Source: Deltaproteobacteria bacterium | GTDB lineage: Bacteria > Desulfobacterota > B13-G15 > RBG-16-54-18 | Length of the DNA stretch: 64,000 nt | Direction of reading: 5' to 3' | Assembly: GCA_019308925.1 (NCBI GenBank) | Contig: JAFDHG010000003.1 | Span: 3,367 to 67,366, forward strand | In this document: one piece after another, positions 1 through 64,000 of the stretch | Layout: each line of letters begins with the position of its first letter | Numbering within the stretch: position 1 is the stretch's first letter | Notes under the pieces: generated by a model | The model's database searches: none | Seen by the model: the letters and a program-made list of their open reading frames with translations, nothing else | What the model was told of the DNA's origin: nothing | Translations under genes and position numbers: made by a program

Positions 1-41
1 GGACAAGAGCAGGAAGAAGAGGGGATATAAGGCCTTTTCTC

Positions 42-881
42 TCAACTTTGCACCTTTTGTGCGATGGTCGTCTTGCTCACCCCAGGCAACAAGATCTTTC
101 CCCAAGATAATTGATGGAGGACCTCCGCCACGTTGCCGAAGAGGAGCCCTGCCAATCTACCTGCCACATTTGGGGGGTTAGTGAAGCCCCCGACGAAGGT
201 CTTTATCTTTTTAAACCCCGCCTCTTCCAAGGCCCTGCGCATGGTCCTGGGGGAGAAGTCGCTGAGATGGAAAGGGAGGTGGTAAAGTTGGTCCTTTATT
301 CTCAAAAGGGAGAGGATATCTTTTATGGGGGTGGTGTGGGGGTAGCGCAGTAAGATCATCCCCCCAGGCCGCAATATCCTGTAGACCTCTGTGAGGAAGG
401 CCAGGGGATCGGGGAGATGCTCTATCACGTAAAAGGCAGTGACCACGTCAAACTCCCCCTCCCGAAAAGAGGTCTTCTCCCAAGGTATAGGAAGGATAGA
501 CAGCCCAAACCTTTCCCGGCCATATCGCACCCCTGATGGGGAGACCTCCACTCCCTTGACCTTCCACCCCCTGGCCTGCATCAAGGCGAGGAAGAAGCCA
601 TATCCCGCCCCCACATCCAGGATCCTCCCCCGGGGGATGTATCGCTCGATGAGGTCTGCCCCTTTTCTGAAGACTGGCTCCATCATCCTTTCCCAGGCCT
701 CAATTTCGCCTTCTCCCTCGGGGAGGTAGGTTTGATAGGCCTCCCATAATTCTTGTGGTGAGGGGCGGGGATTTTGATAGACAAAACCACACGCAGGACA
801 ACGGAACATGGCATAATCACCCTCTTGGTGGAGTCTCTTTCCTCCGTCAGCACCGCAGAGGGGACAGGAGATCCACTCCAC
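42..881 (-). CDS. Class I SAM-dependent methyltransferase with N-terminal CxxC...CxxC zinc-ribbon
   Basis: 279-aa ORF; N-terminal CPLCG...CPACG motif; SAM-binding motif ILDVGAGYGFF; acidic post-motif DVV. Confidence 0.7.
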   Translation of the reverse strand: MEWISCPLCGADGGKRLHQEGDYAMFRCPACGFVYQNPRPSPQELWEAYQTYLPEGEGEIEAWERMMEPVFRKGADLIERYIPRGRILDVGAGYGFFLALMQARGWKVKGVEVSPSGVRYGRERFGLSILPIPWEKTSFREGEFDVVTAFYVIEHLPDPLAFLTEVYRILRPGGMILLRYPHTTPIKDILSLLRIKDQLYHLPFHLSDFSPRTMRRALEEAGFKKIKTFVGGFTNPPNVAGRLAGLLFGNVAEVLHQLSWGKILLPGVSKTTIAQKVQS

Positions 882-1078
882 CCCCTATCTCCTTTTGACC
901 AAAAAGGCCTCCATATCCCATAGGAGGGCCCACACCACCTTCTCGAAGGACCTGCCCGCCGCTGCATGTCCGTAGTGATTTCTTAAAGTACCCACCTTCC
1001 TGGAGGTCACCCCCTTGTAGTTCTTCTTCAGGTAGACCCTCTTGCCCCCTGGATACAAGTGTGGCGTGCGATTGAAGG

Positions 1079-1621
1079 TTACTTCCCGATCTTATATCGG
1101 TAGACGAGCTTGGCTGCTGCCTCGGCGTTTCTCTCCATGGCGTAATCCACTGTATCTTCTCTATAATGAGCGCCAGTCCTCAGATCGGTCTCATAGATGA
1201 CCTCCCCGCTATCCCTATCGATGAACTTATAGTGGGCGGCAAAGGCGGCTGTCGAGGTGTACTCCCCTCCGGGGATGAAGGAGCGCCTTATACGCCTCCC
1301 CACACTAGGTCTGGTATACTCCTTTACCTCTCCCTTGATGAGAAGGGTCTTCTTACCTGCGGGGATCTCCTTAACCCCCTCCTTGACCACTATCTCAAAG
1401 AGACCGAATTTCTGAGAATACCTGCGGAGCTGGTAGACCACCTTCTCGGCGATCCGAGGACCTGCATAATCAGGGGCAGGAATGTTGAGGGGGACCTCAA
1501 ACTCCTGGACCACCGCTGCGTTATAATCCTTGAAAAAAAGCTCTGCCCCTACGGCCATGTTGCTGGCCCCAAAGACCATGGCCAATACCAAAAAGATGCC
1601 CAAAAACCTGTTGATCTTCAT
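1079..1621 (-). CDS. Secreted or lipoprotein-like hypothetical protein
   Basis: 180-aa ORF with N-terminal signal peptide (MKINRFLGIFLVLAMVFGASNMAVGA); no recognisable catalytic motif. Confidence 0.5.
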   Translation of the reverse strand: MKINRFLGIFLVLAMVFGASNMAVGAELFFKDYNAAVVQEFEVPLNIPAPDYAGPRIAEKVVYQLRRYSQKFGLFEIVVKEGVKEIPAGKKTLLIKGEVKEYTRPSVGRRIRRSFIPGGEYTSTAAFAAHYKFIDRDSGEVIYETDLRTGAHYREDTVDYAMERNAEAAAKLVYRYKIGK

Positions 1622-1702
1622 ACCTTTTCCTCCTTTTTGCTTTTTATTTTTGCCTATTACTTTTTCCCCACCTTATAGAGATAGACGATCTTGGCGATAA
1701 GT

Positions 1703-2371
1703 TCAATACGACTCAATCCACATCTCAATGGCCTGGGGGTATATCCTCCAGGCCTGCAGGGCCGAGCGCCGCAATAGTCTATTGCACTCCTCCAGGGTGA
1801 AGGAGGCCTTGAGCGAGTTCCAAAGCCCGTCTCTTGCCTTCTCCTCCCTGATCATGAGACGCCACAGGAGGTCAAAAAAGATGGCCAGGGACTTAGGGGC
1901 ATCCCGGCGAAGGTCCACCATAACAAACCTTCCCCCCTCTTTCAAGACCCTAGCGACCTCGTTGAAGAAGGGGAGGGGGTCTTCCAGGTGGTGAAGGGTA
2001 TTCACACAGATTACCAGATCTATTGTCTTATCCTTCAGCGGAAGGGCATAGGCGGAGCCTAACTGAAAGTGTACCCGATCTTCTAGGCCTATCTCCTTGG
2101 CATTTGCCTGGGCCACTTTGACCATGGCCGGTGAGAGGTCAATGGCCAGAAACTCTATCTCAGGCAGGGATCTGGCGATCCATAGGGGAAAGACCCCCGG
2201 GCCTGTGCCCACATCCAGGGCGAGACCCCTCTCTACCCCCCGGGCCCTGATCCTGGAAAGGACCCTCTTGACCGGGAACCCCATATACCTCTTGGCCATA
2301 CGGCTGTAATAATCCGTCAGGGACTCATCTTCCAATGGGCTGGCCTCAGGTATCCTCTTTTCGGAGATCAT
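1703..2371 (-). CDS. Class I SAM-dependent methyltransferase (UbiE/COQ5-like)
   Basis: 222 aa; motif LDVGTGPGVFPLWIA; 4-nt overlap with the upstream hotdog gene. Confidence 0.7.
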   Translation of the reverse strand: MISEKRIPEASPLEDESLTDYYSRMAKRYMGFPVKRVLSRIRARGVERGLALDVGTGPGVFPLWIARSLPEIEFLAIDLSPAMVKVAQANAKEIGLEDRVHFQLGSAYALPLKDKTIDLVICVNTLHHLEDPLPFFNEVARVLKEGGRFVMVDLRRDAPKSLAIFFDLLWRLMIREEKARDGLWNSLKASFTLEECNRLLRRSALQAWRIYPQAIEMWIESY

Positions 2372-2790
2372 CTTGTCCCTTCTGCCAAGACCAATACCCC
2401 CTGAGCCACCGTCTCCCCTTCTGCCTCGGCCCTTACCCGTACCTTGGCCATCCCACTGAAACGGAACTCCACCTCGGCACAGAGCTTGAGCCGGCCCCCA
2501 GGCCTTAACGCCTTCTCAAATTTCATCTCCTCTACCTTTACCAAGACCCCGGTTCCTCCTTCCCTTGTGCTCAGCAGGGCGATCCCTCCTGTCTGGGCCA
2601 AGGCCTCCAAGATGAGGCCCTCGGGTATGCAGGGGTCCCGGGGATAGTGACCTGAGAGGAAGAAGTCGTCAAAGCTCACCACTTTTATCGCTATAGCCCT
2701 GCGGCCGGGCTCCAGCTCAATCACCCGGTCGATCATGAGGAAGGGGTAGCAGTGGGGCAGACCTTTTTTCACATCTTGATCTGCTTTCAC
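2368..2790 (-). CDS. FabZ-like 3-hydroxyacyl-ACP dehydratase (hotdog fold)
   Basis: 140 aa; PHCYPFLMIDRV...FFLSGHYP...PEGLILEALAQ closely parallels the FabZ catalytic His/Glu motifs. Confidence 0.7.
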   Translation of the reverse strand: MKADQDVKKGLPHCYPFLMIDRVIELEPGRRAIAIKVVSFDDFFLSGHYPRDPCIPEGLILEALAQTGGIALLSTREGGTGVLVKVEEMKFEKALRPGGRLKLCAEVEFRFSGMAKVRVRAEAEGETVAQGVLVLAEGTR

Positions 2791-2794
2791 CTCT

Positions 2795-3280
2795 TTATCC
2801 TCCCTTCAGGACCCACCATATCCCTATCGCCCCCTTCATCAACCCCACGGTCAGGGAGATACCCAGCAATGATCCGATCACCAGGAGGGTTGCCCCCTTG
2901 ATTCTCCCCTTGCCCAGAAGATAGGCGACCACAGTGGCCGAGAGCACCCCAAAACCCCTGATGGGGAGGGCGCACAGCAGCACGATCCCCACATCCCCCA
3001 GAGAGGAGACCCTCTGGACGAGCTTCTTGCGTTGCCAAGCCTCTGAGGCCCTTTTTATCCTCGTTTTCACCCACCTCAAAAGGGGGATGCGGGAGGAACG
3101 CTCCAAGAGGAAACCGTATACAGGGATCTGGATGAAGTCGTATCCCCAGGCCAGGGGGAGATAGAGATGGAGAGGGAGGTGGTTGATAATGGCATAGACC
3201 ACAGAGGCGGTCCTCCCAATGGTAAAGTGTAGCAGGGTGAAGATCAAAAAGGCGCTCTCCGGCGACCTAAAGAACTCCAT
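2795..3280 (-). CDS. Small integral membrane protein, function unknown
   Basis: Several hydrophobic segments; start chosen at an internal Met (MEFFRSP) to limit overlap with the upstream ketoacyl synthase gene; start uncertain. Confidence 0.4.
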   Translation of the reverse strand: MEFFRSPESAFLIFTLLHFTIGRTASVVYAIINHLPLHLYLPLAWGYDFIQIPVYGFLLERSSRIPLLRWVKTRIKRASEAWQRKKLVQRVSSLGDVGIVLLCALPIRGFGVLSATVVAYLLGKGRIKGATLLVIGSLLGISLTVGLMKGAIGIWWVLKGG

Positions 3281-4478
3281 CGTCACTCCCCAGGAGGATG
3301 GATATATATGTCCCATCCAGAGAGATCCCGGTGTGCAAGATTGTCCTGACCAGGGTCTTTTGAATAGCCTTCACGACCATTAGACCACATTTTGGATCGG
3401 GATATTCATAAGTTATGGTGGGGGGGATGACCCCCCTGTCCATAATCAGAAGGTCCGCCACCATCCTTATCCCCCCTGAGGCGATTCCCTCCCCCACCAT
3501 CGACTTGATGGAGCTGAGGGGGATATTGAGATAGCGGTTGGGAATGGCGAGCCTTATCCCCTCGGCCTCTACGGCATCCACTTTTGGTGAGGAGTTCCCC
3601 GCGCCATCGATGAAATCGACTGTTTTCACCCCTCCTCTTTTCAGGGCACCAGATATGGAGCGAGCCACCTTTTCACCCGGACCCAGCGTCCCGGCCGTTG
3701 CGGCGAAGCCCAGGATCTGCCCGTAGATCCGCGCCCTCCTCCGCAGCGCATCTTCCCTCCTCTCCAAGACCAGGATCCCGGCCCCTTCTCCAGGGATAAA
3801 TCCGTTTCTCTTTAGGTCATAGGGGGCGCTCCTTTCACCTTCGCCCTCATCCCAGGCCGTCAGGTGCAGTTCGTTCCACCCCCGGTATAAGATGGGGCTC
3901 AGTTCGTCTATCCCCCCTGTCAAGATGGCATCGGCCCTCTTGGTGATCAACTGTTGGTAGCCGAAGACAAAGGCCGCCTCTGCGGTGCAGAAGGACTGGA
4001 CCACGGTACTGTTGGGCCCCTTTATCCCCAGCTCGATGGAGGCATTGCTGGCCGCCGCATTAGGGACGGTATTGGGAAAGAGGATAGGGTTGAGATCCCC
4101 AGATCCCCTCAGCACCTGCCCCCGATGGAAGGCCTCAGAGTTGGCCAGGCCGCAGAAGCCAGAGCCGAGGATAATACCGACCCTCTCCGCGGGGATGTCC
4201 TCCCCGATCTTGAGACCGGCGTCCTCCAGGGCCATCCTGGAAGAGGCGATGGCAAATTGGCTGGCCCTGTCCAGTCTCCTGACCTTTATCGAGGGGATAA
4301 ACGCCTTGGGATCAAACCCCTTCACCAACCCACCTTTTTTCGATCTAAAGGGGGTGGTGTCAAACTCTACGATCTCCTTTATCCCGTTCCTCCCCTGCGT
4401 CAATCCCCTCCAGAGCTCCTTCTTCCCCACGCCCAAGGGACTTATTGCCCCCAGTCCTGTTATCACCACCTCTCCCAT
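3267..4478 (-). CDS. Ketoacyl-ACP synthase paralog lacking both catalytic histidines
   Basis: 403 aa, thiolase fold, N-terminal VVITGLGAISPLG; active-site Cys region GPNSTVVQSFCTAE is present, but the FabF HGT motif reads DGAGNSS and the second His motif reads SMVGEGIASGG. Confidence 0.7.
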   Translation of the reverse strand: MGEVVITGLGAISPLGVGKKELWRGLTQGRNGIKEIVEFDTTPFRSKKGGLVKGFDPKAFIPSIKVRRLDRASQFAIASSRMALEDAGLKIGEDIPAERVGIILGSGFCGLANSEAFHRGQVLRGSGDLNPILFPNTVPNAAASNASIELGIKGPNSTVVQSFCTAEAAFVFGYQQLITKRADAILTGGIDELSPILYRGWNELHLTAWDEGEGERSAPYDLKRNGFIPGEGAGILVLERREDALRRRARIYGQILGFAATAGTLGPGEKVARSISGALKRGGVKTVDFIDGAGNSSPKVDAVEAEGIRLAIPNRYLNIPLSSIKSMVGEGIASGGIRMVADLLIMDRGVIPPTITYEYPDPKCGLMVVKAIQKTLVRTILHTGISLDGTYISILLGSDDGVL

Positions 4479-4483
4479 AAGGT

Positions 4484-5701
4484 CTATAGGTCCTCCTTTG
4501 CGAAGATCAGTGCCGTGCAGTTGCCACCGAAGGCAAAGGAGTTGGACAGGACGATCTCCGTCTTCTCTTTCCTGGCCAGAGGGACATAATCGAGATCGCA
4601 GATCTCGTCCCCCCGCTCAAATCCGGCGGTGGGGGGGAGAAAGTGGTGATGGATGGCCAACAGTGAGGCCACCGCCTCCATCCCTCCTGCGGCCCCCAGA
4701 CAGTGTCCGATCATAGATTTGGTGGAGCTGACAGGGATTTGATACGCCTCCTGTCCCCATACCTCCTTTATGGCCAGGGTCTCCACTCGGTCGTTGAGGA
4801 TGGTCCCGGTGCCATGGGCGTTGATGTAATCGACCTCTTTTGCCTCAATCCCGGCATCCTGCAGGGCCTCTTTCATGATCCTCGCCTCCTCCCTCCCCGT
4901 CTCCTCTGGCGCGGTGATGTGGAAGGCCTCTCCTCCAATGGAGTAGCCCAGGAGCTCCCCGTATATCTTTGCCCCTCTCCCCAAGGCCCTCTCCCTATTC
5001 TCCAGGATCAGTATCGCTGCCCCCTCCCCCAGGGAAAGCCCTTGTCGGCGGGTGTCAAAGGGGCGACATGGTAAGGAAGCCATGACCTTCAATGAGCAGA
5101 ACCCGCCGAAGGTAAGCTCACTTAAGGCCTCCCCCCCACCGCAGACCATCACCTCGGCCTCCCCCAATCTGATGAGTTCGGCCCCGTAGGCGATGGAGGT
5201 GGCAGAGGAGCTGCAGGCGGTGGTGATGGTCGCCTTGGGGCCTTGAAGCTCGTACCTTTCAGCCAATTGATCAGTGGCATAGCTGGGGATGAAGGGAACA
5301 AGGAGAGATGGCCTGGGCCTTGCTCCTGCTAAGAGTTGACGGTGGTACACCTCAGCTGAGTGCATACCCCCTGCACCTGCCCCGAGGCAGACCCCTATCA
5401 TCTCCCTATCGCCTGGTCCGGGCCTCAGCTCGGCATCGGCGAGGGCCTCTTGGGCAGCGATCAGGACGAACTGATCTGCCCGGGAAAGGCGGCGTAGCTC
5501 CCTTTTGTCAAAAGACCCCAGGGGGTCGTATCTCTCGATCTGCGCCGCCACCTGCGAAGGGTACCCGGATATATCGAAGAGGGTGATCTTCCTGATCCCC
5601 CCTTTCCCCTCCCACAGGGAGGCCATAAACTCCCCTAAATTCCCCCCTGTGGCGCAGATGATCCCCATCCCTGTGATGACCACGCGCTTTTTACCCTTCA
5701 T
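4484..5701 (-). CDS. Beta-ketoacyl-ACP synthase II-like (FabF family)
   Basis: RVVITGMGI...; active Cys in TACSSSATS; catalytic His motifs INAHGTGT and KSMIGHCLGAAG are present; start set at MKGKK to avoid overlap. Confidence 0.8.
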   Translation of the reverse strand: MKGKKRVVITGMGIICATGGNLGEFMASLWEGKGGIRKITLFDISGYPSQVAAQIERYDPLGSFDKRELRRLSRADQFVLIAAQEALADAELRPGPGDREMIGVCLGAGAGGMHSAEVYHRQLLAGARPRPSLLVPFIPSYATDQLAERYELQGPKATITTACSSSATSIAYGAELIRLGEAEVMVCGGGEALSELTFGGFCSLKVMASLPCRPFDTRRQGLSLGEGAAILILENRERALGRGAKIYGELLGYSIGGEAFHITAPEETGREEARIMKEALQDAGIEAKEVDYINAHGTGTILNDRVETLAIKEVWGQEAYQIPVSSTKSMIGHCLGAAGGMEAVASLLAIHHHFLPPTAGFERGDEICDLDYVPLARKEKTEIVLSNSFAFGGNCTALIFAKEDL

Positions 5702-6722
5702 TTTCCTTTCTCTGGGCAATCAGGTCCAAGAAGGCCTCCATGCGTGTCTTCATCCCCTCCAAGGTGGTGTGTTCGTCGAAGGTAAGGGTCATGAAGGGGA
5801 TATTCCCCCTCCTGTTCGTCCCCACCATCCTTTTGAGAAACTCTTGCATCAGGGCATCTATGCCGCACTTAAAGGAGGTGACAAAGACAATGCCGTCGAC
5901 ACCCCCCTGTTCGGCGAAGTAGAGGATGCTCCCCACTACCTCCCTCGCAGTCTCCCAGTAGATCTCCTTGGATAGCAAGGAGACCCTCCGCTCCCTTTCT
6001 TTAAGGGGTATTATATCAGAGGTCACTATCTTTGTCCCCCATCCCTTGGCCAGGGTGAGGAGGTCTTTGTTGATGAAGGGGTCAAAGAGGTTATAGGGAC
6101 GGCCGATGAAGGCTACCTTAAATTGGTAGTCCCTTTCCTCTGCCGAAGGGGTAGGGAGCGCTGGATCAAAGATCTCCTCTGTCCGCATGGTGTTTATCCT
6201 TTCAGTCAGCTCCCTGCTAAATATCCGGTAGCGCTCCTGTCCCATCTGGTATGCCTGACGCACTTTTTGGGGGTCTATTACCGTTCGTTTCGCCATGTCG
6301 AGGAAGAAGTTGTGCAGTCCCTTTCTCCCCTGGCGCAGGTCTATCACCCCATCCCAGATCTCCAGCTTCCCCTTCAAGGCCAATCTCAGCACATCGGGTG
6401 CCCCTCGGAACTTGGGGCAGAGGATATGGCGGCCCTCCAGACTGATCAAGCGGGGCAGGAAGATGGCATCCACCTTCCCCACCAGGCTTTGGGAGTGGGG
6501 GATCAACAACTTTAAGGGGAGGCAACTATCCTCGTAGTAGGGGATACCTTTTCGCAAGATGTGGTAGACCTCCTCATCGGAGGTCATCACCTCCATCCCC
6601 AATTCCTGCAGGAAGGTCCTCCAGAGGGGGAAAAGCTTGTAATACATCAAGGCCTTGGGGATACCGATGCGCATGAGCAAAAATCCTTTCCTTTTATCGT
6701 CGGCAATTTCAAAAGATATCAT
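5691..6722 (-). CDS. DUF2229-like protein (domain normally partnered with CoA-substrate-specific enzyme activases)
   Basis: 343 aa; MRIGIPKALMYYKLFPLWRTFLQELG resembles the conserved N-terminus of activase-associated DUF2229 proteins; no BadF/BcrA-type ATPase is adjacent. Confidence 0.5.
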   Translation of the reverse strand: MISFEIADDKRKGFLLMRIGIPKALMYYKLFPLWRTFLQELGMEVMTSDEEVYHILRKGIPYYEDSCLPLKLLIPHSQSLVGKVDAIFLPRLISLEGRHILCPKFRGAPDVLRLALKGKLEIWDGVIDLRQGRKGLHNFFLDMAKRTVIDPQKVRQAYQMGQERYRIFSRELTERINTMRTEEIFDPALPTPSAEERDYQFKVAFIGRPYNLFDPFINKDLLTLAKGWGTKIVTSDIIPLKERERRVSLLSKEIYWETAREVVGSILYFAEQGGVDGIVFVTSFKCGIDALMQEFLKRMVGTNRRGNIPFMTLTFDEHTTLEGMKTRMEAFLDLIAQRKENEG

Positions 6723-6822
6723 CGAATGGAGTAGAAGGCAAGCTGGCCAAGAGAAAAGGAGATGTTGACAATCTCTGCTGAGGGGTGCTAATTAAAGGGG
6801 CAGCGAGGAGGCCTTTACCTTT

Positions 6823-7947
6823 ATGTCCCTTTATTCCCATCCTACTATAGCGGAAATAGACTTGGGGGCCCTGGCCTATAATTATCGTCAGTTGCGCCAG
6901 CTTGTCCCCCCTTCGGTCAAGTTCTTGGCGGTGGTGAAGGCCGATGCCTATGGTCATGGGGCGGTCCCCATATCCAAGAGGTTGGAGGAGTTGGGGGCGG
7001 ACCTCCTGGGGGTGGCCACGGTGGAGGAGGGGGTGGAGATGAGGGAGGGGGGGGTCCGCAAACCGATCCTCATCCTGAGCGGCATATATCAGGAGGAGAT
7101 AAAAGAGGTATTGAGATATCGGCTTACCCCCGTGGTCTATCGTCTGGAGATTGCTGAGGAACTCTGTGCCGAGGCGAGCAAGATGGGCAAAAGGGTCCCC
7201 GTCCATATAAAGGTGGACACAGGGATGGGGAGGATAGGTGTCCTCTACGAGGAGGCCCCTGCCTTTTTGAACCATTTGCGGAGCTTAGAGAACATAGAGA
7301 TAGAGGGGGTTGCCTCCCATCTCTCTACGGCCGATGAGGAAGATCCCTCCTTCGCCGAAGAACAACTGAGGAGGTTTTCTTGGACTATAGAGGAGATAAA
7401 AGGGATAGGGATGACCCCGACATTATGCCATATCGCCAACAGCGCTGCCCTATTCAGCCTCCCTGCTGCCCATCTAAACTTGGTGCGGCCTGGGATCATG
7501 CTCTATGGCTCCTATCCTTCACCCTCCTTTAAGGACAAGGTCACCCTGCAGCCGGTGATGTCATGGAAGAGCCGGGTGGCAGACCTAAAGGAGGTCCCCG
7601 AGGGCTTTCCCATAAGCTATGGGCGGACCTTTTTCACCCGGCGCCCCAGCTTCATCGCCGCCATCCCCGTCGGGTATGCCGATGGTTACAGCCGCCTCTT
7701 TTCCAATCGAGGGGAAGTCTTGATAAAGGGCAGAAGGGTGCCGGTGGTGGGGAGGGTCTGTATGGATTGGACCATGGTGGATGTGACAGATGTCCCCGGG
7801 GTTGAGGTGGGTGAGGAGGTGGTGTTGATGGGGAGGCAATTGGATCAGGAGATCACCCCTGAGGAGTTGGGGGAGCGGATCGGGACCATCCCCTATGAGA
7901 TCCTCTGCTCAGTGGGCAAAAGGGTCCCGCGCATCTATAAGGGGTAG
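6823..7947 (+). CDS. alr: Alanine racemase
   Basis: 374 aa; PLP-binding motif AVVKADAYGHG near the N-terminus; typical Alr length. Confidence 0.85.
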   Translation: MSLYSHPTIAEIDLGALAYNYRQLRQLVPPSVKFLAVVKADAYGHGAVPISKRLEELGADLLGVATVEEGVEMREGGVRKPILILSGIYQEEIKEVLRYRLTPVVYRLEIAEELCAEASKMGKRVPVHIKVDTGMGRIGVLYEEAPAFLNHLRSLENIEIEGVASHLSTADEEDPSFAEEQLRRFSWTIEEIKGIGMTPTLCHIANSAALFSLPAAHLNLVRPGIMLYGSYPSPSFKDKVTLQPVMSWKSRVADLKEVPEGFPISYGRTFFTRRPSFIAAIPVGYADGYSRLFSNRGEVLIKGRRVPVVGRVCMDWTMVDVTDVPGVEVGEEVVLMGRQLDQEITPEELGERIGTIPYEILCSVGKRVPRIYKG

Positions 7948-7950
7948 CCT

Positions 7951-8721
7951 ATGTGGAAGGCCGTAAATACCGTGGGAGAAGGGGCAGCCGGGTACCTCAA
8001 GGAGATGGGCAGGATATTTCTCCTCCTTCTGGATACTGCCCGTTGGTCCCTTTATCCCCCCTTCAGGTTTGATCTGCTCTTTCAACAGATGGAGAGGGTG
8101 GGGGTGAGGTCGGTCTTGGTGGTGGTCCTCACCGGGGCCTTTACTGGCATGGTCTTGGCCCTGCAGACCTTTTACGCCACCAGGAAGTTTGGGGCGGAGA
8201 CCATGGTGGGCGTCACCGTGGCCTTAGGTATGGCCAGGGAGCTGGGGCCGGTCCTCACCAGCATCATGGTTACAGGCAGAGCAGGATCAGCCATGGCTGC
8301 GGAGATAGGGACCATGAGGGTCACCGAGCAGATAGATGCCCTCTTCGCCATGGCGGTAAACCCCATCAAGTACCTCATCGTTCCCAGGGTGTTGGCCAGC
8401 ATCTTAGTGGTACCCATTTTGACCATCATTGCCGACTTTGTAGGGATTGTGGGAGGGTATTTCGTAGGGGTGATCATCCTGAGGATCAACGCCGGGGCCT
8501 ATGTGGCCAACATGGAGAAGTATGTGGAGTTGACGGATATAAACAACGGCCTCATCAAGGCGGCGGTCTTTGGCCTCATCCTCTCCATCATCGGGTGTTA
8601 CAAGGGGTTCACCACCACTGGAGGTGCGGAAGGGGTAGGGAAGGCCACCACCCAGAGTGTGGTACTGGCGGCGGTAACCATATTGATGGCGGATTATCTC
8701 TTAACGGCGGCGCTGTTTTAG
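7951..8721 (+). CDS. mlaE: Mla/Ttg2-type ABC transporter permease
   Basis: 256-aa polytopic membrane protein followed by an ABC ATPase and an MCE protein, the classic mlaFED arrangement. Confidence 0.8.
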   Translation: MWKAVNTVGEGAAGYLKEMGRIFLLLLDTARWSLYPPFRFDLLFQQMERVGVRSVLVVVLTGAFTGMVLALQTFYATRKFGAETMVGVTVALGMARELGPVLTSIMVTGRAGSAMAAEIGTMRVTEQIDALFAMAVNPIKYLIVPRVLASILVVPILTIIADFVGIVGGYFVGVIILRINAGAYVANMEKYVELTDINNGLIKAAVFGLILSIIGCYKGFTTTGGAEGVGKATTQSVVLAAVTILMADYLLTAALF

Positions 8722-9456
8722 ATGATCAAGATCAAGGGATTACATAAATCCTTTGGCGAGCAGAAGGTCTTAAACGGCGTGGACCTCCAGATCCCTAAAG
8801 GGCAGACAACGGTCATCGTGGGACGCAGTGGGGTAGGCAAGAGTGTCCTGCTGAAACACATCATTGGACTCCTCCGGCCCGATAAAGGGGAGGTCCGGGT
8901 AGAGGGGGTTGACATCGCCCGTTTGGGGGATAAAGATCTGAACGAGATGAGGAAGAAATTCGGGATGCTCTTTCAGGAGGCGGCCCTCTTTGATTCTATG
9001 ACCGTGGGGGCAAATGTGGCCTTTCCGCTACGTGAGCACACCAAGCTCAAGGAGGAGGATATCAGAAGGATTGTGACCCAAAAACTGGAGCAGGTAGGGC
9101 TCCCCGGTGTGGAGGAGAAGATGCCTGCTGAGCTCAGTGGGGGTATGAAGCGGAGGGTGGGCCTGGCCCGGGCCCTCACCTTGGACCCGGAGATCGTGCT
9201 CTTTGATGAGCCCACCACCGGCCTCGACCCCCCTATGGCCGAGGCCATTGAGGACCTCATCATAGAGACCCAGAGGAGGTTTGGGGAGACCTTTGTGGTC
9301 ATCACCCACGATATCCAGACCACCTTTCACATCGCCCACAAGATAGCTATGTTGCACGATGGCAGGATCGTAGAAGAAGGTCCCCTTGAGGCCTTCAGGA
9401 GGTCGTCGAACCCGGTGGTTCAGTCCTTCCTGGCGAGGGGGGAGAAAAGGAGGTGA
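8722..9456 (+). CDS. mlaF: Mla ABC transporter ATP-binding protein
   Basis: Walker A GRSGVGKS, signature LSGGMKRRV, Walker B VLFDEPT. Confidence 0.8.
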   Translation: MIKIKGLHKSFGEQKVLNGVDLQIPKGQTTVIVGRSGVGKSVLLKHIIGLLRPDKGEVRVEGVDIARLGDKDLNEMRKKFGMLFQEAALFDSMTVGANVAFPLREHTKLKEEDIRRIVTQKLEQVGLPGVEEKMPAELSGGMKRRVGLARALTLDPEIVLFDEPTTGLDPPMAEAIEDLIIETQRRFGETFVVITHDIQTTFHIAHKIAMLHDGRIVEEGPLEAFRRSSNPVVQSFLARGEKRR

Positions 9457-9460
9457 GAGG

Positions 9461-10402
9461 ATGAAGGAAGGCAAGGTCAGTCCAGAGGCAAAGGTGGGGA
9501 TCCTGGTGCTGGCGGGGATCGTCCTGTTGTTTTTCATGTCTTTCAGGATAAGCAGGCTGGAGAGGGTGAGGGGAGAGGTATACACCGCCCTCTTCCCCTC
9601 GGTCTCAGGCCTGGTGATCAACTCCGATGTAGAGGTGGCCGGGGTGCCTGTAGGAAAGGTGGAAAAGATCGGTTTGGAAAAAGGCAAGGCCAAGGTCTGG
9701 ATGAAGGTCGGGCAGGTCGAACTACATCGGGATGCCGAGGCGATCATCAAGACCCACGGGGTCCTGGGGGACAAATATATCGAGATTAAGCCGGGGTCCC
9801 CTGGAGCCCCTCTCCTACAACCAGGGGGGACCATAACCCGGGTGAGATCAGCACCGGATATGGATCAACTCTTCGTCTCTTTGGAGTCCGCCGCCCGGGG
9901 TATGGGCGATCTAGGGCAGTCCCTGCGGGAGGTCATCGGGGAGGAAGAGGGGAAGAATGCGATCAGGGAGTTGGTCATCAACCTCAAAGAGGCGAGCTCA
10001 GACTTCAGGGAGGTCGTCAAGGATAATAAGGACAAGGTAGGCAATATCATCGCCAACCTGGAGGACTTCTCCCATGGGCTGAAGCCCCTCTCACAGAGGG
10101 CCGAGCGGACCTTGGCCAATCTGGAGGAGATCAGTGCCAAGGTGAGGGCAGGGCAGGGGACCTTGGGGAAGCTCCTCACCGACGAGGCACTTTATTACGA
10201 TGCCAAAGAGGCCCTGGCCAGTTTCCGCAGGGTCATGGTGAAGGTAGAAAAGGGAGAGGGTTCCCTGGGGAAGCTCATGACTGATGATACATTCTCCCAA
10301 GAGGCCGAAAAGACCATGAGGAAGATGCAAAAGGCCTCCGAAGGGGTTCAGGAGCAGACCCCTATCACCACCCTGGGGGCCCTATTGGGGCTCTTCTTTT
10401 GA
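9461..10402 (+). CDS. mlaD: MCE-domain protein (MlaD-like)
   Basis: Start set at MKEGK with RBS AGGAGGTGAG upstream; single N-terminal transmembrane helix then an MCE domain; the ORF-track start at 9386 overlaps mlaF. Confidence 0.75.
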   Translation: MKEGKVSPEAKVGILVLAGIVLLFFMSFRISRLERVRGEVYTALFPSVSGLVINSDVEVAGVPVGKVEKIGLEKGKAKVWMKVGQVELHRDAEAIIKTHGVLGDKYIEIKPGSPGAPLLQPGGTITRVRSAPDMDQLFVSLESAARGMGDLGQSLREVIGEEEGKNAIRELVINLKEASSDFREVVKDNKDKVGNIIANLEDFSHGLKPLSQRAERTLANLEEISAKVRAGQGTLGKLLTDEALYYDAKEALASFRRVMVKVEKGEGSLGKLMTDDTFSQEAEKTMRKMQKASEGVQEQTPITTLGALLGLFF

Positions 10403-10405
10403 TCG

Positions 10406-11827
10406 GTGGGAGGTCCTTTGCTCAGCAAGGTCTTTACATGGTTGCTCATTTTTCTTCTCATCCCCCCTTTTTTTCTGACCTCCCCTGCTGCCCAGGGGAA
10501 GTCTTTGGGATTTTGGCCCTTTTTTTCGTACTACGAATCCGAAAGCCTCAAGGAATTGGAGGTCCTGGGACCCTTTTTTGTCTGGCGGGAGACTGAAGAT
10601 GGTAAGGAGTGGGGGATCAGGCCCTTTGTGTACCGTGCTACCGATCCCTCCCGGGAGGTCGAGCGTACGGAGTTCCTGTACCCTCTGGGGAAATATCAGC
10701 ATGTTCAGGGTGACACTAAGTTCTATCTTGTTCCGGTCAGCCTATCGCGGGATGAGGTGACCTATTCTTCCCCCGAAAGGAGGGAGAAGGCCTCCTCCAT
10801 CCTCACTGCCTTTTGGGGAGAGACGGATACAGGTGAGCGGTACGGGGGGTTTTTCCCACTGACCGGACACTTGAAGGAGCGGTTCGGTAGGGATGAAATT
10901 ACGTTTCATCTGTGGCCCCTGTATTCGCAGATTAAGAACGAGGGTGAGGTTACGTGGCGGATACTCTGGCCATTTATCTCTGTAACCAGGGGAGCGGCAG
11001 AGGGTGTGTATCTGTGGCCTCTCTGGGGTCATAAGGTGAGGAAAGGTGAGTATTCCAGAGGGTTTTTCATGTGGCCCTTTTATGCCTATTTTGATGAAGA
11101 TATGGACACCGATACGCCGGTACAAAAGCGGTATTATCTCCCGTTCTATGCATCGATTCGGTCACCTCAAACGACCGTTGATATGGTTTTCACCCCCTTC
11201 TTGTTCCATCAGAAGAGCGATACGCCTGCCTTCGAAAAGTGGGCGCTCTGGCCCATCGCGACGAAGATTGAGGGAGATAAAATTCGAGAGAGGAGACTCT
11301 TCCCTTTGTTCCGCAAACGGGAAGAGCCTGGGAAGGAGCGGCGCTTTTTTCTCTGGCCCCTAAATTCCTATGAGTTTGATCGATTTGGGACAGAGGAACA
11401 GGAGGTACACCGTTTCCTACTCATCAATAGGTACAGGATAGTTAGGGATGTTGGTACGGGGACAGAAGCCATCGATGCCAATCTCTGGCCCCTCTTTGAC
11501 TATCGTCAAGGGTTTGAGGGTGAGGTAAGCCTTTATATCTTTCCCCTTCTCCCCCTCCACGATGAGGGGATGAAGCGCAACATCTACCCCCTTTTTTGGG
11601 TCTACCGATATACTCGCTCCCCAGAGGGGGAGACTCTGTCAGACCTCCTCTGGGGGCTTTACAGACGCAGGAGCTCACCTCAGGTTTCATTTACCCAACT
11701 TGCCTTTTTCCTGCGCATCGAGAAGAAACACAATGGAGATTTTTATTTATCCTTTTTCGAGGGATTGTTCCGCTATCAGAGGACGAAGGAGGGGGAGATG
11801 ATGAGATTTCTGTTTATTGATTTTTGA
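10406..11827 (+). CDS. Signal-peptide protein with about ten degenerate W-P-L/F repeats; probably continuous with the downstream OmpA-like domain
   Basis: Signal peptide; recurring h-LWPL/F motifs about every 20 aa (LWPLYSQ, ILWPFISV, YLWPLWGH, FMWPFYAY, ALWPIATK, FLWPLNSY, NLWPLFDY, IYPLFWVY); reading frame ends at a T5 run. Confidence 0.5.
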   Translation: MGGPLLSKVFTWLLIFLLIPPFFLTSPAAQGKSLGFWPFFSYYESESLKELEVLGPFFVWRETEDGKEWGIRPFVYRATDPSREVERTEFLYPLGKYQHVQGDTKFYLVPVSLSRDEVTYSSPERREKASSILTAFWGETDTGERYGGFFPLTGHLKERFGRDEITFHLWPLYSQIKNEGEVTWRILWPFISVTRGAAEGVYLWPLWGHKVRKGEYSRGFFMWPFYAYFDEDMDTDTPVQKRYYLPFYASIRSPQTTVDMVFTPFLFHQKSDTPAFEKWALWPIATKIEGDKIRERRLFPLFRKREEPGKERRFFLWPLNSYEFDRFGTEEQEVHRFLLINRYRIVRDVGTGTEAIDANLWPLFDYRQGFEGEVSLYIFPLLPLHDEGMKRNIYPLFWVYRYTRSPEGETLSDLLWGLYRRRSSPQVSFTQLAFFLRIEKKHNGDFYLSFFEGLFRYQRTKEGEMMRFLFIDF

Positions 11828-12140
11828 AGTAATAATTCTCAAGGGTGTGGGTTTTGCTTTTAATTCGGCTGAGCTTACCCCTCAGAGTCGGGTCGTCTTG
11901 GACAAGCAGGTTGCTATCTTAAAGGAGAATCCTGATGTTAGGGTAGAGATTGCGGGTCATACTGATAGCGTTGGCTCAGATGCTTACAATCAGAGCCTTT
12001 CAGAGAGGAGGGCCAAGGCGGTGATGGAGTATTTTATTTCGGAAGGTATCTCTCCAAATCGTCTAAAGGCAGTGGGTTATGGAGAATCACGCCCCATCAT
12101 TTCCCAGAAGGCTGAGGTAGTGGGTTCAAAGGGTTTTTAA
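11817..12140 (+). CDS. OmpA/MotB-like peptidoglycan-binding domain, apparently frameshifted from the preceding ORF
   Basis: NSAELTPQS...AGHTDSVGSDAYNQSLSERRAKAV...GYGESRPI is the canonical OmpA C-like motif; the ORF begins inside the TTTTT run that ends the upstream ORF; a one-base indel fuses the two. Confidence 0.6.
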   Translation: MIFEVIILKGVGFAFNSAELTPQSRVVLDKQVAILKENPDVRVEIAGHTDSVGSDAYNQSLSERRAKAVMEYFISEGISPNRLKAVGYGESRPIISQKAEVVGSKGF

Positions 12141-12167
12141 AAAATTGAACATGATAAATATTTTTTT

Positions 12168-12196
12168 TGACAAAGCGAGGGTTAGCAGGTAAAGTA
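12168..12196 (+). promoter_or_regulatory. Sigma-70-like promoter for the FKBP gene
   Basis: TTGACA (12168-12173), 17-nt spacer, TAAAGT (12191-12196), about 50 nt upstream of the start. Confidence 0.35.
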
Positions 12197-12245
12197 TATC
12201 ACTAAACGCTTCGCTGAGTTCAAAAGGATAGGGAAAGGAGAAAAG

Positions 12246-12674
12246 ATGACAAAGGCGAAAGAAGGGGACACAGTTAAGATCCACTATACCGGCAAACTCA
12301 AGGATGGGAGTATATTTGACTCCTCTCGGGACGGCGACCCCTTGGAACTTATCTTAGGAGCCGGGCAGGTGATCCCTGGTTTCGAGGAGGCGGTGGTAGG
12401 GATGAGCCCGAGTGACTCCAAGACCTTCGAAATATTGGCTGAAGAGGCCTATGGTCCCTATAGGGAGGAGTTGCTTGTGGAGATCGACAAGGAACAAGTC
12501 CCAGAGGATCTCAATTTAGAGATCGGGCAGCAACTCGTCTTGCGCCAGGCCGAGGGGCAGATGGTTAGGGTGATGGTGACGGATATATCTGAGGCCACCG
12601 TAACCTTAGACGCCAACCACCCCCTGGCTGGGGAGGACCTGACCTTTGAGGTCCAGTTAGTAGAGATTGTTTAG
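12246..12674 (+). CDS. FKBP-type peptidyl-prolyl cis-trans isomerase (SlyD-like, without His-rich tail)
   Basis: 142 aa; VKIHYTGKLKDGSIFDSS...VIPGFEEAVVGM is the FKBP core with an inserted flap. Confidence 0.8.
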   Translation: MTKAKEGDTVKIHYTGKLKDGSIFDSSRDGDPLELILGAGQVIPGFEEAVVGMSPSDSKTFEILAEEAYGPYREELLVEIDKEQVPEDLNLEIGQQLVLRQAEGQMVRVMVTDISEATVTLDANHPLAGEDLTFEVQLVEIV

Positions 12675-12694
12675 CAAACCCTCATGAGGGTTTG
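12675..12694 (+). terminator. Perfect palindromic hairpin downstream of the FKBP gene
   Basis: caaaccctca/tgagggtttg, a 10-bp perfect inverted repeat directly after the stop; no clear T-tract. Confidence 0.35.
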
Positions 12695-12710
12695 CCCTCA
12701 TCCTCGACTA

Positions 12711-12885
12711 TGTAAAATACAGGGTTCAAAGATTTAAATCATAGGATTCCAGGGGTCTAGGGGCCCAGGGTTCTAGTGAAAGACAAAGACCTTGAACCCT
12801 GTAGAATTAAATTATTCACAGGGTGAATCCTAGAACCCTCAAATCCTGTCTTATATAGGGTTTCAGGGGGCGAAGCCCCCTGAAG
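12711..12885. repeat. Copy A of the dispersed palindromic intergenic repeat family
   Basis: tgtaaaatacagggttcaa... ggattccaggggtctaggggcccagggttctagtg ... ttgaaccctgtag; shares 12-40-nt blocks with copies at 29768, 45117, 47285 and 56965. Confidence 0.6.
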
Positions 12886-12959
12886 TAAGGCTGCAACACG
12901 TAAGAACCTAAATGAATTATATAAACTTCAATTTACCATGAAGTATTTTCACGGTAAAT

Positions 12960-15900
12960 TTAGACTCCCTGTTGAGATAGATAATCACCCAGAAACCTGG
13001 CGGTATATGATTTGTCCTTCTGCTCTATGATCTCCCATGGGTTGCCCTGGACGACAATGTGGCCTCCACCTGCTCCGCCTTCAGGACCAAGGTCGATGAT
13101 ATAATCGGCCTCCTTAATCACCTCCAGGTTGTGTTCGATGACTACTACCGTGTTTCCCCTGTCTATTAGATTTTGCAGTACCTTCAGCAGTTTTTCAATA
13201 TCCGCTATGTGGAGGCCGGTGGTCGGTTCATCCAAGACGTAGAGGGTCTTTCCCCTGGAGGGCTTGCAGAGCTCGGCGACCAGTTTTACCCTCTGTGCCT
13301 CCCCCCCAGAGAGGGTGGGGCTCGGTTGCCCAAAGGTGAGGTAGCCGAGCCCCATATCCACGATCATCTGCAGGATCCGCTTCACCTTGGGTATGGCGGA
13401 GAAGAACTTCAGGCCCTCCTCAAAGGTCATCTCCAAGACCTGGTGGATGTTTTTGCCCTTGTAGATAACAGAGAGGGTTTCATCATTGTAGCGGCGCCCA
13501 GAGCACCCGTTGCAGTACACATATACATCAGGCAGAAACTGCATCTTGACCTTGATCTTGCCCTGGCCTGCACACTCCTCGCACCTCCCCCCTTTTACGT
13601 TGAAGGAGAACCTCCCCGCTCCATACCCCCTTCCCCTCGCCTCGGGGGTCAGGGAGAAGATGCGTCTTATTTCATCGAAGAGCCCCACGTAGGTGGCAGG
13701 GGTGGAGCGAGGTGTCCTCCCGATAGGGGAGTGGTCCACCTCCAAGACCCTCTCCAGATGCTTCCATCCCCTGATCTCGTTGTGGGCCCCCACCTTTCCC
13801 TTGGCGTCGCTCAAGAGGTTTCTCAGCCCACAGAAGATGGTCTCCTTCAGGAGGGTAGATTTCCCCGATCCTGAGACCCCGGTGATACAGGTGAAGCTGC
13901 CCAATGGGATACAGACATCGATCTCCTTCAGATTGTGTTCCCTGGCTCCCAGGACCCAGAGCCATCGCCCCTCCTTGGGTGGGCGCAGGCGGGAGGTGAT
14001 CTTTCTTCGACGACGGCCGTTCAGGTAGGCACCGGTGATCGAGGCGGGGCAGCTTTGGATCTCCTCCAGGGTGCCGGCAGCTACCACCCTCCCTCCATGT
14101 ACCCCCCCTCCAGGCCCTAAATCTATGATGTAGTCCCCCCTTCTAATGGTCTCCTCATCGTGCTCCACCACCATGATGGTATTGCCTCGGTCCCTCATCT
14201 CCCCGAGGGTGGCCAGCAGCATCTGGTTGTCCCGGGGGTGCAGCCCAATGGTGGGCTCATCCAGGATATAGCAGACCCCTCTCAGGTTGGAGCCGAGCTG
14301 GGCAGCCAGGCGGATCCTTTGGGCCTCTCCCCCTGAGAGGGTGTCCCCTCGGCGCTCCAGGGTGAGGTAAGAGAGCCCAACCCTGTTGAGGAACTGGAGC
14401 TTGGTCATGACCTCTCTGATGATCCCCTCGGTAATGGGTATCTCGGCCTCATCAAAGTGGAGCTCCCCAAAGACCCTCTCGGCATCCTGCGCTGACAGGG
14501 AGACAAGATCCCATATTCCCCACCCCTTCACCTTTACCGCTAGGGCGTTCTCCTTCAGGCGTTGCCCCTTACAGAGGGGGCATTCTCTCTCCCCCATATA
14601 GGGGAGCAGGTAATCAAGGAGCCCATTCCCCTCGGCGTATCGGAGCAGCTCCCTCAGGATAGGGATCACCCCCTGGAATCCATCGCCACCATGGAGGATC
14701 TTTCTTTTTATCTCCTCCCTCAACTCCACCAGGGGCCTGTCCAGGGGGATGCCGAGCCTTTTATGGATCTCCCTGAGGACCTTCCCTTTCTGTCTTCGCA
14801 GCGGCCCCTCCTCAAAAGGGGTCAAAGCACCCCCTTCAAGAGACCTCTTCGGCTCAGGCAACACCAGGTCATCGACGAAGTCGCTCAGGCTTCCCAGCCC
14901 CTGACAATAGGGGCAGGCCCCGTAGCGACTGTTGAAGGAGAAGAGCCGTGGATCGAGCTCCTCAAACCCTATGCGGCACCGAGGACAGTAGAGCCGCTGG
15001 CTGAAGATCCTCTCTTCCCCGTCATGGGCCAGGAGATAGATGGTTCCCCTGCTCAACTGCAGGCCCCTGTGCACCACCTCCATGAGCCCGGAGCGGCCCC
15101 CCCGGCTGATCTCCCGCTGATCCACCACTACCTCTATGTCATGCTCTTGGTAGCGGCTCAAAAGTGGTAAGGGGTCAAGATCCACCATCACCCCGTCGAT
15201 TCTTGCTTTGGTGTAGCCAGCCCGCCTCGCCCCCTCCAAGGCCTCCTTGTGAAACCCTTTGCGCCCCATCACCAAGGGGGCTAGGATGGCCACCTCCCTT
15301 CCCCCGTAGTCCTTTATGATCTCCTGTGTGATCCCCTCCAGAGGGTGCGAGGAGATCTCCCCGCCACAGTGGGGGCAATATTGCACCCCTACTTTGCTGT
15401 ACAGCAGCCTCAGATAGTGGTAGATCTCCGTCATGGTGGCCACGGTGGAGCGACTCCCCCCTTGACTGATCCTCTGCTCGATGGCCACGGTGGGGGGGAT
15501 GCCGGTGATGAGGTCCACGTGGGGTCGGTCCATGATCTTGAGGTACTGCCTGATGTACGAGGAGAGGCATTCCAGATAGCGCCTTTGTCCCTCGGCGAAG
15601 ACGACATCGAACGCCAGGGTCGATTTTCCCGAGCCGCTCATGCCGGTGATGATCACCAGCTGGTCCCTGGGGATGGCCAGTTTGAGGTCACGCAGGTTGT
15701 GCTCCCTGGCCCCGGTGATGCAGATGGCCCCTCTATCAGTCCCTTTTTCCTCCTTCAGTTCCAGGGGCGTTGGGAGAACTTTTACCTCCTCCCCCTTCAG
15801 ATATCTATGCAGGAAACGCCCGGTATGGGAGCTCTCACATTCCGCCACCTCCTCGGGGGTGCTGGCGATCACTACGTACCCTCCCTCTTCGCCGCCCTCG

Positions 15901-18530
15901 GGCCCGAGGTCGATGAGGTAATCTGCGCACTTGATCACGTCCATATTGTGCTCGATGACCACCAAGGTATTTCCTTCCTCCACCAGCCTGTCGAAGGCGG
16001 ACAGTAACTGGCGGATATCGTCAAAGTGCAGTCCTATGGTGGGTTCGTCGAAGATGAACAGAGTGTTCGCCCTTCCCCGTTTCATGTACTGGGCCAGCTT
16101 CAACCTCTGGGCCTCTCCCCCTGAGAGGGTATTTATCGGCTGCCCTAGCCTCATATACCCCAACCCCACCTCCACTAGGGGAGACAGGGAGGCGGTGATC
16201 CGGAGATGGTCGCAGAAGAACTCTATGGCCTCCTGGGCCGTCATCTCCAGGACATCGTTGATATTCTTTCCCTGGTAGGTAACCTCTAAGATCTCATCTT
16301 TGAACCTCTTGCCCCTGCAGACAGGGCAGGTGATGTAGACGTCAGAGAGGAACTGCATCTGGACCTTTTCGAACCCCTCACCCTGACACTCCTCACACCT
16401 GCCTCCAGGGACATTAAAGGAGAAGGTCCCCGGGGTATATCCCCTCGCCCTGGAGAGGGGAACTCGGGAGAACAGGTGACGGATGGGGTCGTAGGCCTTG
16501 AGGTAGCTGATGGGGTTGGCCCGCGGGGTCTTCCCGATGGGCCTCTGGTCTACCAGGACCACCTCGGAGACCAGATCAGCCCCAGTGATCTCCTTAAACC
16601 TTCCCGGCCTCTCTTCATGGGCGCCCTTGGCCCTCTTGAGCCCCTTGTAGAGGATATCCTCGGCCAGTGTGCTCTTACCTGAGCCGGAGACCCCGCTGAT
16701 ACAGGTCATCAGCCCCAGGGGAATCTCCAGGTCGATCCCCTTCAAGTTGTGCTCTTGGGCCCCGCGGACCCTGATCACCTCCCCTTCTTTGGGTCTGCGG
16801 CGCATTGTGGGAACAGGTATCCGCAGGTCACCCTTTAGATACCTACCCGTGAGGGACCCTGGCTCCTGCGTGATTCCGGCTATGGGGCCATGGTAGACCA
16901 AGGTTCCCCCCTTCTCTCCGGCCCCTGGCCCCAGGTCCACGATGTAATCGCATCCCTTGACGATCTCTGTGTCGTGTTCCACCACCACTACCGTGTTTCC
17001 CATCTCCCTGAGGGCCTGAAGGATCTGCACCAAGCGGTGGCTGTCCCGGGGGTGTAGTCCGATGCTTGGCTCATCCAGGATATATAAGGTGTTCACCAAG
17101 GAAGAGCCCAGGGCCTTGGTGAGGCTTACCCGTTCTACCTCCCCTCCTGAGAGGGTGCGGGACTGGCGCTCCAGAGTAAGGTAGGCTAGCCCCACCTCCA
17201 TCAGATACCACAGCCTCCCGGTGATCTCCCGCAGGAGGAGCCCGGTCACCTCATCACCGGGCAACGCACTGAGCTCATTGAAGAACTCCTGGGCCTCACC
17301 GATGCTCATGGCATAGACCTCGGCGATGTTTTTTCCCTTTATCCTCCAAAGGAGCGCTTCATTCTTGAAGCGCGTCCCAACGCAGCTGGGGCAGGTCACA
17401 TAACTGCGATAGCGGGACAGAAAGACACGAACATGGAGCTTATACCTCTTGGTCTCCAGCCAGCGGAAGAATCCCCTCACCCCGTAAAACTTCCCATCGC
17501 CGTCGATGATGGCCCTTTTGTCCTCCTCCTTGAGGTCCTTGAAAGGGATGTCAGTGGGGATCCCCCGACGCCGGCAGAAGGTCATCAGGTCCTCGAACTC
17601 CAGACGGGCGATCCCGGTCCACGGTTTGATGGCCCCTTGGCGCAAGGTCTTGTTCTTGTCAGGGACTACCAGGTCGAGATCGATGTCGATGACCCGACCA
17701 AACCCCCGGCAGGTCTTGCAGGCCCCGATGGGGGAGTTGAAGGAGAATAGATTGGGGATGGGGTCCCGATATGAGATATCGCAGTAGGGGCAGTGCAGCC
17801 GGGTACTGAAGCGCAGGGTTTCCCCTCCAAGGAGGTGGATCGCCATCTCTCCTTTCCCGAACGTGAGGGCCTGCTCAAGGGAGTCGATGCACCGCTTCCT
17901 TTCCTCGGGCCGGAAGACCAGACGGTCGACTACCACCTGGATCTCCTCCCCCGTTTCTACACCCCCCTCCAGGGGTGTCACCTCCCCATCTCTGAGGATC
18001 CGGAAGAACCCCAGACCTGCGAGGCGGCTTGCAGCCTGCTCTGGTGAGATTCCCTGCAGGCGGAAGGGAAAGGTGATGACCATCTTTGTGGCGGAGGGGA
18101 GCTGAGAGAGCTCGGCGAAGATGGTTTGAGGGGTATCCCGCTGCACCTTACGGCCACACCCCCGGCATGAGAGCTCGGCAATGCGGGCAAACAGCAACTT
18201 GGTATAATCGGTGATCTCAGTCATGGTCCCCACGGTGGAGCGGGAGGTCTTGACCGGGTCCCCCTGCTCGATGGCTATGGCCGGGGGGATCCCCTCTATC
18301 CTCTCCACGTGGGGCCTGTCCATGCGGTCCATGAACTGGCGGGCATAGGGGGAGAAGGTTTCCACATAGCGGCGCTGGCCCTCTGCATATAAGGTGTCGA
18401 AGGCGAGGCTTGACTTCCCTGAGCCGCTCACCCCCGTGACGACGGTGATCTTCTGCAAAGGGATCTCGAGATCGAACCCCTTCAGGTTGTTCTGCCTGGC
18501 CCCGATGACCTTTATGGCCTTCTCACCCAT
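12960..18530 (-). CDS. uvrA: Tandem-fused double UvrA (two full excinuclease ABC subunit A units in one 1856-aa polypeptide)
   Basis: Four Walker A sites (GVSGSGKSS, GVSGSGKST, GMSGSGKST, GVSGSGKST) and four LSGGE signatures; each half has Walker A to signature spacing of about 425 aa and Cys-rich zinc modules as in UvrA; single uninterrupted ORF. Confidence 0.85.
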   Translation of the reverse strand: MGEKAIKVIGARQNNLKGFDLEIPLQKITVVTGVSGSGKSSLAFDTLYAEGQRRYVETFSPYARQFMDRMDRPHVERIEGIPPAIAIEQGDPVKTSRSTVGTMTEITDYTKLLFARIAELSCRGCGRKVQRDTPQTIFAELSQLPSATKMVITFPFRLQGISPEQAASRLAGLGFFRILRDGEVTPLEGGVETGEEIQVVVDRLVFRPEERKRCIDSLEQALTFGKGEMAIHLLGGETLRFSTRLHCPYCDISYRDPIPNLFSFNSPIGACKTCRGFGRVIDIDLDLVVPDKNKTLRQGAIKPWTGIARLEFEDLMTFCRRRGIPTDIPFKDLKEEDKRAIIDGDGKFYGVRGFFRWLETKRYKLHVRVFLSRYRSYVTCPSCVGTRFKNEALLWRIKGKNIAEVYAMSIGEAQEFFNELSALPGDEVTGLLLREITGRLWYLMEVGLAYLTLERQSRTLSGGEVERVSLTKALGSSLVNTLYILDEPSIGLHPRDSHRLVQILQALREMGNTVVVVEHDTEIVKGCDYIVDLGPGAGEKGGTLVYHGPIAGITQEPGSLTGRYLKGDLRIPVPTMRRRPKEGEVIRVRGAQEHNLKGIDLEIPLGLMTCISGVSGSGKSTLAEDILYKGLKRAKGAHEERPGRFKEITGADLVSEVVLVDQRPIGKTPRANPISYLKAYDPIRHLFSRVPLSRARGYTPGTFSFNVPGGRCEECQGEGFEKVQMQFLSDVYITCPVCRGKRFKDEILEVTYQGKNINDVLEMTAQEAIEFFCDHLRITASLSPLVEVGLGYMRLGQPINTLSGGEAQRLKLAQYMKRGRANTLFIFDEPTIGLHFDDIRQLLSAFDRLVEEGNTLVVIEHNMDVIKCADYLIDLGPEGGEEGGYVVIASTPEEVAECESSHTGRFLHRYLKGEEVKVLPTPLELKEEKGTDRGAICITGAREHNLRDLKLAIPRDQLVIITGMSGSGKSTLAFDVVFAEGQRRYLECLSSYIRQYLKIMDRPHVDLITGIPPTVAIEQRISQGGSRSTVATMTEIYHYLRLLYSKVGVQYCPHCGGEISSHPLEGITQEIIKDYGGREVAILAPLVMGRKGFHKEALEGARRAGYTKARIDGVMVDLDPLPLLSRYQEHDIEVVVDQREISRGGRSGLMEVVHRGLQLSRGTIYLLAHDGEERIFSQRLYCPRCRIGFEELDPRLFSFNSRYGACPYCQGLGSLSDFVDDLVLPEPKRSLEGGALTPFEEGPLRRQKGKVLREIHKRLGIPLDRPLVELREEIKRKILHGGDGFQGVIPILRELLRYAEGNGLLDYLLPYMGERECPLCKGQRLKENALAVKVKGWGIWDLVSLSAQDAERVFGELHFDEAEIPITEGIIREVMTKLQFLNRVGLSYLTLERRGDTLSGGEAQRIRLAAQLGSNLRGVCYILDEPTIGLHPRDNQMLLATLGEMRDRGNTIMVVEHDEETIRRGDYIIDLGPGGGVHGGRVVAAGTLEEIQSCPASITGAYLNGRRRRKITSRLRPPKEGRWLWVLGAREHNLKEIDVCIPLGSFTCITGVSGSGKSTLLKETIFCGLRNLLSDAKGKVGAHNEIRGWKHLERVLEVDHSPIGRTPRSTPATYVGLFDEIRRIFSLTPEARGRGYGAGRFSFNVKGGRCEECAGQGKIKVKMQFLPDVYVYCNGCSGRRYNDETLSVIYKGKNIHQVLEMTFEEGLKFFSAIPKVKRILQMIVDMGLGYLTFGQPSPTLSGGEAQRVKLVAELCKPSRGKTLYVLDEPTTGLHIADIEKLLKVLQNLIDRGNTVVVIEHNLEVIKEADYIIDLGPEGGAGGGHIVVQGNPWEIIEQKDKSYTARFLGDYLSQQGV

Positions 18531-18727
18531 TTCGATATCATTTTATCCCCTTATTGGGGAAAGGGAAAGGGGGTCTTTTGGGGGTTATTGGACTGTTATT
18601 CCGTGATTTAAGTTCAGGTTCAGTTTTTTTCAATAAGTTGCTTTATCAGTAACTTTGTTCTGGCATTAAAGCCTGTATTTGATAAAATGATAAAAGTTAA
18701 ACCCTTACTGAGGAAGGAGGTTGGATT

Positions 18728-19294
18728 ATGGATAAAAAATTTTTCTATTTTTTGTTAGTAGCTGGATTGGTTGTTTTTGGAATAGTGCTAGCAGGATATG
18801 GAAAAGAGAGAAAAGGCACTGCAAAGGTAAAGGTAGAGGGATCCCCCAAAATTGCGGAAGTAAGAGCATTGAGGAATGTTATAGAGATAAAAGCAGAAGG
18901 GGAAATTCTGCATTATCAAAAAGAATCTCTTTGGAATGAAGAAGATTTTTCTGAAATCCTGGGATCAAGAAAGAAATTTGAGTCTACAGAGGTCGGTTCT
19001 TTTAAGAAAAACGTGGAAAGATATAACAGATATGTCGTTGATTCTAAGGTTGAATTCAATAAAGCAAGGAAATCAACCACTTTAATATGCGATGTGAAGG
19101 GGGCAAAAGCAGGATCTTGGTATGATTTTGATTGGTTTCTAAGGCCTCGCGGTTTAGACTTCATTGACAGTCATTTTAACAGAAGAGAAAAGGAGCTTTA
19201 TTGGGAAGGGGAAATCAATGGGATAAGAACATCAATAAGCATAAAGTTCCCTTTTCTTATTTCTAATTGCCATGAGCATGTCTGGCCAAGGTAA
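18728..19294 (+). CDS. Hypothetical membrane-anchored protein (lower-GC region)
   Basis: 188 aa; N-terminal transmembrane helix; Lys/Glu-rich; RBS GGAAGGAGG upstream. Confidence 0.4.
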   Translation: MDKKFFYFLLVAGLVVFGIVLAGYGKERKGTAKVKVEGSPKIAEVRALRNVIEIKAEGEILHYQKESLWNEEDFSEILGSRKKFESTEVGSFKKNVERYNRYVVDSKVEFNKARKSTTLICDVKGAKAGSWYDFDWFLRPRGLDFIDSHFNRREKELYWEGEINGIRTSISIKFPFLISNCHEHVWPR

Positions 19295-19296
19295 GA

Positions 19297-19515
19297 ATGA
19301 TAATAGTAAAATGCGCTAAATGTAAGAGGAAGATATTTAGATACCTGAAGATTGGAAAAGGGCGATTATGGCACTGCTGGAAGGATCGAATAATCGAGGA
19401 TTATAGTATCCGAGATGGAAATGACATTAAATGTCAATGCGGCAATTTAATTGGTATTGATGAGGTGAAATGGATTAAAATTTACCCCGTTAGATGTATA
19501 ATTGTCGGACGATAA
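19297..19515 (+). CDS. Small Cys-rich zinc-ribbon-like protein
   Basis: 72 aa with CAKCKRK...C..C pairs; translationally coupled to the upstream ORF. Confidence 0.3.
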   Translation: MIIVKCAKCKRKIFRYLKIGKGRLWHCWKDRIIEDYSIRDGNDIKCQCGNLIGIDEVKWIKIYPVRCIIVGR

Positions 19516-19630
19516 ATTAATTGATGTCAGGAAAGTATAAAGGCGGTTAATATGAACTGAATATCTAACGAGACGAACAACATTCTTTTACATATTCAGG
19601 AGCAACAACAAGAAAATAGGGGGTAAAAAG

Positions 19631-20272
19631 ATGAAGATCACCATTGTTTATGATAACACTGTTTACCAAAAAGATCTTAAATCCGATTGGGGTTTTTCTT
19701 GTCTTGTAGAAGTAGAGGACACGCCGAAAATCCTTTTTGATACAGGCACAAGGGGTTCCATACTTCTTTCGAATATGCAAAAACTTAATATTGATCCTGC
19801 CTTGATTGATGAAGTCTTTATTTCCCATGCCCATTTTGATCATATAGGTGGTCTCTCAGCCTTTCTTGATGTGAAAAGCGATGTTACAGTCTATGTTCCC
19901 ATTTCAGCCAGAGGAGTTCGTGGTGCAAAGGAGGTAATCTCTGTGAGTGAGCCCCTAAAGATCCATGAGAATGTGTTCTCTACTGGAGAACTCGACCACA
20001 TAGAACAATCCATGGCAGTTAAGACAGACAAAGGGGTAGTTTTGATTGTAGGATGCTCGCATCCAAAGATGGCACATATTCTTAAAGCGGCTTCTCAATT
20101 TGGGAAGCTCTATGCGATTGTTGGTGGGTTACACGGATTTAGTGAGTTCTGGTTGTTTGAAGACTTAGAACTGATTTGTCCTACCCATTGTACTCAACAT
20201 AAAGCAGAGATAAGGTCTTTGTACCCGGAACAATACATTGATGGTGGAGTAGGGAAAGTAATCGTGTTCTGA
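19631..20272 (+). CDS. MBL-fold metallo-hydrolase
   Basis: 213 aa; HAHFDHIGG metal-binding motif. Confidence 0.7.
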   Translation: MKITIVYDNTVYQKDLKSDWGFSCLVEVEDTPKILFDTGTRGSILLSNMQKLNIDPALIDEVFISHAHFDHIGGLSAFLDVKSDVTVYVPISARGVRGAKEVISVSEPLKIHENVFSTGELDHIEQSMAVKTDKGVVLIVGCSHPKMAHILKAASQFGKLYAIVGGLHGFSEFWLFEDLELICPTHCTQHKAEIRSLYPEQYIDGGVGKVIVF

Positions 20273-20322
20273 AGTTAATGTGTTTAAGCCCTTGAAACGC
20301 TGAGTATCCAGGAGGTGCGGTC

Positions 20323-20519
20323 GTGGCGGAGAAGGTTATCATATTCGGGAAGGCGGGTTGACCCTATACTGCGCAGGCTAGGTCAGCCTACGGCGACGCT
20401 GCAGAGTACCATGGTGTCTACGCAGCCCCCCAAAACTCCAGGAGATGCTGAAGTATTCCAATGGCGCTCGGCAAGTGCCCGTCATTGTTGAAGGTGACAA
20501 CGTAATGATCGGTTATGGA
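20323..20519 (+). CDS. Candidate selenocysteine-containing glutaredoxin-like protein (YruB/Grx-like; needs UGA recoding and a frame change at a C6 run)
   Basis: RBS AGGAGG, 6 nt, GTG; MAEKVIIFGKAG-[TGA]-PYTAQARSAY; SECIS-like hairpin aggct-AGGUC-agcct at 20375-20389; C-terminal KLQEMLKYSNGARQVPVIVEGDNVMIGYGG lies in the +1 frame. Confidence 0.4.
20375..20389 (+). promoter_or_regulatory. SECIS-like hairpin downstream of the in-frame UGA
   Basis: 5-bp stem aggct/agcct with apical loop AGGUC, starting 13 nt after the UGA at 20359-20361. Confidence 0.35.
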
Positions 20520-20609
20520 GGCACCTGAGGAGTTTAATCACCGGTAGTTTGCCGGTAATGTTCCATCTGTGGAGTTCCTGCAGGATAAGTCTCGCTAGGT
20601 GTCTTTGAT

Positions 20610-21158
20610 ATGCCTTCAAGATCAAAACTCCTGATCCTAACCCTCCTGATGGAGGGTATGGTGTTGATAGTGGCCTTGCTTTTAGCGAGGCTCTTGGGAA
20701 TTGCTTTGTTTCCTTTAACTAAGAATCTTTTATATGATATCCTGTTGGGGACCTGTGGAGCTGTATTCCCTTTGGCTCTATTTGTTTTTTCCATTTCGAA
20801 AAAGGCAGAAGCTATTCCCCTATTAAGGTCAGTCAGAAAGACAGTAATGACAGAGATAAGGGCCGTATTTTCTATGACCAGATTGATAGATTTATGCTTC
20901 ATTTCTCTCTTTGCAGGTTTTGCTGAGGAATTTTTATTTCGGGGAGTGATTCAAATCAAATTGGGTATTGTCGCAGCAAGTATCATTTTTGGGCTTCTTC
21001 ATTGTGTGACCCCTGCCTATGTTGTTCTTGCTACAATTATAGGATTCTATATCGGCATCTTATACTATTTGAGTCAGAGCCTTCTTATACCTATTCAATT
21101 GCATTTTATCTATGATTTTGGAGCGCTGATCTATTTAAGATATTTTGTGAACGAGTGA
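20610..21158 (+). CDS. CPBP-family (CAAX) intramembrane metalloprotease
   Basis: 182-aa polytopic protein; motifs FAGFAEEFLFRG and LLHCVTP. Confidence 0.7.
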   Translation: MPSRSKLLILTLLMEGMVLIVALLLARLLGIALFPLTKNLLYDILLGTCGAVFPLALFVFSISKKAEAIPLLRSVRKTVMTEIRAVFSMTRLIDLCFISLFAGFAEEFLFRGVIQIKLGIVAASIIFGLLHCVTPAYVVLATIIGFYIGILYYLSQSLLIPIQLHFIYDFGALIYLRYFVNE

Positions 21159-21194
21159 CATGGAACAAATCTCCTGACTGGACTGTCTAACTGG

Positions 21195-21800
21195 ATGAAG
21201 GGAAAAAAGCAGACAAGAGATGAAGATTATGGGCTTGTATCTTTATGTAAAAAAGGTGATATAGATGTCTTTGAAGTATTGGTAAGAAGGCACCAGAAAA
21301 GGATGCTCAATATCGCCTACAGGATAATCGGGGACTATGCAGAGGCATGCGAGATCGTGCAGGAGGCATTTGTCTCTGCATATAGAGGCATCAAGAGTTT
21401 TAAAGGAAAGGCCAAGCTCTCTACATGGCTTTATACTATAGTCATTAATCTTTCAAAAAACCGTCTGAAACAGTTGAAGACCCAACTTTATCGCGAAAAA
21501 TTTTCGATAGATGATCCTGTTCCTACAACTGATGGCGAGATACAAATAGAACCCGCATCGAGTGAGCCCTCTGCCCTTGAAAGGCTCGAAAAACGAGATA
21601 TCCAGCAAAAGGTGCAGGGATGCATAAACGCCCTCGATACCGAATTCAGAGAGGCACTCATTCTGAGAGATATACAGGGTTTCTCCTATGAGGAAATAAG
21701 CGACATGCTTGAGGTACCAGAAGGTACTGTTAAATCAAGGCTTTTCAGGGCAAGGGAGGCTGTAAAGGACTGTTTAAAGAAATGGGTTGGAGATTTGTAG
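21195..21800 (+). CDS. ECF (sigma-24 family) RNA polymerase sigma factor
   Basis: 201 aa; region 2 (AQEAFVSAYRG) and region 4 HTH (EEISDMLEVPEGTVKSRLFRAR). Confidence 0.85.
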   Translation: MKGKKQTRDEDYGLVSLCKKGDIDVFEVLVRRHQKRMLNIAYRIIGDYAEACEIVQEAFVSAYRGIKSFKGKAKLSTWLYTIVINLSKNRLKQLKTQLYREKFSIDDPVPTTDGEIQIEPASSEPSALERLEKRDIQQKVQGCINALDTEFREALILRDIQGFSYEEISDMLEVPEGTVKSRLFRAREAVKDCLKKWVGDL

Positions 21801-22721
21801 ATGGAATGCAGCGAGGTTCAAAAAAGGCTATCAGCCTATATAGAAGGCACTATTTCTCCAGAAGAAAAGGTGCTCATTGATGAGCATCTCACCTCATGTC
21901 AGAGATGCAATGATGCTCTTTCTGACCTGGAGAAGACCATTGAGTATATCCAGGAGCTCGAAGAAATAGAGCCTCCTGCATGGCTCGCGCAGAAGGTTAT
22001 GGCGAGGGTCCAATCAGAAGCTGAATCGAAGAGAGGAATCCTGCGAAGGTTATTTTACCCGATCCCGATAAAGCTGCCCATTGAGGCGGTTGCCGTTGTC
22101 TTAATTGCAGTAGCCACGATATATGTCTTTAAGACCATGCAGCCAGAGATGAAACTTGTACAGGCACCCTCAGAGGAGGTGGCATCTCAAATTCTTTCAC
22201 AAGAAAAAGAAAAAACACTTGCTATTGAGGAGGGCAAACCTGTTCCTGCCAAGCCAGCAGAGCGATTCATGCTTGCAGAAGAAGAGACCCAAGCAAGAAA
22301 ATATGCAGGAGCACCCAAGGCCCCTGCGAAAGTTGCAAAAGGAGGCAAGGTTGAGCCACCAGCAGGCGCTGTTGCAAGGGATGAATTAAAACGAGAAGTT
22401 GTATCAAAAGAATCCAGAGCAAGGACATTGGCTGAGAGAAGAGAGGAGGGTATTGGTTTAGCTGTTAATGTCCGAGACATTGAGACTGCCAGTAAAGAGA
22501 TTGAGGAAGTTCTTATGCAGCTTGGAGGGAAGATAATCCGAACAGAATCTCTTGAGAATAAAATTGTCATCGCCGCAGAGCTTGACTCTCAAAAGGTGAA
22601 TGAATTACTTGAAAAACTAAAGGCGATTGGGGAGGTTAAAGAAAAGGGGATGGCATTAGAGGTTTGGGAAGGTGAAGTAGAGATAAGGATAGAGCTTGTA
22701 AAAACGCCAATACATCCTTGA
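21801..22721 (+). CDS. Anti-sigma factor (zf-HC2 type) with transmembrane segment and C-terminal domain
   Basis: Start codon overlaps the sigma gene stop; HLTSCQRCNDAL zinc-finger motif; a hydrophobic helix around aa 95-115. Confidence 0.65.
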   Translation: MECSEVQKRLSAYIEGTISPEEKVLIDEHLTSCQRCNDALSDLEKTIEYIQELEEIEPPAWLAQKVMARVQSEAESKRGILRRLFYPIPIKLPIEAVAVVLIAVATIYVFKTMQPEMKLVQAPSEEVASQILSQEKEKTLAIEEGKPVPAKPAERFMLAEEETQARKYAGAPKAPAKVAKGGKVEPPAGAVARDELKREVVSKESRARTLAERREEGIGLAVNVRDIETASKEIEEVLMQLGGKIIRTESLENKIVIAAELDSQKVNELLEKLKAIGEVKEKGMALEVWEGEVEIRIELVKTPIHP

Positions 22722-22787
22722 AAAAAGACTTGACATGACCTTATACATAAAGTACGTTATATCGTACGTAATTAAAGAGGGTTTATC

Positions 22788-23030
22788 ATGACCACTATTA
22801 CTGCAACTGAAGCAAGAAAAAGATTATACCGACTTCTAGATGAAATTAGCGAGTCTCACGAACCGGTACATATCACTTCTAAGCGTAGTAAAGCCGTGCT
22901 TGTCTCTGAAGGCGACTGGCGTTCTATCCAAGAAACACTTTATTTGCTCTCAATTCCTGGCATGCGAGAGTCAATTGTCGAAGGATTAAAGACACCGGTC
23001 GAAAAATGTGAGCAGGAACTTGACTGGTGA
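22788..23030 (+). CDS. Phd/YefM-family antitoxin
   Basis: 80 aa; TATEARKRLYRLLDEI...VLVSEGDWRSIQETLYLLS is the typical YefM fold signature. Confidence 0.8.
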   Translation: MTTITATEARKRLYRLLDEISESHEPVHITSKRSKAVLVSEGDWRSIQETLYLLSIPGMRESIVEGLKTPVEKCEQELDW

Positions 23031-23290
23031 AATGGCAACTTGTCTATACCAGACAAGCTCGAAAAGATGCCAGAAAACTTGCAGCTTCGGGGTTACGCCA
23101 CCAAGCAGAGCAGTTACTTAAAATCTTACGTGAAAATCCTTATCAAGATCCTCCACCTTTTGAAAAATTGGTTGGAGATTTGGAAGGTGCTTTTTCAAGG
23201 CGTATAAATATCCAGCATCGCCTTGTATACCAGATTCTCGACGAAATTAAGAGCGTAAAGGTAGTTCGAATGCGGACACATTATGAGTAG
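23027..23290 (+). CDS. YoeB/Txe-family toxin (RelE superfamily)
   Basis: 87 aa; 4-nt overlap with the antitoxin gene; LSGDLEGAFSRRINIQHRLVYQI motif. Confidence 0.8.
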   Translation: MKWQLVYTRQARKDARKLAASGLRHQAEQLLKILRENPYQDPPPFEKLVGDLEGAFSRRINIQHRLVYQILDEIKSVKVVRMRTHYE

Positions 23291-23575
23291 GCACAAGGCT
23301 AACCAGTCGTTGCCCTGACCTCTATTCCGTTGACACTCAATAGAGGTAGGTGATCTTAATCGTTAGGACGGCGCGGAGGGCCGCTGACTCATTTAAACGT
23401 AGAAAATTAAGCTCACCCCTCCAAAATCCATCTGCCAACCCATCCCACCAAAGGGGCCTTAAAGCTACATTTTCCTCAGCATTCACCATAAAAATAGGCC
23501 GTGTTCGGGAACTTTTTGGAGACTTTTTTTGTCTTATGAACTAGCACAAGTCAAAAATATTAAAGGAGGTTTGAA

Positions 23576-25033
23576 ATGAAAAGGAAATATCATTACATTG
23601 CCTTGGTGGCTATGCTTTTGGTAGGGATCGGCTGTAGCGCATTGGCAGTTGCAGGGAGAGGGGCAGAAAAACCTGTAGCCCTTTCAACTACACTGGAGGA
23701 CCAGACAGGGGTGGCAGTGACCATCTATAATGTCAACCTCGGGCTTGTGAAAGACCAGAGGAAGATAAGCATTACGAGAGGGGCAGGGGAGTTGAGGTTT
23801 ATGGGTGTGGCATCTAAGATAATTCCTACAAGCGTCTCTATAAGATCCCTCATAGACCCTAAAAGCCTTCAGGTCCTTGAACAGAACTATGAGTATGACC
23901 TGCTCAATCCGAAGAAGCTCCTCGACAAATATGTGGGTAAGGAGGTGAAACTATACTACAGAAATCCATACACAGAGAGAGAAGAGATTGTGAGGGCCAC
24001 ACTCCTATCGAATAATGGAGGCCCGATATTTAAAATCGGGGATGAGATAACCTTCGGGCATCCTGGAAGGATCATATTCCCCAAGGTCCCGGACAACCTT
24101 ATCTCAAAACCGACCCTTGTCTGGCTCGTTGAAAACACCCTCTCAAAGGCCCAGAAGATCGAGGCATCATATCTCACAAATGGCATCAACTGGCGGGCTG
24201 ATTATGTTGTCACATTGAACGACAGAGACGATAGGACTGACCTTACTGGCTGGGTTAGCATTGATAATAAGAGTGGTGCAACATATAAGGAGGCAAAACT
24301 CAAACTGGTGGCCGGAGATGTCCACAGGGTTAGAGACAAATGGGAATATAAGGACAAGATGCTTCGTGCAGCAATGGCAGAGGCAGCGAAAGCAAAACCC
24401 CAGTTTAAGGAGGAGGAATTCTTTGAGTATCACATATACACCCTGCAGAGGCCAGCAACGATTAGACAAAATCAGACAAAACAGATAATGCTTGTGAGTG
24501 CCGATAACATCCCTGTCAAAAAAGAACTCCTCTACTATGGCGCAAGATTTTATTACCGCAACAGACACGGCCAGACGATATCGAACCAGAAGGTTGGTGT
24601 GTTTGTAGAGATAAAAAATAAGAAAGAGAATAACCTGGGTATCCCCCTTCCCAAAGGCACGATAAGGGTCTACAAACATGACAAGGAGGGAAGCCTGCAA
24701 TTTGTTGGCGAGGACTCTATAGACCATACACCAAAGGACGAGAAGGTCAGGATAAAGCTCGGAGACGCCTTTGATGTGGTTGGAAGTAGAAAACAGACGG
24801 ACTGGAAAAAGATTGCCTATGATACATACGAGGCGAGCTTTGAAATCTCTCTGAGAAATCACAAGAAGGAAGATGTCGTTGTGAAGGTTGTTGAGCCCAT
24901 ACCAGGAGACTGGAAAATGCTCAGTTCGTCTCATAACTATACAAAGACAGAGGCATTTACTGCTGAGTTCAATATTAAAGTCCCCAGAGACAAAGAGACA
25001 AAGCTTACATACAGGGTGAGGATGAGATTTTAG
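23576..25033 (+). CDS. Lipoprotein, DUF4139/DUF4140-like
   Basis: 485 aa; lipobox LVGIGCS; beta-rich, Lys-rich; architecture recalled from conserved hypothetical lipoproteins; weakly supported. Confidence 0.45.
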   Translation: MKRKYHYIALVAMLLVGIGCSALAVAGRGAEKPVALSTTLEDQTGVAVTIYNVNLGLVKDQRKISITRGAGELRFMGVASKIIPTSVSIRSLIDPKSLQVLEQNYEYDLLNPKKLLDKYVGKEVKLYYRNPYTEREEIVRATLLSNNGGPIFKIGDEITFGHPGRIIFPKVPDNLISKPTLVWLVENTLSKAQKIEASYLTNGINWRADYVVTLNDRDDRTDLTGWVSIDNKSGATYKEAKLKLVAGDVHRVRDKWEYKDKMLRAAMAEAAKAKPQFKEEEFFEYHIYTLQRPATIRQNQTKQIMLVSADNIPVKKELLYYGARFYYRNRHGQTISNQKVGVFVEIKNKKENNLGIPLPKGTIRVYKHDKEGSLQFVGEDSIDHTPKDEKVRIKLGDAFDVVGSRKQTDWKKIAYDTYEASFEISLRNHKKEDVVVKVVEPIPGDWKMLSSSHNYTKTEAFTAEFNIKVPRDKETKLTYRVRMRF

Positions 25034-25315
25034 ATGATTTAAAAGGGGTGTGGCCATAAATGAGATCGTCGTCAGACCTACATAGAAAGAGAGACGAAAC
25101 TGTTTAGCTTTATTTTGTTGACAAACCCCTATTTATCTGCTATGGTCGCCTGGGTTTGATAAGTGGAGATCTATTGAGGGCGGAAGGATGATCTCGGTGG
25201 GGTCCCTGGATAGTTTTCCTTTTTGTCCTCAGAGTATCCTGCTTATCAAAGAGAGGCCTGCGATGGGCGGGGCCTCAGAGAGTTTAAATTTTTGTTTGAA
25301 GGAGGAATGGGAAGT

Positions 25316-25516
25316 ATGGTTAAAGGACGAGTAAAATGGTTTAACGACAAGAAGGGGTATGGCTTCATCGAAAGGGATGACGGAGACGATGTTTTTGTCC
25401 ACTACACGGCCATCTCGGGGGAAGGTTTCAAGACCCTTTATGAAGGACAAGAGGTAGAGTTTGAGATCACGCAAGGCCCTAAAGGACCCCAGGCCTCCAA
25501 GGTATCTCTGGTCTGA
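25316..25516 (+). CDS. Cold-shock protein (CspA family)
   Basis: [30 protein letters not shown]...; RNP1/RNP2 motifs; RBS AAGGAGG 10 nt upstream of this ATG. Confidence 0.85.
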
Positions 25517-25570
25517 TCCCTTGAGGCCCTTTCAAGGGGACCCTCAATGAGGGTCCCCTTTTTTATGCCA

Positions 25571-26149
25571 TTATCTCAACCCATCTTCACCCTTTATTTC
25601 CTCTTTCTTCAATCCACCAATCCGTGCCAGAGGTCTTCCTGAATCAGTGACCACGATAGCGACCAGTATTTCGTCGTTTTTTGGAGCGTCCGGGATCCGT
25701 ACTTCCATGGCGTCATAGTGGGTACGAACGAAGGCAGCATCCTTAAAGTGAAGGGGGACGTCAATGGGCGTTCCTGCAGTCCCCCGTTTCCCCGCCGAGG
25801 GGATGATGGCCTTACCGCCGCCTACCTGCTCCCGCAGCGGTTTCCCCAACTTGGGGTGCAGGATAGCGTGAAGGTGTTCTAATTCTCCATCAAGGCCTAC
25901 GATTGCCGCCTTTCCGTAGTCTTGGGCCTTTTCCTTCGGGATCCCCAAGGCAGCGACAGCCCGTTCTCCTAACATTGCCCCCAACTGCTCACCGTAATCC
26001 ATGAGTTCAGAGAGATCATCCACGTATTGATTGGCAAAGGGGTTTTTGATCACCGCTATGGCTGCAGCCTTTCGGGTGGGAGGAGATATCTCCTTTTCCC
26101 CTTCCCTTTGGATCTCCTCCACTATGGTGACGACCTTTCTTATCTCCAT
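25571..26149 (-). CDS. Amino-acid-synthesis family protein (PF06684-like), function unknown
   Basis: 192 aa; family assignment by recalled similarity, not verified. Confidence 0.45.
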   Translation of the reverse strand: MEIRKVVTIVEEIQREGEKEISPPTRKAAAIAVIKNPFANQYVDDLSELMDYGEQLGAMLGERAVAALGIPKEKAQDYGKAAIVGLDGELEHLHAILHPKLGKPLREQVGGGKAIIPSAGKRGTAGTPIDVPLHFKDAAFVRTHYDAMEVRIPDAPKNDEILVAIVVTDSGRPLARIGGLKKEEIKGEDGLR

Positions 26150-26152
26150 TGT

Positions 26153-27034
26153 TTACCCCTCCTTATCGAATAAATTTTGGGTTAGGGGGGATAAAAAACC
26201 CTTTATCCCCTGATCCCAGACCACCCTCCCCTGCACACAGATGAGGGCACCTAAGATTACACCCTTATCCATTAGGTGTTGAGCCTTTCCCATACCCCGG
26301 GAGAGGGCCTCATCAACCTCGTGAGACGTGAGTTTTTCCACCTCCAGAGTTACCTCCTCCCCTCGCAGGTCTGTGTCCGGATCAATTTCATCAGCCCGAA
26401 TCCTTTTTACCCTAGGGGAGTCTATCGCCGTGGCATTGGCCACTGATGTGGAGGCCGCGTCGGCTACCGAGGCAGAGGGGCCAAGGACAACGGCCGCCTG
26501 AGCCACCCCCTTGGTGAAGCTCCTTCCTCCCAGACCACTGGTGGTCACTCCCCCCACTCCCATCCCCCCTGTAAGCTGCAGGCAATAGGAGATCTCCGGG
26601 CAGGTTACATCGAGCCTGATCCCCACCCTGACCACCTCTTCTGGGGCCATCCTGATGGCGACATCACCACCGTTGTCGACGATCACCTTGCTGACCCCTT
26701 GGGAGAAGGTATGCTCCGCTACCAGATCGGAGATGGTCCCGGCCACGGCCGACAAAGGAGTAAGGTCCTCATCTCCCACCCGCTGCACAGCACCGACCAT
26801 CTCCTTGACCACCTGGGGAAGGTTTCCATCGGCGCTGAGCCTAGGGGCCTTCTTCTTGATGATCACCTGAAAAGGGGCTAACTCCTTTAACAACCCACAA
26901 GCCCATTCCCCACCCCTTTGGGCTGACTCCAATAACGGTTTACCTCCATCCCAGGCAGCAACCAGCAGGCGCATGGGACCTGACTCCGCCAGGACCCAGG
27001 CATCATTCAACGGGATTACCAATCCTTTGGCCAT
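26153..27034 (-). CDS. UPF0280-family protein (uncharacterised)
   Basis: 293 aa; Gly/Ala-rich; tightly coupled to its neighbours. Confidence 0.45.
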   Translation of the reverse strand: MAKGLVIPLNDAWVLAESGPMRLLVAAWDGGKPLLESAQRGGEWACGLLKELAPFQVIIKKKAPRLSADGNLPQVVKEMVGAVQRVGDEDLTPLSAVAGTISDLVAEHTFSQGVSKVIVDNGGDVAIRMAPEEVVRVGIRLDVTCPEISYCLQLTGGMGVGGVTTSGLGGRSFTKGVAQAAVVLGPSASVADAASTSVANATAIDSPRVKRIRADEIDPDTDLRGEEVTLEVEKLTSHEVDEALSRGMGKAQHLMDKGVILGALICVQGRVVWDQGIKGFLSPLTQNLFDKEG

Positions 27035-28558
27035 TTAGACCATTACCTTCTTCAGGTCTTTTACCACCACGTCAAAAGGCTTCATTGCCTCCTGATGCCC
27101 CCCCATCTCTATGTAGTCATCGTGCCTCATGGTGTACTCTATGGGAGCCACCGTAGCCGGCGTAGGGACCCATGTAAAGGCCCCTCTCTTTACCCGTTCC
27201 ACGTCCACGGCGAAGGTGATTCCGCCTCCTGGAAAGATAAAGGTTGGAGCACCTCCCACGGTGAGACAGGCCTTACAGGCGTGGACTGCCTGGGTGAGTT
27301 TGATGGGGTACTTGGTTACGCCAGCCCTGGCGCTTCCGCCTGCCCCTGCGACGTATATAGCTGATACCCGCGAGGGTTGAGCGGTGTTATTGATGACCCC
27401 CACCGCCCTTTGGGCGGCCGCGGTGAGGGGGATCTCCTCGAACCCCTTCCCATTCCAACGGAACATAGATGCCCGCTCACCGGTGGTCTCCGTGATCAGG
27501 AGGGTCATCCCATCCCAGGCAATTTCCTCGTCGACTCCCGCGATGATCTCAAGAGGATTGGTGATCGAGGTTCCGCCCCATCCATGACCTTGGTCCTGAA
27601 AGTATCTGCCCGGAGTACTCTTCCTGCCACGCAGTTGAATGCCGCTATAGCGCGCGTTAACATATCTTCCGGCAGCATGTTCGGTGAAGAGCCCGGTAAG
27701 GTGAGAGTCGAGGACGATCACCTCGTCTGCTGCTTCCTTAAAGAAGGGGGTGAACAACCCCATGGAGGCACTACCGCAGCCGACCCGCATCTTTTGTATT
27801 ACCTCACCGTCGATCACCGGGGCTTTACCCACCTGCATTTTAAGGGTACTTCCTTTTTTTACTCTCAACTCTACTGGCTCGCGGTTCGCAATTTCAACAA
27901 TGGTGCGTGCTACCGTGAAGCAGTTCTTTCCTGTAAGGAGGTTGGCACCACCGATGGAGAGGATCTTAGAGCCGTACTCCTCTGTAGTTACATGTCCCAC
28001 CTTTCTCCCCTTTATTAAAACGGGAGCACCCTCTTCACCAATGGTCTTATCAGTGTCAATTTTTACCTTGATCCCACTGTAGCTCAGTGGGGCTTCAGTT
28101 ACCACCGTTACGACATCGATTCCATCTGACTTACCCTGGACGATGTAAGGGGCAGGTCGTGCATCAGGGTAGGTAGTCCCTGCTCCAATGGCAGTAATGA
28201 GGGGGCGGCGAATGGCCTCTTCATAGTCGGGGCCGACTATATCCTTGATGTCCGCAAAGGTGTGCAGGGGCACGGTGCGCACCAGTCTCCCATCTTCGTT
28301 TTGGAACCGTTTGCATGCCCCGGTCTTTCCCAAGGCGATTTCGCAACCTATAGGGCAGGCGTCACAGCGAACCCTTCCGGGCAAGGGTTCGGCTTCTTTG
28401 GTGATAGCTTCTTCTGGGCAGACCTTGGCGCAAGTCTGGCAATTGACACAGAGCTTCTGAGAGATGACCGCCTTTTCCTCTATCAGGGAAATGGCTCCCA
28501 GGGGGCAATCCTCCACACACTTGCCGCAGCCTACACACCTTTCAAGATCAACGATCAC
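27035..28558 (-). CDS. Iron-sulfur protein with two N-terminal 4Fe-4S ferredoxin motifs and a large uncharacterised C-terminal domain (candidate 6-hydroxynicotinate reductase-like)
   Basis: CVGCGKCVEDCP and CVNCQTCAKVCP motifs; 507 aa; sits immediately after the enamidase-like gene. Confidence 0.55.
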   Translation of the reverse strand: MIVDLERCVGCGKCVEDCPLGAISLIEEKAVISQKLCVNCQTCAKVCPEEAITKEAEPLPGRVRCDACPIGCEIALGKTGACKRFQNEDGRLVRTVPLHTFADIKDIVGPDYEEAIRRPLITAIGAGTTYPDARPAPYIVQGKSDGIDVVTVVTEAPLSYSGIKVKIDTDKTIGEEGAPVLIKGRKVGHVTTEEYGSKILSIGGANLLTGKNCFTVARTIVEIANREPVELRVKKGSTLKMQVGKAPVIDGEVIQKMRVGCGSASMGLFTPFFKEAADEVIVLDSHLTGLFTEHAAGRYVNARYSGIQLRGRKSTPGRYFQDQGHGWGGTSITNPLEIIAGVDEEIAWDGMTLLITETTGERASMFRWNGKGFEEIPLTAAAQRAVGVINNTAQPSRVSAIYVAGAGGSARAGVTKYPIKLTQAVHACKACLTVGGAPTFIFPGGGITFAVDVERVKRGAFTWVPTPATVAPIEYTMRHDDYIEMGGHQEAMKPFDVVVKDLKKVMV

Positions 28559-28560
28559 CT

Positions 28561-29721
28561 TTACTCCTCTTTACACCGACGTACTGGAGGTGGTGTGTTT
28601 CTGCTGACCCAGGCATTGACCTCTCCGTCCACGAGGACGGCGGCTATACCAGGGATATCACCCGCCTCAATAGCCTCCAGGGCATCCGCTCCCACAGATC
28701 CCATGGGTGTATCCATTACAACGAGGTCTGCCTCATATCCTTCTTTGATCTGTCCGCGATTGAGCTTGTACACCCGGGCAGTATTACCGGTAGCCATGGC
28801 AATGGCCTCCTCGGCCTTGACACTTCCTACAGAAGCGATGAGGTTCAATACGCGCAGGATCCCCAGGGGGATTACCCCCGTACCTGATGGGGCGTCGTTC
28901 CCGATGAGGATCCTTTCAAAGACCCCTTGCTCCCGGGCGATCCTGACGATCTCCAGTGCAACCTTGGGGTTACCGCATTCGACGATCTCAAAGGCGTAGT
29001 TGGTCTCCTTGATGATCCTCTCCGCCTCGGCCAGGGGGACAGCGGTAGGCCCTCCATTGAGGTGGGCCACTACATCCGGACCGGTTGCCATCACCTGATC
29101 GGCTGTCACGGTGGTGCTGCCGGGGATGGAGGTTCCACCCGTGTGCATCATCACCACCATTCCATATTTCTTGGCCAAGCGAACCATAGGAGCGGCATCT
29201 TCCGGTCTTTTCACGGCCCCTAAGCCGATCTCCCCCACATGCGTTACCCCCTCTCGGGCCATCTCCGCAAAGTCCTCCTCACCCAGGCCCGGTTCCAGGA
29301 TGAGGCCACCACCCAACACCTTCACCCCCCCTGGCCGGAAGTTGGCGAAGGCCTTGGCCGCCAGGATGGCCAGGGCCTTGGTCCCTGCAGCATCTCGGGG
29401 TCTGCCAGGGGTGTGGACCTCTCCAGCGGAGATCATCGTGGTGACCCCCCCGTGGAGGGAGCTAGCAATGAAATCGAGCTGTCTCTGCCTGGGGGTGAAG
29501 TCACCGATGACGGGATGGCAGTGTGAGTCGATGAGACCAGGGGCCACCGTCATCCCCCCAACATCGATGACCCTGTCCACATCTGGTGCCTCCAGATCCT
29601 TCCCTTTTCCCAGCCCTTTGATCAGGCCATCCTCGATCAGGATGGCATCGGCCTCCAGGATGGGTTGAGAGAGGTCCCCTGATACCAGTTTGCCTATGTC
29701 TTTGATCAAGAGCTTGCCCAT
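28561..29721 (-). CDS. Amidohydrolase-superfamily enzyme (enamidase-like)
   Basis: 386 aa; metal-binding motifs DSHCHP and MMHTGG; context with the molybdenum hydroxylase and nicotinamidase genes. Confidence 0.65.
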   Translation of the reverse strand: MGKLLIKDIGKLVSGDLSQPILEADAILIEDGLIKGLGKGKDLEAPDVDRVIDVGGMTVAPGLIDSHCHPVIGDFTPRQRQLDFIASSLHGGVTTMISAGEVHTPGRPRDAAGTKALAILAAKAFANFRPGGVKVLGGGLILEPGLGEEDFAEMAREGVTHVGEIGLGAVKRPEDAAPMVRLAKKYGMVVMMHTGGTSIPGSTTVTADQVMATGPDVVAHLNGGPTAVPLAEAERIIKETNYAFEIVECGNPKVALEIVRIAREQGVFERILIGNDAPSGTGVIPLGILRVLNLIASVGSVKAEEAIAMATGNTARVYKLNRGQIKEGYEADLVVMDTPMGSVGADALEAIEAGDIPGIAAVLVDGEVNAWVSRNTPPPVRRCKEE

Positions 29722-29767
29722 TTTGTCCTCCTTTTTGTCGAGCCATGCCTATAATAATCAGAACTAA

Positions 29768-29868
29768 ACCTCGCCTATATAAAATACAGGATTCAAGGGG
29801 TCTAGGATTCAAGGGATCTAGTAAAAATATATTTTAAATCCTGGAATCCTTGACCCCTAAAGCGAGGC
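29768..29868. repeat. Copy B of the dispersed palindromic repeat family
   Basis: cctcgcc...aaaatacaggattcaaggggtctaggattcaagggatctag...ggaatccttgacccct...ggcgagg; terminal inverted repeat cctcgc/gcgagg. Confidence 0.6.
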
Positions 29869-29936
29869 CGAAATATTTTGGGGGCTGAAACATCCTTAAG
29901 CCTTTCAGCATACCGTGATATTTTCAGGGTAACTAT

Positions 29937-30662
29937 CTACAACTTCTTGATCTTATCGATATCGAGTTTATCGAGGATGATCACCCCCGCCCTCTTCATC
30001 TCCACTAGGGCCTTCTTTGAGGTATCTGGGGCCACCCCCCGGCACAACTCCTTGATCACGATCACCTCATAGCCTGCCTTGGCTGCATCAATGGCCGTCG
30101 CTTTCACGCAGTAGTCGGTGGCGATCCCATAGACCACGACCTTCTCGATCCCATTCCGCCTCAGGATGGAGTCCATCTCCGTCTTTTGTCCCCCGTCGTC
30201 CTGAAAGCCGGAGTAGCTGTCGAACCTTTTATCCCTTCCCTTCTGGACGATGGCCAAGAAGAGGTTGTTGTCCACCAAGATCCTGGCGTTTTCTGTCCCC
30301 TGGACGCAGTGCGGGGGCCAGAGGACCTGGGTCCGGTCATCGACCTTGATCACCTCGAAGGGCTTCTTGCCTGGGTGGTTGGTGTAAAAGGAGATATGGT
30401 CCCCTGGATGCCAGTCCTGGGTGGCGAAGGGGATAAAGCCGGCCTTTTTCAACAGCTTGGTGGCATTCCTGACCTTTTCGATAAAGACCTTGTTTGTGCC
30501 CGAGACAGCAAGGGAGCCTTTTTTCCATTCGGTGAAGTCACCCTGGACGTCTACTACGATGGCCCCTATCCTTTTGACAATGGTGGCCTTTTGCCCTGAT
30601 GCGGTCGATGCAACGGTGAAGGCGATCGCTGCCCCCAAGAATAATACCAATACGATCTTCAT
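29937..30662 (-). CDS. pncA: Nicotinamidase/pyrazinamidase (isochorismatase family) with signal peptide
   Basis: VVDVQGDF, DWHPGDHIS metal site, catalytic Cys in PPHCVQGT, and GIATDYCV, all closely parallel M. tuberculosis PncA; N-terminal MKIVLVLFLGAAIAFTVASTASG signal peptide; start set at the second of two RBS+ATG copies. Confidence 0.75.
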   Translation of the reverse strand: MKIVLVLFLGAAIAFTVASTASGQKATIVKRIGAIVVDVQGDFTEWKKGSLAVSGTNKVFIEKVRNATKLLKKAGFIPFATQDWHPGDHISFYTNHPGKKPFEVIKVDDRTQVLWPPHCVQGTENARILVDNNLFLAIVQKGRDKRFDSYSGFQDDGGQKTEMDSILRRNGIEKVVVYGIATDYCVKATAIDAAKAGYEVIVIKELCRGVAPDTSKKALVEMKRAGVIILDKLDIDKIKKL

Positions 30663-30702
30663 TGTCAGACCTCCTCCCTTCATTGTAAGACCTCCTTTTC
30701 TG

Positions 30703-32961
30703 TTAATATCTTTTGTTTGACGATCCCAACTTCCTCCTGGATGCCTCCAGCACCCTCTCCAGGCTGGCCGGCAGGTGATAGATCCTCTCCCCCAGGGCAT
30801 GGGCGATGGCGTTCAGGATGGCCGGGGCGGTGGGGATAAGGGCCGGCTCCCCCACCCCCTTGGCCCCAAAAGGACCGGTGGGTTCTGGATCCTCCACAAT
30901 GATGGGGATGACCTCTGGTATGTCTTTTATCGAAGGGATCAAATAGTCCCGCATGGAACGGGTCTGCCCAGGGACGAACTCCTCCATCAGGGCGAAACCG
31001 ATCCCCATGGCCACACCGCTGGCAATCTGCCCTACCACATTGGAAGGGTTTACGGCCTTCCCCACATCGTGGGCTGCCACCACCCGCAAAACATCCACCT
31101 CGCCAGTAGCAGGGTCCACCTCTACCTCTGCCATCTGGCAGGCGAATGCATAGGTGGCATACGGGATGCCTTGGCCAGTCTCGGCGTCCAGGGTAGTGGT
31201 GGGTGGGTCGAAGAAACCCTCACCCATTAATTTCTTTCCCTCCTGATAGGACCTGGCTGCCACATCCTTCAGGGTGGCAAATATTTCCCCGTCTCTTTGG
31301 GATTTGACCAGCCCGTCCTCCACAGTGAGCTCGTGCGCAGGGACTTTCAGAAATCGGGAGGCCTCCTCCAGGACCAACCCTTTTAACTTGTCTGTCGCCT
31401 CGTACACCGCATTGCCGGAGATATAGGTCTGGCGGCTGGCCGAGGTGGCCCCGGCATCAAGGGTAAGGGCTGTATCCCCCCTAACGAGCCTGATATCCTG
31501 TGTATCTATCCCCATTTCGGAGGCGGCGATCTGGCTGAGCACTGTATCGGAACCCTGGCCGATCTCCGCTGCCCCTGTAAAAAGGGTGAACCTCCCCTGA
31601 TGATCGAGTTCGGCCCGGGCCGAGGCGGGGTTCTTCAACCCTGTATTGCCGATCCCATACCACATGGCCCCGATTCCCTTTCCATAGAGCCTTCCCGGGT
31701 TGGACTTTATCTCCCCCCTATGCTCTTTTACCTGCTGCAGGCACTCCTTGATCCCCACGCTCTCCTTTAGTGTCTGGCCGGTAGCAGTCTCCGAGCCCCG
31801 GTCGAAGGCGTTTAAGAGACGGATCTCAAAGGGGTCCATCCCCAGCTCCTCAGCCAGGATATCCATCTGGGATTCATGGGCGAAGGCCACCTGGGGAACG
31901 CCGAAGCCGCGCATGGCCCCACTGAAGGGATGATTGGTGTAGGCCATTTTACTCTTCACCCTTACATGGGGCACCTGATAAGGACCGGTGGCGTGCACCG
32001 CCGCCCTGCTGGCCACCGCTACCCCATAGGAGGCATAGGCCCCTGTATCCCCCAGGATATCGGCCTCCACGGCCACAAGCCTTCCATCCCGGCGGGCGCC
32101 GGTCTTGTATCTCATGATCAGGGGGTGACGCTTGGCCGTGGCCAGATAGGCCTCCTCTCTTGTGTAGACCAACCGAACCGGACGCCGCAGATGATAGATG
32201 GCCAAGGCGAGGAAACACTGAACGCTGATATCAAGTTTGCTCCCGAACCCCCCTCCAGTGGTCGCCTGGATCACCCTTGCCTGCGATGGTTCTACCCCCA
32301 GGACGGCCACGATCTCCATGTGGTCATAGTGGGGGTTCTGGGTTGATGGGTAGACAGTGATCCTCCCCTCTTCGTCCACCCAGGCCACCCCAGCATCAGG
32401 TTCCAGATAGGTGTGCTCCAGCATAGAGGTTAGATAGGTCCTCTCTATCACCAAGTCGGACTCGGCGAACCCCTGCTCTACATTACCCTTGATGGTGTCA
32501 CGCTGATAGAGGAGGTTCCCTTTTTCGTGGATCAGAGTGGGGGAGCGCAGGGCCTCTTCAGGGTCGAAGATGGGAGGGAGATCTTCATATTCCACTCTAA
32601 TCTCCTCCAAGGTCTGTTCGGCCTCCCTTTCAGTGTGGGCTACTACGAGGGCGATCGGATCTCCTATGAATCTGACTCTGTCTTCGGCCAGCACGTGTTG
32701 ATCCTTGGTTATGGCTATAATTCCGATTTGATTTTTCCCAGGAATGTCTCTATGGGTAAAGATCCTCACCACACCAGGCATCGCTTCAGCCTTCTCGGTG
32801 TGAATCTTTTTTATGCGTGCATGAGGACGATCGCTGCGCAGGACCTTCATGTGAAGGAGTCCCTCCATCTTGAGGTCGGCGGCGAAGAGGGCCTTGCCCA
32901 AGACCTTCTCCATGGTATCCACCCTTGGTATGCTCTCTCCTACCTTGCCCTTAAGCATCAT
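30703..32961 (-). CDS. Molybdenum hydroxylase (xanthine dehydrogenase family) molybdopterin-binding large subunit
   Basis: 752 aa; aldehyde oxidase/xanthine dehydrogenase a/b hammerhead and molybdopterin-binding domains. Confidence 0.85.
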   Translation of the reverse strand: MMLKGKVGESIPRVDTMEKVLGKALFAADLKMEGLLHMKVLRSDRPHARIKKIHTEKAEAMPGVVRIFTHRDIPGKNQIGIIAITKDQHVLAEDRVRFIGDPIALVVAHTEREAEQTLEEIRVEYEDLPPIFDPEEALRSPTLIHEKGNLLYQRDTIKGNVEQGFAESDLVIERTYLTSMLEHTYLEPDAGVAWVDEEGRITVYPSTQNPHYDHMEIVAVLGVEPSQARVIQATTGGGFGSKLDISVQCFLALAIYHLRRPVRLVYTREEAYLATAKRHPLIMRYKTGARRDGRLVAVEADILGDTGAYASYGVAVASRAAVHATGPYQVPHVRVKSKMAYTNHPFSGAMRGFGVPQVAFAHESQMDILAEELGMDPFEIRLLNAFDRGSETATGQTLKESVGIKECLQQVKEHRGEIKSNPGRLYGKGIGAMWYGIGNTGLKNPASARAELDHQGRFTLFTGAAEIGQGSDTVLSQIAASEMGIDTQDIRLVRGDTALTLDAGATSASRQTYISGNAVYEATDKLKGLVLEEASRFLKVPAHELTVEDGLVKSQRDGEIFATLKDVAARSYQEGKKLMGEGFFDPPTTTLDAETGQGIPYATYAFACQMAEVEVDPATGEVDVLRVVAAHDVGKAVNPSNVVGQIASGVAMGIGFALMEEFVPGQTRSMRDYLIPSIKDIPEVIPIIVEDPEPTGPFGAKGVGEPALIPTAPAILNAIAHALGERIYHLPASLERVLEASRRKLGSSNKRY

Positions 32962-33838
32962 GACTTAGATTGAAGACATCCAATAAGGCCTTTTTTACCA
33001 GCCCCTGGACGGCAGGCCTTTTATATTCCGTTGAGGGCCTCACCCCGCTCCTTTTCACCATCTCCTGGGCCACCCTCTGGGCCGCCTCCTCGATCAGGGC
33101 GACGGAGGGTACCTCCTCCCTAAACAAGGCTTCCACCTCCCCCATCCTGCATGGTGTGGGGGTGCAGGAGCCTACTGAGACCCTTACCTCCTTTGCCCTC
33201 CTGCCCTCCACCTTGGCCAGCGCCGCAATATTTATCCTGGCGATGGCCAGGGCCTTTCTCCTGGCCAGCTTGACAAAAGAATGCCTCCATCCATCATCCA
33301 ATTTGGCAAAACTGATCTCCGTCAGGATTTCTTGTGGCTCAATGACCGTTCTATAAGGACCGAGATAGAGATCAGTTATCGGAAGGGTCCTCTCTCCTCC
33401 CTTTCGTTGTAGAGTCACCTTGGCCCCCAGGACCACTAGGGCAGGGATGGTATCGGCGGCAGGGGAGGCATTGACGATATTCCCTCCGATGGTCCCCATG
33501 TTTCTGATCTGGGGAGAGCCCACGTTTTGGGCGGCCCTTCCCAGGATATCTCCCCCCTCCTTGATCAACCCGGAGGAGGCGAGCTCAGCATGGTTGATGA
33601 GGGGACCTAGACAGATCTGATCCCCCTCCTCCCTGACAAACCTCAGCTCAGGGATGCGAGTGATATCCACCAGGAAATCTGCCCCCAGCTTTCCCTCCCT
33701 GATCTCTGTCATCAGGTCGGTCCCTCCGGCGATCACCCGGGCCCTTTCTCCGTTATCCTTTAGTATCTCTAAGGCCTCCCCCAGAGAGCTTGGACAGATG
33801 TATGCGAACTCAGACCTCACCCTTTTTACCGCTCCCAC
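32951..33838 (-). CDS. Molybdenum hydroxylase FAD-binding medium subunit (CoxM/XdhA-like)
   Basis: 295 aa; FAD_binding_5-type motif GGTDL. Confidence 0.8.
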   Translation of the reverse strand: MGAVKRVRSEFAYICPSSLGEALEILKDNGERARVIAGGTDLMTEIREGKLGADFLVDITRIPELRFVREEGDQICLGPLINHAELASSGLIKEGGDILGRAAQNVGSPQIRNMGTIGGNIVNASPAADTIPALVVLGAKVTLQRKGGERTLPITDLYLGPYRTVIEPQEILTEISFAKLDDGWRHSFVKLARRKALAIARINIAALAKVEGRRAKEVRVSVGSCTPTPCRMGEVEALFREEVPSVALIEEAAQRVAQEMVKRSGVRPSTEYKRPAVQGLVKKALLDVFNLSHDA

Positions 33839-34316
33839 TGGCCTTGATGGCCTTCACGACCTGCAAGTAACCGGTACAACGACAGAGGTTGCCGGAGATG
33901 GCCTCCTCGATCTCCTCCTTGGATGGTTGGGGGTTTTCATCAAGGAGGGCCTTGGCCGCCATGATCATCCCGGGGGTGCAGAAGCCGCACTGAACGGCCC
34001 CATGGTTGAGAAAGGCCTCCTGCAATGGGTGCAGTTTCCCCTCCTGTCCGATCCCCTCAATGGTGATGATCTCCCTTCCATCTATTTTGGGGGCCAAGAC
34101 GAGGCAGGCATATACCGGTCTTCCATTCAGCAGGACCGTACACGCCCCACATTCCCCTATCCCGCACCCCTCCTTGGTCCCTGTGAGGCCGAGTTCGTCC
34201 CTGAGGAGTTCCAACAGGGTGAGGTTAGAAGGGATCTCCAGTTCTTTATCTTGGCCGTTTATTTTTAACCTTACCCTTACCTTCTGGACAGGCATCATCC
34301 CCTCACAAGGAAGCAA
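33810..34316 (-). CDS. Molybdenum hydroxylase [2Fe-2S] small subunit (CoxS-like)
   Basis: [11 protein letters not shown] and CGFCTPG cluster motifs; true start probably an internal Met (MMPVQKV). Confidence 0.85.
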
Positions 34317-34319
34317 TCT

Positions 34320-35627
34320 TTACCGTAGCATCATTCCAGGAAGTAAAAGGGCAATCTTAGGAAAGACCGTTATGATTGCGACTATCACGAATATTGATAT
34401 TAAAAAAGGCATTGCACCACGGAAGATCTCTTCCACTGGCGTATCCTTTGCTACCCCAGCAACGGTAAATATATTTAGTCCCATGGGCGGGGTGATCAAT
34501 CCTGCCTCCATCATGAGCACTGCGATTACCCCAAACCAGATGGGGTCAAACCCCAGCGCCAATATCACCGGGAAAATTACCGGCAGCGTCAGCACCATCA
34601 TTGAGATTGCGTCTAAAAAGCAGCCCAGGAAAAGGTATGAAACGACTATGATGGCGAGGATGACATATGGGGATACTTCAAGCCCGGCTACCCAAATTGC
34701 CACCTTCATGGGTATCGTGGACAGAGCTAGAAAATAACTGAAGACATTAGCCCCGGCAACAAGGAAGAGAACCATTACAGAAATCCGGACGGCCTCCTCC
34801 AAAGAGGCGAAGAGATTATGCCAGGTTAGTTTCCTTTTGACAAAAGCAGTCAAGAAAAGGGCAGTAGCCCCCATCGCTCCAGCCTCAGTGGGGGTAAAAA
34901 AGCCCAGATATATGCCACCCATTACCACCAAAAAGATTGCCAACGGTTCCCATATACCTCTGAGTGCTATGAATTTCTCTCTCCAGGTAACCGATTCAGG
35001 ACTGGCTGGGGCTAAACTGGGGTTCATTTTGACCTGGAGCACTACGATAGCTATATAGGCTGCCGCCAGAATGATTCCAGGAAGCATGCCAGCGATCAGG
35101 AGTTTTCCGATAGACTGCTCAGTGAGCATACCATAGACCACAAAGCCGATGCTCGGCGGGATAAGAAAACCCAGGGTACCGCCCGCGGCAATACTCCCTG
35201 TCGCAAGCCTCGGGTGATAGTTAAAGCGCTTCATTTCCGGAAGAGCAACGGTCCCCATAGTGGCTGCCGTCGCCACGGAAGATCCCGAGACAGCAGCAAA
35301 CCCGGCACAGGCACCAATTGTTGCAATCCCCAGCCCCCCGGGCAACTTTCGAAACCACTTGTCAAAGGTTCCATACAAGTCTTGAGTCATCCCGGAGCTA
35401 CCGGCAAACCCTCCCATAACAATAAAAAGTGGGATGACCGTGTATGGGTAATGATAGGCAACTTCATAGACTGTCCGAGCGGTTACTGGTAGCGCTGCCC
35501 CTATGGACGCCAAATAACTAAGTCCCAAGAAACCCACAAGCATCAAAGCAAAGGCTATGGGCATACCAAGGAATAGCAGAAAGAATACTAAAAACGTTCC
35601 GATGATACCTACAATTACTGGATCCAA
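34320..35627 (-). CDS. dctM: TRAP transporter large permease
   Basis: 435-aa polytopic protein with DctM-family architecture. Confidence 0.8.
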   Translation of the reverse strand: MDPVIVGIIGTFLVFFLLFLGMPIAFALMLVGFLGLSYLASIGAALPVTARTVYEVAYHYPYTVIPLFIVMGGFAGSSGMTQDLYGTFDKWFRKLPGGLGIATIGACAGFAAVSGSSVATAATMGTVALPEMKRFNYHPRLATGSIAAGGTLGFLIPPSIGFVVYGMLTEQSIGKLLIAGMLPGIILAAAYIAIVVLQVKMNPSLAPASPESVTWREKFIALRGIWEPLAIFLVVMGGIYLGFFTPTEAGAMGATALFLTAFVKRKLTWHNLFASLEEAVRISVMVLFLVAGANVFSYFLALSTIPMKVAIWVAGLEVSPYVILAIIVVSYLFLGCFLDAISMMVLTLPVIFPVILALGFDPIWFGVIAVLMMEAGLITPPMGLNIFTVAGVAKDTPVEEIFRGAMPFLISIFVIVAIITVFPKIALLLPGMMLR

Positions 35628-35629
35628 GG

Positions 35630-36118
35630 TTATTTCCTTACCAGCTTTCCTACAGAAGTTGAAAGGTCAATCAAGAGTTCCAGGCAGAGGAAGACAGCCG
35701 CTACGGCGACAAGCAACCTGAAGGGTAGCTGGGGGATTCTCAGCATGTCTGAAACGGTTCGTTCCTCGATTCCTACCACCCAACCCTGCCATGCTAGAAT
35801 AGAAATTATGAACAGGCTGAGAAGGGTGGTCATTACATCCAGGATTAGCCCCATCCGTTCGGGGAGTCGAGATACAAGCATCGATACGCGAACATGCCCT
35901 TTCACCTGGTGCGTGTACGCAACGCCCAAGAGGATAAATATTACGAGCATGTAACTGGATAGCTCGACCGCGCCAGGGATAGGCCGGGTCCATAAGACCC
36001 GGCCTATCACATCACCGGCAGTGAGCAACATCATCGGGATGAGCAGACACATGCCCACTGAACATAGGTAAAGGTTTATGCGTTGTATCCCCTTCTTGAT
36101 CGTGGTCAACCACCCCAT
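35630..36118 (-). CDS. dctQ: TRAP transporter small permease
   Basis: 162 aa, four transmembrane helices, immediately upstream of dctM. Confidence 0.75.
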   Translation of the reverse strand: MGWLTTIKKGIQRINLYLCSVGMCLLIPMMLLTAGDVIGRVLWTRPIPGAVELSSYMLVIFILLGVAYTHQVKGHVRVSMLVSRLPERMGLILDVMTTLLSLFIISILAWQGWVVGIEERTVSDMLRIPQLPFRLLVAVAAVFLCLELLIDLSTSVGKLVRK

Positions 36119-36144
36119 TTTTCATTATCCTAGCAAGGTGATTA

Positions 36145-37206
36145 CTACTTCCATTCGGGCGGGCATGCTACGCACTTTACACCCCTCTTTTTGCATTCCT
36201 CGTTGTACATCTTCACTGCCTTTTTTGCCGGAAGGCCCTTCTTCTCCAAATCTGCCGCCCACTTCCTCGTCATATCCTGAAATCTTGCGTACCAGCGATT
36301 CTCCTCTTTTTTAGGTAGGTAATAGAGTTTCACCCCTTTGTTAGCGATCTCCTTCATCATGACCTTGTAGACGTCTACAGTTAATCCCCCGGTGGTGCGG
36401 AAGGGATTTGAGCATACTTCCTCTATGATAGGCTTTAGGTCGTCTGGTGTCCTCTCCCAGCTCTTTTGGTTCATTATTACACCTTCGGTCACACAACCAA
36501 AAGTGGCGATCGTCCCATATTTTGCTACCTCATAGAGTTTGAAGGCGAGGACCAGTGGTGGGCAGGTAACGAGCCCGTCTACGGTACCTGTCTCCATAGC
36601 CAGATAGACATCACCAAGGGGCATGAATACCGGCTCCGCCCCTAGTGCCTTGATATAATTCGTTTGGTGACCCCCCGGGGTCCTTATTCTGAGTCCTTTG
36701 CAATCCTCCAGGGTACGCACAGGCTTCGTAGTCCATAATGAGGCTTTGATGCATCCGTTTAATTCGATCATTTTCACGCCGGGGAATTCTCGCTTCAGGA
36801 TGCGCTTATACATAGCATTGCCAATGTCAACGCCGATGTCTTTGCCATTTACCCAGACAGCCAGCGAGAGCACATCGCTGAGAGGAAAGCGTCCCGGTGT
36901 CCAGGTCGCGGTAAAATAGCCCATATCAGAGAGTCCCTTCGCCACTATATCGTAATGCTCTGCTCCTTTGCCCAGGGCGCCGCCGGCGTACAGGGTGTAG
37001 GTTATGCGGCCATTACTCCTCTTTTTCAGCTCCTCAAGCATCGGTATCCAAACAGTCTTCACCTCTCTGCTAACAGGAGGGTGCCAGGTGCTAAATTTTA
37101 TATGCATTGTCTTCTGTGGCTCTGCCACCGACCTCGTACTAACAGCCAACAATAGACTGGCTGCTAGCACAACCACTAGAGAAACTAAAAATATCTTCTT
37201 TTTCAT
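36145..37206 (-). CDS. dctP: TRAP transporter substrate-binding protein
   Basis: Start set at MKKKIFLV (signal peptide); LAMETGTVDG-type motif. Confidence 0.8.
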   Translation of the reverse strand: MKKKIFLVSLVVVLAASLLLAVSTRSVAEPQKTMHIKFSTWHPPVSREVKTVWIPMLEELKKRSNGRITYTLYAGGALGKGAEHYDIVAKGLSDMGYFTATWTPGRFPLSDVLSLAVWVNGKDIGVDIGNAMYKRILKREFPGVKMIELNGCIKASLWTTKPVRTLEDCKGLRIRTPGGHQTNYIKALGAEPVFMPLGDVYLAMETGTVDGLVTCPPLVLAFKLYEVAKYGTIATFGCVTEGVIMNQKSWERTPDDLKPIIEEVCSNPFRTTGGLTVDVYKVMMKEIANKGVKLYYLPKKEENRWYARFQDMTRKWAADLEKKGLPAKKAVKMYNEECKKRGVKCVACPPEWK

Positions 37207-37339
37207 CTTTTCCCTCCTTTTGGTTGTAGGTTGGTCCTTCAGTGGGGAAAGGCACAAAAATGGACATCACCTCCCTTCATGCCCGACTTCCCCCCTTTGC
37301 CTGTGTCATGCATGAAGCCCATAAACTTATCTCTACTTT

Positions 37340-37888
37340 CTACCATGTAGGAGGACTTACCACCCAGACTACCACCGTCTCCTCATTTGTGGGGTTGATC
37401 CAGCTGTGAGGTATCTGGGAGGAGTAGTAGAAGCTTTCATTTTCCTTTATCTGATAGCGGGTGCCATCGAGGTTTATCTCCAGTACCCCCTTGAGGACTA
37501 TGCCGAACTCCTCTCCCTCATGGTTGTAAAGGCCCAAAGCCCCTCCTCCTGGCTTGATCACCGTGTAGAAGGGCTGCATCCTCTTCCCCTGGGTGCTCTT
37601 GACCAGGAGGTTGATCTTCGCCTTCCACCTCTTTATGGAGATCTCCACCCTCTCCCCTTCTCGCATCACCACGGATTCAGAGTTATTAGGGGGGAGAAAG
37701 AAGTCCACAATGTTTACCCTGAGGACATTGGCTACATGTTTCAATGTGGCTATGGAGGGGGAGACCTTTCCTCTTTCCACCTGGGAGATAAAGGAAGGAG
37801 AGCAATTTACCCTTTGGGCCAATTCCTTTAATGTCAACCCCCTTTCCTTTCTTAAGGCCCGAATTTTTTGTCCTATATCCTCTATCAT
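37340..37888 (-). CDS. XRE-family transcriptional regulator with C-terminal cupin domain
   Basis: HTH_3 motif (LRKERGLTLKELAQRVNCSPSFISQVERG) plus cupin. Confidence 0.8.
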   Translation of the reverse strand: MIEDIGQKIRALRKERGLTLKELAQRVNCSPSFISQVERGKVSPSIATLKHVANVLRVNIVDFFLPPNNSESVVMREGERVEISIKRWKAKINLLVKSTQGKRMQPFYTVIKPGGGALGLYNHEGEEFGIVLKGVLEINLDGTRYQIKENESFYYSSQIPHSWINPTNEETVVVWVVSPPTW

Positions 37889-37996
37889 AATTAAATTAGT
37901 AATGAATTTTTTGTTTTTATAATTAAATAAATATCACCGAAAAGGTTACCTGTCAATGAGAGATTTCCCTATTAGCATGTTTTTTCGAACCGTCCT

Positions 37997-39487
37997 TCAA
38001 ACCCAACGTAAGGTGACCGTCTTCTGGTCCATGAACAGCCTTACAGAGTCCATCCTGCTATGGGCATTTCCGAAGAAGGACTCCCTCTTGGACGCCATTG
38101 GGAAAAAGGAGTATGGTTGTGGTATACCCAAATTCACCCCCACGTTTCCTACGTTGACCTCTCTTGTAAACTTTCGCGCATTTTTACCGTCCGCCGTAAG
38201 GATGCATGCTGAGTGTCCAAGGTTTGTCTTGGTGTTGATCCACTCTATTGCTTCATCGAGATTGCTGGCCCTTATCAGGTTGGCAACAGGGCCAAATGCC
38301 TCCTCTTTCGCAATGTGCATGTCAGGGTGGACATCTCCCAGGATGGTGGGACCGAGGAAATAGCCATTAGGATAGTCCTTTACCTTGACCTCTCTGCCAT
38401 CCAGTGCGATCTTAGCCCCTTCCTTTAAACCCTTCTCTATCCACTGAAGGACCTTTTCTTTCCCCATTTGTGTGGTCATAGGCCCGAGGTCCGTATCTTC
38501 GTCAAGTCCATAACCCAGTTTCATGCCCGCAGAGGCCTCTACAAACTTGCTCTTCACCTCATCGTATACATCTCCCACGATAACCACGTTGTCAGTACCC
38601 AGGCAGCGTTGGCCGGTCATACCATAGCATCCCCTCAGAAGGTACTCAATCCCTCTGTCTATGTCGGCATCTGGCATGATAACGATATGATTCTTTCCAT
38701 TACCGTTCAAGGATGTCCTCTTCCCCAGTTTTCCCGCTTGGTCGAACAGTATTTTGCTGACTGCTGTCGACCCTATAAACCCGGCTCCCTGCACATAGGG
38801 ATGGGCGAACATCGTGGCATTGAGCTCTACCTGATTCCCCACATGAATGAGATTATGTACGCCAGGAGGGAAACCGGCCTCCTCAACCACCTCGGTGATC
38901 TTATTGGCGCAGACAGGACCCTGCCAGCTTGGGCTCCAAACTACAGGACATCCGCAGGCAAGGGCATATGGGACAAAGGACGACCAGGCATGCATGGGGA
39001 TGTTTCCTGGTGTAATGATGAGGAAGACCCCCACTGGTTCCCATACTAGATATTCGTCAATACCCCTGGCCAACTGATCCACATGTTCGTTCTCCCTTGC
39101 TAACCTGTACAGGGCTGAGCAAGCCGATTCGATATTCTCAATAACCCTTCTCACAGACCCTCTGGATTCATCTATGGTCCTTCCGTGATCTTGGGTGAGA
39201 ACGCGACTGAGTTCGTCGAAATATTCATCAAACTTGCCCCTGAGGTCGAAGAGTAAACGGGCCCTATCCCGCAGGGGGAGATTGCTCCATGTCTTAAAAG
39301 CCCTGTATGCTGCCTCAACTGCCGCATCGGCCTCTTCCTGTGTTGCCGTAGGGAACTCTGCGATCACCTCACCTATAGCAGGATTGGTGGTCTGATTAAT
39401 GGTGGTGGACTTGGAGTCAACCCACTTGCCGTCGATGAAGAATTTTAACCTTCCATAATGCTTGCTGACTTCAGATAGTAACGCCAT
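37997..39487 (-). CDS. Aldehyde dehydrogenase, CoA-acylating methylmalonate-semialdehyde dehydrogenase-like
   Basis: 496 aa; FIDGKWV N-terminus and Aldedh-family layout. Confidence 0.8.
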   Translation of the reverse strand: MALLSEVSKHYGRLKFFIDGKWVDSKSTTINQTTNPAIGEVIAEFPTATQEEADAAVEAAYRAFKTWSNLPLRDRARLLFDLRGKFDEYFDELSRVLTQDHGRTIDESRGSVRRVIENIESACSALYRLARENEHVDQLARGIDEYLVWEPVGVFLIITPGNIPMHAWSSFVPYALACGCPVVWSPSWQGPVCANKITEVVEEAGFPPGVHNLIHVGNQVELNATMFAHPYVQGAGFIGSTAVSKILFDQAGKLGKRTSLNGNGKNHIVIMPDADIDRGIEYLLRGCYGMTGQRCLGTDNVVIVGDVYDEVKSKFVEASAGMKLGYGLDEDTDLGPMTTQMGKEKVLQWIEKGLKEGAKIALDGREVKVKDYPNGYFLGPTILGDVHPDMHIAKEEAFGPVANLIRASNLDEAIEWINTKTNLGHSACILTADGKNARKFTREVNVGNVGVNLGIPQPYSFFPMASKRESFFGNAHSRMDSVRLFMDQKTVTLRWV

Positions 39488-40015
39488 CCTAACCTCCTTT
39501 TCTAGTTTTTGATCTGACCAATGTCTTATTTTATTAAAAATTAATTTTTTATTTTATTTCTTAAAAACATCCTATTATTACCACTCGAAAAATTACGTGT
39601 CAACGGTTTTGTGCCAATGCCTCGGGAATAAATGCGGCAAAGGCTTAATGAAGGCAGTATTGAGTTTGTTGAGTGTACACGGTGAATGGGTGAATTGCTG
39701 CTGATAACTGACAGATGAATCCTTGGACCATTTTTAGCAACTTTTTTGGAGAAGAACCATAATATGTTCCTGTCGGTTAGATGTCATTCGTCGAGGTTGA
39801 CAAAAATTGTCACATCGACATCTTTTGATCCTTTGTCGTTTTTCCCATCATTGAGAAATCCTTTTGATTTTGCTCAGTTGTGTTACAATAAGGTGCTAAC
39901 CTTTTTAAAGGCACAAAATTTGCGATAAAAAGATCAGAGAGGTATAAGTGATAGGGTCTGCAAATAGGATAATCTTTTGGAGGGGCCTAACGCAGGTATT
40001 TTTTATCAAAAGCTC

Positions 40016-40044
40016 TTGACAAATTTTTAATTTTTTAGTATAAG
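40016..40044 (+). promoter_or_regulatory. Near-consensus sigma-70 promoter for the M23 peptidase gene
   Basis: TTGACA (40016-40021), 17-nt spacer, TATAAG (40039-40044); about 70 nt upstream of the ATG at 40113. Confidence 0.45.
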
Positions 40045-40112
40045 CCTTCCTTGTCAAAAGGAAGAACTGTGGAAGAGGAGACCCTTTAATCTTACCAGAA
40101 GGGGGTTTCAAG

Positions 40113-41003
40113 ATGAAAAGGGATGGGATCTATACGATATGGATCTTCCGCAATGGAGCTTTCAGGCCTTATAAGATAAAACTTCCTGGGCTTAGCGCCA
40201 AAATCCTTTTAGCGGTTTTTCTTGTCATCATCTTTTCCTTTCCCTTTATCACCTTTAGTTACATCTCCAAGAGTTTAAAATTATCCAGGATAGAGAATGA
40301 AAGGACTGAGCAACAGGCCAAGATTGCCTCCTTAAATAAAAAAATGGGGGAATTCAATCAACAGATCCAAAGGTTGAAGGAGTTTGATGTAAAACTACGC
40401 ATCATTGCCAATCTCGAAAATGCCGAGGAGACCGGTCCCTTTTTGGGGGTAGGAGGTCTTGTCCACTCTTCTCGCGAACCGTGGGAAAAGACGGAATCCG
40501 ATCTACAAGGAATGAAGAAGGAGCTGGACCATTTATGTACAGAGGCAAAGTTTTGCGAGAAGAGCTTTCGAGAACTTTACTCCTTTTTAGAGGGAAAGAA
40601 GAGACAATTGGTATGTACCCCCTCTATCTGGCCTGCCCGAGGGTGGTTGACGTCGCGCTTCGGATATCGCATTGACCCCTTTACCGGATTGAGGCAGTTT
40701 CACGAGGGGATCGATATCGCCAACAGGATAGGCACTCCTATTATCGTCCCCGCCGATGGGGTGGTTTCCCGTGTTTTCAAAGACTTCGGCCTAGGATTAG
40801 TATTGGAGATCAAACATGGTTACGGTATCATTACCCGCTATGGCCATCTCTCCAAGGTGCATGTGAAGGTGGGCAAAAAGGTCAAAAGGGGTGAAAGGGT
40901 CGCTACCATTGGCAACACTGGAAGATCTACTGGTCCCCATCTGCACTATGAGGTGAGGTTGAACGGTGTCCCCGTAAACCCCCAGCGCTATATCTTGAAT
41001 TAA
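40113..41003 (+). CDS. M23-family metallopeptidase with N-terminal transmembrane/coiled-coil region (EnvC/LytM-like)
   Basis: HEGIDIA and HLHYEV zinc-ligand motifs. Confidence 0.8.
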   Translation: MKRDGIYTIWIFRNGAFRPYKIKLPGLSAKILLAVFLVIIFSFPFITFSYISKSLKLSRIENERTEQQAKIASLNKKMGEFNQQIQRLKEFDVKLRIIANLENAEETGPFLGVGGLVHSSREPWEKTESDLQGMKKELDHLCTEAKFCEKSFRELYSFLEGKKRQLVCTPSIWPARGWLTSRFGYRIDPFTGLRQFHEGIDIANRIGTPIIVPADGVVSRVFKDFGLGLVLEIKHGYGIITRYGHLSKVHVKVGKKVKRGERVATIGNTGRSTGPHLHYEVRLNGVPVNPQRYILN

Positions 41004-41257
41004 GTCAGTCTATCGCTTGATTTAGATCTCAACAGGGAATTCTTATTGCCTTTAGGCCAAGAAAAAGTCAGTCTTTTGGTCTACATAAAAGACTTATCTT
41101 CAAAGTCTAATCCTCTCTTTGTTTCACCCTGTTTTTGGTGTTTAATGAGTCAAATTGAATCCTTCCCTTTTTCTTCGATTAGAGGTAAAATATTAAAAAG
41201 TGAATTGGCCTCAGGTCAGTTTTCGCGTGAAAAGTATTTCTTCGGAGGAAGGGTAAA

Positions 41258-43927
41258 ATGTTAGGTAACATCGCAAAAAAGGTTGTAGGGAGCAAAAACG
41301 AGAGGGAACTCAAAAGGATCAAACCCCTCATCGAGATGATAAGCTCTCTAGAACCCCAGATCTACCCCCTCGATGATCATCGCCTGGCCGCCAAGACAGG
41401 TGAGTTCAAAGAGAGATTGGAGAAGGGGGAACCCTTAGATGATCTCTTGCCCGAGGCCTTTGCAGTGGTCAGAGAGGTGGCAAGGCGCACCTTAGGAGAG
41501 CGCCATTTTGATGTTCAGGTCATTGGTGGGGTAGTCCTGCACGAAGGCAAAATAGCTGAGATGGCTACAGGGGAGGGGAAGACCCTGGTATCTACCATGC
41601 CAGCATATCTCAATGCCCTGCTGGGCAAAGGGGTGCATATTGTAACCGTAAATGACTATCTGGCCAAGAGGGATAGCGAGTGGATGGGGGTCATCTACCG
41701 ATTTTTGGGGCTCTCTGTAGGCGTGATCCTGCATGACATGGACGATTACGCCAGGAGAAAGGCCTACCAGGCTGATATCACCTATGGGACCAACAATGAG
41801 TTCGGCTTCGATTACTTGAGGGACAATATGAAGTTCAGCCTGGATGACTATGTGCAGCGACAGCTCCACTATGCCATCGTGGATGAGGTGGACAGCATCC
41901 TCATTGATGAGGCGAGGACCCCCCTCATCATCTCCGGACCTGCGGAGGAGTCCACAGACAAATACTATAAGATCAACCGGATCATCCCCCAACTGAGGAG
42001 AGAGCGAGATTATACCGTGGATGAGAAGAGCAACGCTGTGGTACTTACCGAAGAAGGGGTGGCCCGGTTGGAGAGGCTCCTGAATATAGAGAACCTATAC
42101 GATCCCAGATATATCGATACCCTCCATCACGTAAACCAGGGGCTGCGGGCCCATACCCTCTTTAAGAGGGATGTGGACTACGTAGTGAAGGACGGCAAGG
42201 TGATCATCGTCGACGAGTTCACCGGCAGGCTTATGCCCGGTAGACGCTGGAGCGACGGGCTCCACCAGGCCGTGGAGGCCAAAGAGGGGGTCAGGATAGA
42301 AAGTGAGAATCAGACCTTGGCCACCATTACCTTCCAGAACTACTTCCGGATGTACGATAAATTGGCGGGGATGACGGGAACTGCCGACACTGAGGCCGCG
42401 GAGTTCAAGAAGATATATAAACTAGATGTAATAGTGGTCCCCACCAATCGACCCCTGATCCGAACGAACTATCCGGATGCGATCTATAAGACGGAGAGTG
42501 AAAAGTTCAACGCAGTGGTAAGGGAGATAGAGGAGCTCTACCAGATAGGACGGCCCGTCTTGGTGGGGACCGTCTCCATCGATAAGTCAGAGCGATTGAG
42601 CAGGTTGTTGAAGAAGAGGGGGATTCCACATCACGTGCTCAACGCCAAACACCACGAGAAAGAGGCCGAGATCATCGCCCAGGCGGGTCGTTTTAAGGGC
42701 ACGACCATCTCCACCAACATGGCTGGCCGCGGAACCGACATCCTCTTGGGGGGAAACCCAAAGATGATCGCCCTCCAGACGGTTGGGAAAGAGGCGGGCG
42801 ATGGTGAGCTGGAGGCCGCCTATCAAAAGGCCTTGGCCATCACCTCCCAGGAGAAAGAGGAGGTGATTAAGCTGGGTGGGTTACACGTCCTCGGGACAGA
42901 GCGACATGAGAGCCGTCGCGTCGACAATCAATTGAGGGGGAGGTCTGGTCGACAGGGAGACCCTGGCTCATCCCGCTTCTACTTATCCCTGGAAGATGAC
43001 CTGTTGCGGATCTTCGGCTCCGAAAGGATAGCGGGGATCATGGACAAACTGGGGGTAGAAGATGATCAACCCATCGAACATTCCCTGGTTACCAAGGCCA
43101 TTGAGAACGCCCAAAGGAGGGTGGAGGGCCATAATTTTGAGATCAGGAAGCACCTCTTGGAATATGATGATGTAATGAATCAACAGCGAGAGGTAATCTA
43201 CTCACAGCGCAAGGAGATCTTGAAGGGAGAGAGGTTGAAGGAGCTGGCCCTTGATATGATAGAAGAGGTAGTGGAGGAGATTGTTGGGGAATACACCGAT
43301 GAGAAGCGTTACCCCGAAGAATGGGATCTGGAGGGGTTAAAGGAGGCCTTTCACCAAAGTTTCTCCTTTCAATTAGGGCTAGATAGAGAGACCTTGGAGG
43401 GGATGAATCAACAGGACCTCTACACCTCCCTTATGGAGAAGGCCCAGGCCTTTTATGAGGAGAAGGAGAGGGTCTTTGGTGATGAGGTGATGAGAGATTT
43501 GGAGCGCTTCATCCTCTTGCAGACCCTGGACAGCCATTGGAAAGATCATCTCTTGAACATCGATCACCTAAAGGAAGGGATAGGCCTGCGGGGTTACGGC
43601 CAGAAGAACCCCCTTTTGGAGTACAAAAGGGAGGGTTATGAGATGTTTATTGATATGCTGGCCAGCGTAAGGGAGGACGCAGTGCACAAGCTCTTTGCCG
43701 TGCAGCTTGCCGAGGAGGAGGGGGTACCGACGCTACAAGATGCCCTGGGGCCGAGGTTATTTTTGATCAGGGGTGGGCTCGAAGCTCCGCCGCCACCTCC
43801 CCCTCCGGAGATGATGGGTGAGCAGGAGCGCCCCATACCCGTGCGTCGCGAGGGCAAAAAGATCGGCCGAAACGATCCCTGTCCATGTGGCAGCGGGAAA
43901 AAATACAAAAAGTGTTGCGGGAGGTAG
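41258..43927 (+). CDS. secA: Preprotein translocase ATPase SecA
   Basis: 889 aa; DEAD-like motor; C-terminal zinc-binding [14 protein letters not shown]. Confidence 0.95.
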
Positions 43928-45116
43928 CAAACTGAGGCCCAAAGGCTTTCAGGCGGCAGGGATCACCTGTGGGATAAAGGAGACAGAGGGGGCCAAGGAT
44001 CTGGCCCTCATTTATTCAGAGGTCCCGGCAAAGGTGGCTGGCCTCTTCACCAGAAACAGGGTCAAGGCGGCACCTGTCATCTATACCAGGAGGAGGGTGC
44101 GCAGGGGTATCTGCCAGGCCCTCATCATCAACAGCGGTAATGCCAACGCCTGTACAGGTCAGAAGGGTTTGATGGATGCAGAGACCATGGCGAGGTTGAT
44201 TGCCAGCACCCTTCATATCCCCCACCAGCAGGTCTTGGTCTCCTCCACGGGGGTGATCGGCCGCCCCCTTCCCATGGGAAAGATCGAGAGGGGGATTCCA
44301 TCCTTGGTTGCCAAGCTCTCCCCTGATGGTTTTCAGGATGCCGCCGAGGCCATTCTGACCACTGATACCTGCTCCAAGGTGGCCATGGAAAGGGTGGACA
44401 CTGATGGAGAAAAAATCACCATCTTTGGGATGGCCAAAGGGGCGGGGATGATTCACCCTCAGCTTGCCACCATGTTGGCCTTTATCCTGACCGATGCGGA
44501 GGTGGAGGCAGAGGTATTGTCCGCTCTTTTGCAAGAGGGGGTCCGCTGCACTTTTAACAGGATCACGGTCGATGGGGATACCAGCACCAACGACATGATC
44601 CTCTTGGTGGCCAATGGTGAGGGAGGGAGCAGCCCTCTTCATCCTGGGGATGTGCGATTTCGTCCCTTTAGGGAGGCCCTGTTTGGGGTCATGGACCAAT
44701 TGACCCAGGCCATTGTCAGGGATGGGGAGGGCAGGACAAAGGTGGTGGAGATCGTCGTGCGCGGGGCCAGCAGCAGCAAGGAGGCCGAGAAACTGGCCTT
44801 CAGGGTAGCCCATTCCCCTTTGGTGAAGACCGCCTTTTTCGGCCAAGACCCCAACTGGGGGAGGATCATGGCGGCAATGGGAGATGCAGGGGTCCCCTTC
44901 GATCCTCAAAAGGTGGCCATCTACTTTGATGGTGCCCTGGTAGTAGAGGGAGGGATCCAAGCCCAAGGTATCAGAGAGGATAGGCTAAGGGAGGTATTAA
45001 AAAAGGAGGAGTTCAAAGTGGTCATCGATCTGCATCGAGGGACTTCTCAGGTCTCTGTCCTCACTACCGATCTCTCCTACGATTACGTCAGGATAAACGC
45101 CTCATACCATACCTAA
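43887..45116 (+). CDS. argJ: Bifunctional glutamate N-acetyltransferase/amino-acid acetyltransferase ArgJ
   Basis: [13 protein letters not shown], and the ATML autoproteolysis site in [14 protein letters not shown]; start uncertain (a GTG inside the 3' end of secA; no ATG after the secA stop). Confidence 0.8.
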
Positions 45117-45290
45117 AGGGTTCAAGGGGCCACGGGTTCTAGGGTTCAAGTGTTTATGCATTCATGGGGTTAATCACTCGACCCCTTGAATCCTGCCGCC
45201 AGCGGCATCCCGCTTCCTTAAATCTATATTGTGGGGCGGGATTGAATCCTTGACCCCTCAGTCCCGCCCTTGGCGGGGCAGTTTACTTTT
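45117..45290. repeat. Copy C of the dispersed palindromic repeat family, with an embedded terminator-like hairpin
   Basis: aagggttcaaggggccacgggttctagggttcaag ... cactcgaccccttgaatcc ... ggattgaatccttgacccct; hairpin cccgcc-cttg-gcgggg followed by cagtttacttttt. Confidence 0.55.
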
Positions 45291-47202
45291 TCCCATCCCC
45301 CCTCAGCACCCTCTCATCGCCTACCCTAATGGTGACCTTGATGGCATCGAAGTACTCTGCCAAGGGTATGGTGTACTTCCTGGAGACACTGGTGAGGGAT
45401 TTGAACTCCTGCGTGGATATCTTCCCCCTTTCTTTGACAAAGGAGATCAACCTTCCTCTGAGCTCATTCAAGGGGTCTTGATGGAAGTATATCCCCTCCT
45501 TTAACTTGACCAGCTTGCCCTGAGTGGTAAGCAGTAAAAGGATCTCCTTTACCTCTTTTTCGCTGGCACCGAGTTGTTCGCCCAACTCCCTCACCGAAGG
45601 AGGGGTGAGGTCACTGCGGTGCATGATCTCCTCGATCTTTTCTTCCAACTCCCGCTGCCTCCCCTGGAGGGCGATTTGATGTCCGGACAGCCTCAATTTG
45701 TCCTTCTCCTGAACCAAGACCTTTCTTTCCATAAGGTTTGACAAAAGGGCATTAAAGAGCTTCCCGTCCACCTCCGGGGGGAGTTTTGACTTAAGTTCCT
45801 CCTTGGGGATACCGGGTTTGAGGGGATTTTCAGCGTGGTACTTCTCCAGGGCCATCACCATCTCATCCTTAAGGTTGCTATATAGTTCTCCATCGATGAT
45901 CCGCTCGGCCTCCCTGTCGAATTTGATCGTCTTTTGTCGGGAGAGGAGTTCGGCCAGGGTTGCGGACAAGGTAGTTGGGGGAATGTTGGCGTAGCCGGAG
46001 AGCTTCCTCAGTTCTATCCCCCTATAGCCCCCCTTTTTGGTGTGAAAGCTGAGCACAAAGGAAGGGTCTCCCCTCTTAAGTTGTTCCAGTTGGGTGGTGA
46101 CCTCACCCTTAAACCTCTTGTGCCTCTGGGGATGGGCGTCTAAGACCACGCCACCACCGATAGTCTGGATCAGGGAGGAGCCGCGCAGCACGAAACGATC
46201 ATTGGGCAAGACCACCAAAGGCCCTCCCAGTCTTATCTGGGCGTATCCCCTTTGCCCGGGTTTCAGTTCATTGGTGCCCAACAAGAGGATCTTGGCCATC
46301 TGGTGGGATGTCCCTGTGTGGAAGCGGAGCATTACGCCATTTTTTAAGGGACGAGGGGAGTGGGACAGGTGGATGATCTCCACGTCGAGAAGGTCCGCCG
46401 GCTCCACTGTGCCCGGGTGAAGGAGCGCCTCACCCCTTTGTACCGAGGACTTTTCGACCCCCTGCAGGTTGACGGCGGTCCTTTGCCCCGCCACTGCCTG
46501 TTTGACTTTTTCGTTGTGGACCTGGAGCCCCCTGACCTTTGCCTTGAGCCCTCTGGGGAGGAACTCAACGGCTTCCCCGGTTGTAACCTTGCCCGACACG
46601 AGGGTCCCGGTAACCACCGTACCGAACCCCTTTATGGTAAAGACCCTGTCGATGGGAAGCCGGAAGATGCCATCAGAGGGTCTCTCCACGACCTGCTCAA
46701 CCAATTTCTCCAGGGCCATGATGAGTTCTTCTATCCCTTCTCCGGTGACCGCCGAGACAGGGATGATGGGGGCCCCTTCGAGGAAGGTCCCCTTGGTGAA
46801 TGCCTTTATGTCCTCCATGGCCAACTCTCTTAGCTCTTGGTCCACCAGGTCGATCTTGGTCAAAACCGTCAATCCCTTCTCGACCCCCAACAGGGTGCAG
46901 ATATCCAGATGTTCCCTGGTCTGAGGCATGACCCCCTCGTCGGCCGCGATGATCAGGGCCACGATGTCTATCCCCCCAGCCCCGGCAACCATGTGTTTGA
47001 CAAATCTCTCGTGCCCCGGCACATCCACGATTCCGATCCGTTCTCCACTGGGCAGATCTAGGTAGGCAAACCCCAACTCTATGGTGATTCCGCGCTCCTT
47101 TTCCTCCTTCAGCCTGTCGGTGTCTATCCCGGTGAGGACCTTCACCAGGACCGTCTTCCCGTGGTCTATATGGCCAGCCGTCCCCAAGATGATCTGCTTC
47201 AT
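45283..47202 (-). CDS. selB: Selenocysteine-specific translation elongation factor SelB
   Basis: Start at [17 protein letters not shown]; EF-Tu-like G domain then winged-helix C-terminal extension; about 639 aa. Confidence 0.9.
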
Positions 47203-47278
47203 CCCATGTCCCCTTTTGCCAAAGTGTATGTCACCAGCCTCAGCTATGTCAAGCAAAGGGATATGTCTATGAGAGGTT

Positions 47279-49288
47279 TCAAAGGGTTTGTCTTTCACTA
47301 GAACCCTGGGTCCCTAGATCCCTGGAACCCTCAAAGTCCTTTTCTTTTTTGAGCACCACCCAGTCCGTACTGCCCCTCTCCATCTCCTGGCAGAATTTGC
47401 GGTAGAGGGGGTAGTCCTCCAGGGGGATGGTGGTGGTCTTCCTTATCCGTTCTCCTTGATAGAATATCTTACCCTCCTCGTACCGATAACTGGAGCAAAA
47501 GTCAAAATAGGGGGTCTTTATCTCCACCGGTTTAGGCAGGTAATAGACCCCATATCCATCTGGGAGGTCTACCTCCACTTCATTTCTGAGGAAGTGGACG
47601 GAGCAAAGCTCTATGGGGTATTTGCGTCCTTCCTTGACAGGGGTAAGGCAGCTATATGACACGCCAGGCAACTGAAATATCAGGAGATCTCCCGCCCTTT
47701 TACAGTAGTCTTCAGCGATAAATCGGTATGTCTTGGTGAAGGGCCTCTTAAAATCAAAGGGATCGGAGATGCTGCAATCGATCAGTTTTGCCCCGGGGTG
47801 AAGGGCGCTTGCAGCCCCCTCAAATATCTCTCTCAATTCGGTGGGACCACAATCCATGTAGGTCGCCCGGTTGTATGCCCCTACATCGCCAAAGTCCAGG
47901 GACCTTTTTTCGACCTCTATAGAGCCATCAGGACCGATTCTAATGGTTTGCCTGTAAAGGACTCCATTTTCCCGGGGCCTAGCCAGGGGGGTGCGGGTGA
48001 AGATCCCTTGCTGGCCCTTAAAGAGGAGGGCATCCCGATCTTGATCCTCACTTGGGAGATAGTCAAAGGGATAGGTCTCCCCGGTGGGGTCGAGGAACTG
48101 ATATTTCCTCTCCCCTTCGATGGCGACGATACAGTGATTGAACTGAAAGGGGTAGGGGAAGTCTTTGATCAATCTTCCCACCCCACGTGTGGGGATCAAC
48201 ACATAGTAGGCAGGGACTCCAGCCGCCTTAAGCATGCTTATCAGAAGGGTGCTTTTGTCCTTACAATCTCCATACTTGTTTTCGAACACCTCCCGGGCCG
48301 GGGTCGGTTCGTATCCAGACTTTCCTAGATTGATGGAGACATATCTGATCTCAGTCTCAACATAATAGAAGAGGGCCTCTGCCTTCTCACCAGGGTCTTT
48401 TAGGCCCCCTGTCAACTCGGCAACCTTTTCCCGTATGGCCTCATCGGGTTCAATCTTGTCATCCTTCAGTCTGTTCCACCAGGAGAAGAAGTCCTTCCAA
48501 GAGCGGACAGTGGTGCCCTGGATGTTAAAGGCGATCTCCGAAAAAGGAGGCATGTTATACTCGGGCATGATCTGGGGGATATTTCTGTATTCCCATAGAA
48601 AGACCTTCTTACCTCCCTCATGATAGGTCTTGGGGGATGTGGCAAACTCCTTTAAGGGGTTTCTGATGTAATACCTCAGATCCATATCCTCGGGGGCAAT
48701 GACCTTGAACCTGGAGAGAAAGGCCGGTTCGTAACCCTGGAAATAGAACCTGCTTGCATATTCTCCCTCCATTGTGGGGCGCCTTTTCTCTATTACTACC
48801 TTGTAATCAATAATGGAGCCAACCACTATCCCAGGAAGGGAAAAGGTCAATATTTTGTACTCACCGTATGAGGGGTAATTGCTGTAGGGGGTTGCCATTG
48901 TTACTACGTCATCCTTCATGGGAAGGATTTCTCCCTCTGGGGTAATGGTCCTGGCGTATTCGACAAAGATGTTCTCGCGGCGGGAATTGTAGCCGATCTC
49001 CACGTTGGCGTATCCCTTCCCCCCTTCCTTGATCACCTTGAAGACCGTGTGCAGGGTGGATCTACAGGTGCGCTGAGCGAGGACTTCGTCCACTTTTTCG
49101 TCCAGGACCACGATGACTGAGGCATCGGGATAGAACTCATCCGGAGGGAGGATCTCTAGGAGGTGGATTACCTCATCATCTATCATCCCTTTTAGTTTAG
49201 AGAAATCAAGGGCTGGTGAGGAAAGAGGGACGGAGATTAGAATTAAAGGGAGAAGAAAGAAAAGAAGTATTTTCCTTGTCTTTTTCAT
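47279..49288 (-). CDS. DUF3857-type N-terminal domain plus transglutaminase-like cysteine-protease-core protein, secreted
   Basis: Signal peptide; transglutaminase-core Cys motif GDCKDKSTLLISMLKAAGVPA; last 18 codons are read through a copy of the dispersed repeat. Confidence 0.65.
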   Translation of the reverse strand: MKKTRKILLFFLLPLILISVPLSSPALDFSKLKGMIDDEVIHLLEILPPDEFYPDASVIVVLDEKVDEVLAQRTCRSTLHTVFKVIKEGGKGYANVEIGYNSRRENIFVEYARTITPEGEILPMKDDVVTMATPYSNYPSYGEYKILTFSLPGIVVGSIIDYKVVIEKRRPTMEGEYASRFYFQGYEPAFLSRFKVIAPEDMDLRYYIRNPLKEFATSPKTYHEGGKKVFLWEYRNIPQIMPEYNMPPFSEIAFNIQGTTVRSWKDFFSWWNRLKDDKIEPDEAIREKVAELTGGLKDPGEKAEALFYYVETEIRYVSINLGKSGYEPTPAREVFENKYGDCKDKSTLLISMLKAAGVPAYYVLIPTRGVGRLIKDFPYPFQFNHCIVAIEGERKYQFLDPTGETYPFDYLPSEDQDRDALLFKGQQGIFTRTPLARPRENGVLYRQTIRIGPDGSIEVEKRSLDFGDVGAYNRATYMDCGPTELREIFEGAASALHPGAKLIDCSISDPFDFKRPFTKTYRFIAEDYCKRAGDLLIFQLPGVSYSCLTPVKEGRKYPIELCSVHFLRNEVEVDLPDGYGVYYLPKPVEIKTPYFDFCSSYRYEEGKIFYQGERIRKTTTIPLEDYPLYRKFCQEMERGSTDWVVLKKEKDFEGSRDLGTQGSSERQTL

Positions 49289-49637
49289 GAGGGGCCCTTA
49301 TGTTAATCAATTTTTATAAAATTTAGAGAAAATTGTAAACTATTTTTTGATAAATTTAGCCTGGCAAAAATAATGGTGATGGATCAAGCTCCTTAAGGGT
49401 AATACCTCAGTCTTGGGGGGAATGGGTTTCAAAGTGCCTCCCCCCTTGCAAGTGAGGCATTACTCCTTAAGGATAGCTTGTACTTGACAGAAATTAAAGC
49501 TAACTGTTAAAATCGTTCCGCACTATGAAGCAAGAAAAGACGTCTTCCATTGTCCCTTCCGATTGCGGTAAAAAGGACATCTGTACCGGGTGCTGGTCTG
49601 GTTTGTTATATCCTTTCAGACCCATCAGTAGACAAAG

Positions 49638-49993
49638 ATGAAGAAACGTCCTTACTTCAAATTCCCCGTTTTCAAGCGTCGCTGTATCATCATGGGGGAT
49701 GAAGATGAGGTTCAGGCGATAGAGGCCTTTCTCGCCGACTATCCCGTTTTTGATGTGGTGCATTTCACGAATCCCCATGGAATACCGGTTTCAGCGGGGA
49801 GGCCAAGGAGCTTGTATTCCTCATTGATTCACTTGAGCTGGATGAAATCATCCTTGGCAAAACAACCGATCTGGGCCCAGAAACGAGAGATGCCCTCCTT
49901 ACGTGCAGGGAGCAAAGGGTGGCAATTACCCCCTTTCCCCTTATTTACGAGGGTCTGACAGGGCGTATCCCTGTGGATTTTATAGGTGAGCGA
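49638..49993 (+). pseudogene. N-terminal cytoplasmic-loop region of a WbaP-type polyprenyl-phosphate sugar phosphotransferase, split over two frames
   Basis: Frame 0: RRCIIMGDEDEVQAIEAFLADYPVFDVVHFTNPHGIPV; frame +2: AKELVFLIDSLELDEIILAKTTDLGPETRDALLTCREQRVAITPFPLIYEGLTGRIPVDFIGER; shifts at a G4 run near 49796 and near 49986; no transmembrane helices 1-4. Confidence 0.45.
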
Positions 49994-50597
49994 TGATGGC
50001 GCGCAGGAGCGCGGGATATATCCCGTGGCCAAGAGGCTCTGTGATATCACAGGGGCTGCCCTGGGGCTTGTGGGGTTTGGGCTCCTTTCCCCTTTTATTG
50101 CCCTGGCCATAAAACTCGATTCCCCAGGACCCATCTTCTATCGACAGACACGGGTAGGCAGGGGAGGCAAGACCTTTGTTATCAGGAAACTGCGCACCAT
50201 GGTAGCGGATGCTGAAAAAGAAGAAGACTTCTGGTCAAATCACACTGATCCCAGGGTGACCCGGGTAGGCCGCTGGTTGCGCAAAACAAGGCTTGACGAG
50301 GTCCCCCAGTACTGGAGGATCCTCAAGGGCGAGATGAGCATCGTGGGTCCCAGGCCAGAACGTCTCAATGTTGTAAAAAGGCTTGAGAAGGAGCTCCCCC
50401 TTTACCACCTGCGTTACATCGCAAAACCAGGGTTGGTAGGCTGGGCCATGGTTAATCGCGGTTATATGTGCAGCTTTGAGGATGCCAAGGTGAGGCACGA
50501 ATATGACCTATACTACGTAAAGCACCGGTCCTTCTGGTTTGATGCATTGATTTTTCTTAGGGCCTTTTGGCACTTGCTCACGATGAGGGGAAGGTGA
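49986..50597 (+). CDS. Bacterial sugar transferase catalytic domain (phosphoglycosyl transferase, PglC/WbaP C-terminal type)
   Basis: KRLCDITGAALGLVGFGLLSPFIALAIKLDSPGPIFYRQTRVGRGGKTFVIRKLRTM and DEVPQYWRILKGEMSIVGPRPE are the Bac_transf signature. Confidence 0.75.
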   Translation: MSDDGAQERGIYPVAKRLCDITGAALGLVGFGLLSPFIALAIKLDSPGPIFYRQTRVGRGGKTFVIRKLRTMVADAEKEEDFWSNHTDPRVTRVGRWLRKTRLDEVPQYWRILKGEMSIVGPRPERLNVVKRLEKELPLYHLRYIAKPGLVGWAMVNRGYMCSFEDAKVRHEYDLYYVKHRSFWFDALIFLRAFWHLLTMRGR

Positions 50598-51711
50598 TGA
50601 TCGCTGTTATTGGTGCTTCGAGTAGCGGGATTTTTGCTGCATGGCGCCTGGCACAGGAGGGTCATCCGGTACAGCTCTATGAAAAGGAGCCTGCCTTTCA
50701 GCCCTATGCCCGAAGGCTTATCGTGACCTCTTTGCTCTTTCAGTTCCTATCCCTCCCTGAGGATTTGATCCTCCATCAGATAGATGCCTTCGAGTTCATC
50801 GCTGATGGGTACCGAGGTCATATTCAGCTCAAAAGCCCTGATCTGATCCTAGAGCGCAGAGACCTCATCCAGTGGCTTGCAACAAAGGCGCAAAAAAGCG
50901 GGGTGGAATTAAGGGGGGATGGGTCTTTTCCGGCCTCAGCGAGGAAGTAAATGAGGTGAGGGTCAGGCTGCGCCACGCATCGACAGGACAACAGGAGGAG
51001 GTCTGCCCTTCTATCCTCATCAGTGCCGATGGGGCAGAGGGTTCAGTGGGGAAGACCCTGGGTCATCGACTGCCCACGGTCTCGCTGCTTCAGGCAAAGA
51101 TCACCCTTCCTCAAGATCATCCCCCAAACCTTGCCCGGATCTTGTTTAAGAGGGAGATAACGCCCTATTTCTTCTGGCTTTTCCCTGATTCCCCGCACAC
51201 CGGCATTGTAGGGGTCATCATGGATAATGGGGATGGGGTTAGGCAGGCCCTGGATGGGTTTATCCACCAGATGGAGTGTGAGCCGCTTGAGTACCAGGAG
51301 GGGTATACGTCCCTGTACATGCCCGATTTTAGACCGGAGCTAAAAAGGGGAGGACTACATATCTTCTTTGTGGGCGATGCTGCAGGGCAGGTGAAGGCCA
51401 CCACCGTGGGGGGGACGGTTGCAGGCCTTCGAGGGGCAGAGGCCTGTGTCAGGGTGATCAATAAAGGGACCTCTTATTGGCAGGAGCTTTCCCCTCTGAG
51501 AAGGGAACTCAGGGTCCATTCTTTAATTCGGAGGTTTTTGAACCCTCTGGATGATGGGGATTACGGGAAGGTCTTATCCTCTGTTGACGGGAAGGGGTCT
51601 TTTCCCGGCCGCTTTTCCCGCGATGAAATATCCTCTCATCTCATTCCTCTTCTCCTGAAACACCCTCGCTTTTCCTTCACGATATTAAAAGCTATGACAA
51701 AGGGCATGTAA
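50597..51711 (+). CDS. FAD-dependent oxidoreductase, geranylgeranyl-reductase family, split by a frameshift at a G6 run near 50906-50911
   Basis: N-terminal part MIAVIGASSSGIFAAWRLAQEGHPVQLYEK (FAD fold) ends at 50950; the continuation WVFSGLSEEVNEV...ILISADGAEGSVGK is in the -1 frame. Confidence 0.6.
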
Positions 51712-51794
51712 AGGCGTAAAGCGTAAGGGGTGATACGTAACGGGTAGATAGTTATTGGTTTTGGGTTATTGGTTTTGAGTTAAACTTGATAATT

Positions 51795-51814
51795 CCCTGT
51801 GGCTTGCCACAGGG
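51795..51814. repeat. IS200/IS605-type subterminal hairpin
   Basis: ccctgtggc-tt-gccacaggg perfect palindrome, 25 nt upstream of the tnpA reading frame. Confidence 0.55.
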
Positions 51815-51839
51815 TTACCTTAGGTAGTAGTCTTGCCAT

Positions 51840-52306
51840 GTGGTTAAGGAGGAAGAAAAAAGGGGTGAGGTAAAGAAAGGGTATCGTTGGGCATGGCAGA
51901 TACATTATCACGTAGTGTTTCCGGTGAAGTATAGGAGGGCATTGTTGGAAGAGGATGTGGTGGAGATAATAAAAGAGACAGCACGGGGAATACAAGAGAG
52001 CAAGAGAGGTATGCAATAGAGTTTGAAGCCTTGGGGATGGATAGAGACCATATTCATATACTTTGCAGTGCACATCCAAAGCTAGCTCCTGGTGAGATAG
52101 TAAGGATATTCAAGGGCATAACAGCGAGGGAGATTTTCAGGAGGGAACCGACGATAAAGAAGGAATTATGGGGAGGAGAGTTTTGGACAGATGGATATTA
52201 TGTTGCGACTGTAGAGGAGAGGGCAGACTGGGGGACAGTGGAGAGATACATAAAAAGACAAGGCAAACCAAGAGAGGAATTGAGGCAACTGAAATTATTT
52301 GATTGA
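51840..52306 (+). mobile_element. tnpA: IS200/IS605-family Y1 transposase tnpA, interrupted by one frameshift
   Basis: Frame 0: KGYRWAWQIHYHVVFPVKYRRALLEEDVVEIIKETARGIQ (HUH region); stop at 52017; -1 frame continues ERYAIEFEALGMDRDHIHILCSAHPKLAPGEIVRIFKGITAREIF...WGGEFWTDGYYVATV (catalytic Tyr region). Confidence 0.65.
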
Positions 52307-52383
52307 TACCCTGCGGCTTGCCGCAGGGTTATTCATTAAATTATTTGATTGATACCCTGCGGCTTGCCGCAGGGTTATTCATT
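52296..52383. repeat. Two tandem 46-nt direct repeats, each carrying an IS200/IS605-type hairpin
   Basis: ttatttgattgataccctgcggcttgccgcagggttattcatt occurs twice (hairpins at 52309-52328 and 52355-52374). Confidence 0.6.
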
Positions 52384-52485
52384 GATCACTACCCTCAGCT
52401 TACCAGAGAGGATATACACGCCGCTCTGGCCTATGCGGCAGAGCTGTCCCACGAAAGTATCTGGAAAACCGCAGTGCCTGCATGA
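52375..52485 (+). pseudogene. C-terminal fragment of a DUF433-family protein, truncated by the repeat insertion
   Basis: DHYPQLTREDIHAALAYAAELSHE matches the conserved DUF433 C-terminus (YP.LT.EDI.AAL.YA); the N-terminal part is absent. Confidence 0.4.
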
Positions 52486-52562
52486 AGCTGAAGCTGGATG
52501 AGAACCTGTCCCGTCATCTGACTAGGGGGTATTTCACGTTCAGCATTTCCCGATTTCAATGA
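52482..52562 (+). pseudogene. N-terminal fragment of a DUF5615-type partner gene
   Basis: MKLKLDENLSRHL... overlaps the DUF433 stop in ATGA fashion, then stops after 26 codons. Confidence 0.3.
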
Positions 52563-52609
52563 GAATATTTGGTTGACTAAAGGTATATTTTAGGTATAAT
52601 AATTATATC

Positions 52610-52870
52610 GTGGAGTTTGAATTCGACGCAAAGAAAAGCCATGGTAATAAGGAAAAGCATGGGATCGACTTTTTCGAAGCGCAGGCACTCTGGGACGATC
52701 CTGATTTAATTGAAATTCCGGTAAAAACAAGCGATGAACCAAGATTTTTGGTAATCGGAAAGATTTCAGGAAAACATTGGTCAGGAGTTATTACGTATCG
52801 GGGTGAAAAGATAAGAATCATTTCGGTGCGGCGATCTAGGAAAGAGGAGGTAGACATATATGAAAGCTAA
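52610..52870 (+). CDS. brnT: BrnT-family ribonuclease toxin (DUF497)
   Basis: 86 aa; FEFDAKKSHGNKEKHGIDFFEAQALWDDPD...RIISVRRSRKEEVDIY is the BrnT signature. Confidence 0.8.
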   Translation: MEFEFDAKKSHGNKEKHGIDFFEAQALWDDPDLIEIPVKTSDEPRFLVIGKISGKHWSGVITYRGEKIRIISVRRSRKEEVDIYES

Positions 52871-53084
52871 GGAATTTGATAAGGAATTTGATGAAGGCAA
52901 GGACATTTCCAAACACCTTGATATGTCAAAAGCGAGGAGACCGGAGCAGGAGCAGAAAAGAGTAAATGTAGATTTTCCGATGTGGATGATTAACTTATTG
53001 GATAAAGAAGCAAGACGGTTAGGTGTGCCCCGACAATCCATTATCAAAGTCTGGGTCGCTGAGCGACTTGAAAAGGCATCTTGA
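52860..53084 (+). CDS. brnA: BrnA-family antitoxin (CopG/RHH-like)
   Basis: 74 aa; overlaps brnT by 11 nt; VNVDFPMWMINLLDKEARRLGVPRQSIIKVWVAERL. Confidence 0.75.
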   Translation: MKAKEFDKEFDEGKDISKHLDMSKARRPEQEQKRVNVDFPMWMINLLDKEARRLGVPRQSIIKVWVAERLEKAS

Positions 53085-53095
53085 ACTTGGTTATT

Positions 53096-53249
53096 CCCTG
53101 TAGCTTGCTACAGGGTTATCTTATCTTTTCTTCCCCCTCGATGGGGGAGGGTAGGTGGGGGTGATTCTAGGTGTCTTTTTCTCACCCTCCCCTTTATCCC
53201 CTCCCATCAAGGGAGGGGATAATAAGATACCCCGCAGCTTGCTGCGAGG
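53096..53249. repeat. Hairpin-bounded miniature element (IS200/IS605-type hairpins at both ends; internal G/C hairpins)
   Basis: ccctgtagc-tt-gctacaggg (53096-53115) and cccgcagc-tt-gctgcgagg (53230-53249) flank ccccctcgatggggg and ccctccc-atcaa-gggaggg hairpins. Confidence 0.45.
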
Positions 53250-53395
53250 TTCATTGTGGCATTGAATGTCTTGGTGAGGCGTTGTATTCTTATACATTGA
53301 TGAGTCCGGCGAAATTGGTATGTTGACCTACCGCGCTGAATCTGACTTCTTGCAATGCTTCTCATTTAATCCCAAAGGCGCTCGGGGGATTTTCG

Positions 53396-53449
53396 CTTGA
53401 CCCTGAAGCCCGTTTTCGTTTGCAGTTTTGTATGAGCAGAGGGTGGTTA
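53396..53449 (+). repeat. Partial duplicate of the tRNA-Val promoter and first 9 nt
   Basis: ttgaccctgaagcccgttttcgtttgcagttttgtatgagcagagggtggtta matches cttgacaccgatgcccgttttcgtttacagttttgtaatagtcatgggcggtta at 53839-53891. Confidence 0.5.
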
Positions 53450-53882
53450 TATTTGTTAGCAATCTTGAAACATAGAACTCCCCCCCTTACCTTTTGTCCC
53501 CTTTAACCTTCCTTAACATCACGAGTCGTTTTCATCAACTACCCATATATTTACCCATACTTTTCAGGACTTTCCCCAAAAATCCTCTATCAAATTGAAA
53601 TAGGCTATTGATATTAATAGCTTAGGAAGGATTGCATGTGGAAAGGTATGTTCTTGATGAAAAAATGGGGAAACTTTTTTCTCAAAAAATAGCCTCCTTT
53701 TGGTATGATGCAGGGTGTGGATTTATCAGTAAAATCCGCAACATACCACAGGAGGCCGTTATGAATATAGCACAGGTATGTGCCAAATTGCGAGCTCAGA
53801 TGGTGCTTTTTTTGGGGAAACTTTCTGGCTATTTCCCCTTGACACCGATGCCCGTTTTCGTTTACAGTTTTGTAATAGTCAT

Positions 53883-53957
53883 GGGCGGTTAACTCAGTGG
53901 GAGAGTGCTACCTTCACACGGTAGAAGTCACTGGTTCAAATCCAGTACCGCCTACCA
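53883..53957 (+). tRNA. tRNA-Val (anticodon CAC)
   Basis: Cloverleaf: acceptor GGGCGGT/ACCGCCT (G1-U72 wobble), D stem ACTC/GAGT, anticodon stem CTACC/GGTAG with loop TTCACAC, T arm ACTGG-TTCAAAT-CCAGT, discriminator A, encoded CCA. Confidence 0.85.
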
Positions 53958-54071
53958 AGTTTGATCTTGTCAAGACCGCAGGGAACGGGAGGAAATCGGT
54001 GGTCAGACCACAAAGGGAAAGAAGGCCCTTTCTCCTCCCTGCGGTTTTTATTTTAGGCAGGGGAAAGCGCA

Positions 54072-54827
54072 ATGTCAGGTCACTCTAAGTGGTCGCAGAT
54101 TAAGAGGAAAAAGGGGGTCCAGGATGCCAAGAGGGGGAAGATCTTCAGCAAGCTGATCAGGGAGATCACGGTGGCTGCCCGATTGGGAGGAGGTGACCCG
54201 GAGGGGAACCCCAGGCTGAGGGCGGCCATTGCCGCCGCCAAGTTGGAGAACATGCCCAGGGACAACATCGAGAGGGCCATAAAAAAGGGGGCAGGAGAGC
54301 TTGGTGAGGGAGCAGCCTATGAGGATTTAATCTATGAGGGTTATGGCCCTGGTGGGGTGGCAGTTCTCATCGAGGCTATGACGGACAACAAGAATAGGAC
54401 CACTGCGGAGATTAGATATATCTTCTCTAAGTGTAACGCAAATTTGGGGGAAGCGGGGTGTGTCTCTTGGATGTTTCAAAAGAAGGGGTACATCGTGGTG
54501 GAAAGGGACGATGTGGACGAAGACAGGTTGATAGAAGTGGTCCTGGAGGCAGGAGCAGAGGATGTAAAGGAGGAGGGAGAAAAGGAGTATGAGGTGATCA
54601 CTGCTCCGCAGGACTGTGAGGCTGTAAAAGGGGCCCTGGAGCAGGCGGGGATTGAGTGCCTGCTGGCAGAGATCACTATGCACCCCCAAAGCACGATAAG
54701 GTTAGAGGGAAGGAATGCGGAGCAGGTGCTGCGCCTCATGGAGATGTTGGAGGATCATGACGATGTCCAAAAGGTCTACGCGAACTTCGACATCCCTGAG
54801 AACGTGATGGAACAGTTGAGTCGATGA
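54072..54827 (+). CDS. yebC: YebC/PmpR-family transcriptional regulator
   Basis: [32 protein letters not shown] is the invariant YebC N-terminus. Confidence 0.85.
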
Positions 54828-55336
54828 GGGTATTGGGGATAGACCCCGGCACACAGGTCATGGGTTATGGGGTGGTAGAAGAGGATAAGGGAGAACTGGG
54901 TCACATCGGCAATGGGATCCTCTCCCCCCAGGGAGAGCTGCCGGAGAGGCTGAAGGGGATCTATGATGGATTAACAGAGGTGATCCGCAAATACTCCCCT
55001 GAGGTGGTGGCCATGGAGAGCCCCTTTTTTGCGAAAAATGTGCTGAGCACCCTGAAATTGGGGCAGGTACAGGGGGTCATCTTGCTGGCAACAACCCATT
55101 GCTCTCTTGCCTCCTTTGCTTATACCCCCATGGAGGTCAAGTCCGCCGTCGCCGGTTACGGGAGGGCCACCAAGGTCCAGGTAAGGGAGATGGTAAAACG
55201 CCTCCTGGGGCTCGATCGGCCCCTTTCCTTGGACGCCTCCGATGCCCTGGCCGTGGCCATCTGCCACATCCACACCGCCGAACTAAAGGGGAGATATCAG
55301 CGACACCTCCTCCCCCGCCAAGCCCCCAGAAGATGA
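54824..55336 (+). CDS. ruvC: Holliday junction resolvase RuvC
   Basis: [18 protein letters not shown]...; catalytic acidic residues; about 170 aa. Confidence 0.9.
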
Positions 55337-55932
55337 TATCTCAAATCCGTGGCCAATTGGTCTATAAATCTCCCGAGGAGATCATCATCGATGTCAATGG
55401 GGTAGGATATGGCGTCAAGGTCCCTCTTTCCACCTTCTATGAGCTCCCGGGGATAGGAGGGGATGTCCTCTTGCAGGTCCACACATATGTACGAGAGGAT
55501 ACCCTCCACCTGTACGGCTTTTTGACCCCAAAAGAGAAAGAGCTCTTTTGCCTATTGATCGGGGTCTCGGGTGTGGGGCCGAGGTTGGCCATCAACGTGC
55601 TGTCCGGTATTTCTGCTCAGGACCTGGAGAGGGCCTTGAAGGATGAGGACCTGCCCAGTTTGACCCGCATCCCCGGTGTGGGGAGAAAGACCGCCGAGAG
55701 GATGCTTGTGGAGTTAAAAGACAAGGTAGTCGCCTCTGCAACGGCGGTGGTCAGTGGCATTCAAGGTAAAGAGGGGGGGATGGTCAAGGATGCCCTTTCC
55801 GCCCTGGTCAACCTGGGTTATACAAGAGGAATAGCTGAGGAGGCCTTAAGGGATGTGTTACGGGAGAAGGGGGACGATCTCTCTTTAGAGGATCTCCTGA
55901 AGGAGTCCTTGCGGCTCCTGGTCAGGCATTGA
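55333..55932 (+). CDS. ruvA: Holliday junction branch-migration protein RuvA
   Basis: Start at [10 protein letters not shown] (ATGA overlap with the ruvC stop); two HhH motifs. Confidence 0.9.
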   Translation: MISQIRGQLVYKSPEEIIIDVNGVGYGVKVPLSTFYELPGIGGDVLLQVHTYVREDTLHLYGFLTPKEKELFCLLIGVSGVGPRLAINVLSGISAQDLERALKDEDLPSLTRIPGVGRKTAERMLVELKDKVVASATAVVSGIQGKEGGMVKDALSALVNLGYTRGIAEEALRDVLREKGDDLSLEDLLKESLRLLVRH

Positions 55933-55940
55933 GGTAGATA

Positions 55941-56951
55941 GTGAAAGATAAGCCTATTGTCTCAGAAGAGGAAATCCGCTTTGAGCAGGGGGTGCGCCCT
56001 CTATCCTTCGCGGAATACGTGGGCCAGGAGCGAGTCAAGGAGAACCTGAGGGTCTTTGTCGATGCCGCCGGTGAACGGGGGGAGGCCCTCGACCATGTCC
56101 TCTTTCACGGCCCTCCTGGTCTGGGCAAGACCACCTTGGCCCACATCATCGCCCATGAGCTAGGGGTGGGGATCAAGGCCACCTCCGGCCCAGCCATAGA
56201 GCGCACAGGGGATCTGGCGGCCATCCTCACCAATCTGCAGGAGAGGGACGTGCTGTTCATAGATGAGGTCCACCGCCTCAATCGGGTAGTGGAGGAGGCC
56301 CTCTACCCGGTGCTGGAGGACTTCGAGTTCGACATCGTCATTGGCCAGGGCCCCAGTGCCCGGGCCATCAAGCTGGATATCCCTCCCTTTACCCTGGTGG
56401 GGGCCACCACCAGGGCAGGGCTCCTCACCTCTCCCCTGAGGGACAGGTTTGGAGTGGTCTTCAGGGTAGACTACTATTCGCCGGAGGAGTTGGCTGTTAT
56501 CGTTGAGAGATCTGCACGTATCCTCGGGGTGAGCATAGATGGAGAGGGGGCCTGGGAGATCGCCTCCCGCTCCCGGGGTACCCCCAGGGTGGCCATTCGT
56601 CTTTTGCGCAGGGTACGGGACTACGCCCAGGTCAGGGAGGACGGTTCCATCACTAGGGAGGTGGCCCAAAGGTCCCTCGCCCAGATGGAGATCGACCAGT
56701 TGGGCCTCGATAACATGGACCGCAAGATCCTGCGAACCATCATTGAGAAGTTCAGCGGGGGCCCAGTGGGTGTAGATACCCTCTCCACGGCCATCAGTGA
56801 GGAGAAGGATACCATTGAGGACGTGTATGAGCCCTTTCTCATTCAGAAGGGGTATATCAATCGCACTGCCCGGGGGAGGGTAGCTACTAAACTCGCCTAT
56901 GAATACCTCGGGTTGCAGCCCCAGGGTGGCATGCAAGAGGGGCTCTTTTGA
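55941..56951 (+). CDS. ruvB: Holliday junction ATP-dependent DNA helicase RuvB
   Basis: Walker [12 protein letters not shown] and Walker B VLFIDEVH; 336 aa. Confidence 0.9.
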
Positions 56952-56964
56952 TGACCACATTCCA

Positions 56965-57113
56965 TAAAGGGTTCTAGGATTCCAGGATTCTAGGGCTTGC
57001 GGCGAGCTCCCTTCGGTCTGAGCGTTCGACTGAGCTCACGCCGAAGTCTCAGGGTCGAAGACAGCCGAGCGGTTATAGTGTATTTCACTCGACCCCTTGG
57101 CCTCTGGAACCCT
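56965..57113. repeat. Copy E of the dispersed repeat family plus a highly structured GC-rich segment
   Basis: aagggttctaggattccaggattctaggg ... cttcgg/ccgaag and gagctc inverted repeats ... cactcgaccccttggcctctggaaccct. Confidence 0.5.
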
Positions 57114-57172
57114 ATGAGATGAATTCTCGGGCCCCTTTTAGAATCTTCTTGGCGAGGAATCAGAATTTAAAA

Positions 57173-57775
57173 ATGTCAAAGGTACCCTCAATCTATATAT
57201 CCGCCCTCCTGCTGGCAGCGGGGGAGGGGGAGAGGATGAGGGGGATCAAACAGCTCCTCCCCCTGGGGGAGAAGAGCATGGTGGAGGCATCGCTGGATAA
57301 TCTCCAGGCCTCCCAGGTCGATGAGATCATCGTGGTCCTGGGTTTTGCGGCCGAGCGGATCCTCCCCTTACTGAAAGGTAAGGAACGGGTCAAGGTAGTG
57401 ATAAATCCCTCCTTTCTGGGGGGGATGAGTACCTCCATGCACTATGGGCTGAGGGTCATAGACCCCCAAAGCAAGGGGGTCCTTATCGCCCTGGCCGATC
57501 AACCCTTCATCCCCCCGGAGGTGGTAGACCTCCTCATTGAGAGGTTTGCCGAGGGTAGCAAGGGGATCGTGCTGCCAGTATATCAGGGCCGGAGGGGGCA
57601 CCCGGTGATCTTGGACAGGGAGAGGTATGAGGGGGAGCTCTTTGGGCTGCGGGGGGATGTAGGCGGCAGGGAGATCGTGAAAAGTCACCCAGAGGATGTC
57701 CTGGAGGTGGAGGTATTCTCATCAGGGGTGGTGTTGGATATTGATGATTGGGAGGAGTATAAAGAGTTTACATAG
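57173..57775 (+). CDS. MobA/MocA-like nucleotidyltransferase (molybdenum cofactor nucleotidylation family)
   Basis: ALLLAAGEGERMRG.KQLLPL NTP-transferase motif; start set at MSKVP. Confidence 0.65.
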   Translation: MSKVPSIYISALLLAAGEGERMRGIKQLLPLGEKSMVEASLDNLQASQVDEIIVVLGFAAERILPLLKGKERVKVVINPSFLGGMSTSMHYGLRVIDPQSKGVLIALADQPFIPPEVVDLLIERFAEGSKGIVLPVYQGRRGHPVILDRERYEGELFGLRGDVGGREIVKSHPEDVLEVEVFSSGVVLDIDDWEEYKEFT

Positions 57776-58032
57776 AAAATAACCTTACTCGAATCTTTCC
57801 CCTCCCCTGGTGGGAGGGGGTAAATTGAATTTTCATGGTTCGTGGTTGATGAACCCGTCATGGGAAATTGCCGTGAAAATTATTTTCGGTAAATGTGAGC
57901 ATGCAAACCATTTCAGCCTTTATGTTTTTTCAACCTTACTTTAGGGCCGATGCATCGGCCCTGGAACCCTCGATAAGGTTTTTCCTTAATATAGGAGGGT
58001 AGGGGAGGCAAAGGAGCTTTTTCTTGAGCTCA

Positions 58033-58770
58033 TCAAAGCCCACCCCACTCATACTGGAGGATAGCGCAGGCGGCGATGGCCGCTGTTTCCGTCCGCAGGA
58101 TCTTCCCCCCGAGGCCAACGGTTGCAAAGCCCACCGCCTTCGCCCGTTTTACCTCTTCATCATCCCATCCCCCTTCAGATCCGACCATCAGGGCTATGCT
58201 TTTTGGAAGAGGCAAAGACCGAAGAGAAGATGAAAACCTTTCCCTCTCTTTTTCCAATAAAAGGATCTTGAGCTCCAAGGGGCGGGCTATCTCCAGGGCT
58301 TCCTCGAAGGAGCAATAAGGGGCTACATAGGGTACAGAGGCCCTCCGGCACTGTTTTGTGGCCTTTATGGCGATGTGTTGCCAGCGGTGGGCCTTGGGCT
58401 GACTTGCTTCCCTCTCCTCCAGGGATATGGAGTGCCTTGATTTAAAGGGGACTATGACCTTAACCCCCAACTCGGTCCCCTTTTGGATGATGAGCTCTAT
58501 CCGCTCCTTGTCCGGTAGGGCCTGAAACAAAAAGACACTGAAAGGGGGGTCTGTGGGCTCCCTCAACTTCTCAAATATATATACGCTTGCGCGACCCTGC
58601 TGAAGCTCCACTATCCTTCCCCTGAACTCCTTGCCTGAGGCATCCTTGAGGGTAATGATCTCCCCCTTGTAAGGCTCCCGAAACAGAAGAGCAGAGAAGG
58701 GGTCACCTTCCAGAGATATCTCCATCCCTTCTCTTAGCTTAGCTGGTAAGACGATCTGCTGGAGCTTCAA
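58033..58770 (-). CDS. rsmE: 16S rRNA (uracil1498-N3)-methyltransferase RsmE
   Basis: PUA-like N-terminus; SPOUT C-terminus with GGKILRTETAAIAA. Confidence 0.8.
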   Translation of the reverse strand: MKLQQIVLPAKLREGMEISLEGDPFSALLFREPYKGEIITLKDASGKEFRGRIVELQQGRASVYIFEKLREPTDPPFSVFLFQALPDKERIELIIQKGTELGVKVIVPFKSRHSISLEEREASQPKAHRWQHIAIKATKQCRRASVPYVAPYCSFEEALEIARPLELKILLLEKERERFSSSLRSLPLPKSIALMVGSEGGWDDEEVKRAKAVGFATVGLGGKILRTETAAIAACAILQYEWGGL

Positions 58771-58845
58771 GGGGGCTTCTTTATCCTCGTGCAGGTAAAT
58801 CCCTAAACCCTTGGTGTCCAGTAGCTGATTTGGAGATAATCCAGG

Positions 58846-59532
58846 TCATCTCCCTTCCCCATATACCTCCAGATAGTGCCTTATGTACGCTGCTACCCTA
58901 TCCTTGGGCTGGTAGACCCCGAAGTGACCCTCACAGAGGATGTCCGCCTCCAGGGCCAGGAGCCTCTCCATCGACCTGCGCCAGGCCGCCAGGTCGGAGC
59001 CGAATTCTTGATAGAAGGGGCCATGGATGTCCTGCCCGAACAGCACCCTCTTTTCCCCCCGGTCTAGATAGATTGAGAGGGAACCTGGGGTGTGGCCAGG
59101 GGTGTGGAGGCAGACCATCTCCTGGTCGCCGAAGCGAAGGCGTTCCTCATCCTTTGTCAATTTGACATCCACTGGCATCGGCGGAAAATGGATGTTGTAC
59201 CAAGAGGCCGCTGTCATCCTGTCGTCCCCTCGTTCCACCACCTCGGCATCGAGATGGTGCATGATGATTCGGGTGCCGAACCGCTCCCGAAACTGTGGAG
59301 CACCCCCGATATGGTCGATGTGACAGTGGGTGAGGATCACCGTTGCTATCCTTTCAGGGTCGAGACCGAGACCCTCGATGTTGTGGACGATTTCGTCAAA
59401 GCTCGTTCCTGCCCCGGCATCGATCAGGACCAACTCCCCCAGATCCAAGAGATAGACGCAGCAGTCCTTGGGATCGGTGATATCGGCACTCCCCACCAGG
59501 TAGATGTCTGTGATTACCTCTGCTGGTCCCAT
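58846..59532 (-). CDS. MBL-fold metallo-hydrolase (glyoxalase II-like)
   Basis: ILTHCHIDHIGG; start at MGPAEVITD with RBS AGGAGG. Confidence 0.75.
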   Translation of the reverse strand: MGPAEVITDIYLVGSADITDPKDCCVYLLDLGELVLIDAGAGTSFDEIVHNIEGLGLDPERIATVILTHCHIDHIGGAPQFRERFGTRIIMHHLDAEVVERGDDRMTAASWYNIHFPPMPVDVKLTKDEERLRFGDQEMVCLHTPGHTPGSLSIYLDRGEKRVLFGQDIHGPFYQEFGSDLAAWRRSMERLLALEADILCEGHFGVYQPKDRVAAYIRHYLEVYGEGR

Positions 59533-59669
59533 CTCTGCCCCTCCTTCTGTAGGGATGTTAACACTTTTGCCACCTCTTGGCAATTGGGGTGGGAGCTTTC
59601 AGGAAGATGGTTGCAATCGGGGGACGAAGGTGATATATGAGTTTCTAGCTATGCTCAGGAGGTAAAGAG

Positions 59670-60221
59670 ATGTATTTTGAGCGGGCAGGGGCGCAGAATA
59701 CTGAGGAGACCCTCCGGATCGCCCTGGAGGGAGCCAAGGAGAGGGGTATCCGGCATATAGTGGTGGCCTCCACCAGGGGGGATACTGGCCTGCAGGCGGC
59801 AAAGCTCCTGCAGGGGACGGGGATTACGCTTGTCGTGATCACCCACAACACCGGTTTCTCCCAAGAGGGAAAGCAGGAATTTGAGAAGGTCAAGAGGGCC
59901 CAGATCGAGGAATTGGGTGGAAAGGTTTATACAGGGACTATGGTCTTGAGGAATCTGGGAACAGCCATCCGCTCGCTGCAGTCCTACTCTCAGCAGGATC
60001 TGGTGGCCAACACCCTGAGGATACTCGGACAGGGGATGAAGGTCTGCGTGGAGATCGTCGCCATGGCCGCTGATGCCGGCCTGATTCCCTGCGAGGACGT
60101 GGTCGCCGTGGCTGGGACGGGCCAAGGGGCAGACACCGTCGCCGTCATCCGGGCCGACTCCTCCAACAACTTCTTCCAGATAAAGGTACGGGAGATCCTG
60201 GCCAAGCCGCGGGATTTTTGA
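59670..60221 (+). CDS. Hypothetical protein (weak resemblance to the pyruvate kinase C-terminal-like alpha/beta domain)
   Basis: 183-aa ORF with RBS GGAGG; no diagnostic motif. Confidence 0.4.
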   Translation: MYFERAGAQNTEETLRIALEGAKERGIRHIVVASTRGDTGLQAAKLLQGTGITLVVITHNTGFSQEGKQEFEKVKRAQIEELGGKVYTGTMVLRNLGTAIRSLQSYSQQDLVANTLRILGQGMKVCVEIVAMAADAGLIPCEDVVAVAGTGQGADTVAVIRADSSNNFFQIKVREILAKPRDF

Positions 60222-60347
60222 GGGATGGAGAAATTTTGATAGAAAGATAGGCCGCGAAATGTAGGTTGGGGGGATACCCTCAAAGGCCTCCCCAATTTAG
60301 AAATTCCTATTTTAAGGGAGTTTGAGGGACTTTGTCCCTCAAAGTAA

Positions 60348-60375
60348 AGCGAAGCCCCGCCCTGTGGGCGGGGCT
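60348..60375. terminator. Strong GC hairpin between convergent or flanking genes
   Basis: gaagccccgcc-ctgt-gggcggggcttc; lacks a clear U-tract. Confidence 0.3.
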
Positions 60376-60524
60376 TCACTTATACGGTCCATCCATAGAT
60401 CTGCACCCCAAGTTGCCCCTATTATTATAGGATTTTTCTATTTGGTTTAAAGAAATTCTTAATATAATATCTATTTTTGCTGGCATGTCTCGTTCCCAGC
60501 GTATCTATCTGCAAAGGGAGGAAG

Positions 60525-61572
60525 ATGACCTCCAGGAAGGAGTTCAGGCTTACGACCACGGTTAGCGGGGCTGGTTGAGCCTCCAAGTTAGGTCCGGGGG
60601 ACCTGGATCAAGCACTCTGCGGGTTGCCGCTTATAAGCCACCCCAACCTCTTGGTGGGGATCGAGCAGGTCGATGATGCCGGGGTCTATAAGTTGAGGGA
60701 TGACCTAGCCCTGGTCCAGACCGTTGACTTCTTCACCCCCATCGTGGACGACCCCTATGGGTTCGGGCAGATAGCAGCGGCCAACGCCTTGAGCGATGTC
60801 TATGCCATGGGGGAGACCCCCATCACAGCTATGAACCTGGTGGCCTTCCCCATCAGGGAGATGGAAGTGGAGATCCTTAGGGATATCCTTAAGGGGGGGC
60901 TGGACAAGATGCGGGAGGCGGAGGTGGTCCTGGTGGGAGGGCATTCCATCGAGGATCAGGAATTGAAATATGGGCTGGCGGTGACCGGTTTGGTCCGCCC
61001 TGACGAGTTTCTAACCAATGTGGGTGCCGAGGTTGGCGATCGGATCATCCTCACCAAGCCTTTGGGGACGGGGATCATCAACACGGCCCAGAAGGGGGGG
61101 ATGGCCTCTCCAGAGGTCGTGCAGAGGGCGATGGAGATCATGGCGGCACTCAACCGCAAGGCAGCGGAGGTGATGAGGGGCTTCCGGGTCCATGCCTGCA
61201 CGGACGTCACCGGCTTTGGCATACTGGGCCATCTGTGTGAGATGCTGGGGGAGGGGGAGATCGGGATAAAGGTCTCCGTGGATGCCGTCCCGGTCATGCC
61301 CGGGGCAGAGGAGTACGCCCGCATGGGGCTTGTCCCCGGCGGGACCTACCGCAACAAGGAGTTTTATACCACAAGGGTTGAAGGGACAAAGGACATCCCC
61401 CCCCTCTACTCGATATCCTCTTTGATGCACAGACCTCCGGGGGTTTGCTTATCTCAGTACTGGGGGAAGATGCGGGGGTCCTCATGCGCTCCCTGCAGGG
61501 GGCAGGGGTGAAGGAGGCCAGTATCATCGCCGAGGTAGTGGCCGAGCCCAAAGGCCGCCTGCTTCTTGTCTG
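60525..61572 (+). CDS. selD: Selenophosphate synthetase SelD, selenocysteine-containing (in-frame UGA), with a homopolymer frameshift near the 3' end
   Basis: RBS AAGGGAGGAAG + ATG 60525; RLTTTVSGAG-[TGA 60576-60578]-ASKLGP matches the SelD GAG(C/U)G.K active site; SECIS-like hairpin aggtcc-GGG-ggacct at 60590-60604; the ORF-track ORF (60624..61511) is the same frame; after the C8 run (61397-61404) the -1 frame gives the canonical C-terminus DILFDAQTSGGLLISV...LLLV* ending 61572. Confidence 0.8.
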
Positions 61573-62162
61573 ATCGCGCAGTTTCATTTCCTTCTCTTTT
61601 TCTCATTTCCACTAAAGTGAACAGAAGCGTCCATACTCATCTACTATCCCCAAGATTCTCTTCATTATTAGGGCGTTCTTCGCAGCAGAACCGGTCATTT
61701 TAGGCTAATTTTAGGCTATATGAAGCCCCCTCGAAGGTAGGGTTTGGGTTATTTCATTCCTGAAGAGAAACACACGAACATGCTGATAATGATTAACGAG
61801 TTTTTACTATTCCCAACTTTGCCCAGTATGCTATCAGCTAGGGAGGACTTGATAAGGTTATGTACAATAACTGACACGCGATATTAGTTTATAATCGGCC
61901 TACAGCAAGATCAAAATCTGTTTGTGTAAATCTAAGGTACTCAATATCATCTTCGGTCACTTCTTGTCTTTCATGAAGTGACTAATATTCAGCATAGTAG
62001 AGTCGAACCACATAACATGTTTTGTTACTCCCCTTTAGGGAAGATATTCTCGCTCTTTGTTGCGAGCATACTATACGCAAACAGCGTTAAAAACCATGGT
62101 TGCTAAGCGACGTAACTATATGCTAAGATTAACTGAATAGCCATCCGGAATGCTGGACTGGC

Positions 62163-64000
62163 ATGATGAAATACGGCGAACTCCTCCATTTTCTGCAATA
62201 TATCGGCAAAGATCCCTCACGACTGATTTTTGAGGACGAGCTTACCGGTATCTATAATCGCCGTTTCCTGCACAACTACTTTCAATACAAGGTTTCCTGG
62301 GAATCTCTAGAGGACAATCCCCTGTCATTAATCATGATGGATATGGATCATTTTAAGCAGATCAACGACACGTATGGCCATCAGGTTGGTGATCAAGCGC
62401 TGATTTGGGTTGCTGGTCTGCTTAAAGAGGTGGCCGGTGATGAGAATTTGCCGATTCGCTATGCTGGTGACGAATTTCTCATCCTCTTGCCACGCGGGGA
62501 TAAGCGGGAGGCCCTGCAAGTGGGTGAGCGCCTCCTCCAGAGGCTCCGCGAGGACCCCCTGCGACTGGATGGGGTAGATGATGCCCTGCATATCACCCTC
62601 AGCATAGGGATTTCCTCAGCACCCGAGGATGCTCAAAATGGTATGACCTTAATCCACAAGGCTGATATCGCCCTCTATTACGCCAAAAAGACGGGTCGTA
62701 ACCGACTTGCCAACGCAGGGGAAATTGCCCCCCAGGACGTGTTTAACAAAACAGCCCTCCACCAGCTGGAAAGGGAGAAGATCGCAGGTCGCAGGTCCCA
62801 ACTAGAACAAGTGGCCGAATCCCTCAAAACGTTCAGCAAGGGACAGAGCCAGTTCATGATTGTTGAGGGCGCCGCCGGGATGGGCAAAAGCACATTTCTG
62901 GAAACAGTTCGCTGCAATCTGACCCAGAGCAAAAAAATTGGGCAAGTCAAGGTAACCGGCATTCCACAGGAGATGTTTCGTCCATATGCGTTGACAACAA
63001 CCATTTTGGTTGCCCTTCTTAACCGAAGACGAGACAAGGGAGCCGCTATTTTTGAGAGCCTGAGCTTAAAGGAGATCGCCTACCTTACCCACATTTTGCC
63101 CCAACTGGGAGGGGCGGAAGAGGTACGTCAAGAAGAGGATGAGAGTGCGTTACGCAAGGGTATCTTTAATACCCTGTTGCATTTTATTCCCAAAATAGCC
63201 AACTTCCGCCCTCTTGTTTTACTCATCGATGATCTGCACTTCAGTGATGAGGCGACGTTGATTCTCCTTCGTCAGCTGATACTGCGCCGGGACATTCCAT
63301 TGTTTATCTGCGGCACTTCCTCTAATAGCAAACAGTTTGGAGGGGAAGAGCAGGTGCCTCCCCTGGAGCGTTTCTACGCAGCCCACCATCAAGAACTGGA
63401 TATCCGCAAGGTAACCCTTACGCCGCTATCCACCAACGACATTGCCAATCTCCTTCGAGGGATATTTCCTCAGGTGGACGTGCCTGAAAATTTCGAGAAG
63501 GATCTAGCACAGATCAGCCAGGGCAACCCTCTTTTCCTCGTTGAGATTCTGCGAAAGCTGGTCTTGGATCAGAAAATTGCTCTGGTGGGTCAGCAATGGA
63601 TAATTGAATCTTTGGAGGAAGGCTATCTTCCGAGATCCTTAGAAGAGATCGTCAACCAGAGGATCGCTGCACTCAATGAAGAAAGCCGGCAAATGCTCCA
63701 ACAGGCCTCCACATTCGGTGAGGACGTTTCCTTGAGCGTTCTCACTGGAAGCTCTGAAAAAATGGAGGCCAAGGTTCTTGAATTCGTTGATCAGGCTGTG
63801 ACCCAAGGACTGATCAGCACCAACTTTCAACTGAATGATGAGATGATTGGCTTTCTCAGCAAGCGCATCCTTGAAATTGCCTACGGAGGCATTCAGAAGA
63901 GTCAGAAGCAGGATCTGCATGAGCGGATTGGTAACTACCAGGAAACTCTCTACCAACAGGCCCTGCTGCCGTCGGCTGCAACTCTGGCCTACCACTTCAA
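62163..64000 (+). CDS. GGDEF-domain (AGDEF variant) plus AAA/STAND-type ATPase fusion protein, partial (runs off the window end)
   Basis: Open + strand frame 62163 to the window end, not in the ORF track; GGDEF region LTGIYNRRF...MMDMDHFKQINDTYGHQVGD...IRYAGDEFLILLP; Walker A IVEGAAGMGKST; Walker B LLIDDLHFSDEA; helical C-terminal region. Confidence 0.7.
   Translation, partial: MMKYGELLHFLQYIGKDPSRLIFEDELTGIYNRRFLHNYFQYKVSWESLEDNPLSLIMMDMDHFKQINDTYGHQVGDQALIWVAGLLKEVAGDENLPIRYAGDEFLILLPRGDKREALQVGERLLQRLREDPLRLDGVDDALHITLSIGISSAPEDAQNGMTLIHKADIALYYAKKTGRNRLANAGEIAPQDVFNKTALHQLEREKIAGRRSQLEQVAESLKTFSKGQSQFMIVEGAAGMGKSTFLETVRCNLTQSKKIGQVKVTGIPQEMFRPYALTTTILVALLNRRRDKGAAIFESLSLKEIAYLTHILPQLGGAEEVRQEEDESALRKGIFNTLLHFIPKIANFRPLVLLIDDLHFSDEATLILLRQLILRRDIPLFICGTSSNSKQFGGEEQVPPLERFYAAHHQELDIRKVTLTPLSTNDIANLLRGIFPQVDVPENFEKDLAQISQGNPLFLVEILRKLVLDQKIALVGQQWIIESLEEGYLPRSLEEIVNQRIAALNEESRQMLQQASTFGEDVSLSVLTGSSEKMEAKVLEFVDQAVTQGLISTNFQLNDEMIGFLSKRILEIAYGGIQKSQKQDLHERIGNYQETLYQQALLPSAATLAYHF

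Follow-up and report, generated by a model that had tools for sequence, protein, structure and literature searches.

A tandem double UvrA with two complete class I units and an apparent family-wide asymmetry between them

The DNA analyzed here, referred to as the window, is a 64-kb stretch of the deltaproteobacterial contig JAFDHG010000003.1. A single unbroken ORF on its minus strand (12960..18530), starting with ATG, encodes a protein of 1856 aa. A motif scan of this protein recovered four Walker A motifs (G.SGSGKS) at aa 33, 613, 963 and 1551, four LSGGE signatures at aa 460, 802, 1398 and 1740, four Walker B motifs (DEP) and four H-loops (EH[DN]). The protein consists of two UvrA units with two ABC ATPase modules each, giving four complete sites, every one with Walker A, Walker B, signature and H-loop. 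An earlier note on this DNA had described one minus-strand ORF with four ATPase modules, and the scan agrees with that description. Between the Walker A motif of NBD-I and the signature lie 427 aa in the N-terminal half and 435 aa in the C-terminal half, close to the 425 aa or so previously given for the distance from the N-terminal Walker A. Zinc-finger cysteine clusters had likewise been noted in both halves. Indeed, the protein has twelve CxxC pairs, six per unit at equivalent positions, which amounts to three Zn modules per half; the motif GGRCE.C...C..C of the C-terminal zinc finger in signature domain II is kept in both units. The features are as follows, all on the minus strand.

12960..18530, minus strand: whole gene, tandem double UvrA of 1856 aa (ORF list; stop codon included)
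15798..18530, minus strand: N unit, aa 1-911, complete class I UvrA (E. coli UvrA alignment, 2r6f, TIGR00630)
18411..18434, minus strand: Walker A of N-unit NBD-I, aa 33-40, GVSGSGKS (motif scan and family conservation)
17835..18134, minus strand: UvrB-binding domain of the N unit, aa 133-232 (PF17760, 45 bits)
17394..17708, minus strand: insertion (DNA-binding) domain of the N unit, aa 275-379, between CKTC271 and CPSC380 (PF17755, 50 bits)
17139..17153, minus strand: LSGGE, aa 460-464 (motif scan; encoded by a copy of DNA repeat family D1)
16671..16694, minus strand: Walker A of N-unit NBD-II, aa 613-620 (motif scan and family conservation)
16113..16127, minus strand: LSGGE, aa 802-806 (motif scan and DNA repeat search)
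15735..15797, minus strand: linker between the units, aa 912-932, KGEEVKVLPTPLELKEEKGTD (three-way alignment with E. coli UvrA)
12963..15734, minus strand: C unit, aa 933-1856, complete class I UvrA (E. coli UvrA alignment, 2r6f, PRK00349, TIGR00630)
15621..15644, minus strand: Walker A of C-unit NBD-I, aa 963-970, GMSGSGKS (motif scan and family conservation)
15027..15338, minus strand: UvrB-binding domain of the C unit, aa 1065-1168 (PF17760, 84 bits)
14583..14903, minus strand: insertion domain of the C unit, aa 1210-1316, between CPYC1206 and CPLC1317 (PF17755, 34 bits)
14325..14339, minus strand: LSGGE, aa 1398-1402 (motif scan and DNA repeat search)
13857..13880, minus strand: Walker A of C-unit NBD-II, aa 1551-1558 (motif scan and family conservation)
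13299..13313, minus strand: LSGGE, aa 1740-1744 (motif scan and DNA repeat search)

The two halves of the protein (926 and 930 aa) can be aligned with each other end to end at 44% identity (E = 0). Residues 4-940 of E. coli UvrA align with the N unit at 45% identity (18515..15798) and with the C unit at 46.7% identity (15725..12978), while the linker of about 21 aa sits outside the positions that can be aligned to the E. coli UvrA termini. Both the sequence and the length of the linker differ between homologs, the median distance from TG.FL to GA.EHNL being 32 aa. [quoted passage not shown] In each unit, moreover, PF17760 (UvrB-interaction domain) and PF17755 (UvrA DNA-binding/insertion domain) score above their Pfam cutoffs of 23.3 and 23.2 bits, respectively.

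Each half matches the class I UvrA chains 2r6f, 3pih, 9gxk and 3zqj across its full length. Against 2r6f, for example, the match runs end to end with 904 bits for the N unit and 1000 bits for the C unit. The NCBIfam UvrA equivalogs PRK00349 (cutoff 1147) and TIGR00630 (cutoff 729.8) both match the whole protein twice, with total scores of 2279 and 2223. Taken alone, the C half passes both cutoffs (PRK00349 1202, TIGR00630 1169), whereas the N half is above the cutoff for TIGR00630 (1061) and slightly under it for PRK00349 (1083). By these scores, the C unit is the more canonical member of the pair. The pattern of matches to motifs, domains and structures is such that, at the sequence level, chance is excluded as its explanation.

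A textbook class I UvrA is a subunit of about 940 aa that forms a non-covalent homodimer. The window protein departs from this form in being one chain of 1856 aa with two non-identical units. Nonetheless, the domain set and order within each unit are the same as in class I UvrA (E. coli UvrA; G. stearothermophilus 2r6f; T. maritima 3pih; M. tuberculosis 3zqj), namely NBD-I, split by signature domain I, which carries the UvrB-binding and insertion domains, and then NBD-II, which contains signature domain II along with the C-terminal zinc finger. The class I homodimer is symmetric and assembles from solution. In the window protein, by contrast, the "protomers" are covalently joined and only 44% identical, so that the resulting dimer would be obligatorily 1:1 and asymmetric.

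The earlier note had also considered a UvrA1/UvrA2-like division of labor between the halves and called for their separate comparison with class I and class II UvrA. We made this comparison with structure chains, and both halves came out as class I. Class II proteins (D. radiodurans UvrA2, 2vf7; Ecm16, 7sh1; DrrC) are UvrA paralogs that have the ABC core in common with the window protein, but they lack the UvrB-binding domain and act independently of UvrB (PMC3167621, PMC9328131). The window protein, unlike these, has one such domain in each unit, and since PF17760 is present in both, neither half is class II. Consistent with this, the halves score 436-612 bits against the class II chains 2vf7 and 7sh1, compared to 904-1000 bits against class I. 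A class I/class II split between the halves is thus ruled out, and the suggested division of labor along these lines finds no support. Tandem fusion itself also occurs in class II UvrA, where we found 26 representative clusters of "-I+-I" architecture.

Could the double gene be an artefact, that is, a sequencing or assembly error joining two adjacent uvrA genes, or a collapsed or chimeric tandem duplicate? The window does come from a metagenome-assembled contig. However, the halves are only 44% identical at the protein level and the DNA repeats between them are limited to motif-coding stretches of 23-52 nt with 71-84% identity, which speaks against a collapsed tandem duplicate. GC content is level across the unit junction. 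Furthermore, the same unbroken fusion is found in independent assemblies, covering 80 species-level genomes and more than 100 protein clusters (NCBI, JGI, ENA, Logan). In all of the best 80 genome matches, the two units share a reading frame that is not broken by a stop at the junction: 74 are clean, one contains masked Ns and five run into their natural stop only shortly before the match ends. Taken together, the identity, the short repeats, the even GC content and the open junction in 80/80 loci rule out the collapsed duplicate that the earlier note had wanted checked. On these sequence data, the artefact reading as a whole is effectively refuted.

The tandem layout turned out to be common. 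Two units were present in all of the best 150 representatives of 50%-identity clusters and in 269/269 homologs and representatives overall. Two representatives of 2334 and 2343 aa have in addition a C-terminal extension of about 350 aa, for which there was no Pfam match. A protein identical to that of the window (P0001) is present in NCBI under the label "excinuclease ABC subunit UvrA". There is also a curated double-length NCBIfam model, NF001885 / PRK00635 "excinuclease ABC subunit A", with 1809 positions, whose members also have two units in one chain; the tandem architecture is therefore already recognized in annotation resources. We take this model to represent chlamydial UvrA. The window protein scores 1253 bits against its cutoff of 3054, which rules out membership, and both window halves align best to the first half of the model. 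The same architecture combined with a score this far below the cutoff places the window protein in a different lineage. The doubles of Akkermansia, Rubritalea, Cellvibrionales, Binatia and Kinetoplastibacterium are all below the cutoff as well, and PRK00635 membership is likewise ruled out for them. The novelty implied by the earlier note was thus not borne out: the tandem double UvrA is real but already known, since such proteins abound in public bacterial genomes and are labeled UvrA as a matter of routine. The note's remark that it knew of no characterized example did stand, as a full-text literature search for fused or double UvrA found no paper, structure or biochemistry within the full texts searched.

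We defined the lineage of the window protein as proteins with two in-frame units, the first orthologous to the N units and the second to the C units. In 165/165 proteins, unit 1 is nearer to the N half of the query and unit 2 is nearer to its C half. Neighbor-joining trees of the separated units, with E. coli UvrA as the sole single-unit reference, place the N units and the C units in separate clades. In bootstrap replicates, the largest clade free of unit 2 contained on average 98% of unit 1, and in 62 of 100 replicates it contained all of it. The window protein falls within the lineage by the identity criterion in 165 proteins, by the split between clades and by the open junction in the 80 loci. 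Since N units and C units are separately orthologous, they point to one old fusion in this lineage. At all four sites, conservation across the 165 members is 93-100% for the residues of Walker A, Walker B, signature and H-loop. The Q-loop of NBD-I and a basic residue in the NBD-II region, on the other hand, are less conserved in the N unit than in the C unit. This lower conservation, coupled with the PRK00349 score under the cutoff, suggests that the N unit may have drifted away from canonical function.

The clearest difference between the units concerns the insertion domain. Among the 148 complete members of the lineage, the UvrB-binding domain is kept in every N unit and every C unit, and the N-unit insertion domain is never lost (148/148). 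In contrast, the C-unit insertion domain was found in only 74 of the 148. Its presence and absence require at least 13 changes on the neighbor-joining tree, indicating more than one loss event, and partial deletions distinguish proteins that are 93-95% identical in the core. Homologs of about 1750-1810 aa are without the region matching query aa ~1216-1312. Where the domain is present, the mean pairwise identity of orthologs is 0.34, compared to 0.59 for the insertion domain of the N unit. Judged from these comparisons, the C-unit insertion domain is under relaxed constraint, fast-evolving, repeatedly deleted and presumably dispensable in relatives. The functional asymmetry of the halves that the earlier note proposed is supported by these family data rather than by this one protein. 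What is new here, as far as sequences can tell, is this N/C asymmetry, seen in the separate clades and in the loss of the C-unit insertion domain.

The genomic surroundings say little about function. No further uvrA, uvrB or uvrC was found in the 64-kb window, nor within 10 kb of the gene in the 80 related loci. Promoter and terminator scans of the gene flanks gave nothing exceeding shuffles, and no LexA-type site was established there. The lack of repair-gene neighbors in the window and in the 80 loci would fit a specialized paralog rather than the housekeeping sensor, with general repair left to a separate canonical single-unit uvrA and the double protein devoted to another task, such as particular adducts or DNA-binding toxins, as for the class II proteins DrrC and Ecm16. 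The N half falling slightly short of the PRK00349 cutoff could be read in the same way, and roles of UvrA paralogs outside nucleotide excision repair are well documented (PMC9328131). We nonetheless regard this explanation as unlikely. A UvrB-binding domain retained in both units of 148/148 relatives would be unneeded by a UvrB-independent protein, and domain content and scores alike place both units in class I. The 817-kb genome of Ca. Kinetoplastibacterium also encodes a double UvrA, and the closest relative among the best 80 genome matches lies on a 1.09-Mb chromosome (CP070817.1). Redundant uvrA copies are improbable in genomes of this size, and both occurrences suggest that a double UvrA is able to act as the housekeeping UvrA. 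To our knowledge, Chlamydia too has uvrA only in the double-length form, which likewise counts against a specialized paralog.

How might such a protein work? A covalently fused pseudo-dimer, as proposed in the earlier note, remains the natural reading of one polypeptide with two complete UvrA units. We consider it probable (roughly 70%) that the gene product is the single-chain equivalent of the UvrA2 dimer, pseudo-heterodimeric and acting in nucleotide excision repair, which the sequence features make the most likely function. NBD-I would pair with NBD-II inside each unit, as in ordinary UvrA, and the two units would fold against each other into an intramolecular pseudo-dimer. As in canonical nucleotide excision repair, the pseudo-dimer would scan DNA, sense lesions and pass them on to UvrB, using both of its UvrB-binding domains. 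A different possibility is that pairing is intermolecular, producing either a dimer of doubles (in effect, a UvrA tetramer) or NBDs swapped across the linker, with four UvrB-binding sites or some other geometry. The linker of about 21 aa is compatible with either arrangement, and, as it runs from NBD-II of the first unit to NBD-I of the second, these two NBDs could in principle pair. Such an arrangement is less parsimonious, however, because each unit has the full set of parts, including the conserved intra-unit NBD linker of the UvrA monomer. Moreover, that only the C unit, and never the N unit, has lost its insertion domain fits a fixed 1:1 N–C pairing and fits N–N or C–C contacts between molecules less well. 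We rate intermolecular pairing as even less likely than the specialized paralog. With the N-unit insertion domain conserved and that of the C unit repeatedly deleted, a fixed pseudo-heterodimer is the best description, in which the "protomers" would now be separate genes-within-a-gene that have diverged in role.

Transitions from homodimer to heterodimer are known in other repair sensors, as in bacterial MutS2 versus eukaryotic MSH2-MSH6. By analogy, duplication may here have made permanent, at the sequence level, an asymmetry taken on by the homodimer only when bound to DNA, with one unit keeping the insertion domain and the other free to lose it. MSH2-MSH6 belongs to a different protein family and is encoded by separate genes, whereas the UvrA copies are fused in one chain.

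The value of the double UvrA as a discovery is small, given that such proteins are abundant, automatically annotated and, for one lineage, covered by a curated model. Still, it is debated how damage search, discrimination and UvrB loading are shared out among the protomers of the UvrA2 dimer and its four ATPase sites (reviewed in PMC7835731). With somewhat less than even confidence, we propose that these organisms have no UvrA other than the double protein and that it is an obligate single-chain sensor with built-in asymmetry, in which DNA clamping and damage discrimination require only the insertion domain of the N unit and UvrB is still recruited by both units. If so, it would be a natural "hard-wired heterodimer", the symmetric UvrA2 dimer would be shown to act asymmetrically on the lesion, and the four ATPase sites and the insertion domains could be mutated separately. 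Mutating a single protomer is impossible in a homodimer and possible in a natural single-chain pseudo-heterodimer, which would give the protein some value as a tool. The domain pattern across the family provides a concrete, testable hint that one insertion domain per dimer may suffice: UvrB-binding domains are always retained in both units, as is the insertion domain of the N unit, and its C-unit counterpart has repeatedly been lost.

The double uvrA gene is real: a single unbroken ORF starting with ATG encodes two UvrA units in one chain. In addition to four Walker A motifs and four LSGGE signatures, the protein carries four Walker B motifs, four H-loops and 12 CxxC pairs. When it is split at aa 926/927, the halves match end to end, and residues 4–940 of E. 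coli UvrA match the gene twice in tandem (45.0% and 46.7% identity). In a three-way alignment the ends of E. coli UvrA fall at aa 911 and aa 933, which delimits an N unit (aa 1–911) and a C unit (aa 933–1856), joined by a linker that among homologues varies in both length and sequence.

12960..18530, minus strand: double uvrA, 1856 aa
aa 33, 613, 963 and 1551: Walker A motifs
aa 460, 802, 1398 and 1740: LSGGE signatures
between aa 911 and aa 933: inter-unit linker of ~21 residues, KGEEVKVLPTPLELKEEKGTD

The single ORF, the motifs and the two halves that the earlier note had described were all found where it had placed them, and its reading of a covalent double UvrA is correct: one ORF holds two complete units.

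A gene of this kind might also arise from two adjacent genes joined in error, or from a collapsed or chimeric duplicate. We regard such an artefact as extremely improbable: the halves are only 44% identical, the DNA repeats common to both are confined to short motif-coding stretches (23–52 nt, 71–84% identity), and GC content is even across the half-junction. The identical protein is present in NCBI and JGI as 'MAG: excinuclease ABC subunit UvrA [Deltaproteobacteria bacterium]', and the best 120 homologues are all 1750–1900 aa long. Moreover, when one genome per species was scanned, each of the best 80 loci spanned query residues ~1–1855 in one stretch of 5.3–5.6 kb, and E. coli UvrA matched twice in every one. 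None of these 80 loci has a stop at the junction, such as the earlier note had named as a refuting observation, and the frame is continuous in all of them; 74 read through cleanly, one contains masked Ns, and in five the only stop is the natural one, just short of the match end.

As judged by profile and structure-chain scores, both halves are complete class I UvrAs. Class I chains 2r6f, 3pih, 9gxk and 3zqj cover each half over its full length (904 bits for the N half, 1000 for the C half). Taken as separate sequences, the C half exceeds both NCBIfam UvrA equivalog cutoffs (PRK00349, 1202 vs 1147; TIGR00630, 1169 vs 729.8), whereas the N half passes TIGR00630 (1061 vs 729.8) and just misses PRK00349 (1083 vs 1147). 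Both halves match the Pfam insertion/DNA-binding domain PF17755 (N, 50 bits; C, 34 bits) and the UvrB-interaction domain PF17760 (N, 45 bits; C, 84 bits). Since lacking the UvrB-binding domain is what defines class II UvrA (PMC3167621, PMC9328131), neither half is UvrA2-like. The class II structures also score far below class I (2vf7, 602 and 612 bits; 7sh1, 499 and 436 bits for the N and C halves), and the UvrA1/UvrA2 division of labour that had been suggested for the halves is therefore not supported.

We then asked how common the architecture is. We searched 1.84 billion cluster representatives with a profile built from both halves; nearly all of the best 150 were 1300–2340 aa long, and HMM-based parsing found two UvrA units in 269 of 269 proteins. 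The best 80 loci belong to Thermodesulfobacteriota (Desulfobacterales, Desulfatitalea), Binatia, a Cellvibrionales MAG and Verrucomicrobiota (Akkermansia and Rubritalea among them); other carriers include Chloroflexota and the 817-kb endosymbiont Ca. Kinetoplastibacterium crithidii. NCBIfam already holds a curated 1809-position 'excinuclease ABC subunit A' model, NF001885/PRK00635, which we take to be chlamydial UvrA. The window protein shares its double length but falls short of its cutoff (1253 vs 3054 bits), as do five other doubles, so that they represent other lineages with the same architecture. Given this abundance, the varied taxa and the curated model, fused double UvrAs make up a large and diverse group that has already been catalogued, and the architecture itself is ordinary, widespread and annotated. 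The literature searched yielded no experimental work on a fused UvrA, in line with the earlier note, which knew of no characterised example.

Unit architectures among complete proteins (B, UvrB-binding domain; I, insertion domain)
BI+BI, the window protein's type: 102 proteins
BI+B-: 90 proteins
-I+-I, double class II: 26 proteins
rarer architectures: 15 proteins

The double class II proteins (~1600 aa; P0196, P0222, P0232 and 23 further representative clusters) lack the UvrB-binding domain in both units, which indicates that fusion also occurred in the UvrB-independent, drug-resistance-type branch. Two double UvrA representatives, P0123 (2334 aa) and P0129 (2343 aa), are extended at the C terminus by ~350 aa (from residue ~1990 onwards), and this extension has no match in Pfam at E <= 1e-8.

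The duplication or fusion is evidently old, since the halves are slightly closer to E. coli UvrA (core-column identity 0.54 and 0.55) than to each other (0.50). In 165 proteins, unit 1 is nearer to the N half of the query and unit 2 to its C half. N and C units form separate clades in the NJ tree (best-split Jaccard 0.94 and 0.90), and across 100 bootstrap replicates the largest C-unit-free clade contained a mean of 98% of N units; in 62 replicates it contained every one. This separation suggests that, in the lineage of the window protein, the units fused once and then diverged. Other groups, such as the Chloroflexota-type doubles, whose unit 1 is ~60% identical to E. coli UvrA, probably originated independently, with E. 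coli UvrA as the only single-unit reference.

The gene looks monocistronic, lying between a convergent FKBP isomerase gene and a divergent unannotated ORF (18728–19294, plus strand; 188 aa, with a hydrophobic N-terminal segment and no Pfam match). Simple scans for promoters and terminators around the gene gave no signal above shuffles. A direct repeat, CTGAAC-CTGAAC, lies ~85–95 nt upstream of the start codon (18612–18623, minus-strand reading). GC content is 0.54–0.61 inside the gene and 0.55–0.59 in most of the window, and drops to 0.36–0.48 directly upstream (18500–26000), a stretch that could be an island or merely AT-rich genes. The neighbourhood consists of housekeeping genes: Mla transport, alanine racemase, OmpA-like, ECF sigma/anti-sigma, SecA and SelB. 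The SelB gene (45283–47298, minus strand; GTP_EFTU and SelB winged-helix domains) implies that the organism uses selenoproteins. Downstream of the Mla genes, a 473-aa ORF (10406–11827, plus strand) without a Pfam match encodes many W-P-[LF]-[FWY]-type repeats (LWPLF, WPFISV, LWPLWG, MWPFYAYF), and two adjoining beta-ketoacyl synthase genes (3267–5719 and 5691–6722, minus strand) lie beside a DUF2229 CoA-enzyme-activase-type gene. The closest relative (L002, CP070817.1; 86% identity) lies on a MAG 'chromosome' just 1,094,362 bp long, and the window organism may thus belong to a small-genome deltaproteobacterial lineage.

The one result going beyond existing annotation is an asymmetry between the units, in keeping with the functional asymmetry that had been anticipated. 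All four ATPase sites are 93–100% conserved across the lineage, and the 148 complete members all have the UvrB-binding domain in both units. All of them likewise have the N-unit insertion domain, whereas only 74 keep that of the C unit. The C-unit deletions have several distinct boundaries, and partial ones occur even between proteins 93–95% identical in the core; deletion certainly happened more than once; the NJ tree calls for 13 or more changes, a figure that tree error may inflate. Where both insertion domains are kept, as in the window protein, mean pairwise orthologue identity is 0.59 for the N unit and 0.34 for the C unit; for the UvrB-binding domains it is equal (0.40 and 0.42). In addition, the NBD-I Q-loop is less conserved in the N unit, and a basic residue upstream of the PIGRTPRS motif, kept in the C unit and E. 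coli, is missing from the N unit.

Beyond the architecture, motif integrity, conservation and asymmetry observed here, the mechanism we propose draws on established knowledge of UvrA2 and UvrA2B2 (reviewed in PMC7835731). Most likely, the two units would form a pseudo-heterodimer within a single chain, in which each unit relies on its own NBD-I/NBD-II pair. The protein would scan DNA for lesions, recognise them and load UvrB via the two UvrB-binding domains that it has kept, and a single insertion domain would suffice. We put the probability of this reading at roughly 70%. The main alternative, a specialised paralogue working alongside a normal uvrA, is unlikely: both UvrB-binding domains are kept universally, and double UvrAs occur in very small genomes. 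Neither uvrB nor an additional uvrA was found in the 64-kb window or within 10 kb at 80 related loci. Association of the chains as a dimer of doubles, or by domain swapping, seems somewhat less likely still. The lineage-wide asymmetry of the insertion domains provides a small, testable lead.

Follow-up and report, generated by a model that had tools for sequence, protein, structure and literature searches.

A double-selenocysteine gene of UXX-star selenoprotein family 1, one base short at a C6 run in the assembled sequence

The window, by which we mean the whole 64,000-nt stretch of DNA that was analyzed, carries on its forward strand a short gene (20323-20537) whose reading frame contains two in-frame TGA codons and a one-base gap. 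A ribosome-binding site (AGGAGG, 20310-20315), which is kept in the closest relative found (L082), is located 7 nt 5' of a GTG start codon (20323-20325). Both elements had been proposed in an initial annotation of this DNA, and both can be read directly. The first part of the coding sequence (20323-20431, frame 1, codons 1-36) begins V/M-AEKVIIFGKAG, continues through the first TGA (20359-20361) into PYTAQARSAYGD and ends within a run of six C (20426-20431). Its product, MAEKVIIFGKAG-U-PYTAQARSAYGDAAEYHGVYAAP, aligns to homologues without gaps. The TGA encodes position 1 of a U-P-Y-T redox motif (codons TGA CCC TAT ACT, 20359-20370) preceded by a glycine (G-U-P-Y-T), which places the selenocysteine (Sec), residue 13 of the protein, at the start of helix 1, the place of CPYC in glutaredoxins. 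The second part (20433-20537) lies in frame +2 (= -1) relative to the first and encodes KLQEMLKYSNGARQVPVIVEGDNVMIGYGGT-U-GV-stop. The initial annotation had correctly seen that this glutaredoxin-like C-terminal half is out of frame with the N-terminal half; the C run and the one-base shift that it described are real, but the run spans 20426-20431 rather than 20425-20430.

The frame as given is not uninterrupted, being one base short at the C run with respect to every homologue. A seventh C at this site would give ...A-A-P-P-K-L-Q... and bring the two parts into a single frame encoding a 71-residue product, while the literal product of the unrepaired frame has 42 aa. As for the 3' end, the gene stops neither at 20519, where it had been taken to end, nor at the TGA at 20526-20528. 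This TGA is a second Sec codon, for the third residue from the C terminus (Sec69), and it is followed by GGA GTT and by a TAA stop codon, read directly at 20535-20537, which is the true end of the gene. The last four codons (TGA GGA GTT TAA, 20526-20537) produce a C-terminal T-U-G-V-stop tail, right behind a conserved GYGG. Since the second UGA had been taken for a stop, this C-terminal U-x-x-stop and a second SECIS hairpin beyond it had been missed. The appropriate annotation is a single selenoprotein CDS of 71 codons in which two UGAs are recoded, with a flag for a possible homopolymer error, instead of two small fragments or nothing.

We put at about 0.88 the probability that 20323-20537 (+) is an NF041114 gene encoding a 71-residue, minimal glutaredoxin-fold protein with two Sec residues, with the gap in the C6 run leaning toward an artifact by about 60:40. 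The product was scored against profiles after frame repair, with U written as C. Against NCBIfam NF041114 ("UXX-star selenoprotein family 1"), for which the curated equivalog cutoff is 72 bits, the 71-aa product scores 102.2 bits and covers profile positions 1-70 of 70. A 68-aa version ending at the second TGA scores 93.1 bits, and the full span of the profile is reached only when U-G-V is included; the unrepaired frame falls below the cutoff, with 36.6 bits. The suggestion that a one-base repair restores a full-length protein is borne out by these scores, but that the gene is intact in the organism is favored only modestly. The match to the Pfam Glutaredoxin profile (PF00462) is a marginal pass (23.5 bits versus a gathering threshold of 22.9, E = 6.5e-5), and the CxxC/CGFS active-site motif is missing, the U-P-Y-T motif having no second Cys or Sec inside it. 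Membership in the YruB family (TIGR02196), with which the gene had been compared, was rejected on a score of 16.5 bits versus a cutoff of 88.55.

UXX-star families 2 and 3 and the HUGP/GUXX-star fusion (NF041211, NF047338, and NF045501) have in common with our protein a small glutaredoxin-like scaffold and a C-terminal Sec-x-x-stop. However, the window product scores far under their cutoffs (41.3 versus 100, 38.4 versus 97, and 44.8 versus 325 bits, respectively), and in these families the N-terminal motif generally keeps its Cys or the protein is joined to a further domain. The distant loci L079-L081 resemble this second group, with an N-terminal CPYC or CPYV and a GG-x-U-x-x-stop end. With UXX-star family 1, on the other hand, the window copy agrees in all the features tested, that is, profile score, U-P-Y-T motif, GYGG-T-U-G-V-stop terminus, length of 71 aa, and both hairpins, and it differs only by the gap in the C run and a few private substitutions (Gly31, Asn60, and Met62).

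This family has been listed before, in review tables of the Zhang group. In a review from 2022, the entry "Distant Grx-like protein 1" has the motif UxxT (PMC9312934), and a 2026 review equates Distant Grx-like protein 1 with NF041114, listing a UxxT motif, two Sec, and WP_258313609.1 as an example (PMC13188914). The latter also includes the sister families, 2 and the HUGP/GUXX-star fusion, which it credits to Haft & Tolstoy 2025. The source given in both reviews for "Distant Grx-like protein 1" is the 2008 GOS paper, the main text of which contains neither this name nor a UxxT Grx-like entry. In the two published accounts (PMC9312934 and PMC13188914), there is no experimental Sec insertion or characterization for UXX-star family 1. 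The selenoprotein gene is real, and the family is already catalogued and curated, hence there is no new family here; among the members of this double-selenocysteine family, the window copy is nothing out of the ordinary. Whatever biological interest there is in double-Sec proteins with a C-terminal U-x-x-stop attaches to that family and not to the window locus. The initial annotation had instead proposed a selenoprotein family not described before, with one Sec and with a UxxT motif placed on a YruB-type scaffold. The U-P-Y-T motif and the glutaredoxin-like sequence on which it drew are real, but an existing equivalog cutoff is passed, the family and its UxxT motif already stand in two review tables, the YruB profile is missed by a wide margin, and a second, universally conserved Sec codon is present, all of which makes this proposal practically untenable. 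A genuine Sec codon and its SECIS could be recognized from raw sequence alone; it is the second Sec that was overlooked and the novelty that was overestimated.

Both Sec codons are supported by homologues. We assembled 80 genome loci and 26 metagenome loci (106 in total), which, when TGA is read as U, yield 83 distinct intact genes. The genome loci come from metagenome-assembled genomes (MAGs) labeled Nitrospirota/Thermodesulfovibrionia, Desulfobacterota, Methylomirabilota, Acidobacteriota, Fervidibacter, and others. At the first site, 78 of the 83 genes have TGA and 5 have Cys, the latter representing a Cys/Sec pair, with motif forms UPYT (50), UPFT (15), UPHT (12), and the Cys form (5). The placement of the TGA at the first-Cys position of a CPYC-type motif, as originally proposed, is upheld. 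At the second site, TGA is found in 83/83 genes; two sense codons, never more or fewer, separate it from a stop, which is TGA in 40 genes, TAA in 25, and TAG in 18. UGV is the commonest C terminus (52/83). An invariant TGA with a conserved dipeptide and then a variable stop behind it is the pattern predicted for a Sec codon, and a terminator would not look so. Homologues in the protein database (P0001-P0020), which stem from gene calls with TGA as Trp, show W at both sites (GKAGWPYT and GYGGTWGV). Within the window, ordinary stops are TGA more often than any other codon (16 of 37 long ORFs), which indicates that recoding is local. A genome-wide reassignment of TGA (code 4 or 25) was rejected on this ground and because Cys replaces Sec in five orthologues. 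Comparative sequence evidence therefore identifies the UGA at 20359-20361 as the predicted Sec codon of a glutaredoxin-fold selenoprotein gene. A variant form with U-P-F-C, in which the resolving Cys is kept, occurs in a Methanobacterium MAG (L043, 2491-2691) and a Syntrophaceae MAG (L054, 5709-5909); in both, an insertion of ~14 residues (GDVSLRGGVPIFGGT-U) precedes the C-terminal Sec, and there is no +3 stop.

Each UGA is followed by a hairpin. Hairpin 1 (20375-20389) lies within the CDS and consists of a 5-bp stem, AGGCU (20375-20379) pairing with AGCCU (20385-20389), closed by AGGUC. It starts 13 nt past the first UGA, where the initial annotation had placed a SECIS element. Folding of the window sequence alone, a check suggested at the time, gave no thermodynamic signal (z = +0.57 over 52 nt, z = -0.6 over 25 nt), and the hairpin is missing from the 52-nt minimum free energy structure. 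Since single-sequence folding past the first UGA is uninformative, we used covariation instead, and the support for hairpin 1 comes from homologue comparison and not from the window. In an ungapped alignment of 70 sequences starting at the first UGA, in which the stem corresponds to columns 17-21 and 27-31, 85% of the cells are paired, versus 16-56% in controls with the 3' partners shifted by 1-3 columns. Compensatory, double-sided changes occur at two of the five pairs. One of these two pairs links two synonymous third codon positions: columns 21 and 27 are C-G in 49 sequences, U-A in 17, U-G in 3, and another combination in 1. The hairpin encodes a conserved A-R-S-A-Y, so that its conservation is partly at the protein level.

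Hairpin 2 (20540-20556) is located in the 3' untranslated region, starts 11 nt past the second UGA and has the sequence ACCGGUA-GUU-UGCCGGU. In the window, it folds with -9.1 kcal/mol (z = -2.5). A hairpin is found downstream of the second UGA in every homologue, with a differing stem sequence, and the RNAalifold consensus of 37 homologues shows compensatory changes at all five predicted pairs (5/5). We rejected the possibility that it is a terminator, there being no T-run behind it. In both hairpins, the apical loop begins 18 nt past the UGA, with a G at its first or second base. Rfam returned no match in the UXX-star gene region. On the strength of these alignments, hairpin 1 is the predicted SECIS of the first UGA, and covariation supports both hairpins.

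We then have to account for the missing base. The closest relative found, L082 (metagenome contig Ga0180300_10013200), has an intact gene with 85% protein identity and no C run at this place, and the CPBP-protease and ECF-sigma genes downstream are common to L082 and the window. When the two DNA sequences are aligned, the coding region contains one 1-nt gap, where L082 has GAT CCC ACA and the window GCC CCC -CA. With respect to L082, pN/pS is 0.13 upstream of the gap and 0.18 downstream of it, in the shifted frame, with pS about 0.5 on both sides. Such similar values across the gap mean that the downstream half has been translated in its frame for essentially all of the divergence, and selection equally strong past the gap leaves it to be either an artifact or very recent. 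We consider an assembly or sequencing undercall to be somewhat the better explanation. In its favor, a geranylgeranyl-reductase-family gene (50567-51711, +) is also one base short, at a G6 run (50913-50918) that splits it into two ORFs. One of these ORFs matches positions 5-109 of TIGR02032 and the other positions 120-297, the sequence ...VELRG carries on as GWVFSGL in the next frame, and G7 would restore the frame. This gene is the one other homopolymer frameshift found, and the mention of several in the initial annotation was overstated. A codon-usage scan for frameshifts proved too noisy, antisense ORFs scoring well too, and was replaced by profile scans of suspicious ORF pairs, which revealed this one clear case and none among ten further ORFs. 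An IS200/IS605-type TnpA gene (HYHVVFPVKYRR ... DRDHIHIL; 51840-52306, +) is split into two ORFs as well, but by a perfect 8-nt tandem duplication, CAAGAGAG-CAAGAGAG (51993-52000 / 52001-52008), which points to a genuine inactivating mutation and not to a homopolymer error.

Alternatively, the gene belongs to the same family and the frameshift is real, in which case the window would hold a very recent pseudogene or a segregating frameshift allele that makes no functional protein. This deserves serious weight while falling short of an even chance. The sequence as given does have C6, and homopolymers are also natural hotspots of mutation. Moreover, the window has 140 homopolymer runs of at least 6 bases, and most of them fall within ORFs that are intact, a G8 in the alanine racemase gene and a C8 in selD among them, which indicates that the assembly is not generally error-prone. 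About 4 of 97 distinct homologues from MAGs and metagenomes are broken too, at other positions (L052, L076, L078, and L106), and the window copy has an unusual Gly at position 31, where nearly all close homologues have Asp. Against a real frameshift, no other lesion is seen, with the ribosome-binding site, the start, both TGAs, both hairpins, and the final stop all intact. Purifying selection is as strong past the gap as before it, so that any inactivation would have to be very recent, and the same one-base deficit in another conserved gene, at a G run, fits systematic undercalling. Looking for sequence from the same strain that would distinguish C6 from C7, we found no match, either by exact-product look-ups of three neighboring proteins or, in metagenome contigs, with an exact DNA pattern allowing C5-C7. 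It is also conceivable that expression itself makes up for the gap, whether the ribosome undergoes programmed -1 frameshifting or transcription slips on the C run, so that the C6 gene would still yield the whole protein. The sequence A-A-P-P-K-L is just what a -1 slip on CCC-CCC-A would produce, and no further support was found. However, a frameshift is needed in none of about 100 homologues, L082 reads GAT CCC ACA with no slippery run, and an X-XXY-YYZ heptamer is lacking in the zero frame, while known cases of transcriptional slippage involve longer runs of A or T. We regard compensation as very improbable and retain the undercall as the favored explanation of the gap.

As had been noted initially, SelB is encoded in the window, as is a SelD that contains Sec. 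The Sec-specific elongation factor, SelB (45283-47298, -), scores 399.9 bits against TIGR00475 (cutoff 242) and likely starts near 47202. Directly upstream of it, on the same strand, lies a gene for a 669-aa DUF3857/transglutaminase-core protein (47279-49288, -). SelD, the selenophosphate synthetase (60525-61511, +), was identified by motifs only, GAGUASK, VDDAGVY, and TVDFFTP occurring in one frame. An in-frame UGA at 60576-60578 (GAG-U-ASK) identifies SelD as itself a predicted selenoprotein. In the ORF list, SelD appears only past this TGA (60624-61511). Within the window there is no tRNA-Sec, the sole tRNA being a tRNA-Val (53883-53957), and no SelA was seen. A cluster of the xanthine-dehydrogenase family of molybdenum hydroxylases (30703-34316, -) comprises a large subunit of 752 aa followed by ORFs of 295 and 168 aa. 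Matches of the large subunit include the selenium-dependent XDH profile TIGR03311 (547 bits, below the cutoff of 830), and the cluster may bear on uses of selenium other than Sec.

Around the UXX-star gene itself, few neighbors recur, and they say little about its function. A pair consisting of an ECF sigma-24 factor and a zf-HC2-type anti-sigma factor adjoins the gene in 15/108 loci, and a CPBP-family membrane protease is found immediately downstream of it in 7/108. These three are the only recurring neighbors, and all of them are present in the window (20610-22721, +). The loci with such neighbors include L013, L014, L082, L088, L089, and L095.

To understand what the protein might look like, we turned to an AlphaFold model of homologue P0001, computed with a 14-sequence alignment (pLDDT 82.7). 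The model displays a beta-alpha-beta-alpha-beta-beta order (b1 5-9, a1 14-26, b2 27-31, a2 36-46, b3 54-57, and b4 60-63) followed by an unstructured tail, with no C-terminal helix. Its best matches in the PDB are NrdH-redoxin and glutaredoxins, with TM values of 0.6-0.7; one of the highest-ranking is cGrx1 (7c10, TM 0.62), in which the Sec of the Clostridium selenoprotein Grx1 is replaced by Cys. At the sequence level, glutaredoxins of known structure are matched only weakly (E about 2e-3). Sec13 occupies the N terminus of helix 1, the seat of the attacking Cys in CPYC; Thr stands where the resolving Cys would normally be, and Sec69 is located two residues past the conserved GG.

These features are shared to different extents with known proteins. 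Classical glutaredoxins and NrdH-redoxin (PF00462) have the same fold order, an active site at the N terminus of helix 1, V-P before strand 3, and GG after strand 4, but the window family has no CxxC and no C-terminal helix, contains two Sec, and scores marginally against the Pfam profile. The Grx1 of Clostridium oremlandii (UxxC; Kim et al. 2011, cited in PMC13188914) also has a glutaredoxin fold with Sec first in the active-site motif, as here. In contrast to the window protein, which has Thr at position 4 of the motif, a Sec in the tail, and, as far as the model predicts, no last helix, the Clostridium Grx1 combines a single Sec with a resolving Cys and a C-terminal helix, and its glutathione-linked activity has been demonstrated. 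Animal thioredoxin reductase, with its Gly-Cys-Sec-Gly tail, likewise bears a Sec in the penultimate region of a flexible C-terminal tail and has its SECIS in the 3' untranslated region, because the stop comes within a few codons. The protein, the domain of life, and the SECIS type are unrelated, and we draw an analogy only, with no claim of homology.

A working model can be proposed from these likenesses. SelB-GTP-Sec-tRNA would bind each hairpin in turn, leading to the recoding of both UGAs, and the protein would be a small redox carrier in which Sec13 makes the nucleophilic attack. With Thr in place of the usual resolving Cys, we propose Sec69 as the resolving residue: being on a flexible tail, it could resolve the intermediate through a Sec13-Sec69 diselenide. 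In monothiol glutaredoxins such as yeast Grx5, a Cys behind the GG motif can bond to the active-site Cys. The Sec13-Sec69 relay would be analogous to this GG-Cys and to the GCUG tail of thioredoxin reductase. By analogy, the family could be a minimal diselenide oxidoreductase in which the resolving residue has moved from CxxC to a C-terminal Sec, an idea that we hold tentatively and would not bet on at even odds. If true, the recurrent ECF sigma and zf-HC2 anti-sigma neighbors would hint at envelope-stress redox sensing. This hypothesis concerns the whole known family, including the window copy if it is intact, and nothing about it is special to the window.

The same gene and recoding could also serve another function, with the two selenols chelating a soft metal or metalloid (Hg, As, or Cu) and no diselenide cycling. 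Metal binding or unknown substrates have been suggested for UXX-star family 1 in the 2026 review (PMC13188914), and the gene neighborhood contains no thioredoxin or glutathione reductase partner. However, metal-resistance genes do not recur there either, the only repeated neighbors being the ECF sigma/anti-sigma pair and the CPBP protease, and the protein keeps the redox-enzyme features of glutaredoxins, namely an N-cap nucleophile, the cis-Pro of VP, and the GG motif. We consider chelation rather unlikely and keep the diselenide oxidoreductase as our tentative proposal.

Two further regions of the window are worth recording. An 1856-aa ORF (12960-18530, -) contains repeated UvrA-type ABC and zinc-finger motifs at ~2x the normal length of UvrA, and from its sequence looks like a tandem-fused double UvrA-like protein. 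On the forward strand, two small overlapping ORFs of 86 and 74 aa (52610-53084, +) resemble, by sequence only, a BrnT/BrnA-type toxin-antitoxin pair, and a DUF433-like ORF (52303-52485) lies just upstream of them.

Follow-up and report, generated by a model that had tools for sequence, protein, structure and literature searches.

A known route for the anaerobic degradation of nicotinate is that of Eubacterium barkeri, whose fermentation cluster encodes Ndh, Hnr, Ena, Hgd, Hmd, Mgm, Mii, Dmd, and Dml. The E. barkeri 6-hydroxynicotinate reductase (Hnr) was reportedly purified in 2006, and in the work of Alhapel et al. from that year is said to contain a covalently bound flavin, one [2Fe-2S] cluster, and two [4Fe-4S] clusters. 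The same 2006 work is said to have found the genes for the first three enzymes in Proteobacteria, nine of them with ndh-hnr-ena. In Azorhizobium caulinodans, Kitts et al. reportedly described in 1992 the conversion of nicotinate through 6-hydroxynicotinate, tetrahydro-6-oxonicotinate, and 2-formylglutarate to glutarate or glutaryl-CoA; we know of no enzyme assigned in this organism to the step after 2-formylglutarate.

The DNA analysed here, referred to as the window, is a 64,000-nucleotide stretch from an uncultured MAG of anaerobe-type, sulfate-reducer-like Desulfobacterota. A sequence-only reading had described a tight 13-gene cluster in it, and ORF coordinates and domain content bear this out: positions 25571-39487 hold 13 closely spaced ORFs, every one on the minus strand. 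This region is most probably one operon that serves to take up nicotinamide and nicotinate and to catabolise them by an anaerobic-type route, with proposed accessory roles for some of its genes. The features, in the direction of transcription, are as follows.

39574 to 39603, minus strand: promoter-like site 5′ of the first gene, a consensus match only (TTGACA-18-AATAAT, 11 of 12 consensus positions)
37997 to 39487, minus strand: MMSDH-like CoA-acylating aldehyde dehydrogenase (ALDH), 496 aa; Pfam Aldedh, TIGR01722
37340 to 37888, minus strand: XRE-family HTH plus cupin regulator, 182 aa; HTH_3 and Cupin_2, PuuR-like
36145 to 37206, minus strand: TRAP solute-binding protein DctP with signal peptide; PF03480, 132 bits (the ORF reaches 37257 if an upstream TTG is used)
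35630 to 36118, minus strand: TRAP small membrane subunit DctQ; PF04290
34320 to 35627, minus strand: TRAP large membrane subunit DctM; PF06808, 335 bits
33810 to 34316, minus strand: NdhS-like [2Fe-2S] small subunit; Fer2 and Fer2_2
32951 to 33838, minus strand: NdhF-like FAD subunit; FAD_binding_5 and CO_deh_flav_C
30703 to 32961, minus strand: Ndh-like molybdopterin (Mo) subunit, fused, 752 aa; Ald_Xan_dh_C and MoCoBD_1/2
29937 to 30683, minus strand: predicted exported nicotinamidase PncA (start 30683 or 30662); Isochorismatase domain, Sec signal peptide
28561 to 29721, minus strand: enamidase (Ena), 386 aa; Amidohydro_1, 60% identity to E. barkeri enamidase 2VUN
27035 to 28558, minus strand: Hnr ortholog, 507 aa; two N-terminal Fer4 motifs, family name in NCBI/JGI
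26153 to 27034, minus strand: UPF0280/ApbE-like protein, 293 aa; NF003322 UPF0280, weak ApbE match
25571 to 26149, minus strand: AA_synth/DUF1185 protein, 192 aa; PF06684, 241 bits
25534 to 25560, no strand assigned: terminator-like hairpin, a consensus match only (12-bp stem with 8 GC pairs, T-run)

The intergenic distances are 2 nt for Ena/Hnr, 0 nt for Hnr/UPF0280, and 3 nt for UPF0280/AA_synth, and the reading frames of the Ndh subunit genes overlap; the widest gaps in the cluster lie between PncA and Ena (215 nt) and between ALDH and the regulator (108 nt). The hairpin begins 11 nt beyond the AA_synth stop and likely marks the 3′ end of the operon.

Homology and synteny show which genes encode the predicted Ena, Ndh, Hnr, PncA, TRAP transporter, and MMSDH-like ALDH. 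The core pathway has been known since 2006 and is identified here by homology and synteny; the exported PncA, TRAP uptake, glutaryl-CoA exit, and accessory-gene assignments are the variant features. In the pathway we propose, nicotinamide would be deamidated outside the cytoplasm by exported PncA, and nicotinate would be brought in by the TRAP transporter and converted to 6-hydroxynicotinate by a Mo/FAD/[2Fe-2S] nicotinate dehydrogenase. Hnr, a ferredoxin-type FeS flavoenzyme, would then form 1,4,5,6-tetrahydro-6-oxonicotinate, which Ena would open to 2-formylglutarate and NH3. The MMSDH-like ALDH may convert 2-formylglutarate, CoA, and NAD+ to glutaryl-CoA and CO2 by oxidative decarboxylation, replacing the reduction and B12-mutase route of E. 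barkeri.

Relative to E. barkeri, with which the first three enzymes are shared, the cluster has a fused Mo subunit rather than separate NdhL and NdhM, contains none of the Hgd, Hmd, Mgm, Mii, Dmd, and Dml genes but an MMSDH-like CoA-acylating dehydrogenase instead, and adds an exported PncA, a TRAP importer, and an XRE-cupin regulator. It resembles A. caulinodans and the Proteobacteria reported in 2006 in its upper pathway, in a proposed exit at the glutarate level rather than through a B12-dependent mutase, and in its proteobacterial or deltaproteobacterial lineage. It differs from A. caulinodans in its syntenic MMSDH-like candidate, its proposed periplasmic deamidation and TRAP uptake, and its origin in an anaerobe-type Desulfobacterota MAG.

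In a PDB search, Ena matched 2VUN with 60% identity across 384 of 386 residues (E 6.7e-146), and H67, H69, E164, H193, H220, and D276 (2VUN numbering) are unchanged between the two proteins. The subsequent matches drop to about 1e-7, and the protein does not group with dihydroorotase or hydantoinase. The Mo subunit has its best PDB matches in the two halves of E. barkeri Ndh, 3HRD_A (residues 8-418, 430 bits) and 3HRD_B (residues 426-739, 282 bits), compared with 396 bits for 4-hydroxybenzoyl-CoA reductase and at most 270 bits for xanthine and CO dehydrogenases, with which the large subunit thus does not group. The other two subunits do not tell the members of the family apart: for the NdhS-like subunit 3HRD_D ranks only second in the PDB (E 1e-52), and for the NdhF-like subunit 3HRD_C is second, effectively level with the top match. 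The enamidase and nicotinate dehydrogenase assignments of the sequence-only reading are thereby supported. Its suggestion that a MocA-like gene elsewhere in the window supplies the MCD cofactor gained no support, since only 2 of the 80 loci have, close to enamidase, a homolog of this gene (57119-57775), a MobA-like NTP transferase.

The 507-aa FeS protein carries two [4Fe-4S] motifs and a further 4-Cys motif (C65/C68/C72/C82), all invariant among the homologs compared, followed by a catalytic domain of ~370 aa whose fold is unsolved; PDB matches of its AF2 model (pLDDT 84) are confined to the ferredoxin domain. Records at NCBI and JGI give its homologs the name 6-hydroxynicotinate reductase, and it is 54% identical to Hnr from the complete barkeri-type cluster of Acetobacterium bakii, which served as reference, the 80-locus sample containing no E. 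barkeri. The earlier placement of this protein as Hnr therefore stands, and its description as uncharacterised does not, the family having already been named.

Comparison of 80 enamidase loci from Bacillota, Desulfobacterota, Alphaproteobacteria, Acidobacteriota, Chloroflexota, Acidimicrobiia, and Archaeoglobi shows that Ena-Hnr-UPF0280-AA_synth is a conserved module across diverse phyla. NdhS is syntenic with enamidase in 52 and the Mo subunit in 54 of the 80 loci. Of the 45 well-flanked loci (at least 5 kb on either side), 41 carry AA_synth, 39 NdhLM, 31 Hnr, and 29 UPF0280; seemingly Hnr-only loci have a divergent UPF0280 immediately 3′ or a contig edge there. Two Hnr-seeded contexts again show the Ena-Hnr-ApbE_bact-AA_synth block, and the barkeri-type A. 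bakii cluster (Hnr-UPF0280-MCP-Hgd-NdhFSLM-Ena-AA_synth-Mgm-Mii-...-Dml-DmdAB) likewise has UPF0280 and AA_synth. With the same genes found together in dozens of unrelated genomes, the grouping goes far beyond what chance would produce. The genome comparison thus links two long-standing "unknown function" proteins, UPF0280 and AA_synth, to specific pathway steps. The co-occurrence with enamidase homologs, which the sequence-only reading wanted checked for the FeS/UPF0280/AA_synth trio, proved strong; of the function that it hoped to assign to the trio, synteny supplies the pathway context, whereas for UPF0280 and AA_synth the roles below are proposals rather than demonstrated functions.

UPF0280 has weak sequence matches to PF02424 and V. 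cholerae ApbE, scoring 19.8 against Pfam ApbE (gathering score 25.6), and its homologs fall in the precomputed Pfam family PF27030 "AbpE_bact", many of them also in PF02424 ApbE. Foldseek searches of the PDB with its AF2 model (pLDDT 91.6) returned, at E < 1e-2, only 2O34 or flavin transferases of the ApbE/Ftp/FmnB type (FAD:protein FMN transferases), which share the fold of the model. The invariant residues G122-G123-D124, S166-G167, R171, D192, and T196 form GGD, SG..R, and D-x-x-x-T motifs, the last of which corresponds to the site where ApbE binds Mg2+. Enzymes of the ApbE family link FMN covalently to Ser/Thr. UPF0280 lies directly 3′ of Hnr wherever DNA exists there, is found in no locus without Hnr, and is separated from it by 0-3 nt, so that the two are probably translationally coupled. 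We propose that UPF0280 may be a flavin transferase or maturation factor that attaches or inserts the covalent flavin of Hnr. UPF0280 differs from ApbE in being cytoplasmic, non-lipoprotein, and under the Pfam threshold, and in having "VAGT" where the ApbE "IAKG" motif supplies its Lys; the proposed target, Hnr, has no evident canonical [S/T]GA[S/T] flavinylation motif and no FMN_bind domain.

AA_synth, whose PDB matches are 2QTP (E 4.5e-72) and 3BYQ, is proposed to be an accessory of the enamidase step, where it might act on the enamine/imine intermediate or on labile 2-formylglutarate. It would not be strictly required, because both hydrolytic steps are reportedly performed by the E. barkeri enamidase on its own, and in the closest relative (L081, Hnr 82% identical) it is absent beside UPF0280. 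A luciferase-like oxidoreductase gene adjoins Ena/AA_synth in 12 loci, and Hnr is absent from all 12; Hnr plus UPF0280 thus behaves as one replaceable reductase unit, and AA_synth, kept beside Ena with the other reductase, is tied to enamidase.

These patterns also bear on a possible but doubtful alternative, in which UPF0280, AA_synth, or both would be built into an Hnr complex as structural subunits, or act as an FAD pyrophosphatase or flavin chaperone, rather than a transferase and an enamidase helper. The strict adjacency and probable coupling of Hnr and UPF0280, the position of AA_synth directly 3′ of UPF0280 in 22 loci, and the existence of FAD pyrophosphatases among ApbE-family proteins (PDB titles) are consistent with it. 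However, AA_synth stands beside enamidase in 13 of the 14 well-flanked loci without Hnr or UPF0280 and therefore cannot be an obligate Hnr subunit, and E. barkeri Hnr was reportedly a single polypeptide when purified.

The AA_synth family adopts a fold resembling that of Bacillus chorismate mutase and is described as of unknown function (PMC2954203). Its name, "amino acid synthesis", derives from adjacent BCAA-type ABC transporter genes, and such genes also flank nicotinate clusters. Members of the same Pfam family, PF06684, include BB2672 and SPO0826 (PMC2954203) and TgnF (DUF1185) of the Acinetobacter baylyi trigonelline pathway. Both TgnF and AA_synth lie within pyridine-carboxylate catabolic clusters in which ring hydrolysis leads through an enamine/2-formyl-dicarboxylate to an aldehyde dehydrogenase. 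Where PMC7913881 cites Perchat et al. 2018, TgnF is described only as stimulating a succinate-semialdehyde dehydrogenase; unlike TgnF, AA_synth is linked here to enamidase, regardless of the exit enzyme.

The ALDH had been suggested as a different exit from the barkeri route, and the comparison supports this. Its best NCBIfam model is TIGR01722 MMSDH (403 bits; next family 296), and its top ten PDB matches are methylmalonate-semialdehyde dehydrogenases (E about 1e-97; next family 1e-62). MmsA/IolA (PDB 1T90, 4ZZ7, 5TJR) is its best family by a wide margin, but with only about 40% identity, and because the score is under the MMSDH equivalog cut-off (448.5), the rule does not assign it methylmalonate semialdehyde as substrate. 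The catalytic Cys is kept, within GQRCLG, and "NGNGKNH", aligned to MMSDH "LGGAKNH", gives it the MMSDH-type segment instead of the usual ELGGK general-base motif. Chemistry and synteny point to 2-formylglutarate as substrate and glutaryl-CoA as product: 2-formylglutarate is a 2-substituted malonate semialdehyde, with a 2-carboxyethyl side chain where MmsA/IolA substrates have methyl or H. Among the 80 loci, the MMSDH-like ALDH occurs in 12 and barkeri-type 2-(hydroxymethyl)glutarate dehydrogenase (Hgd) in 18, with both in none at the thresholds used; the two would be alternative exits. No glutaryl-CoA dehydrogenase gene was found within the window or sampled flanks, and glutaryl-CoA would be processed by genes elsewhere in the genome.

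It is improbable that the ALDH, regulator, and TRAP genes make up an adjacent but unrelated unit, handling for example (methyl)malonate semialdehyde from beta-alanine, valine, or inositol, while 2-formylglutarate takes another route. The ALDH is generic MMSDH-like and set off by the 108-nt gap and the regulator gene, and GC content at 34-40 kb is 47-51%, lower than the 55-57% of the ndh-ena-hnr part of the cluster. Against this, 12 loci from three phyla, none of them with a full barkeri-type Hgd, have ALDH homologs (58-70% identity) within or right next to their Ena/Hnr genes; in L032 and L083, for example, the homolog is directly upstream of Ena, and in L027 it sits between UPF0280 and AA_synth. 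DctP/TRAP homologs (53-75% identity) are found with the cluster in 8 enamidase loci.

PncA matched the NF008623 nicotinamidase/pyrazinamidase model over its full length with 167 bits, narrowly missing the cut-off of 174. Its signal peptide and intact motifs, noted earlier, are both seen: the N-terminus reads MKIVLVLFLGAAIAFTVASTASG followed by QKA, a Sec-type signal peptide, and the nicotinamidase residues D / DWHxxxH / K / C are present. A duplicated GGAGG-N8-ATG lies just upstream, at the start. The PDB matches of DctP are TRAP solute-binding proteins only (best E 4.5e-25), with no close relative informative on ligand, and we infer that the transporter carries nicotinate. Although PncA-type enzymes also hydrolyse pyrazinamide, as the model name indicates, and neither the two smaller hydroxylase subunits nor the TRAP-binding protein discriminates, degradation of a different N-heterocyclic carboxylate or amide (pyrazinamide/pyrazinoate, isonicotinate, picolinate, or 6-chloronicotinate) by paralogs of nicotinate enzymes is very unlikely, given the full-length identity of Ena to the sole characterised enamidase, that of Hnr to its counterpart inside a complete barkeri-type nicotinate cluster, the Mo subunit lying nearest Ndh, and the retention of the module across phyla along with known downstream nicotinate genes. 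Signal peptides are also found on cluster-linked PncA homologs in three loci (L034, L037, and L044), and the XRE-cupin regulator has homologs (41-73% identity) at 7 enamidase loci as well as at locus L083.

Positions 25571-39487 of the window had been read from sequence as a tightly spaced, minus-strand nicotinamide/nicotinate catabolic cluster, and the layout is confirmed as described: 13 open reading frames on the minus strand, separated by very short or negative gaps. Pfam and NCBIfam scans assign them, in transcription order, as follows.

Gene 1, minus strand: aldehyde dehydrogenase (ALDH; Aldedh family), whose best NCBIfam model is the CoA-acylating methylmalonate-semialdehyde dehydrogenase (MMSDH)
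Gene 2, minus strand: regulator with HTH_3 and Cupin_2 domains
Genes 3-5, minus strand: TRAP transporter DctP, DctQ and DctM (PF03480, PF04290, PF06808)
Genes 6-8, minus strand: xanthine-dehydrogenase family [2Fe-2S] subunit, FAD subunit and 752-aa molybdopterin subunit
Gene 9, minus strand: isochorismatase-family protein (putative nicotinamidase, PncA), just under the cut-off of the nicotinamidase model
Gene 10, minus strand: amidohydrolase of 386 aa
Gene 11, minus strand: 507-aa protein with two ferredoxin-type motifs
Gene 12, minus strand: UPF0280 protein
Gene 13, minus strand: AA_synth protein (PF06684, DUF1185)

The first gene is preceded by a promoter-like site, and there is a strong hairpin 11 nt past the final stop codon; Rfam and tRNA scans of the cluster found neither a riboswitch nor another RNA element. 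The flanks hold housekeeping genes, e.g. those for SecA, ArgJ, SelB and an M23 peptidase. Acquisition of the cluster as a horizontally transferred island was considered; GC content is heterogeneous over the entire window. Elsewhere in the window, a single open reading frame of 1856 aa occupies 12960-18530 (minus strand).

The 386-aa amidohydrolase, proposed as an enamidase from its class and length, is enamidase (Ena; EC 3.5.2.18), with 60% identity to the E. barkeri enzyme (PDB 2VUN) over residues 1-384 (E = 6.7e-146). It stands clearly apart from dihydroorotases and hydantoinases, which score ~1e-7 in the PDB. Aligned pairwise, the window protein and 2VUN share H67, H69, E164, H193, H220 and D276, which we take to be the residues that bind the two metals in the amidohydrolase barrel (HxH, bridging carboxylate, two His and Asp). 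On this homology, Ena would be predicted to hydrolyze 1,4,5,6-tetrahydro-6-oxonicotinate to 2-formylglutarate and NH3.

As proposed, the molybdopterin subunit is, by PDB search score, nearest to E. barkeri nicotinate dehydrogenase (Ndh; PDB 3HRD) and not to xanthine dehydrogenase (XDH) or CO dehydrogenase (CODH). Its two halves match NdhL and NdhM (3HRD_A, 430 bits; 3HRD_B, 282 bits) above any full-length relative in the PDB (4-hydroxybenzoyl-CoA reductase, 4-HBCR, 396 bits; XDH, ~270; CODH, ~258 or less). Separate FAD and [2Fe-2S] subunits are encoded beside it (Pfam), and their PDB matches do not discriminate between family members. Whereas the E. barkeri molybdopterin subunit is split as NdhL/NdhM, the subunit in the window is fused, likewise in most non-Bacillota loci; the split is a lineage trait and no requirement for activity. 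E. barkeri Ndh also has a labile selenium ligand, and the window encodes the selenocysteine elongation factor SelB at 45283-47298 (minus strand), 6 kb from the cluster. We draw no link between SelB and the cluster because the selenium of E. barkeri Ndh is not selenocysteine and an in-frame TGA is not apparent in the cluster genes.

The 507-aa FeS protein had been counted among three uncharacterised genes while being placed where 6-hydroxynicotinate reductase (Hnr; EC 1.3.7.1) would be expected. The placement stands and the wording does not: the protein belongs to a family already named 6-hydroxynicotinate reductase, and family naming, synteny and 54% identity to Acetobacterium bakii Hnr indicate indirectly that it is Hnr, probably orthologous to the E. 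barkeri protein. The family is very large (>8000 90%-identity clusters scored), and several members bear this name. A. bakii served as a stand-in for E. barkeri in this comparison, its Ena being 83% identical to that of E. barkeri; its Hnr is 87% identical to a Eubacterium sp. MAG protein named 6-hydroxynicotinate reductase. The A. bakii cluster, ordered Hnr-UPF0280-MCP-Hgd-NdhF-NdhS-NdhL-NdhM-Ena-AA_synth-Mgm-Mii-MutL-like-Dml-?-DmdA-DmdB, is a complete barkeri-type pathway.

Invariant cysteines of Hnr fall into two [4Fe-4S] motifs (C8/11/14/18 and C37/40/43/47) and a third Cys4 motif (C65/68/72/82). Judged by motif content, Hnr would fit the two [4Fe-4S] clusters and one [2Fe-2S] cluster that Alhapel et al. 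reportedly found in the purified E. barkeri enzyme in 2006. That enzyme is also said to carry a covalently bound flavin. The structural model of Hnr (pLDDT 84) contains two low-confidence loops, 99-131 and 407-410, in which the invariant T122 and S409 lie; its catalytic part (residues ~135-500), predicted with good confidence, gave no fold match in a Foldseek search of the PDB.

Scanning with an enamidase alignment, at one genome per species, yielded 80 loci from Bacillota, Desulfobacterota, Alphaproteobacteria, Acidobacteriota, Chloroflexota, Acidimicrobiia, Armatimonadota, Methylomirabilia and one Archaeoglobi MAG, which were searched by tblastn with the thirteen window proteins. In the 45 well-flanked loci, those with at least 5 kb on either side of Ena, AA_synth is present in 41, NdhLM in 39, Hnr in 31 and UPF0280 in 29. 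The co-occurrence of Hnr, UPF0280 and AA_synth with enamidase homologs, on which the assignment of these three genes had been staked, is conserved across the 80 loci. No locus contains UPF0280 without Hnr. Eight loci seem to contain Hnr without UPF0280, and all of these resolve: three have a divergent UPF0280 directly 3′ and in five the contig ends at Hnr, so UPF0280 follows Hnr wherever DNA exists. An identically ordered block, Ena-Hnr-'AbpE_bact'-AA_synth, also appears in two contexts sampled from the Hnr side, in Clostridium sp. DL-VIII and on one JGI contig. Of the 65 loci with AA_synth, 53 have it next to Ena or UPF0280, and in 13 of 14 well-flanked loci without Hnr it lies directly upstream of Ena. 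A homolog of the MocA-like protein, suggested earlier as a supplier of the MCD cofactor, occurs near enamidase in just 2 of 80 loci, and this link is dropped. With that exception and the 'three uncharacterised genes' wording, the overall nicotinate-pathway interpretation of the sequence-only reading is supported.

A luciferase-like oxidoreductase (PF00296) adjoins Ena or AA_synth in 12 loci without Hnr (L054:11182-12165, L066:8370-9365, L047, L053, L055, L057-L059, L061, L062, L065 and L067) and in none that contain Hnr. These loci come from Chloroflexota, Acidimicrobiia and Methylomirabilia, and they contain neither Hnr nor UPF0280. The luciferase-like protein is a candidate 6-hydroxynicotinate reductase, as a non-orthologous replacement of the ferredoxin-dependent Hnr, with F420 or FMN as its plausible cofactor in Chloroflexota and Acidimicrobiia. 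Such a replacement implies that Hnr and UPF0280 form one unit and that AA_synth belongs with the enamidase step and not with the reductase.

An AlphaFold model of UPF0280, built from a 69-sequence alignment (pLDDT 91.6), was compared with the PDB by Foldseek. The only significant matches were 2O34 (DVU1097) and ~39 chains of ApbE, Ftp and FmnB (probability 1.0), and beyond these nothing fell below E = 0.7. The protein scores 19.8 bits against the Pfam ApbE family PF02424 (gathering threshold 25.6), and its homologs are filed under PF27030 'AbpE_bact', many with a precomputed PF02424 match too. Because of the subthreshold score and the PF27030 filing, we call UPF0280 ApbE-like and not an ApbE. 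A protein identical to it is recorded for an NCBI MAG, 'Deltaproteobacteria bacterium', under locus tags JRI46_. In a profile search of the PDB, Vibrio cholerae ApbE was matched at E = 0.14 over 38 residues, too weak a match to map active-site residues. Across phyla, G122-G123-D124, S166-G167, R171, D192 and T196 do not vary (GGD, SG..R and D192-x3-T196), and the D-x-x-x-T spacing is presumably like that of the Mg2+ site in ApbE.

The simplest interpretation is that UPF0280 acts as a maturation factor that attaches the flavin to Hnr. ApbE-type enzymes form covalent FMN-Ser/Thr links, and it is this chemistry, together with the reportedly covalent flavin of Hnr and the appearance and disappearance of UPF0280 with Hnr, that leads us to the proposal. 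Candidate attachment sites among the invariant Ser/Thr residues of Hnr are T122, S159, S263, S314, T330, T358 and S409. Against the proposal counts the absence of the canonical [S/T]GA[S/T] flavinylation motif from the Hnr sequence. A literature search found no paper tying UPF0280, DUF375 or ApbE to 6-hydroxynicotinate. If UPF0280 does mature the covalent flavin of Hnr, ApbE-type flavinylation gains a new cytoplasmic target.

AA_synth matches PF06684 over its full length (profile positions 1-175 of 175; 241 bits, cut-off 27) and PDB 2QTP at E = 4.5e-72. The family, crystallized twice, is named for 'amino acid synthesis', and its tie to amino-acid metabolism was argued from adjoining branched-chain amino acid (BCAA)-type ABC transporter genes (PMC2954203). 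Such transporter genes flank nicotinate clusters as well among the sampled loci. TgnF of the trigonelline (N-methylnicotinate) pathway is reported to stimulate a succinate-semialdehyde dehydrogenase (Perchat et al. 2018, as cited in PMC7913881). This indirect report is the only functional one on the family that we found in the literature. In the trigonelline and nicotinate pathways alike, a ring-derived amide is hydrolyzed to an enamine, from which a 2-formyl-dicarboxylate is formed.

AA_synth accompanies enamidase under either reductase (Hnr or luciferase-like) and with either pathway exit, the 2-(hydroxymethyl)glutarate dehydrogenase (Hgd) of the barkeri-type route or the ALDH. Because its linkage to Ena is independent of both, we place AA_synth at the enamidase step, with low confidence. 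There it could accelerate enamine/imine hydrolysis; alternatively, it could stabilize or hand over an aldehyde prone to racemization and decarboxylation. Our confidence is low because E. barkeri enamidase reportedly acts as a bifunctional enzyme by itself, and because the related locus L081 has no AA_synth beside UPF0280. A role of this kind would shift DUF1185/AA_synth from 'amino-acid synthesis' to N-heterocycle ring-opening chemistry. An Acidobacteriota locus (L075:7899-9123) has two AA_synth paralogs in tandem between Ena and UPF0280; their identities to the AA_synth of the window are 65% and 50%.

The top PDB matches of the ALDH are exclusively methylmalonate-semialdehyde dehydrogenases (E ~1e-97; 1e-62 for the following family). 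With 402.7 bits against TIGR01722 (MMSDH), under the cut-off of 448.5, it is MMSDH-like and probably belongs to a distinct subfamily. Its GQRCLG motif, containing the catalytic Cys, corresponds to GERCMA in the alignment, and SLNGNGKNH to ALGGAKNH of 5TJR and 4ZZ7; the general-base Glu of the ELGGK motif of hydrolytic ALDHs is absent. In 12 loci (Desulfobacterota, Bacillota and Armatimonadota), and also in L083, homologs with 58-70% identity lie among the Ena/Hnr genes or next to them. Barkeri-type Hgd occurs in 18 other loci, and the two never appear in one locus at the thresholds used. In L027, a short HIBADH-family open reading frame stands alongside the ALDH.

The 12 syntenic loci without Hgd support the suggestion that the ALDH provides an exit other than the barkeri route, although its reaction is inferred. 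2-Formylglutarate is a 2-substituted malonate semialdehyde, and an MMSDH-type reaction on it would yield glutaryl-CoA and CO2. The proposed exit would match, by analogy, the glutarate-level continuation of nicotinate catabolism that Kitts et al. reportedly described physiologically for Azorhizobium in 1992. A search of the window and of the sampled flanks of ALDH-type loci revealed neither a glutaryl-CoA dehydrogenase nor other glutaryl-CoA-metabolizing genes; the neighbors are regulators, transporters and MTTB-family genes. The MMSDH-like enzyme is proposed as a candidate for the step from 2-formylglutarate to glutaryl-CoA and, if this is true, would supply the gene that has been missing for the glutarate branch of nicotinate catabolism.

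Taken jointly, these assignments would describe an Ena-Hnr-UPF0280-AA_synth module in which UPF0280 is a dedicated cytoplasmic ApbE-type flavin transferase for Hnr, AA_synth is an enamidase-coupled handler of the enamine or 2-formylglutarate, and the MMSDH-like ALDH leads to glutaryl-CoA; we offer the combination tentatively and would sooner expect it to fail in some part than to hold entire. The Ndh-Hnr-Ena trio and its occurrence in Proteobacteria have reportedly been known since 2006, and public annotation names Hnr in relatives, so the cluster is not a new kind of system. Besides its fused molybdopterin subunit, it differs from the E. barkeri cluster in a predicted exported nicotinamidase, predicted TRAP uptake and a proposed MMSDH-like exit where that cluster has the Hgd/B12-mutase branch. 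UPF0280 and AA_synth, compared with the E. barkeri cluster as characterized, are newly recognized as conserved module members with distinct linkage patterns. To our knowledge, the E. barkeri route alone has been resolved at the enzyme level. At least seven phyla have the upper pathway (Ndh-Hnr-Ena), and its parts are interchangeable: there are two types of reductase, two exits and several types of transporter. Nicotinate and nicotinamide occur wherever cells are, and their anaerobic turnover consequently matters in sediments and the gut. No new principle emerges; database 'hypothetical' labels gain testable roles.

DctP, DctQ and DctM are encoded together, and TRAP homologs accompany the cluster in 8-9 loci; the remaining loci have BCAA-type ABC, MFS, SSF or other transporters in their place. 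Such exchange is the usual pattern for catabolic clusters. A PDB search with the binding protein DctP returned no close ligand-annotated structure.

PncA scores just short of the NF008623 cut-off (167.3 bits against 174), and residues of the Asp-Lys-Cys triad and the D-x-H...H metal site are visible (VVDVQGDF, QDWHPGDH and ATDYCV). A Sec-type signal peptide follows a duplicated Shine-Dalgarno/ATG unit. Cluster-linked PncA is confined to a few Desulfobacterota loci and has a signal peptide in all of them, which suggests that nicotinamide would be deamidated in the periplasm and nicotinate then taken up. The near-duplicate unit (window 30650-30700, minus strand) reads AAAGGAGGTCTTACAATGAAG / GGAGGAGGTCTGACAATGAAG and provides two in-frame RBS-ATG starts 21 nt apart, with a signal peptide from either.

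Genes of the MttB methyltransferase superfamily, of which the window has none, stand beside nicotinate clusters in five Desulfobacterota/Bacillota loci (L050:19193-20638, L051, L043:1714-3162, L023:10967-12460 and L029). Their reading frames are intact without an in-frame stop, and L050 also has a second TRAP set. Their products may demethylate trigonelline (N-methylnicotinate) anaerobically and so supply the pathway with nicotinate.

Among relatives on long contigs, L081 (CP070817.1) is the closest, with an Hnr 82% identical to that of the window. Its DctM-Ndh-PncA-Ena-Hnr-UPF0280 block sits in another chromosomal context (glycosyltransferases, Maf and argininosuccinate lyase); ALDH, DctPQ and AA_synth are not nearby, DctM is shortened and a cupin gene lies 3′ of UPF0280. 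This arrangement suggests that, between close lineages, the module is mobile or subject to decay.
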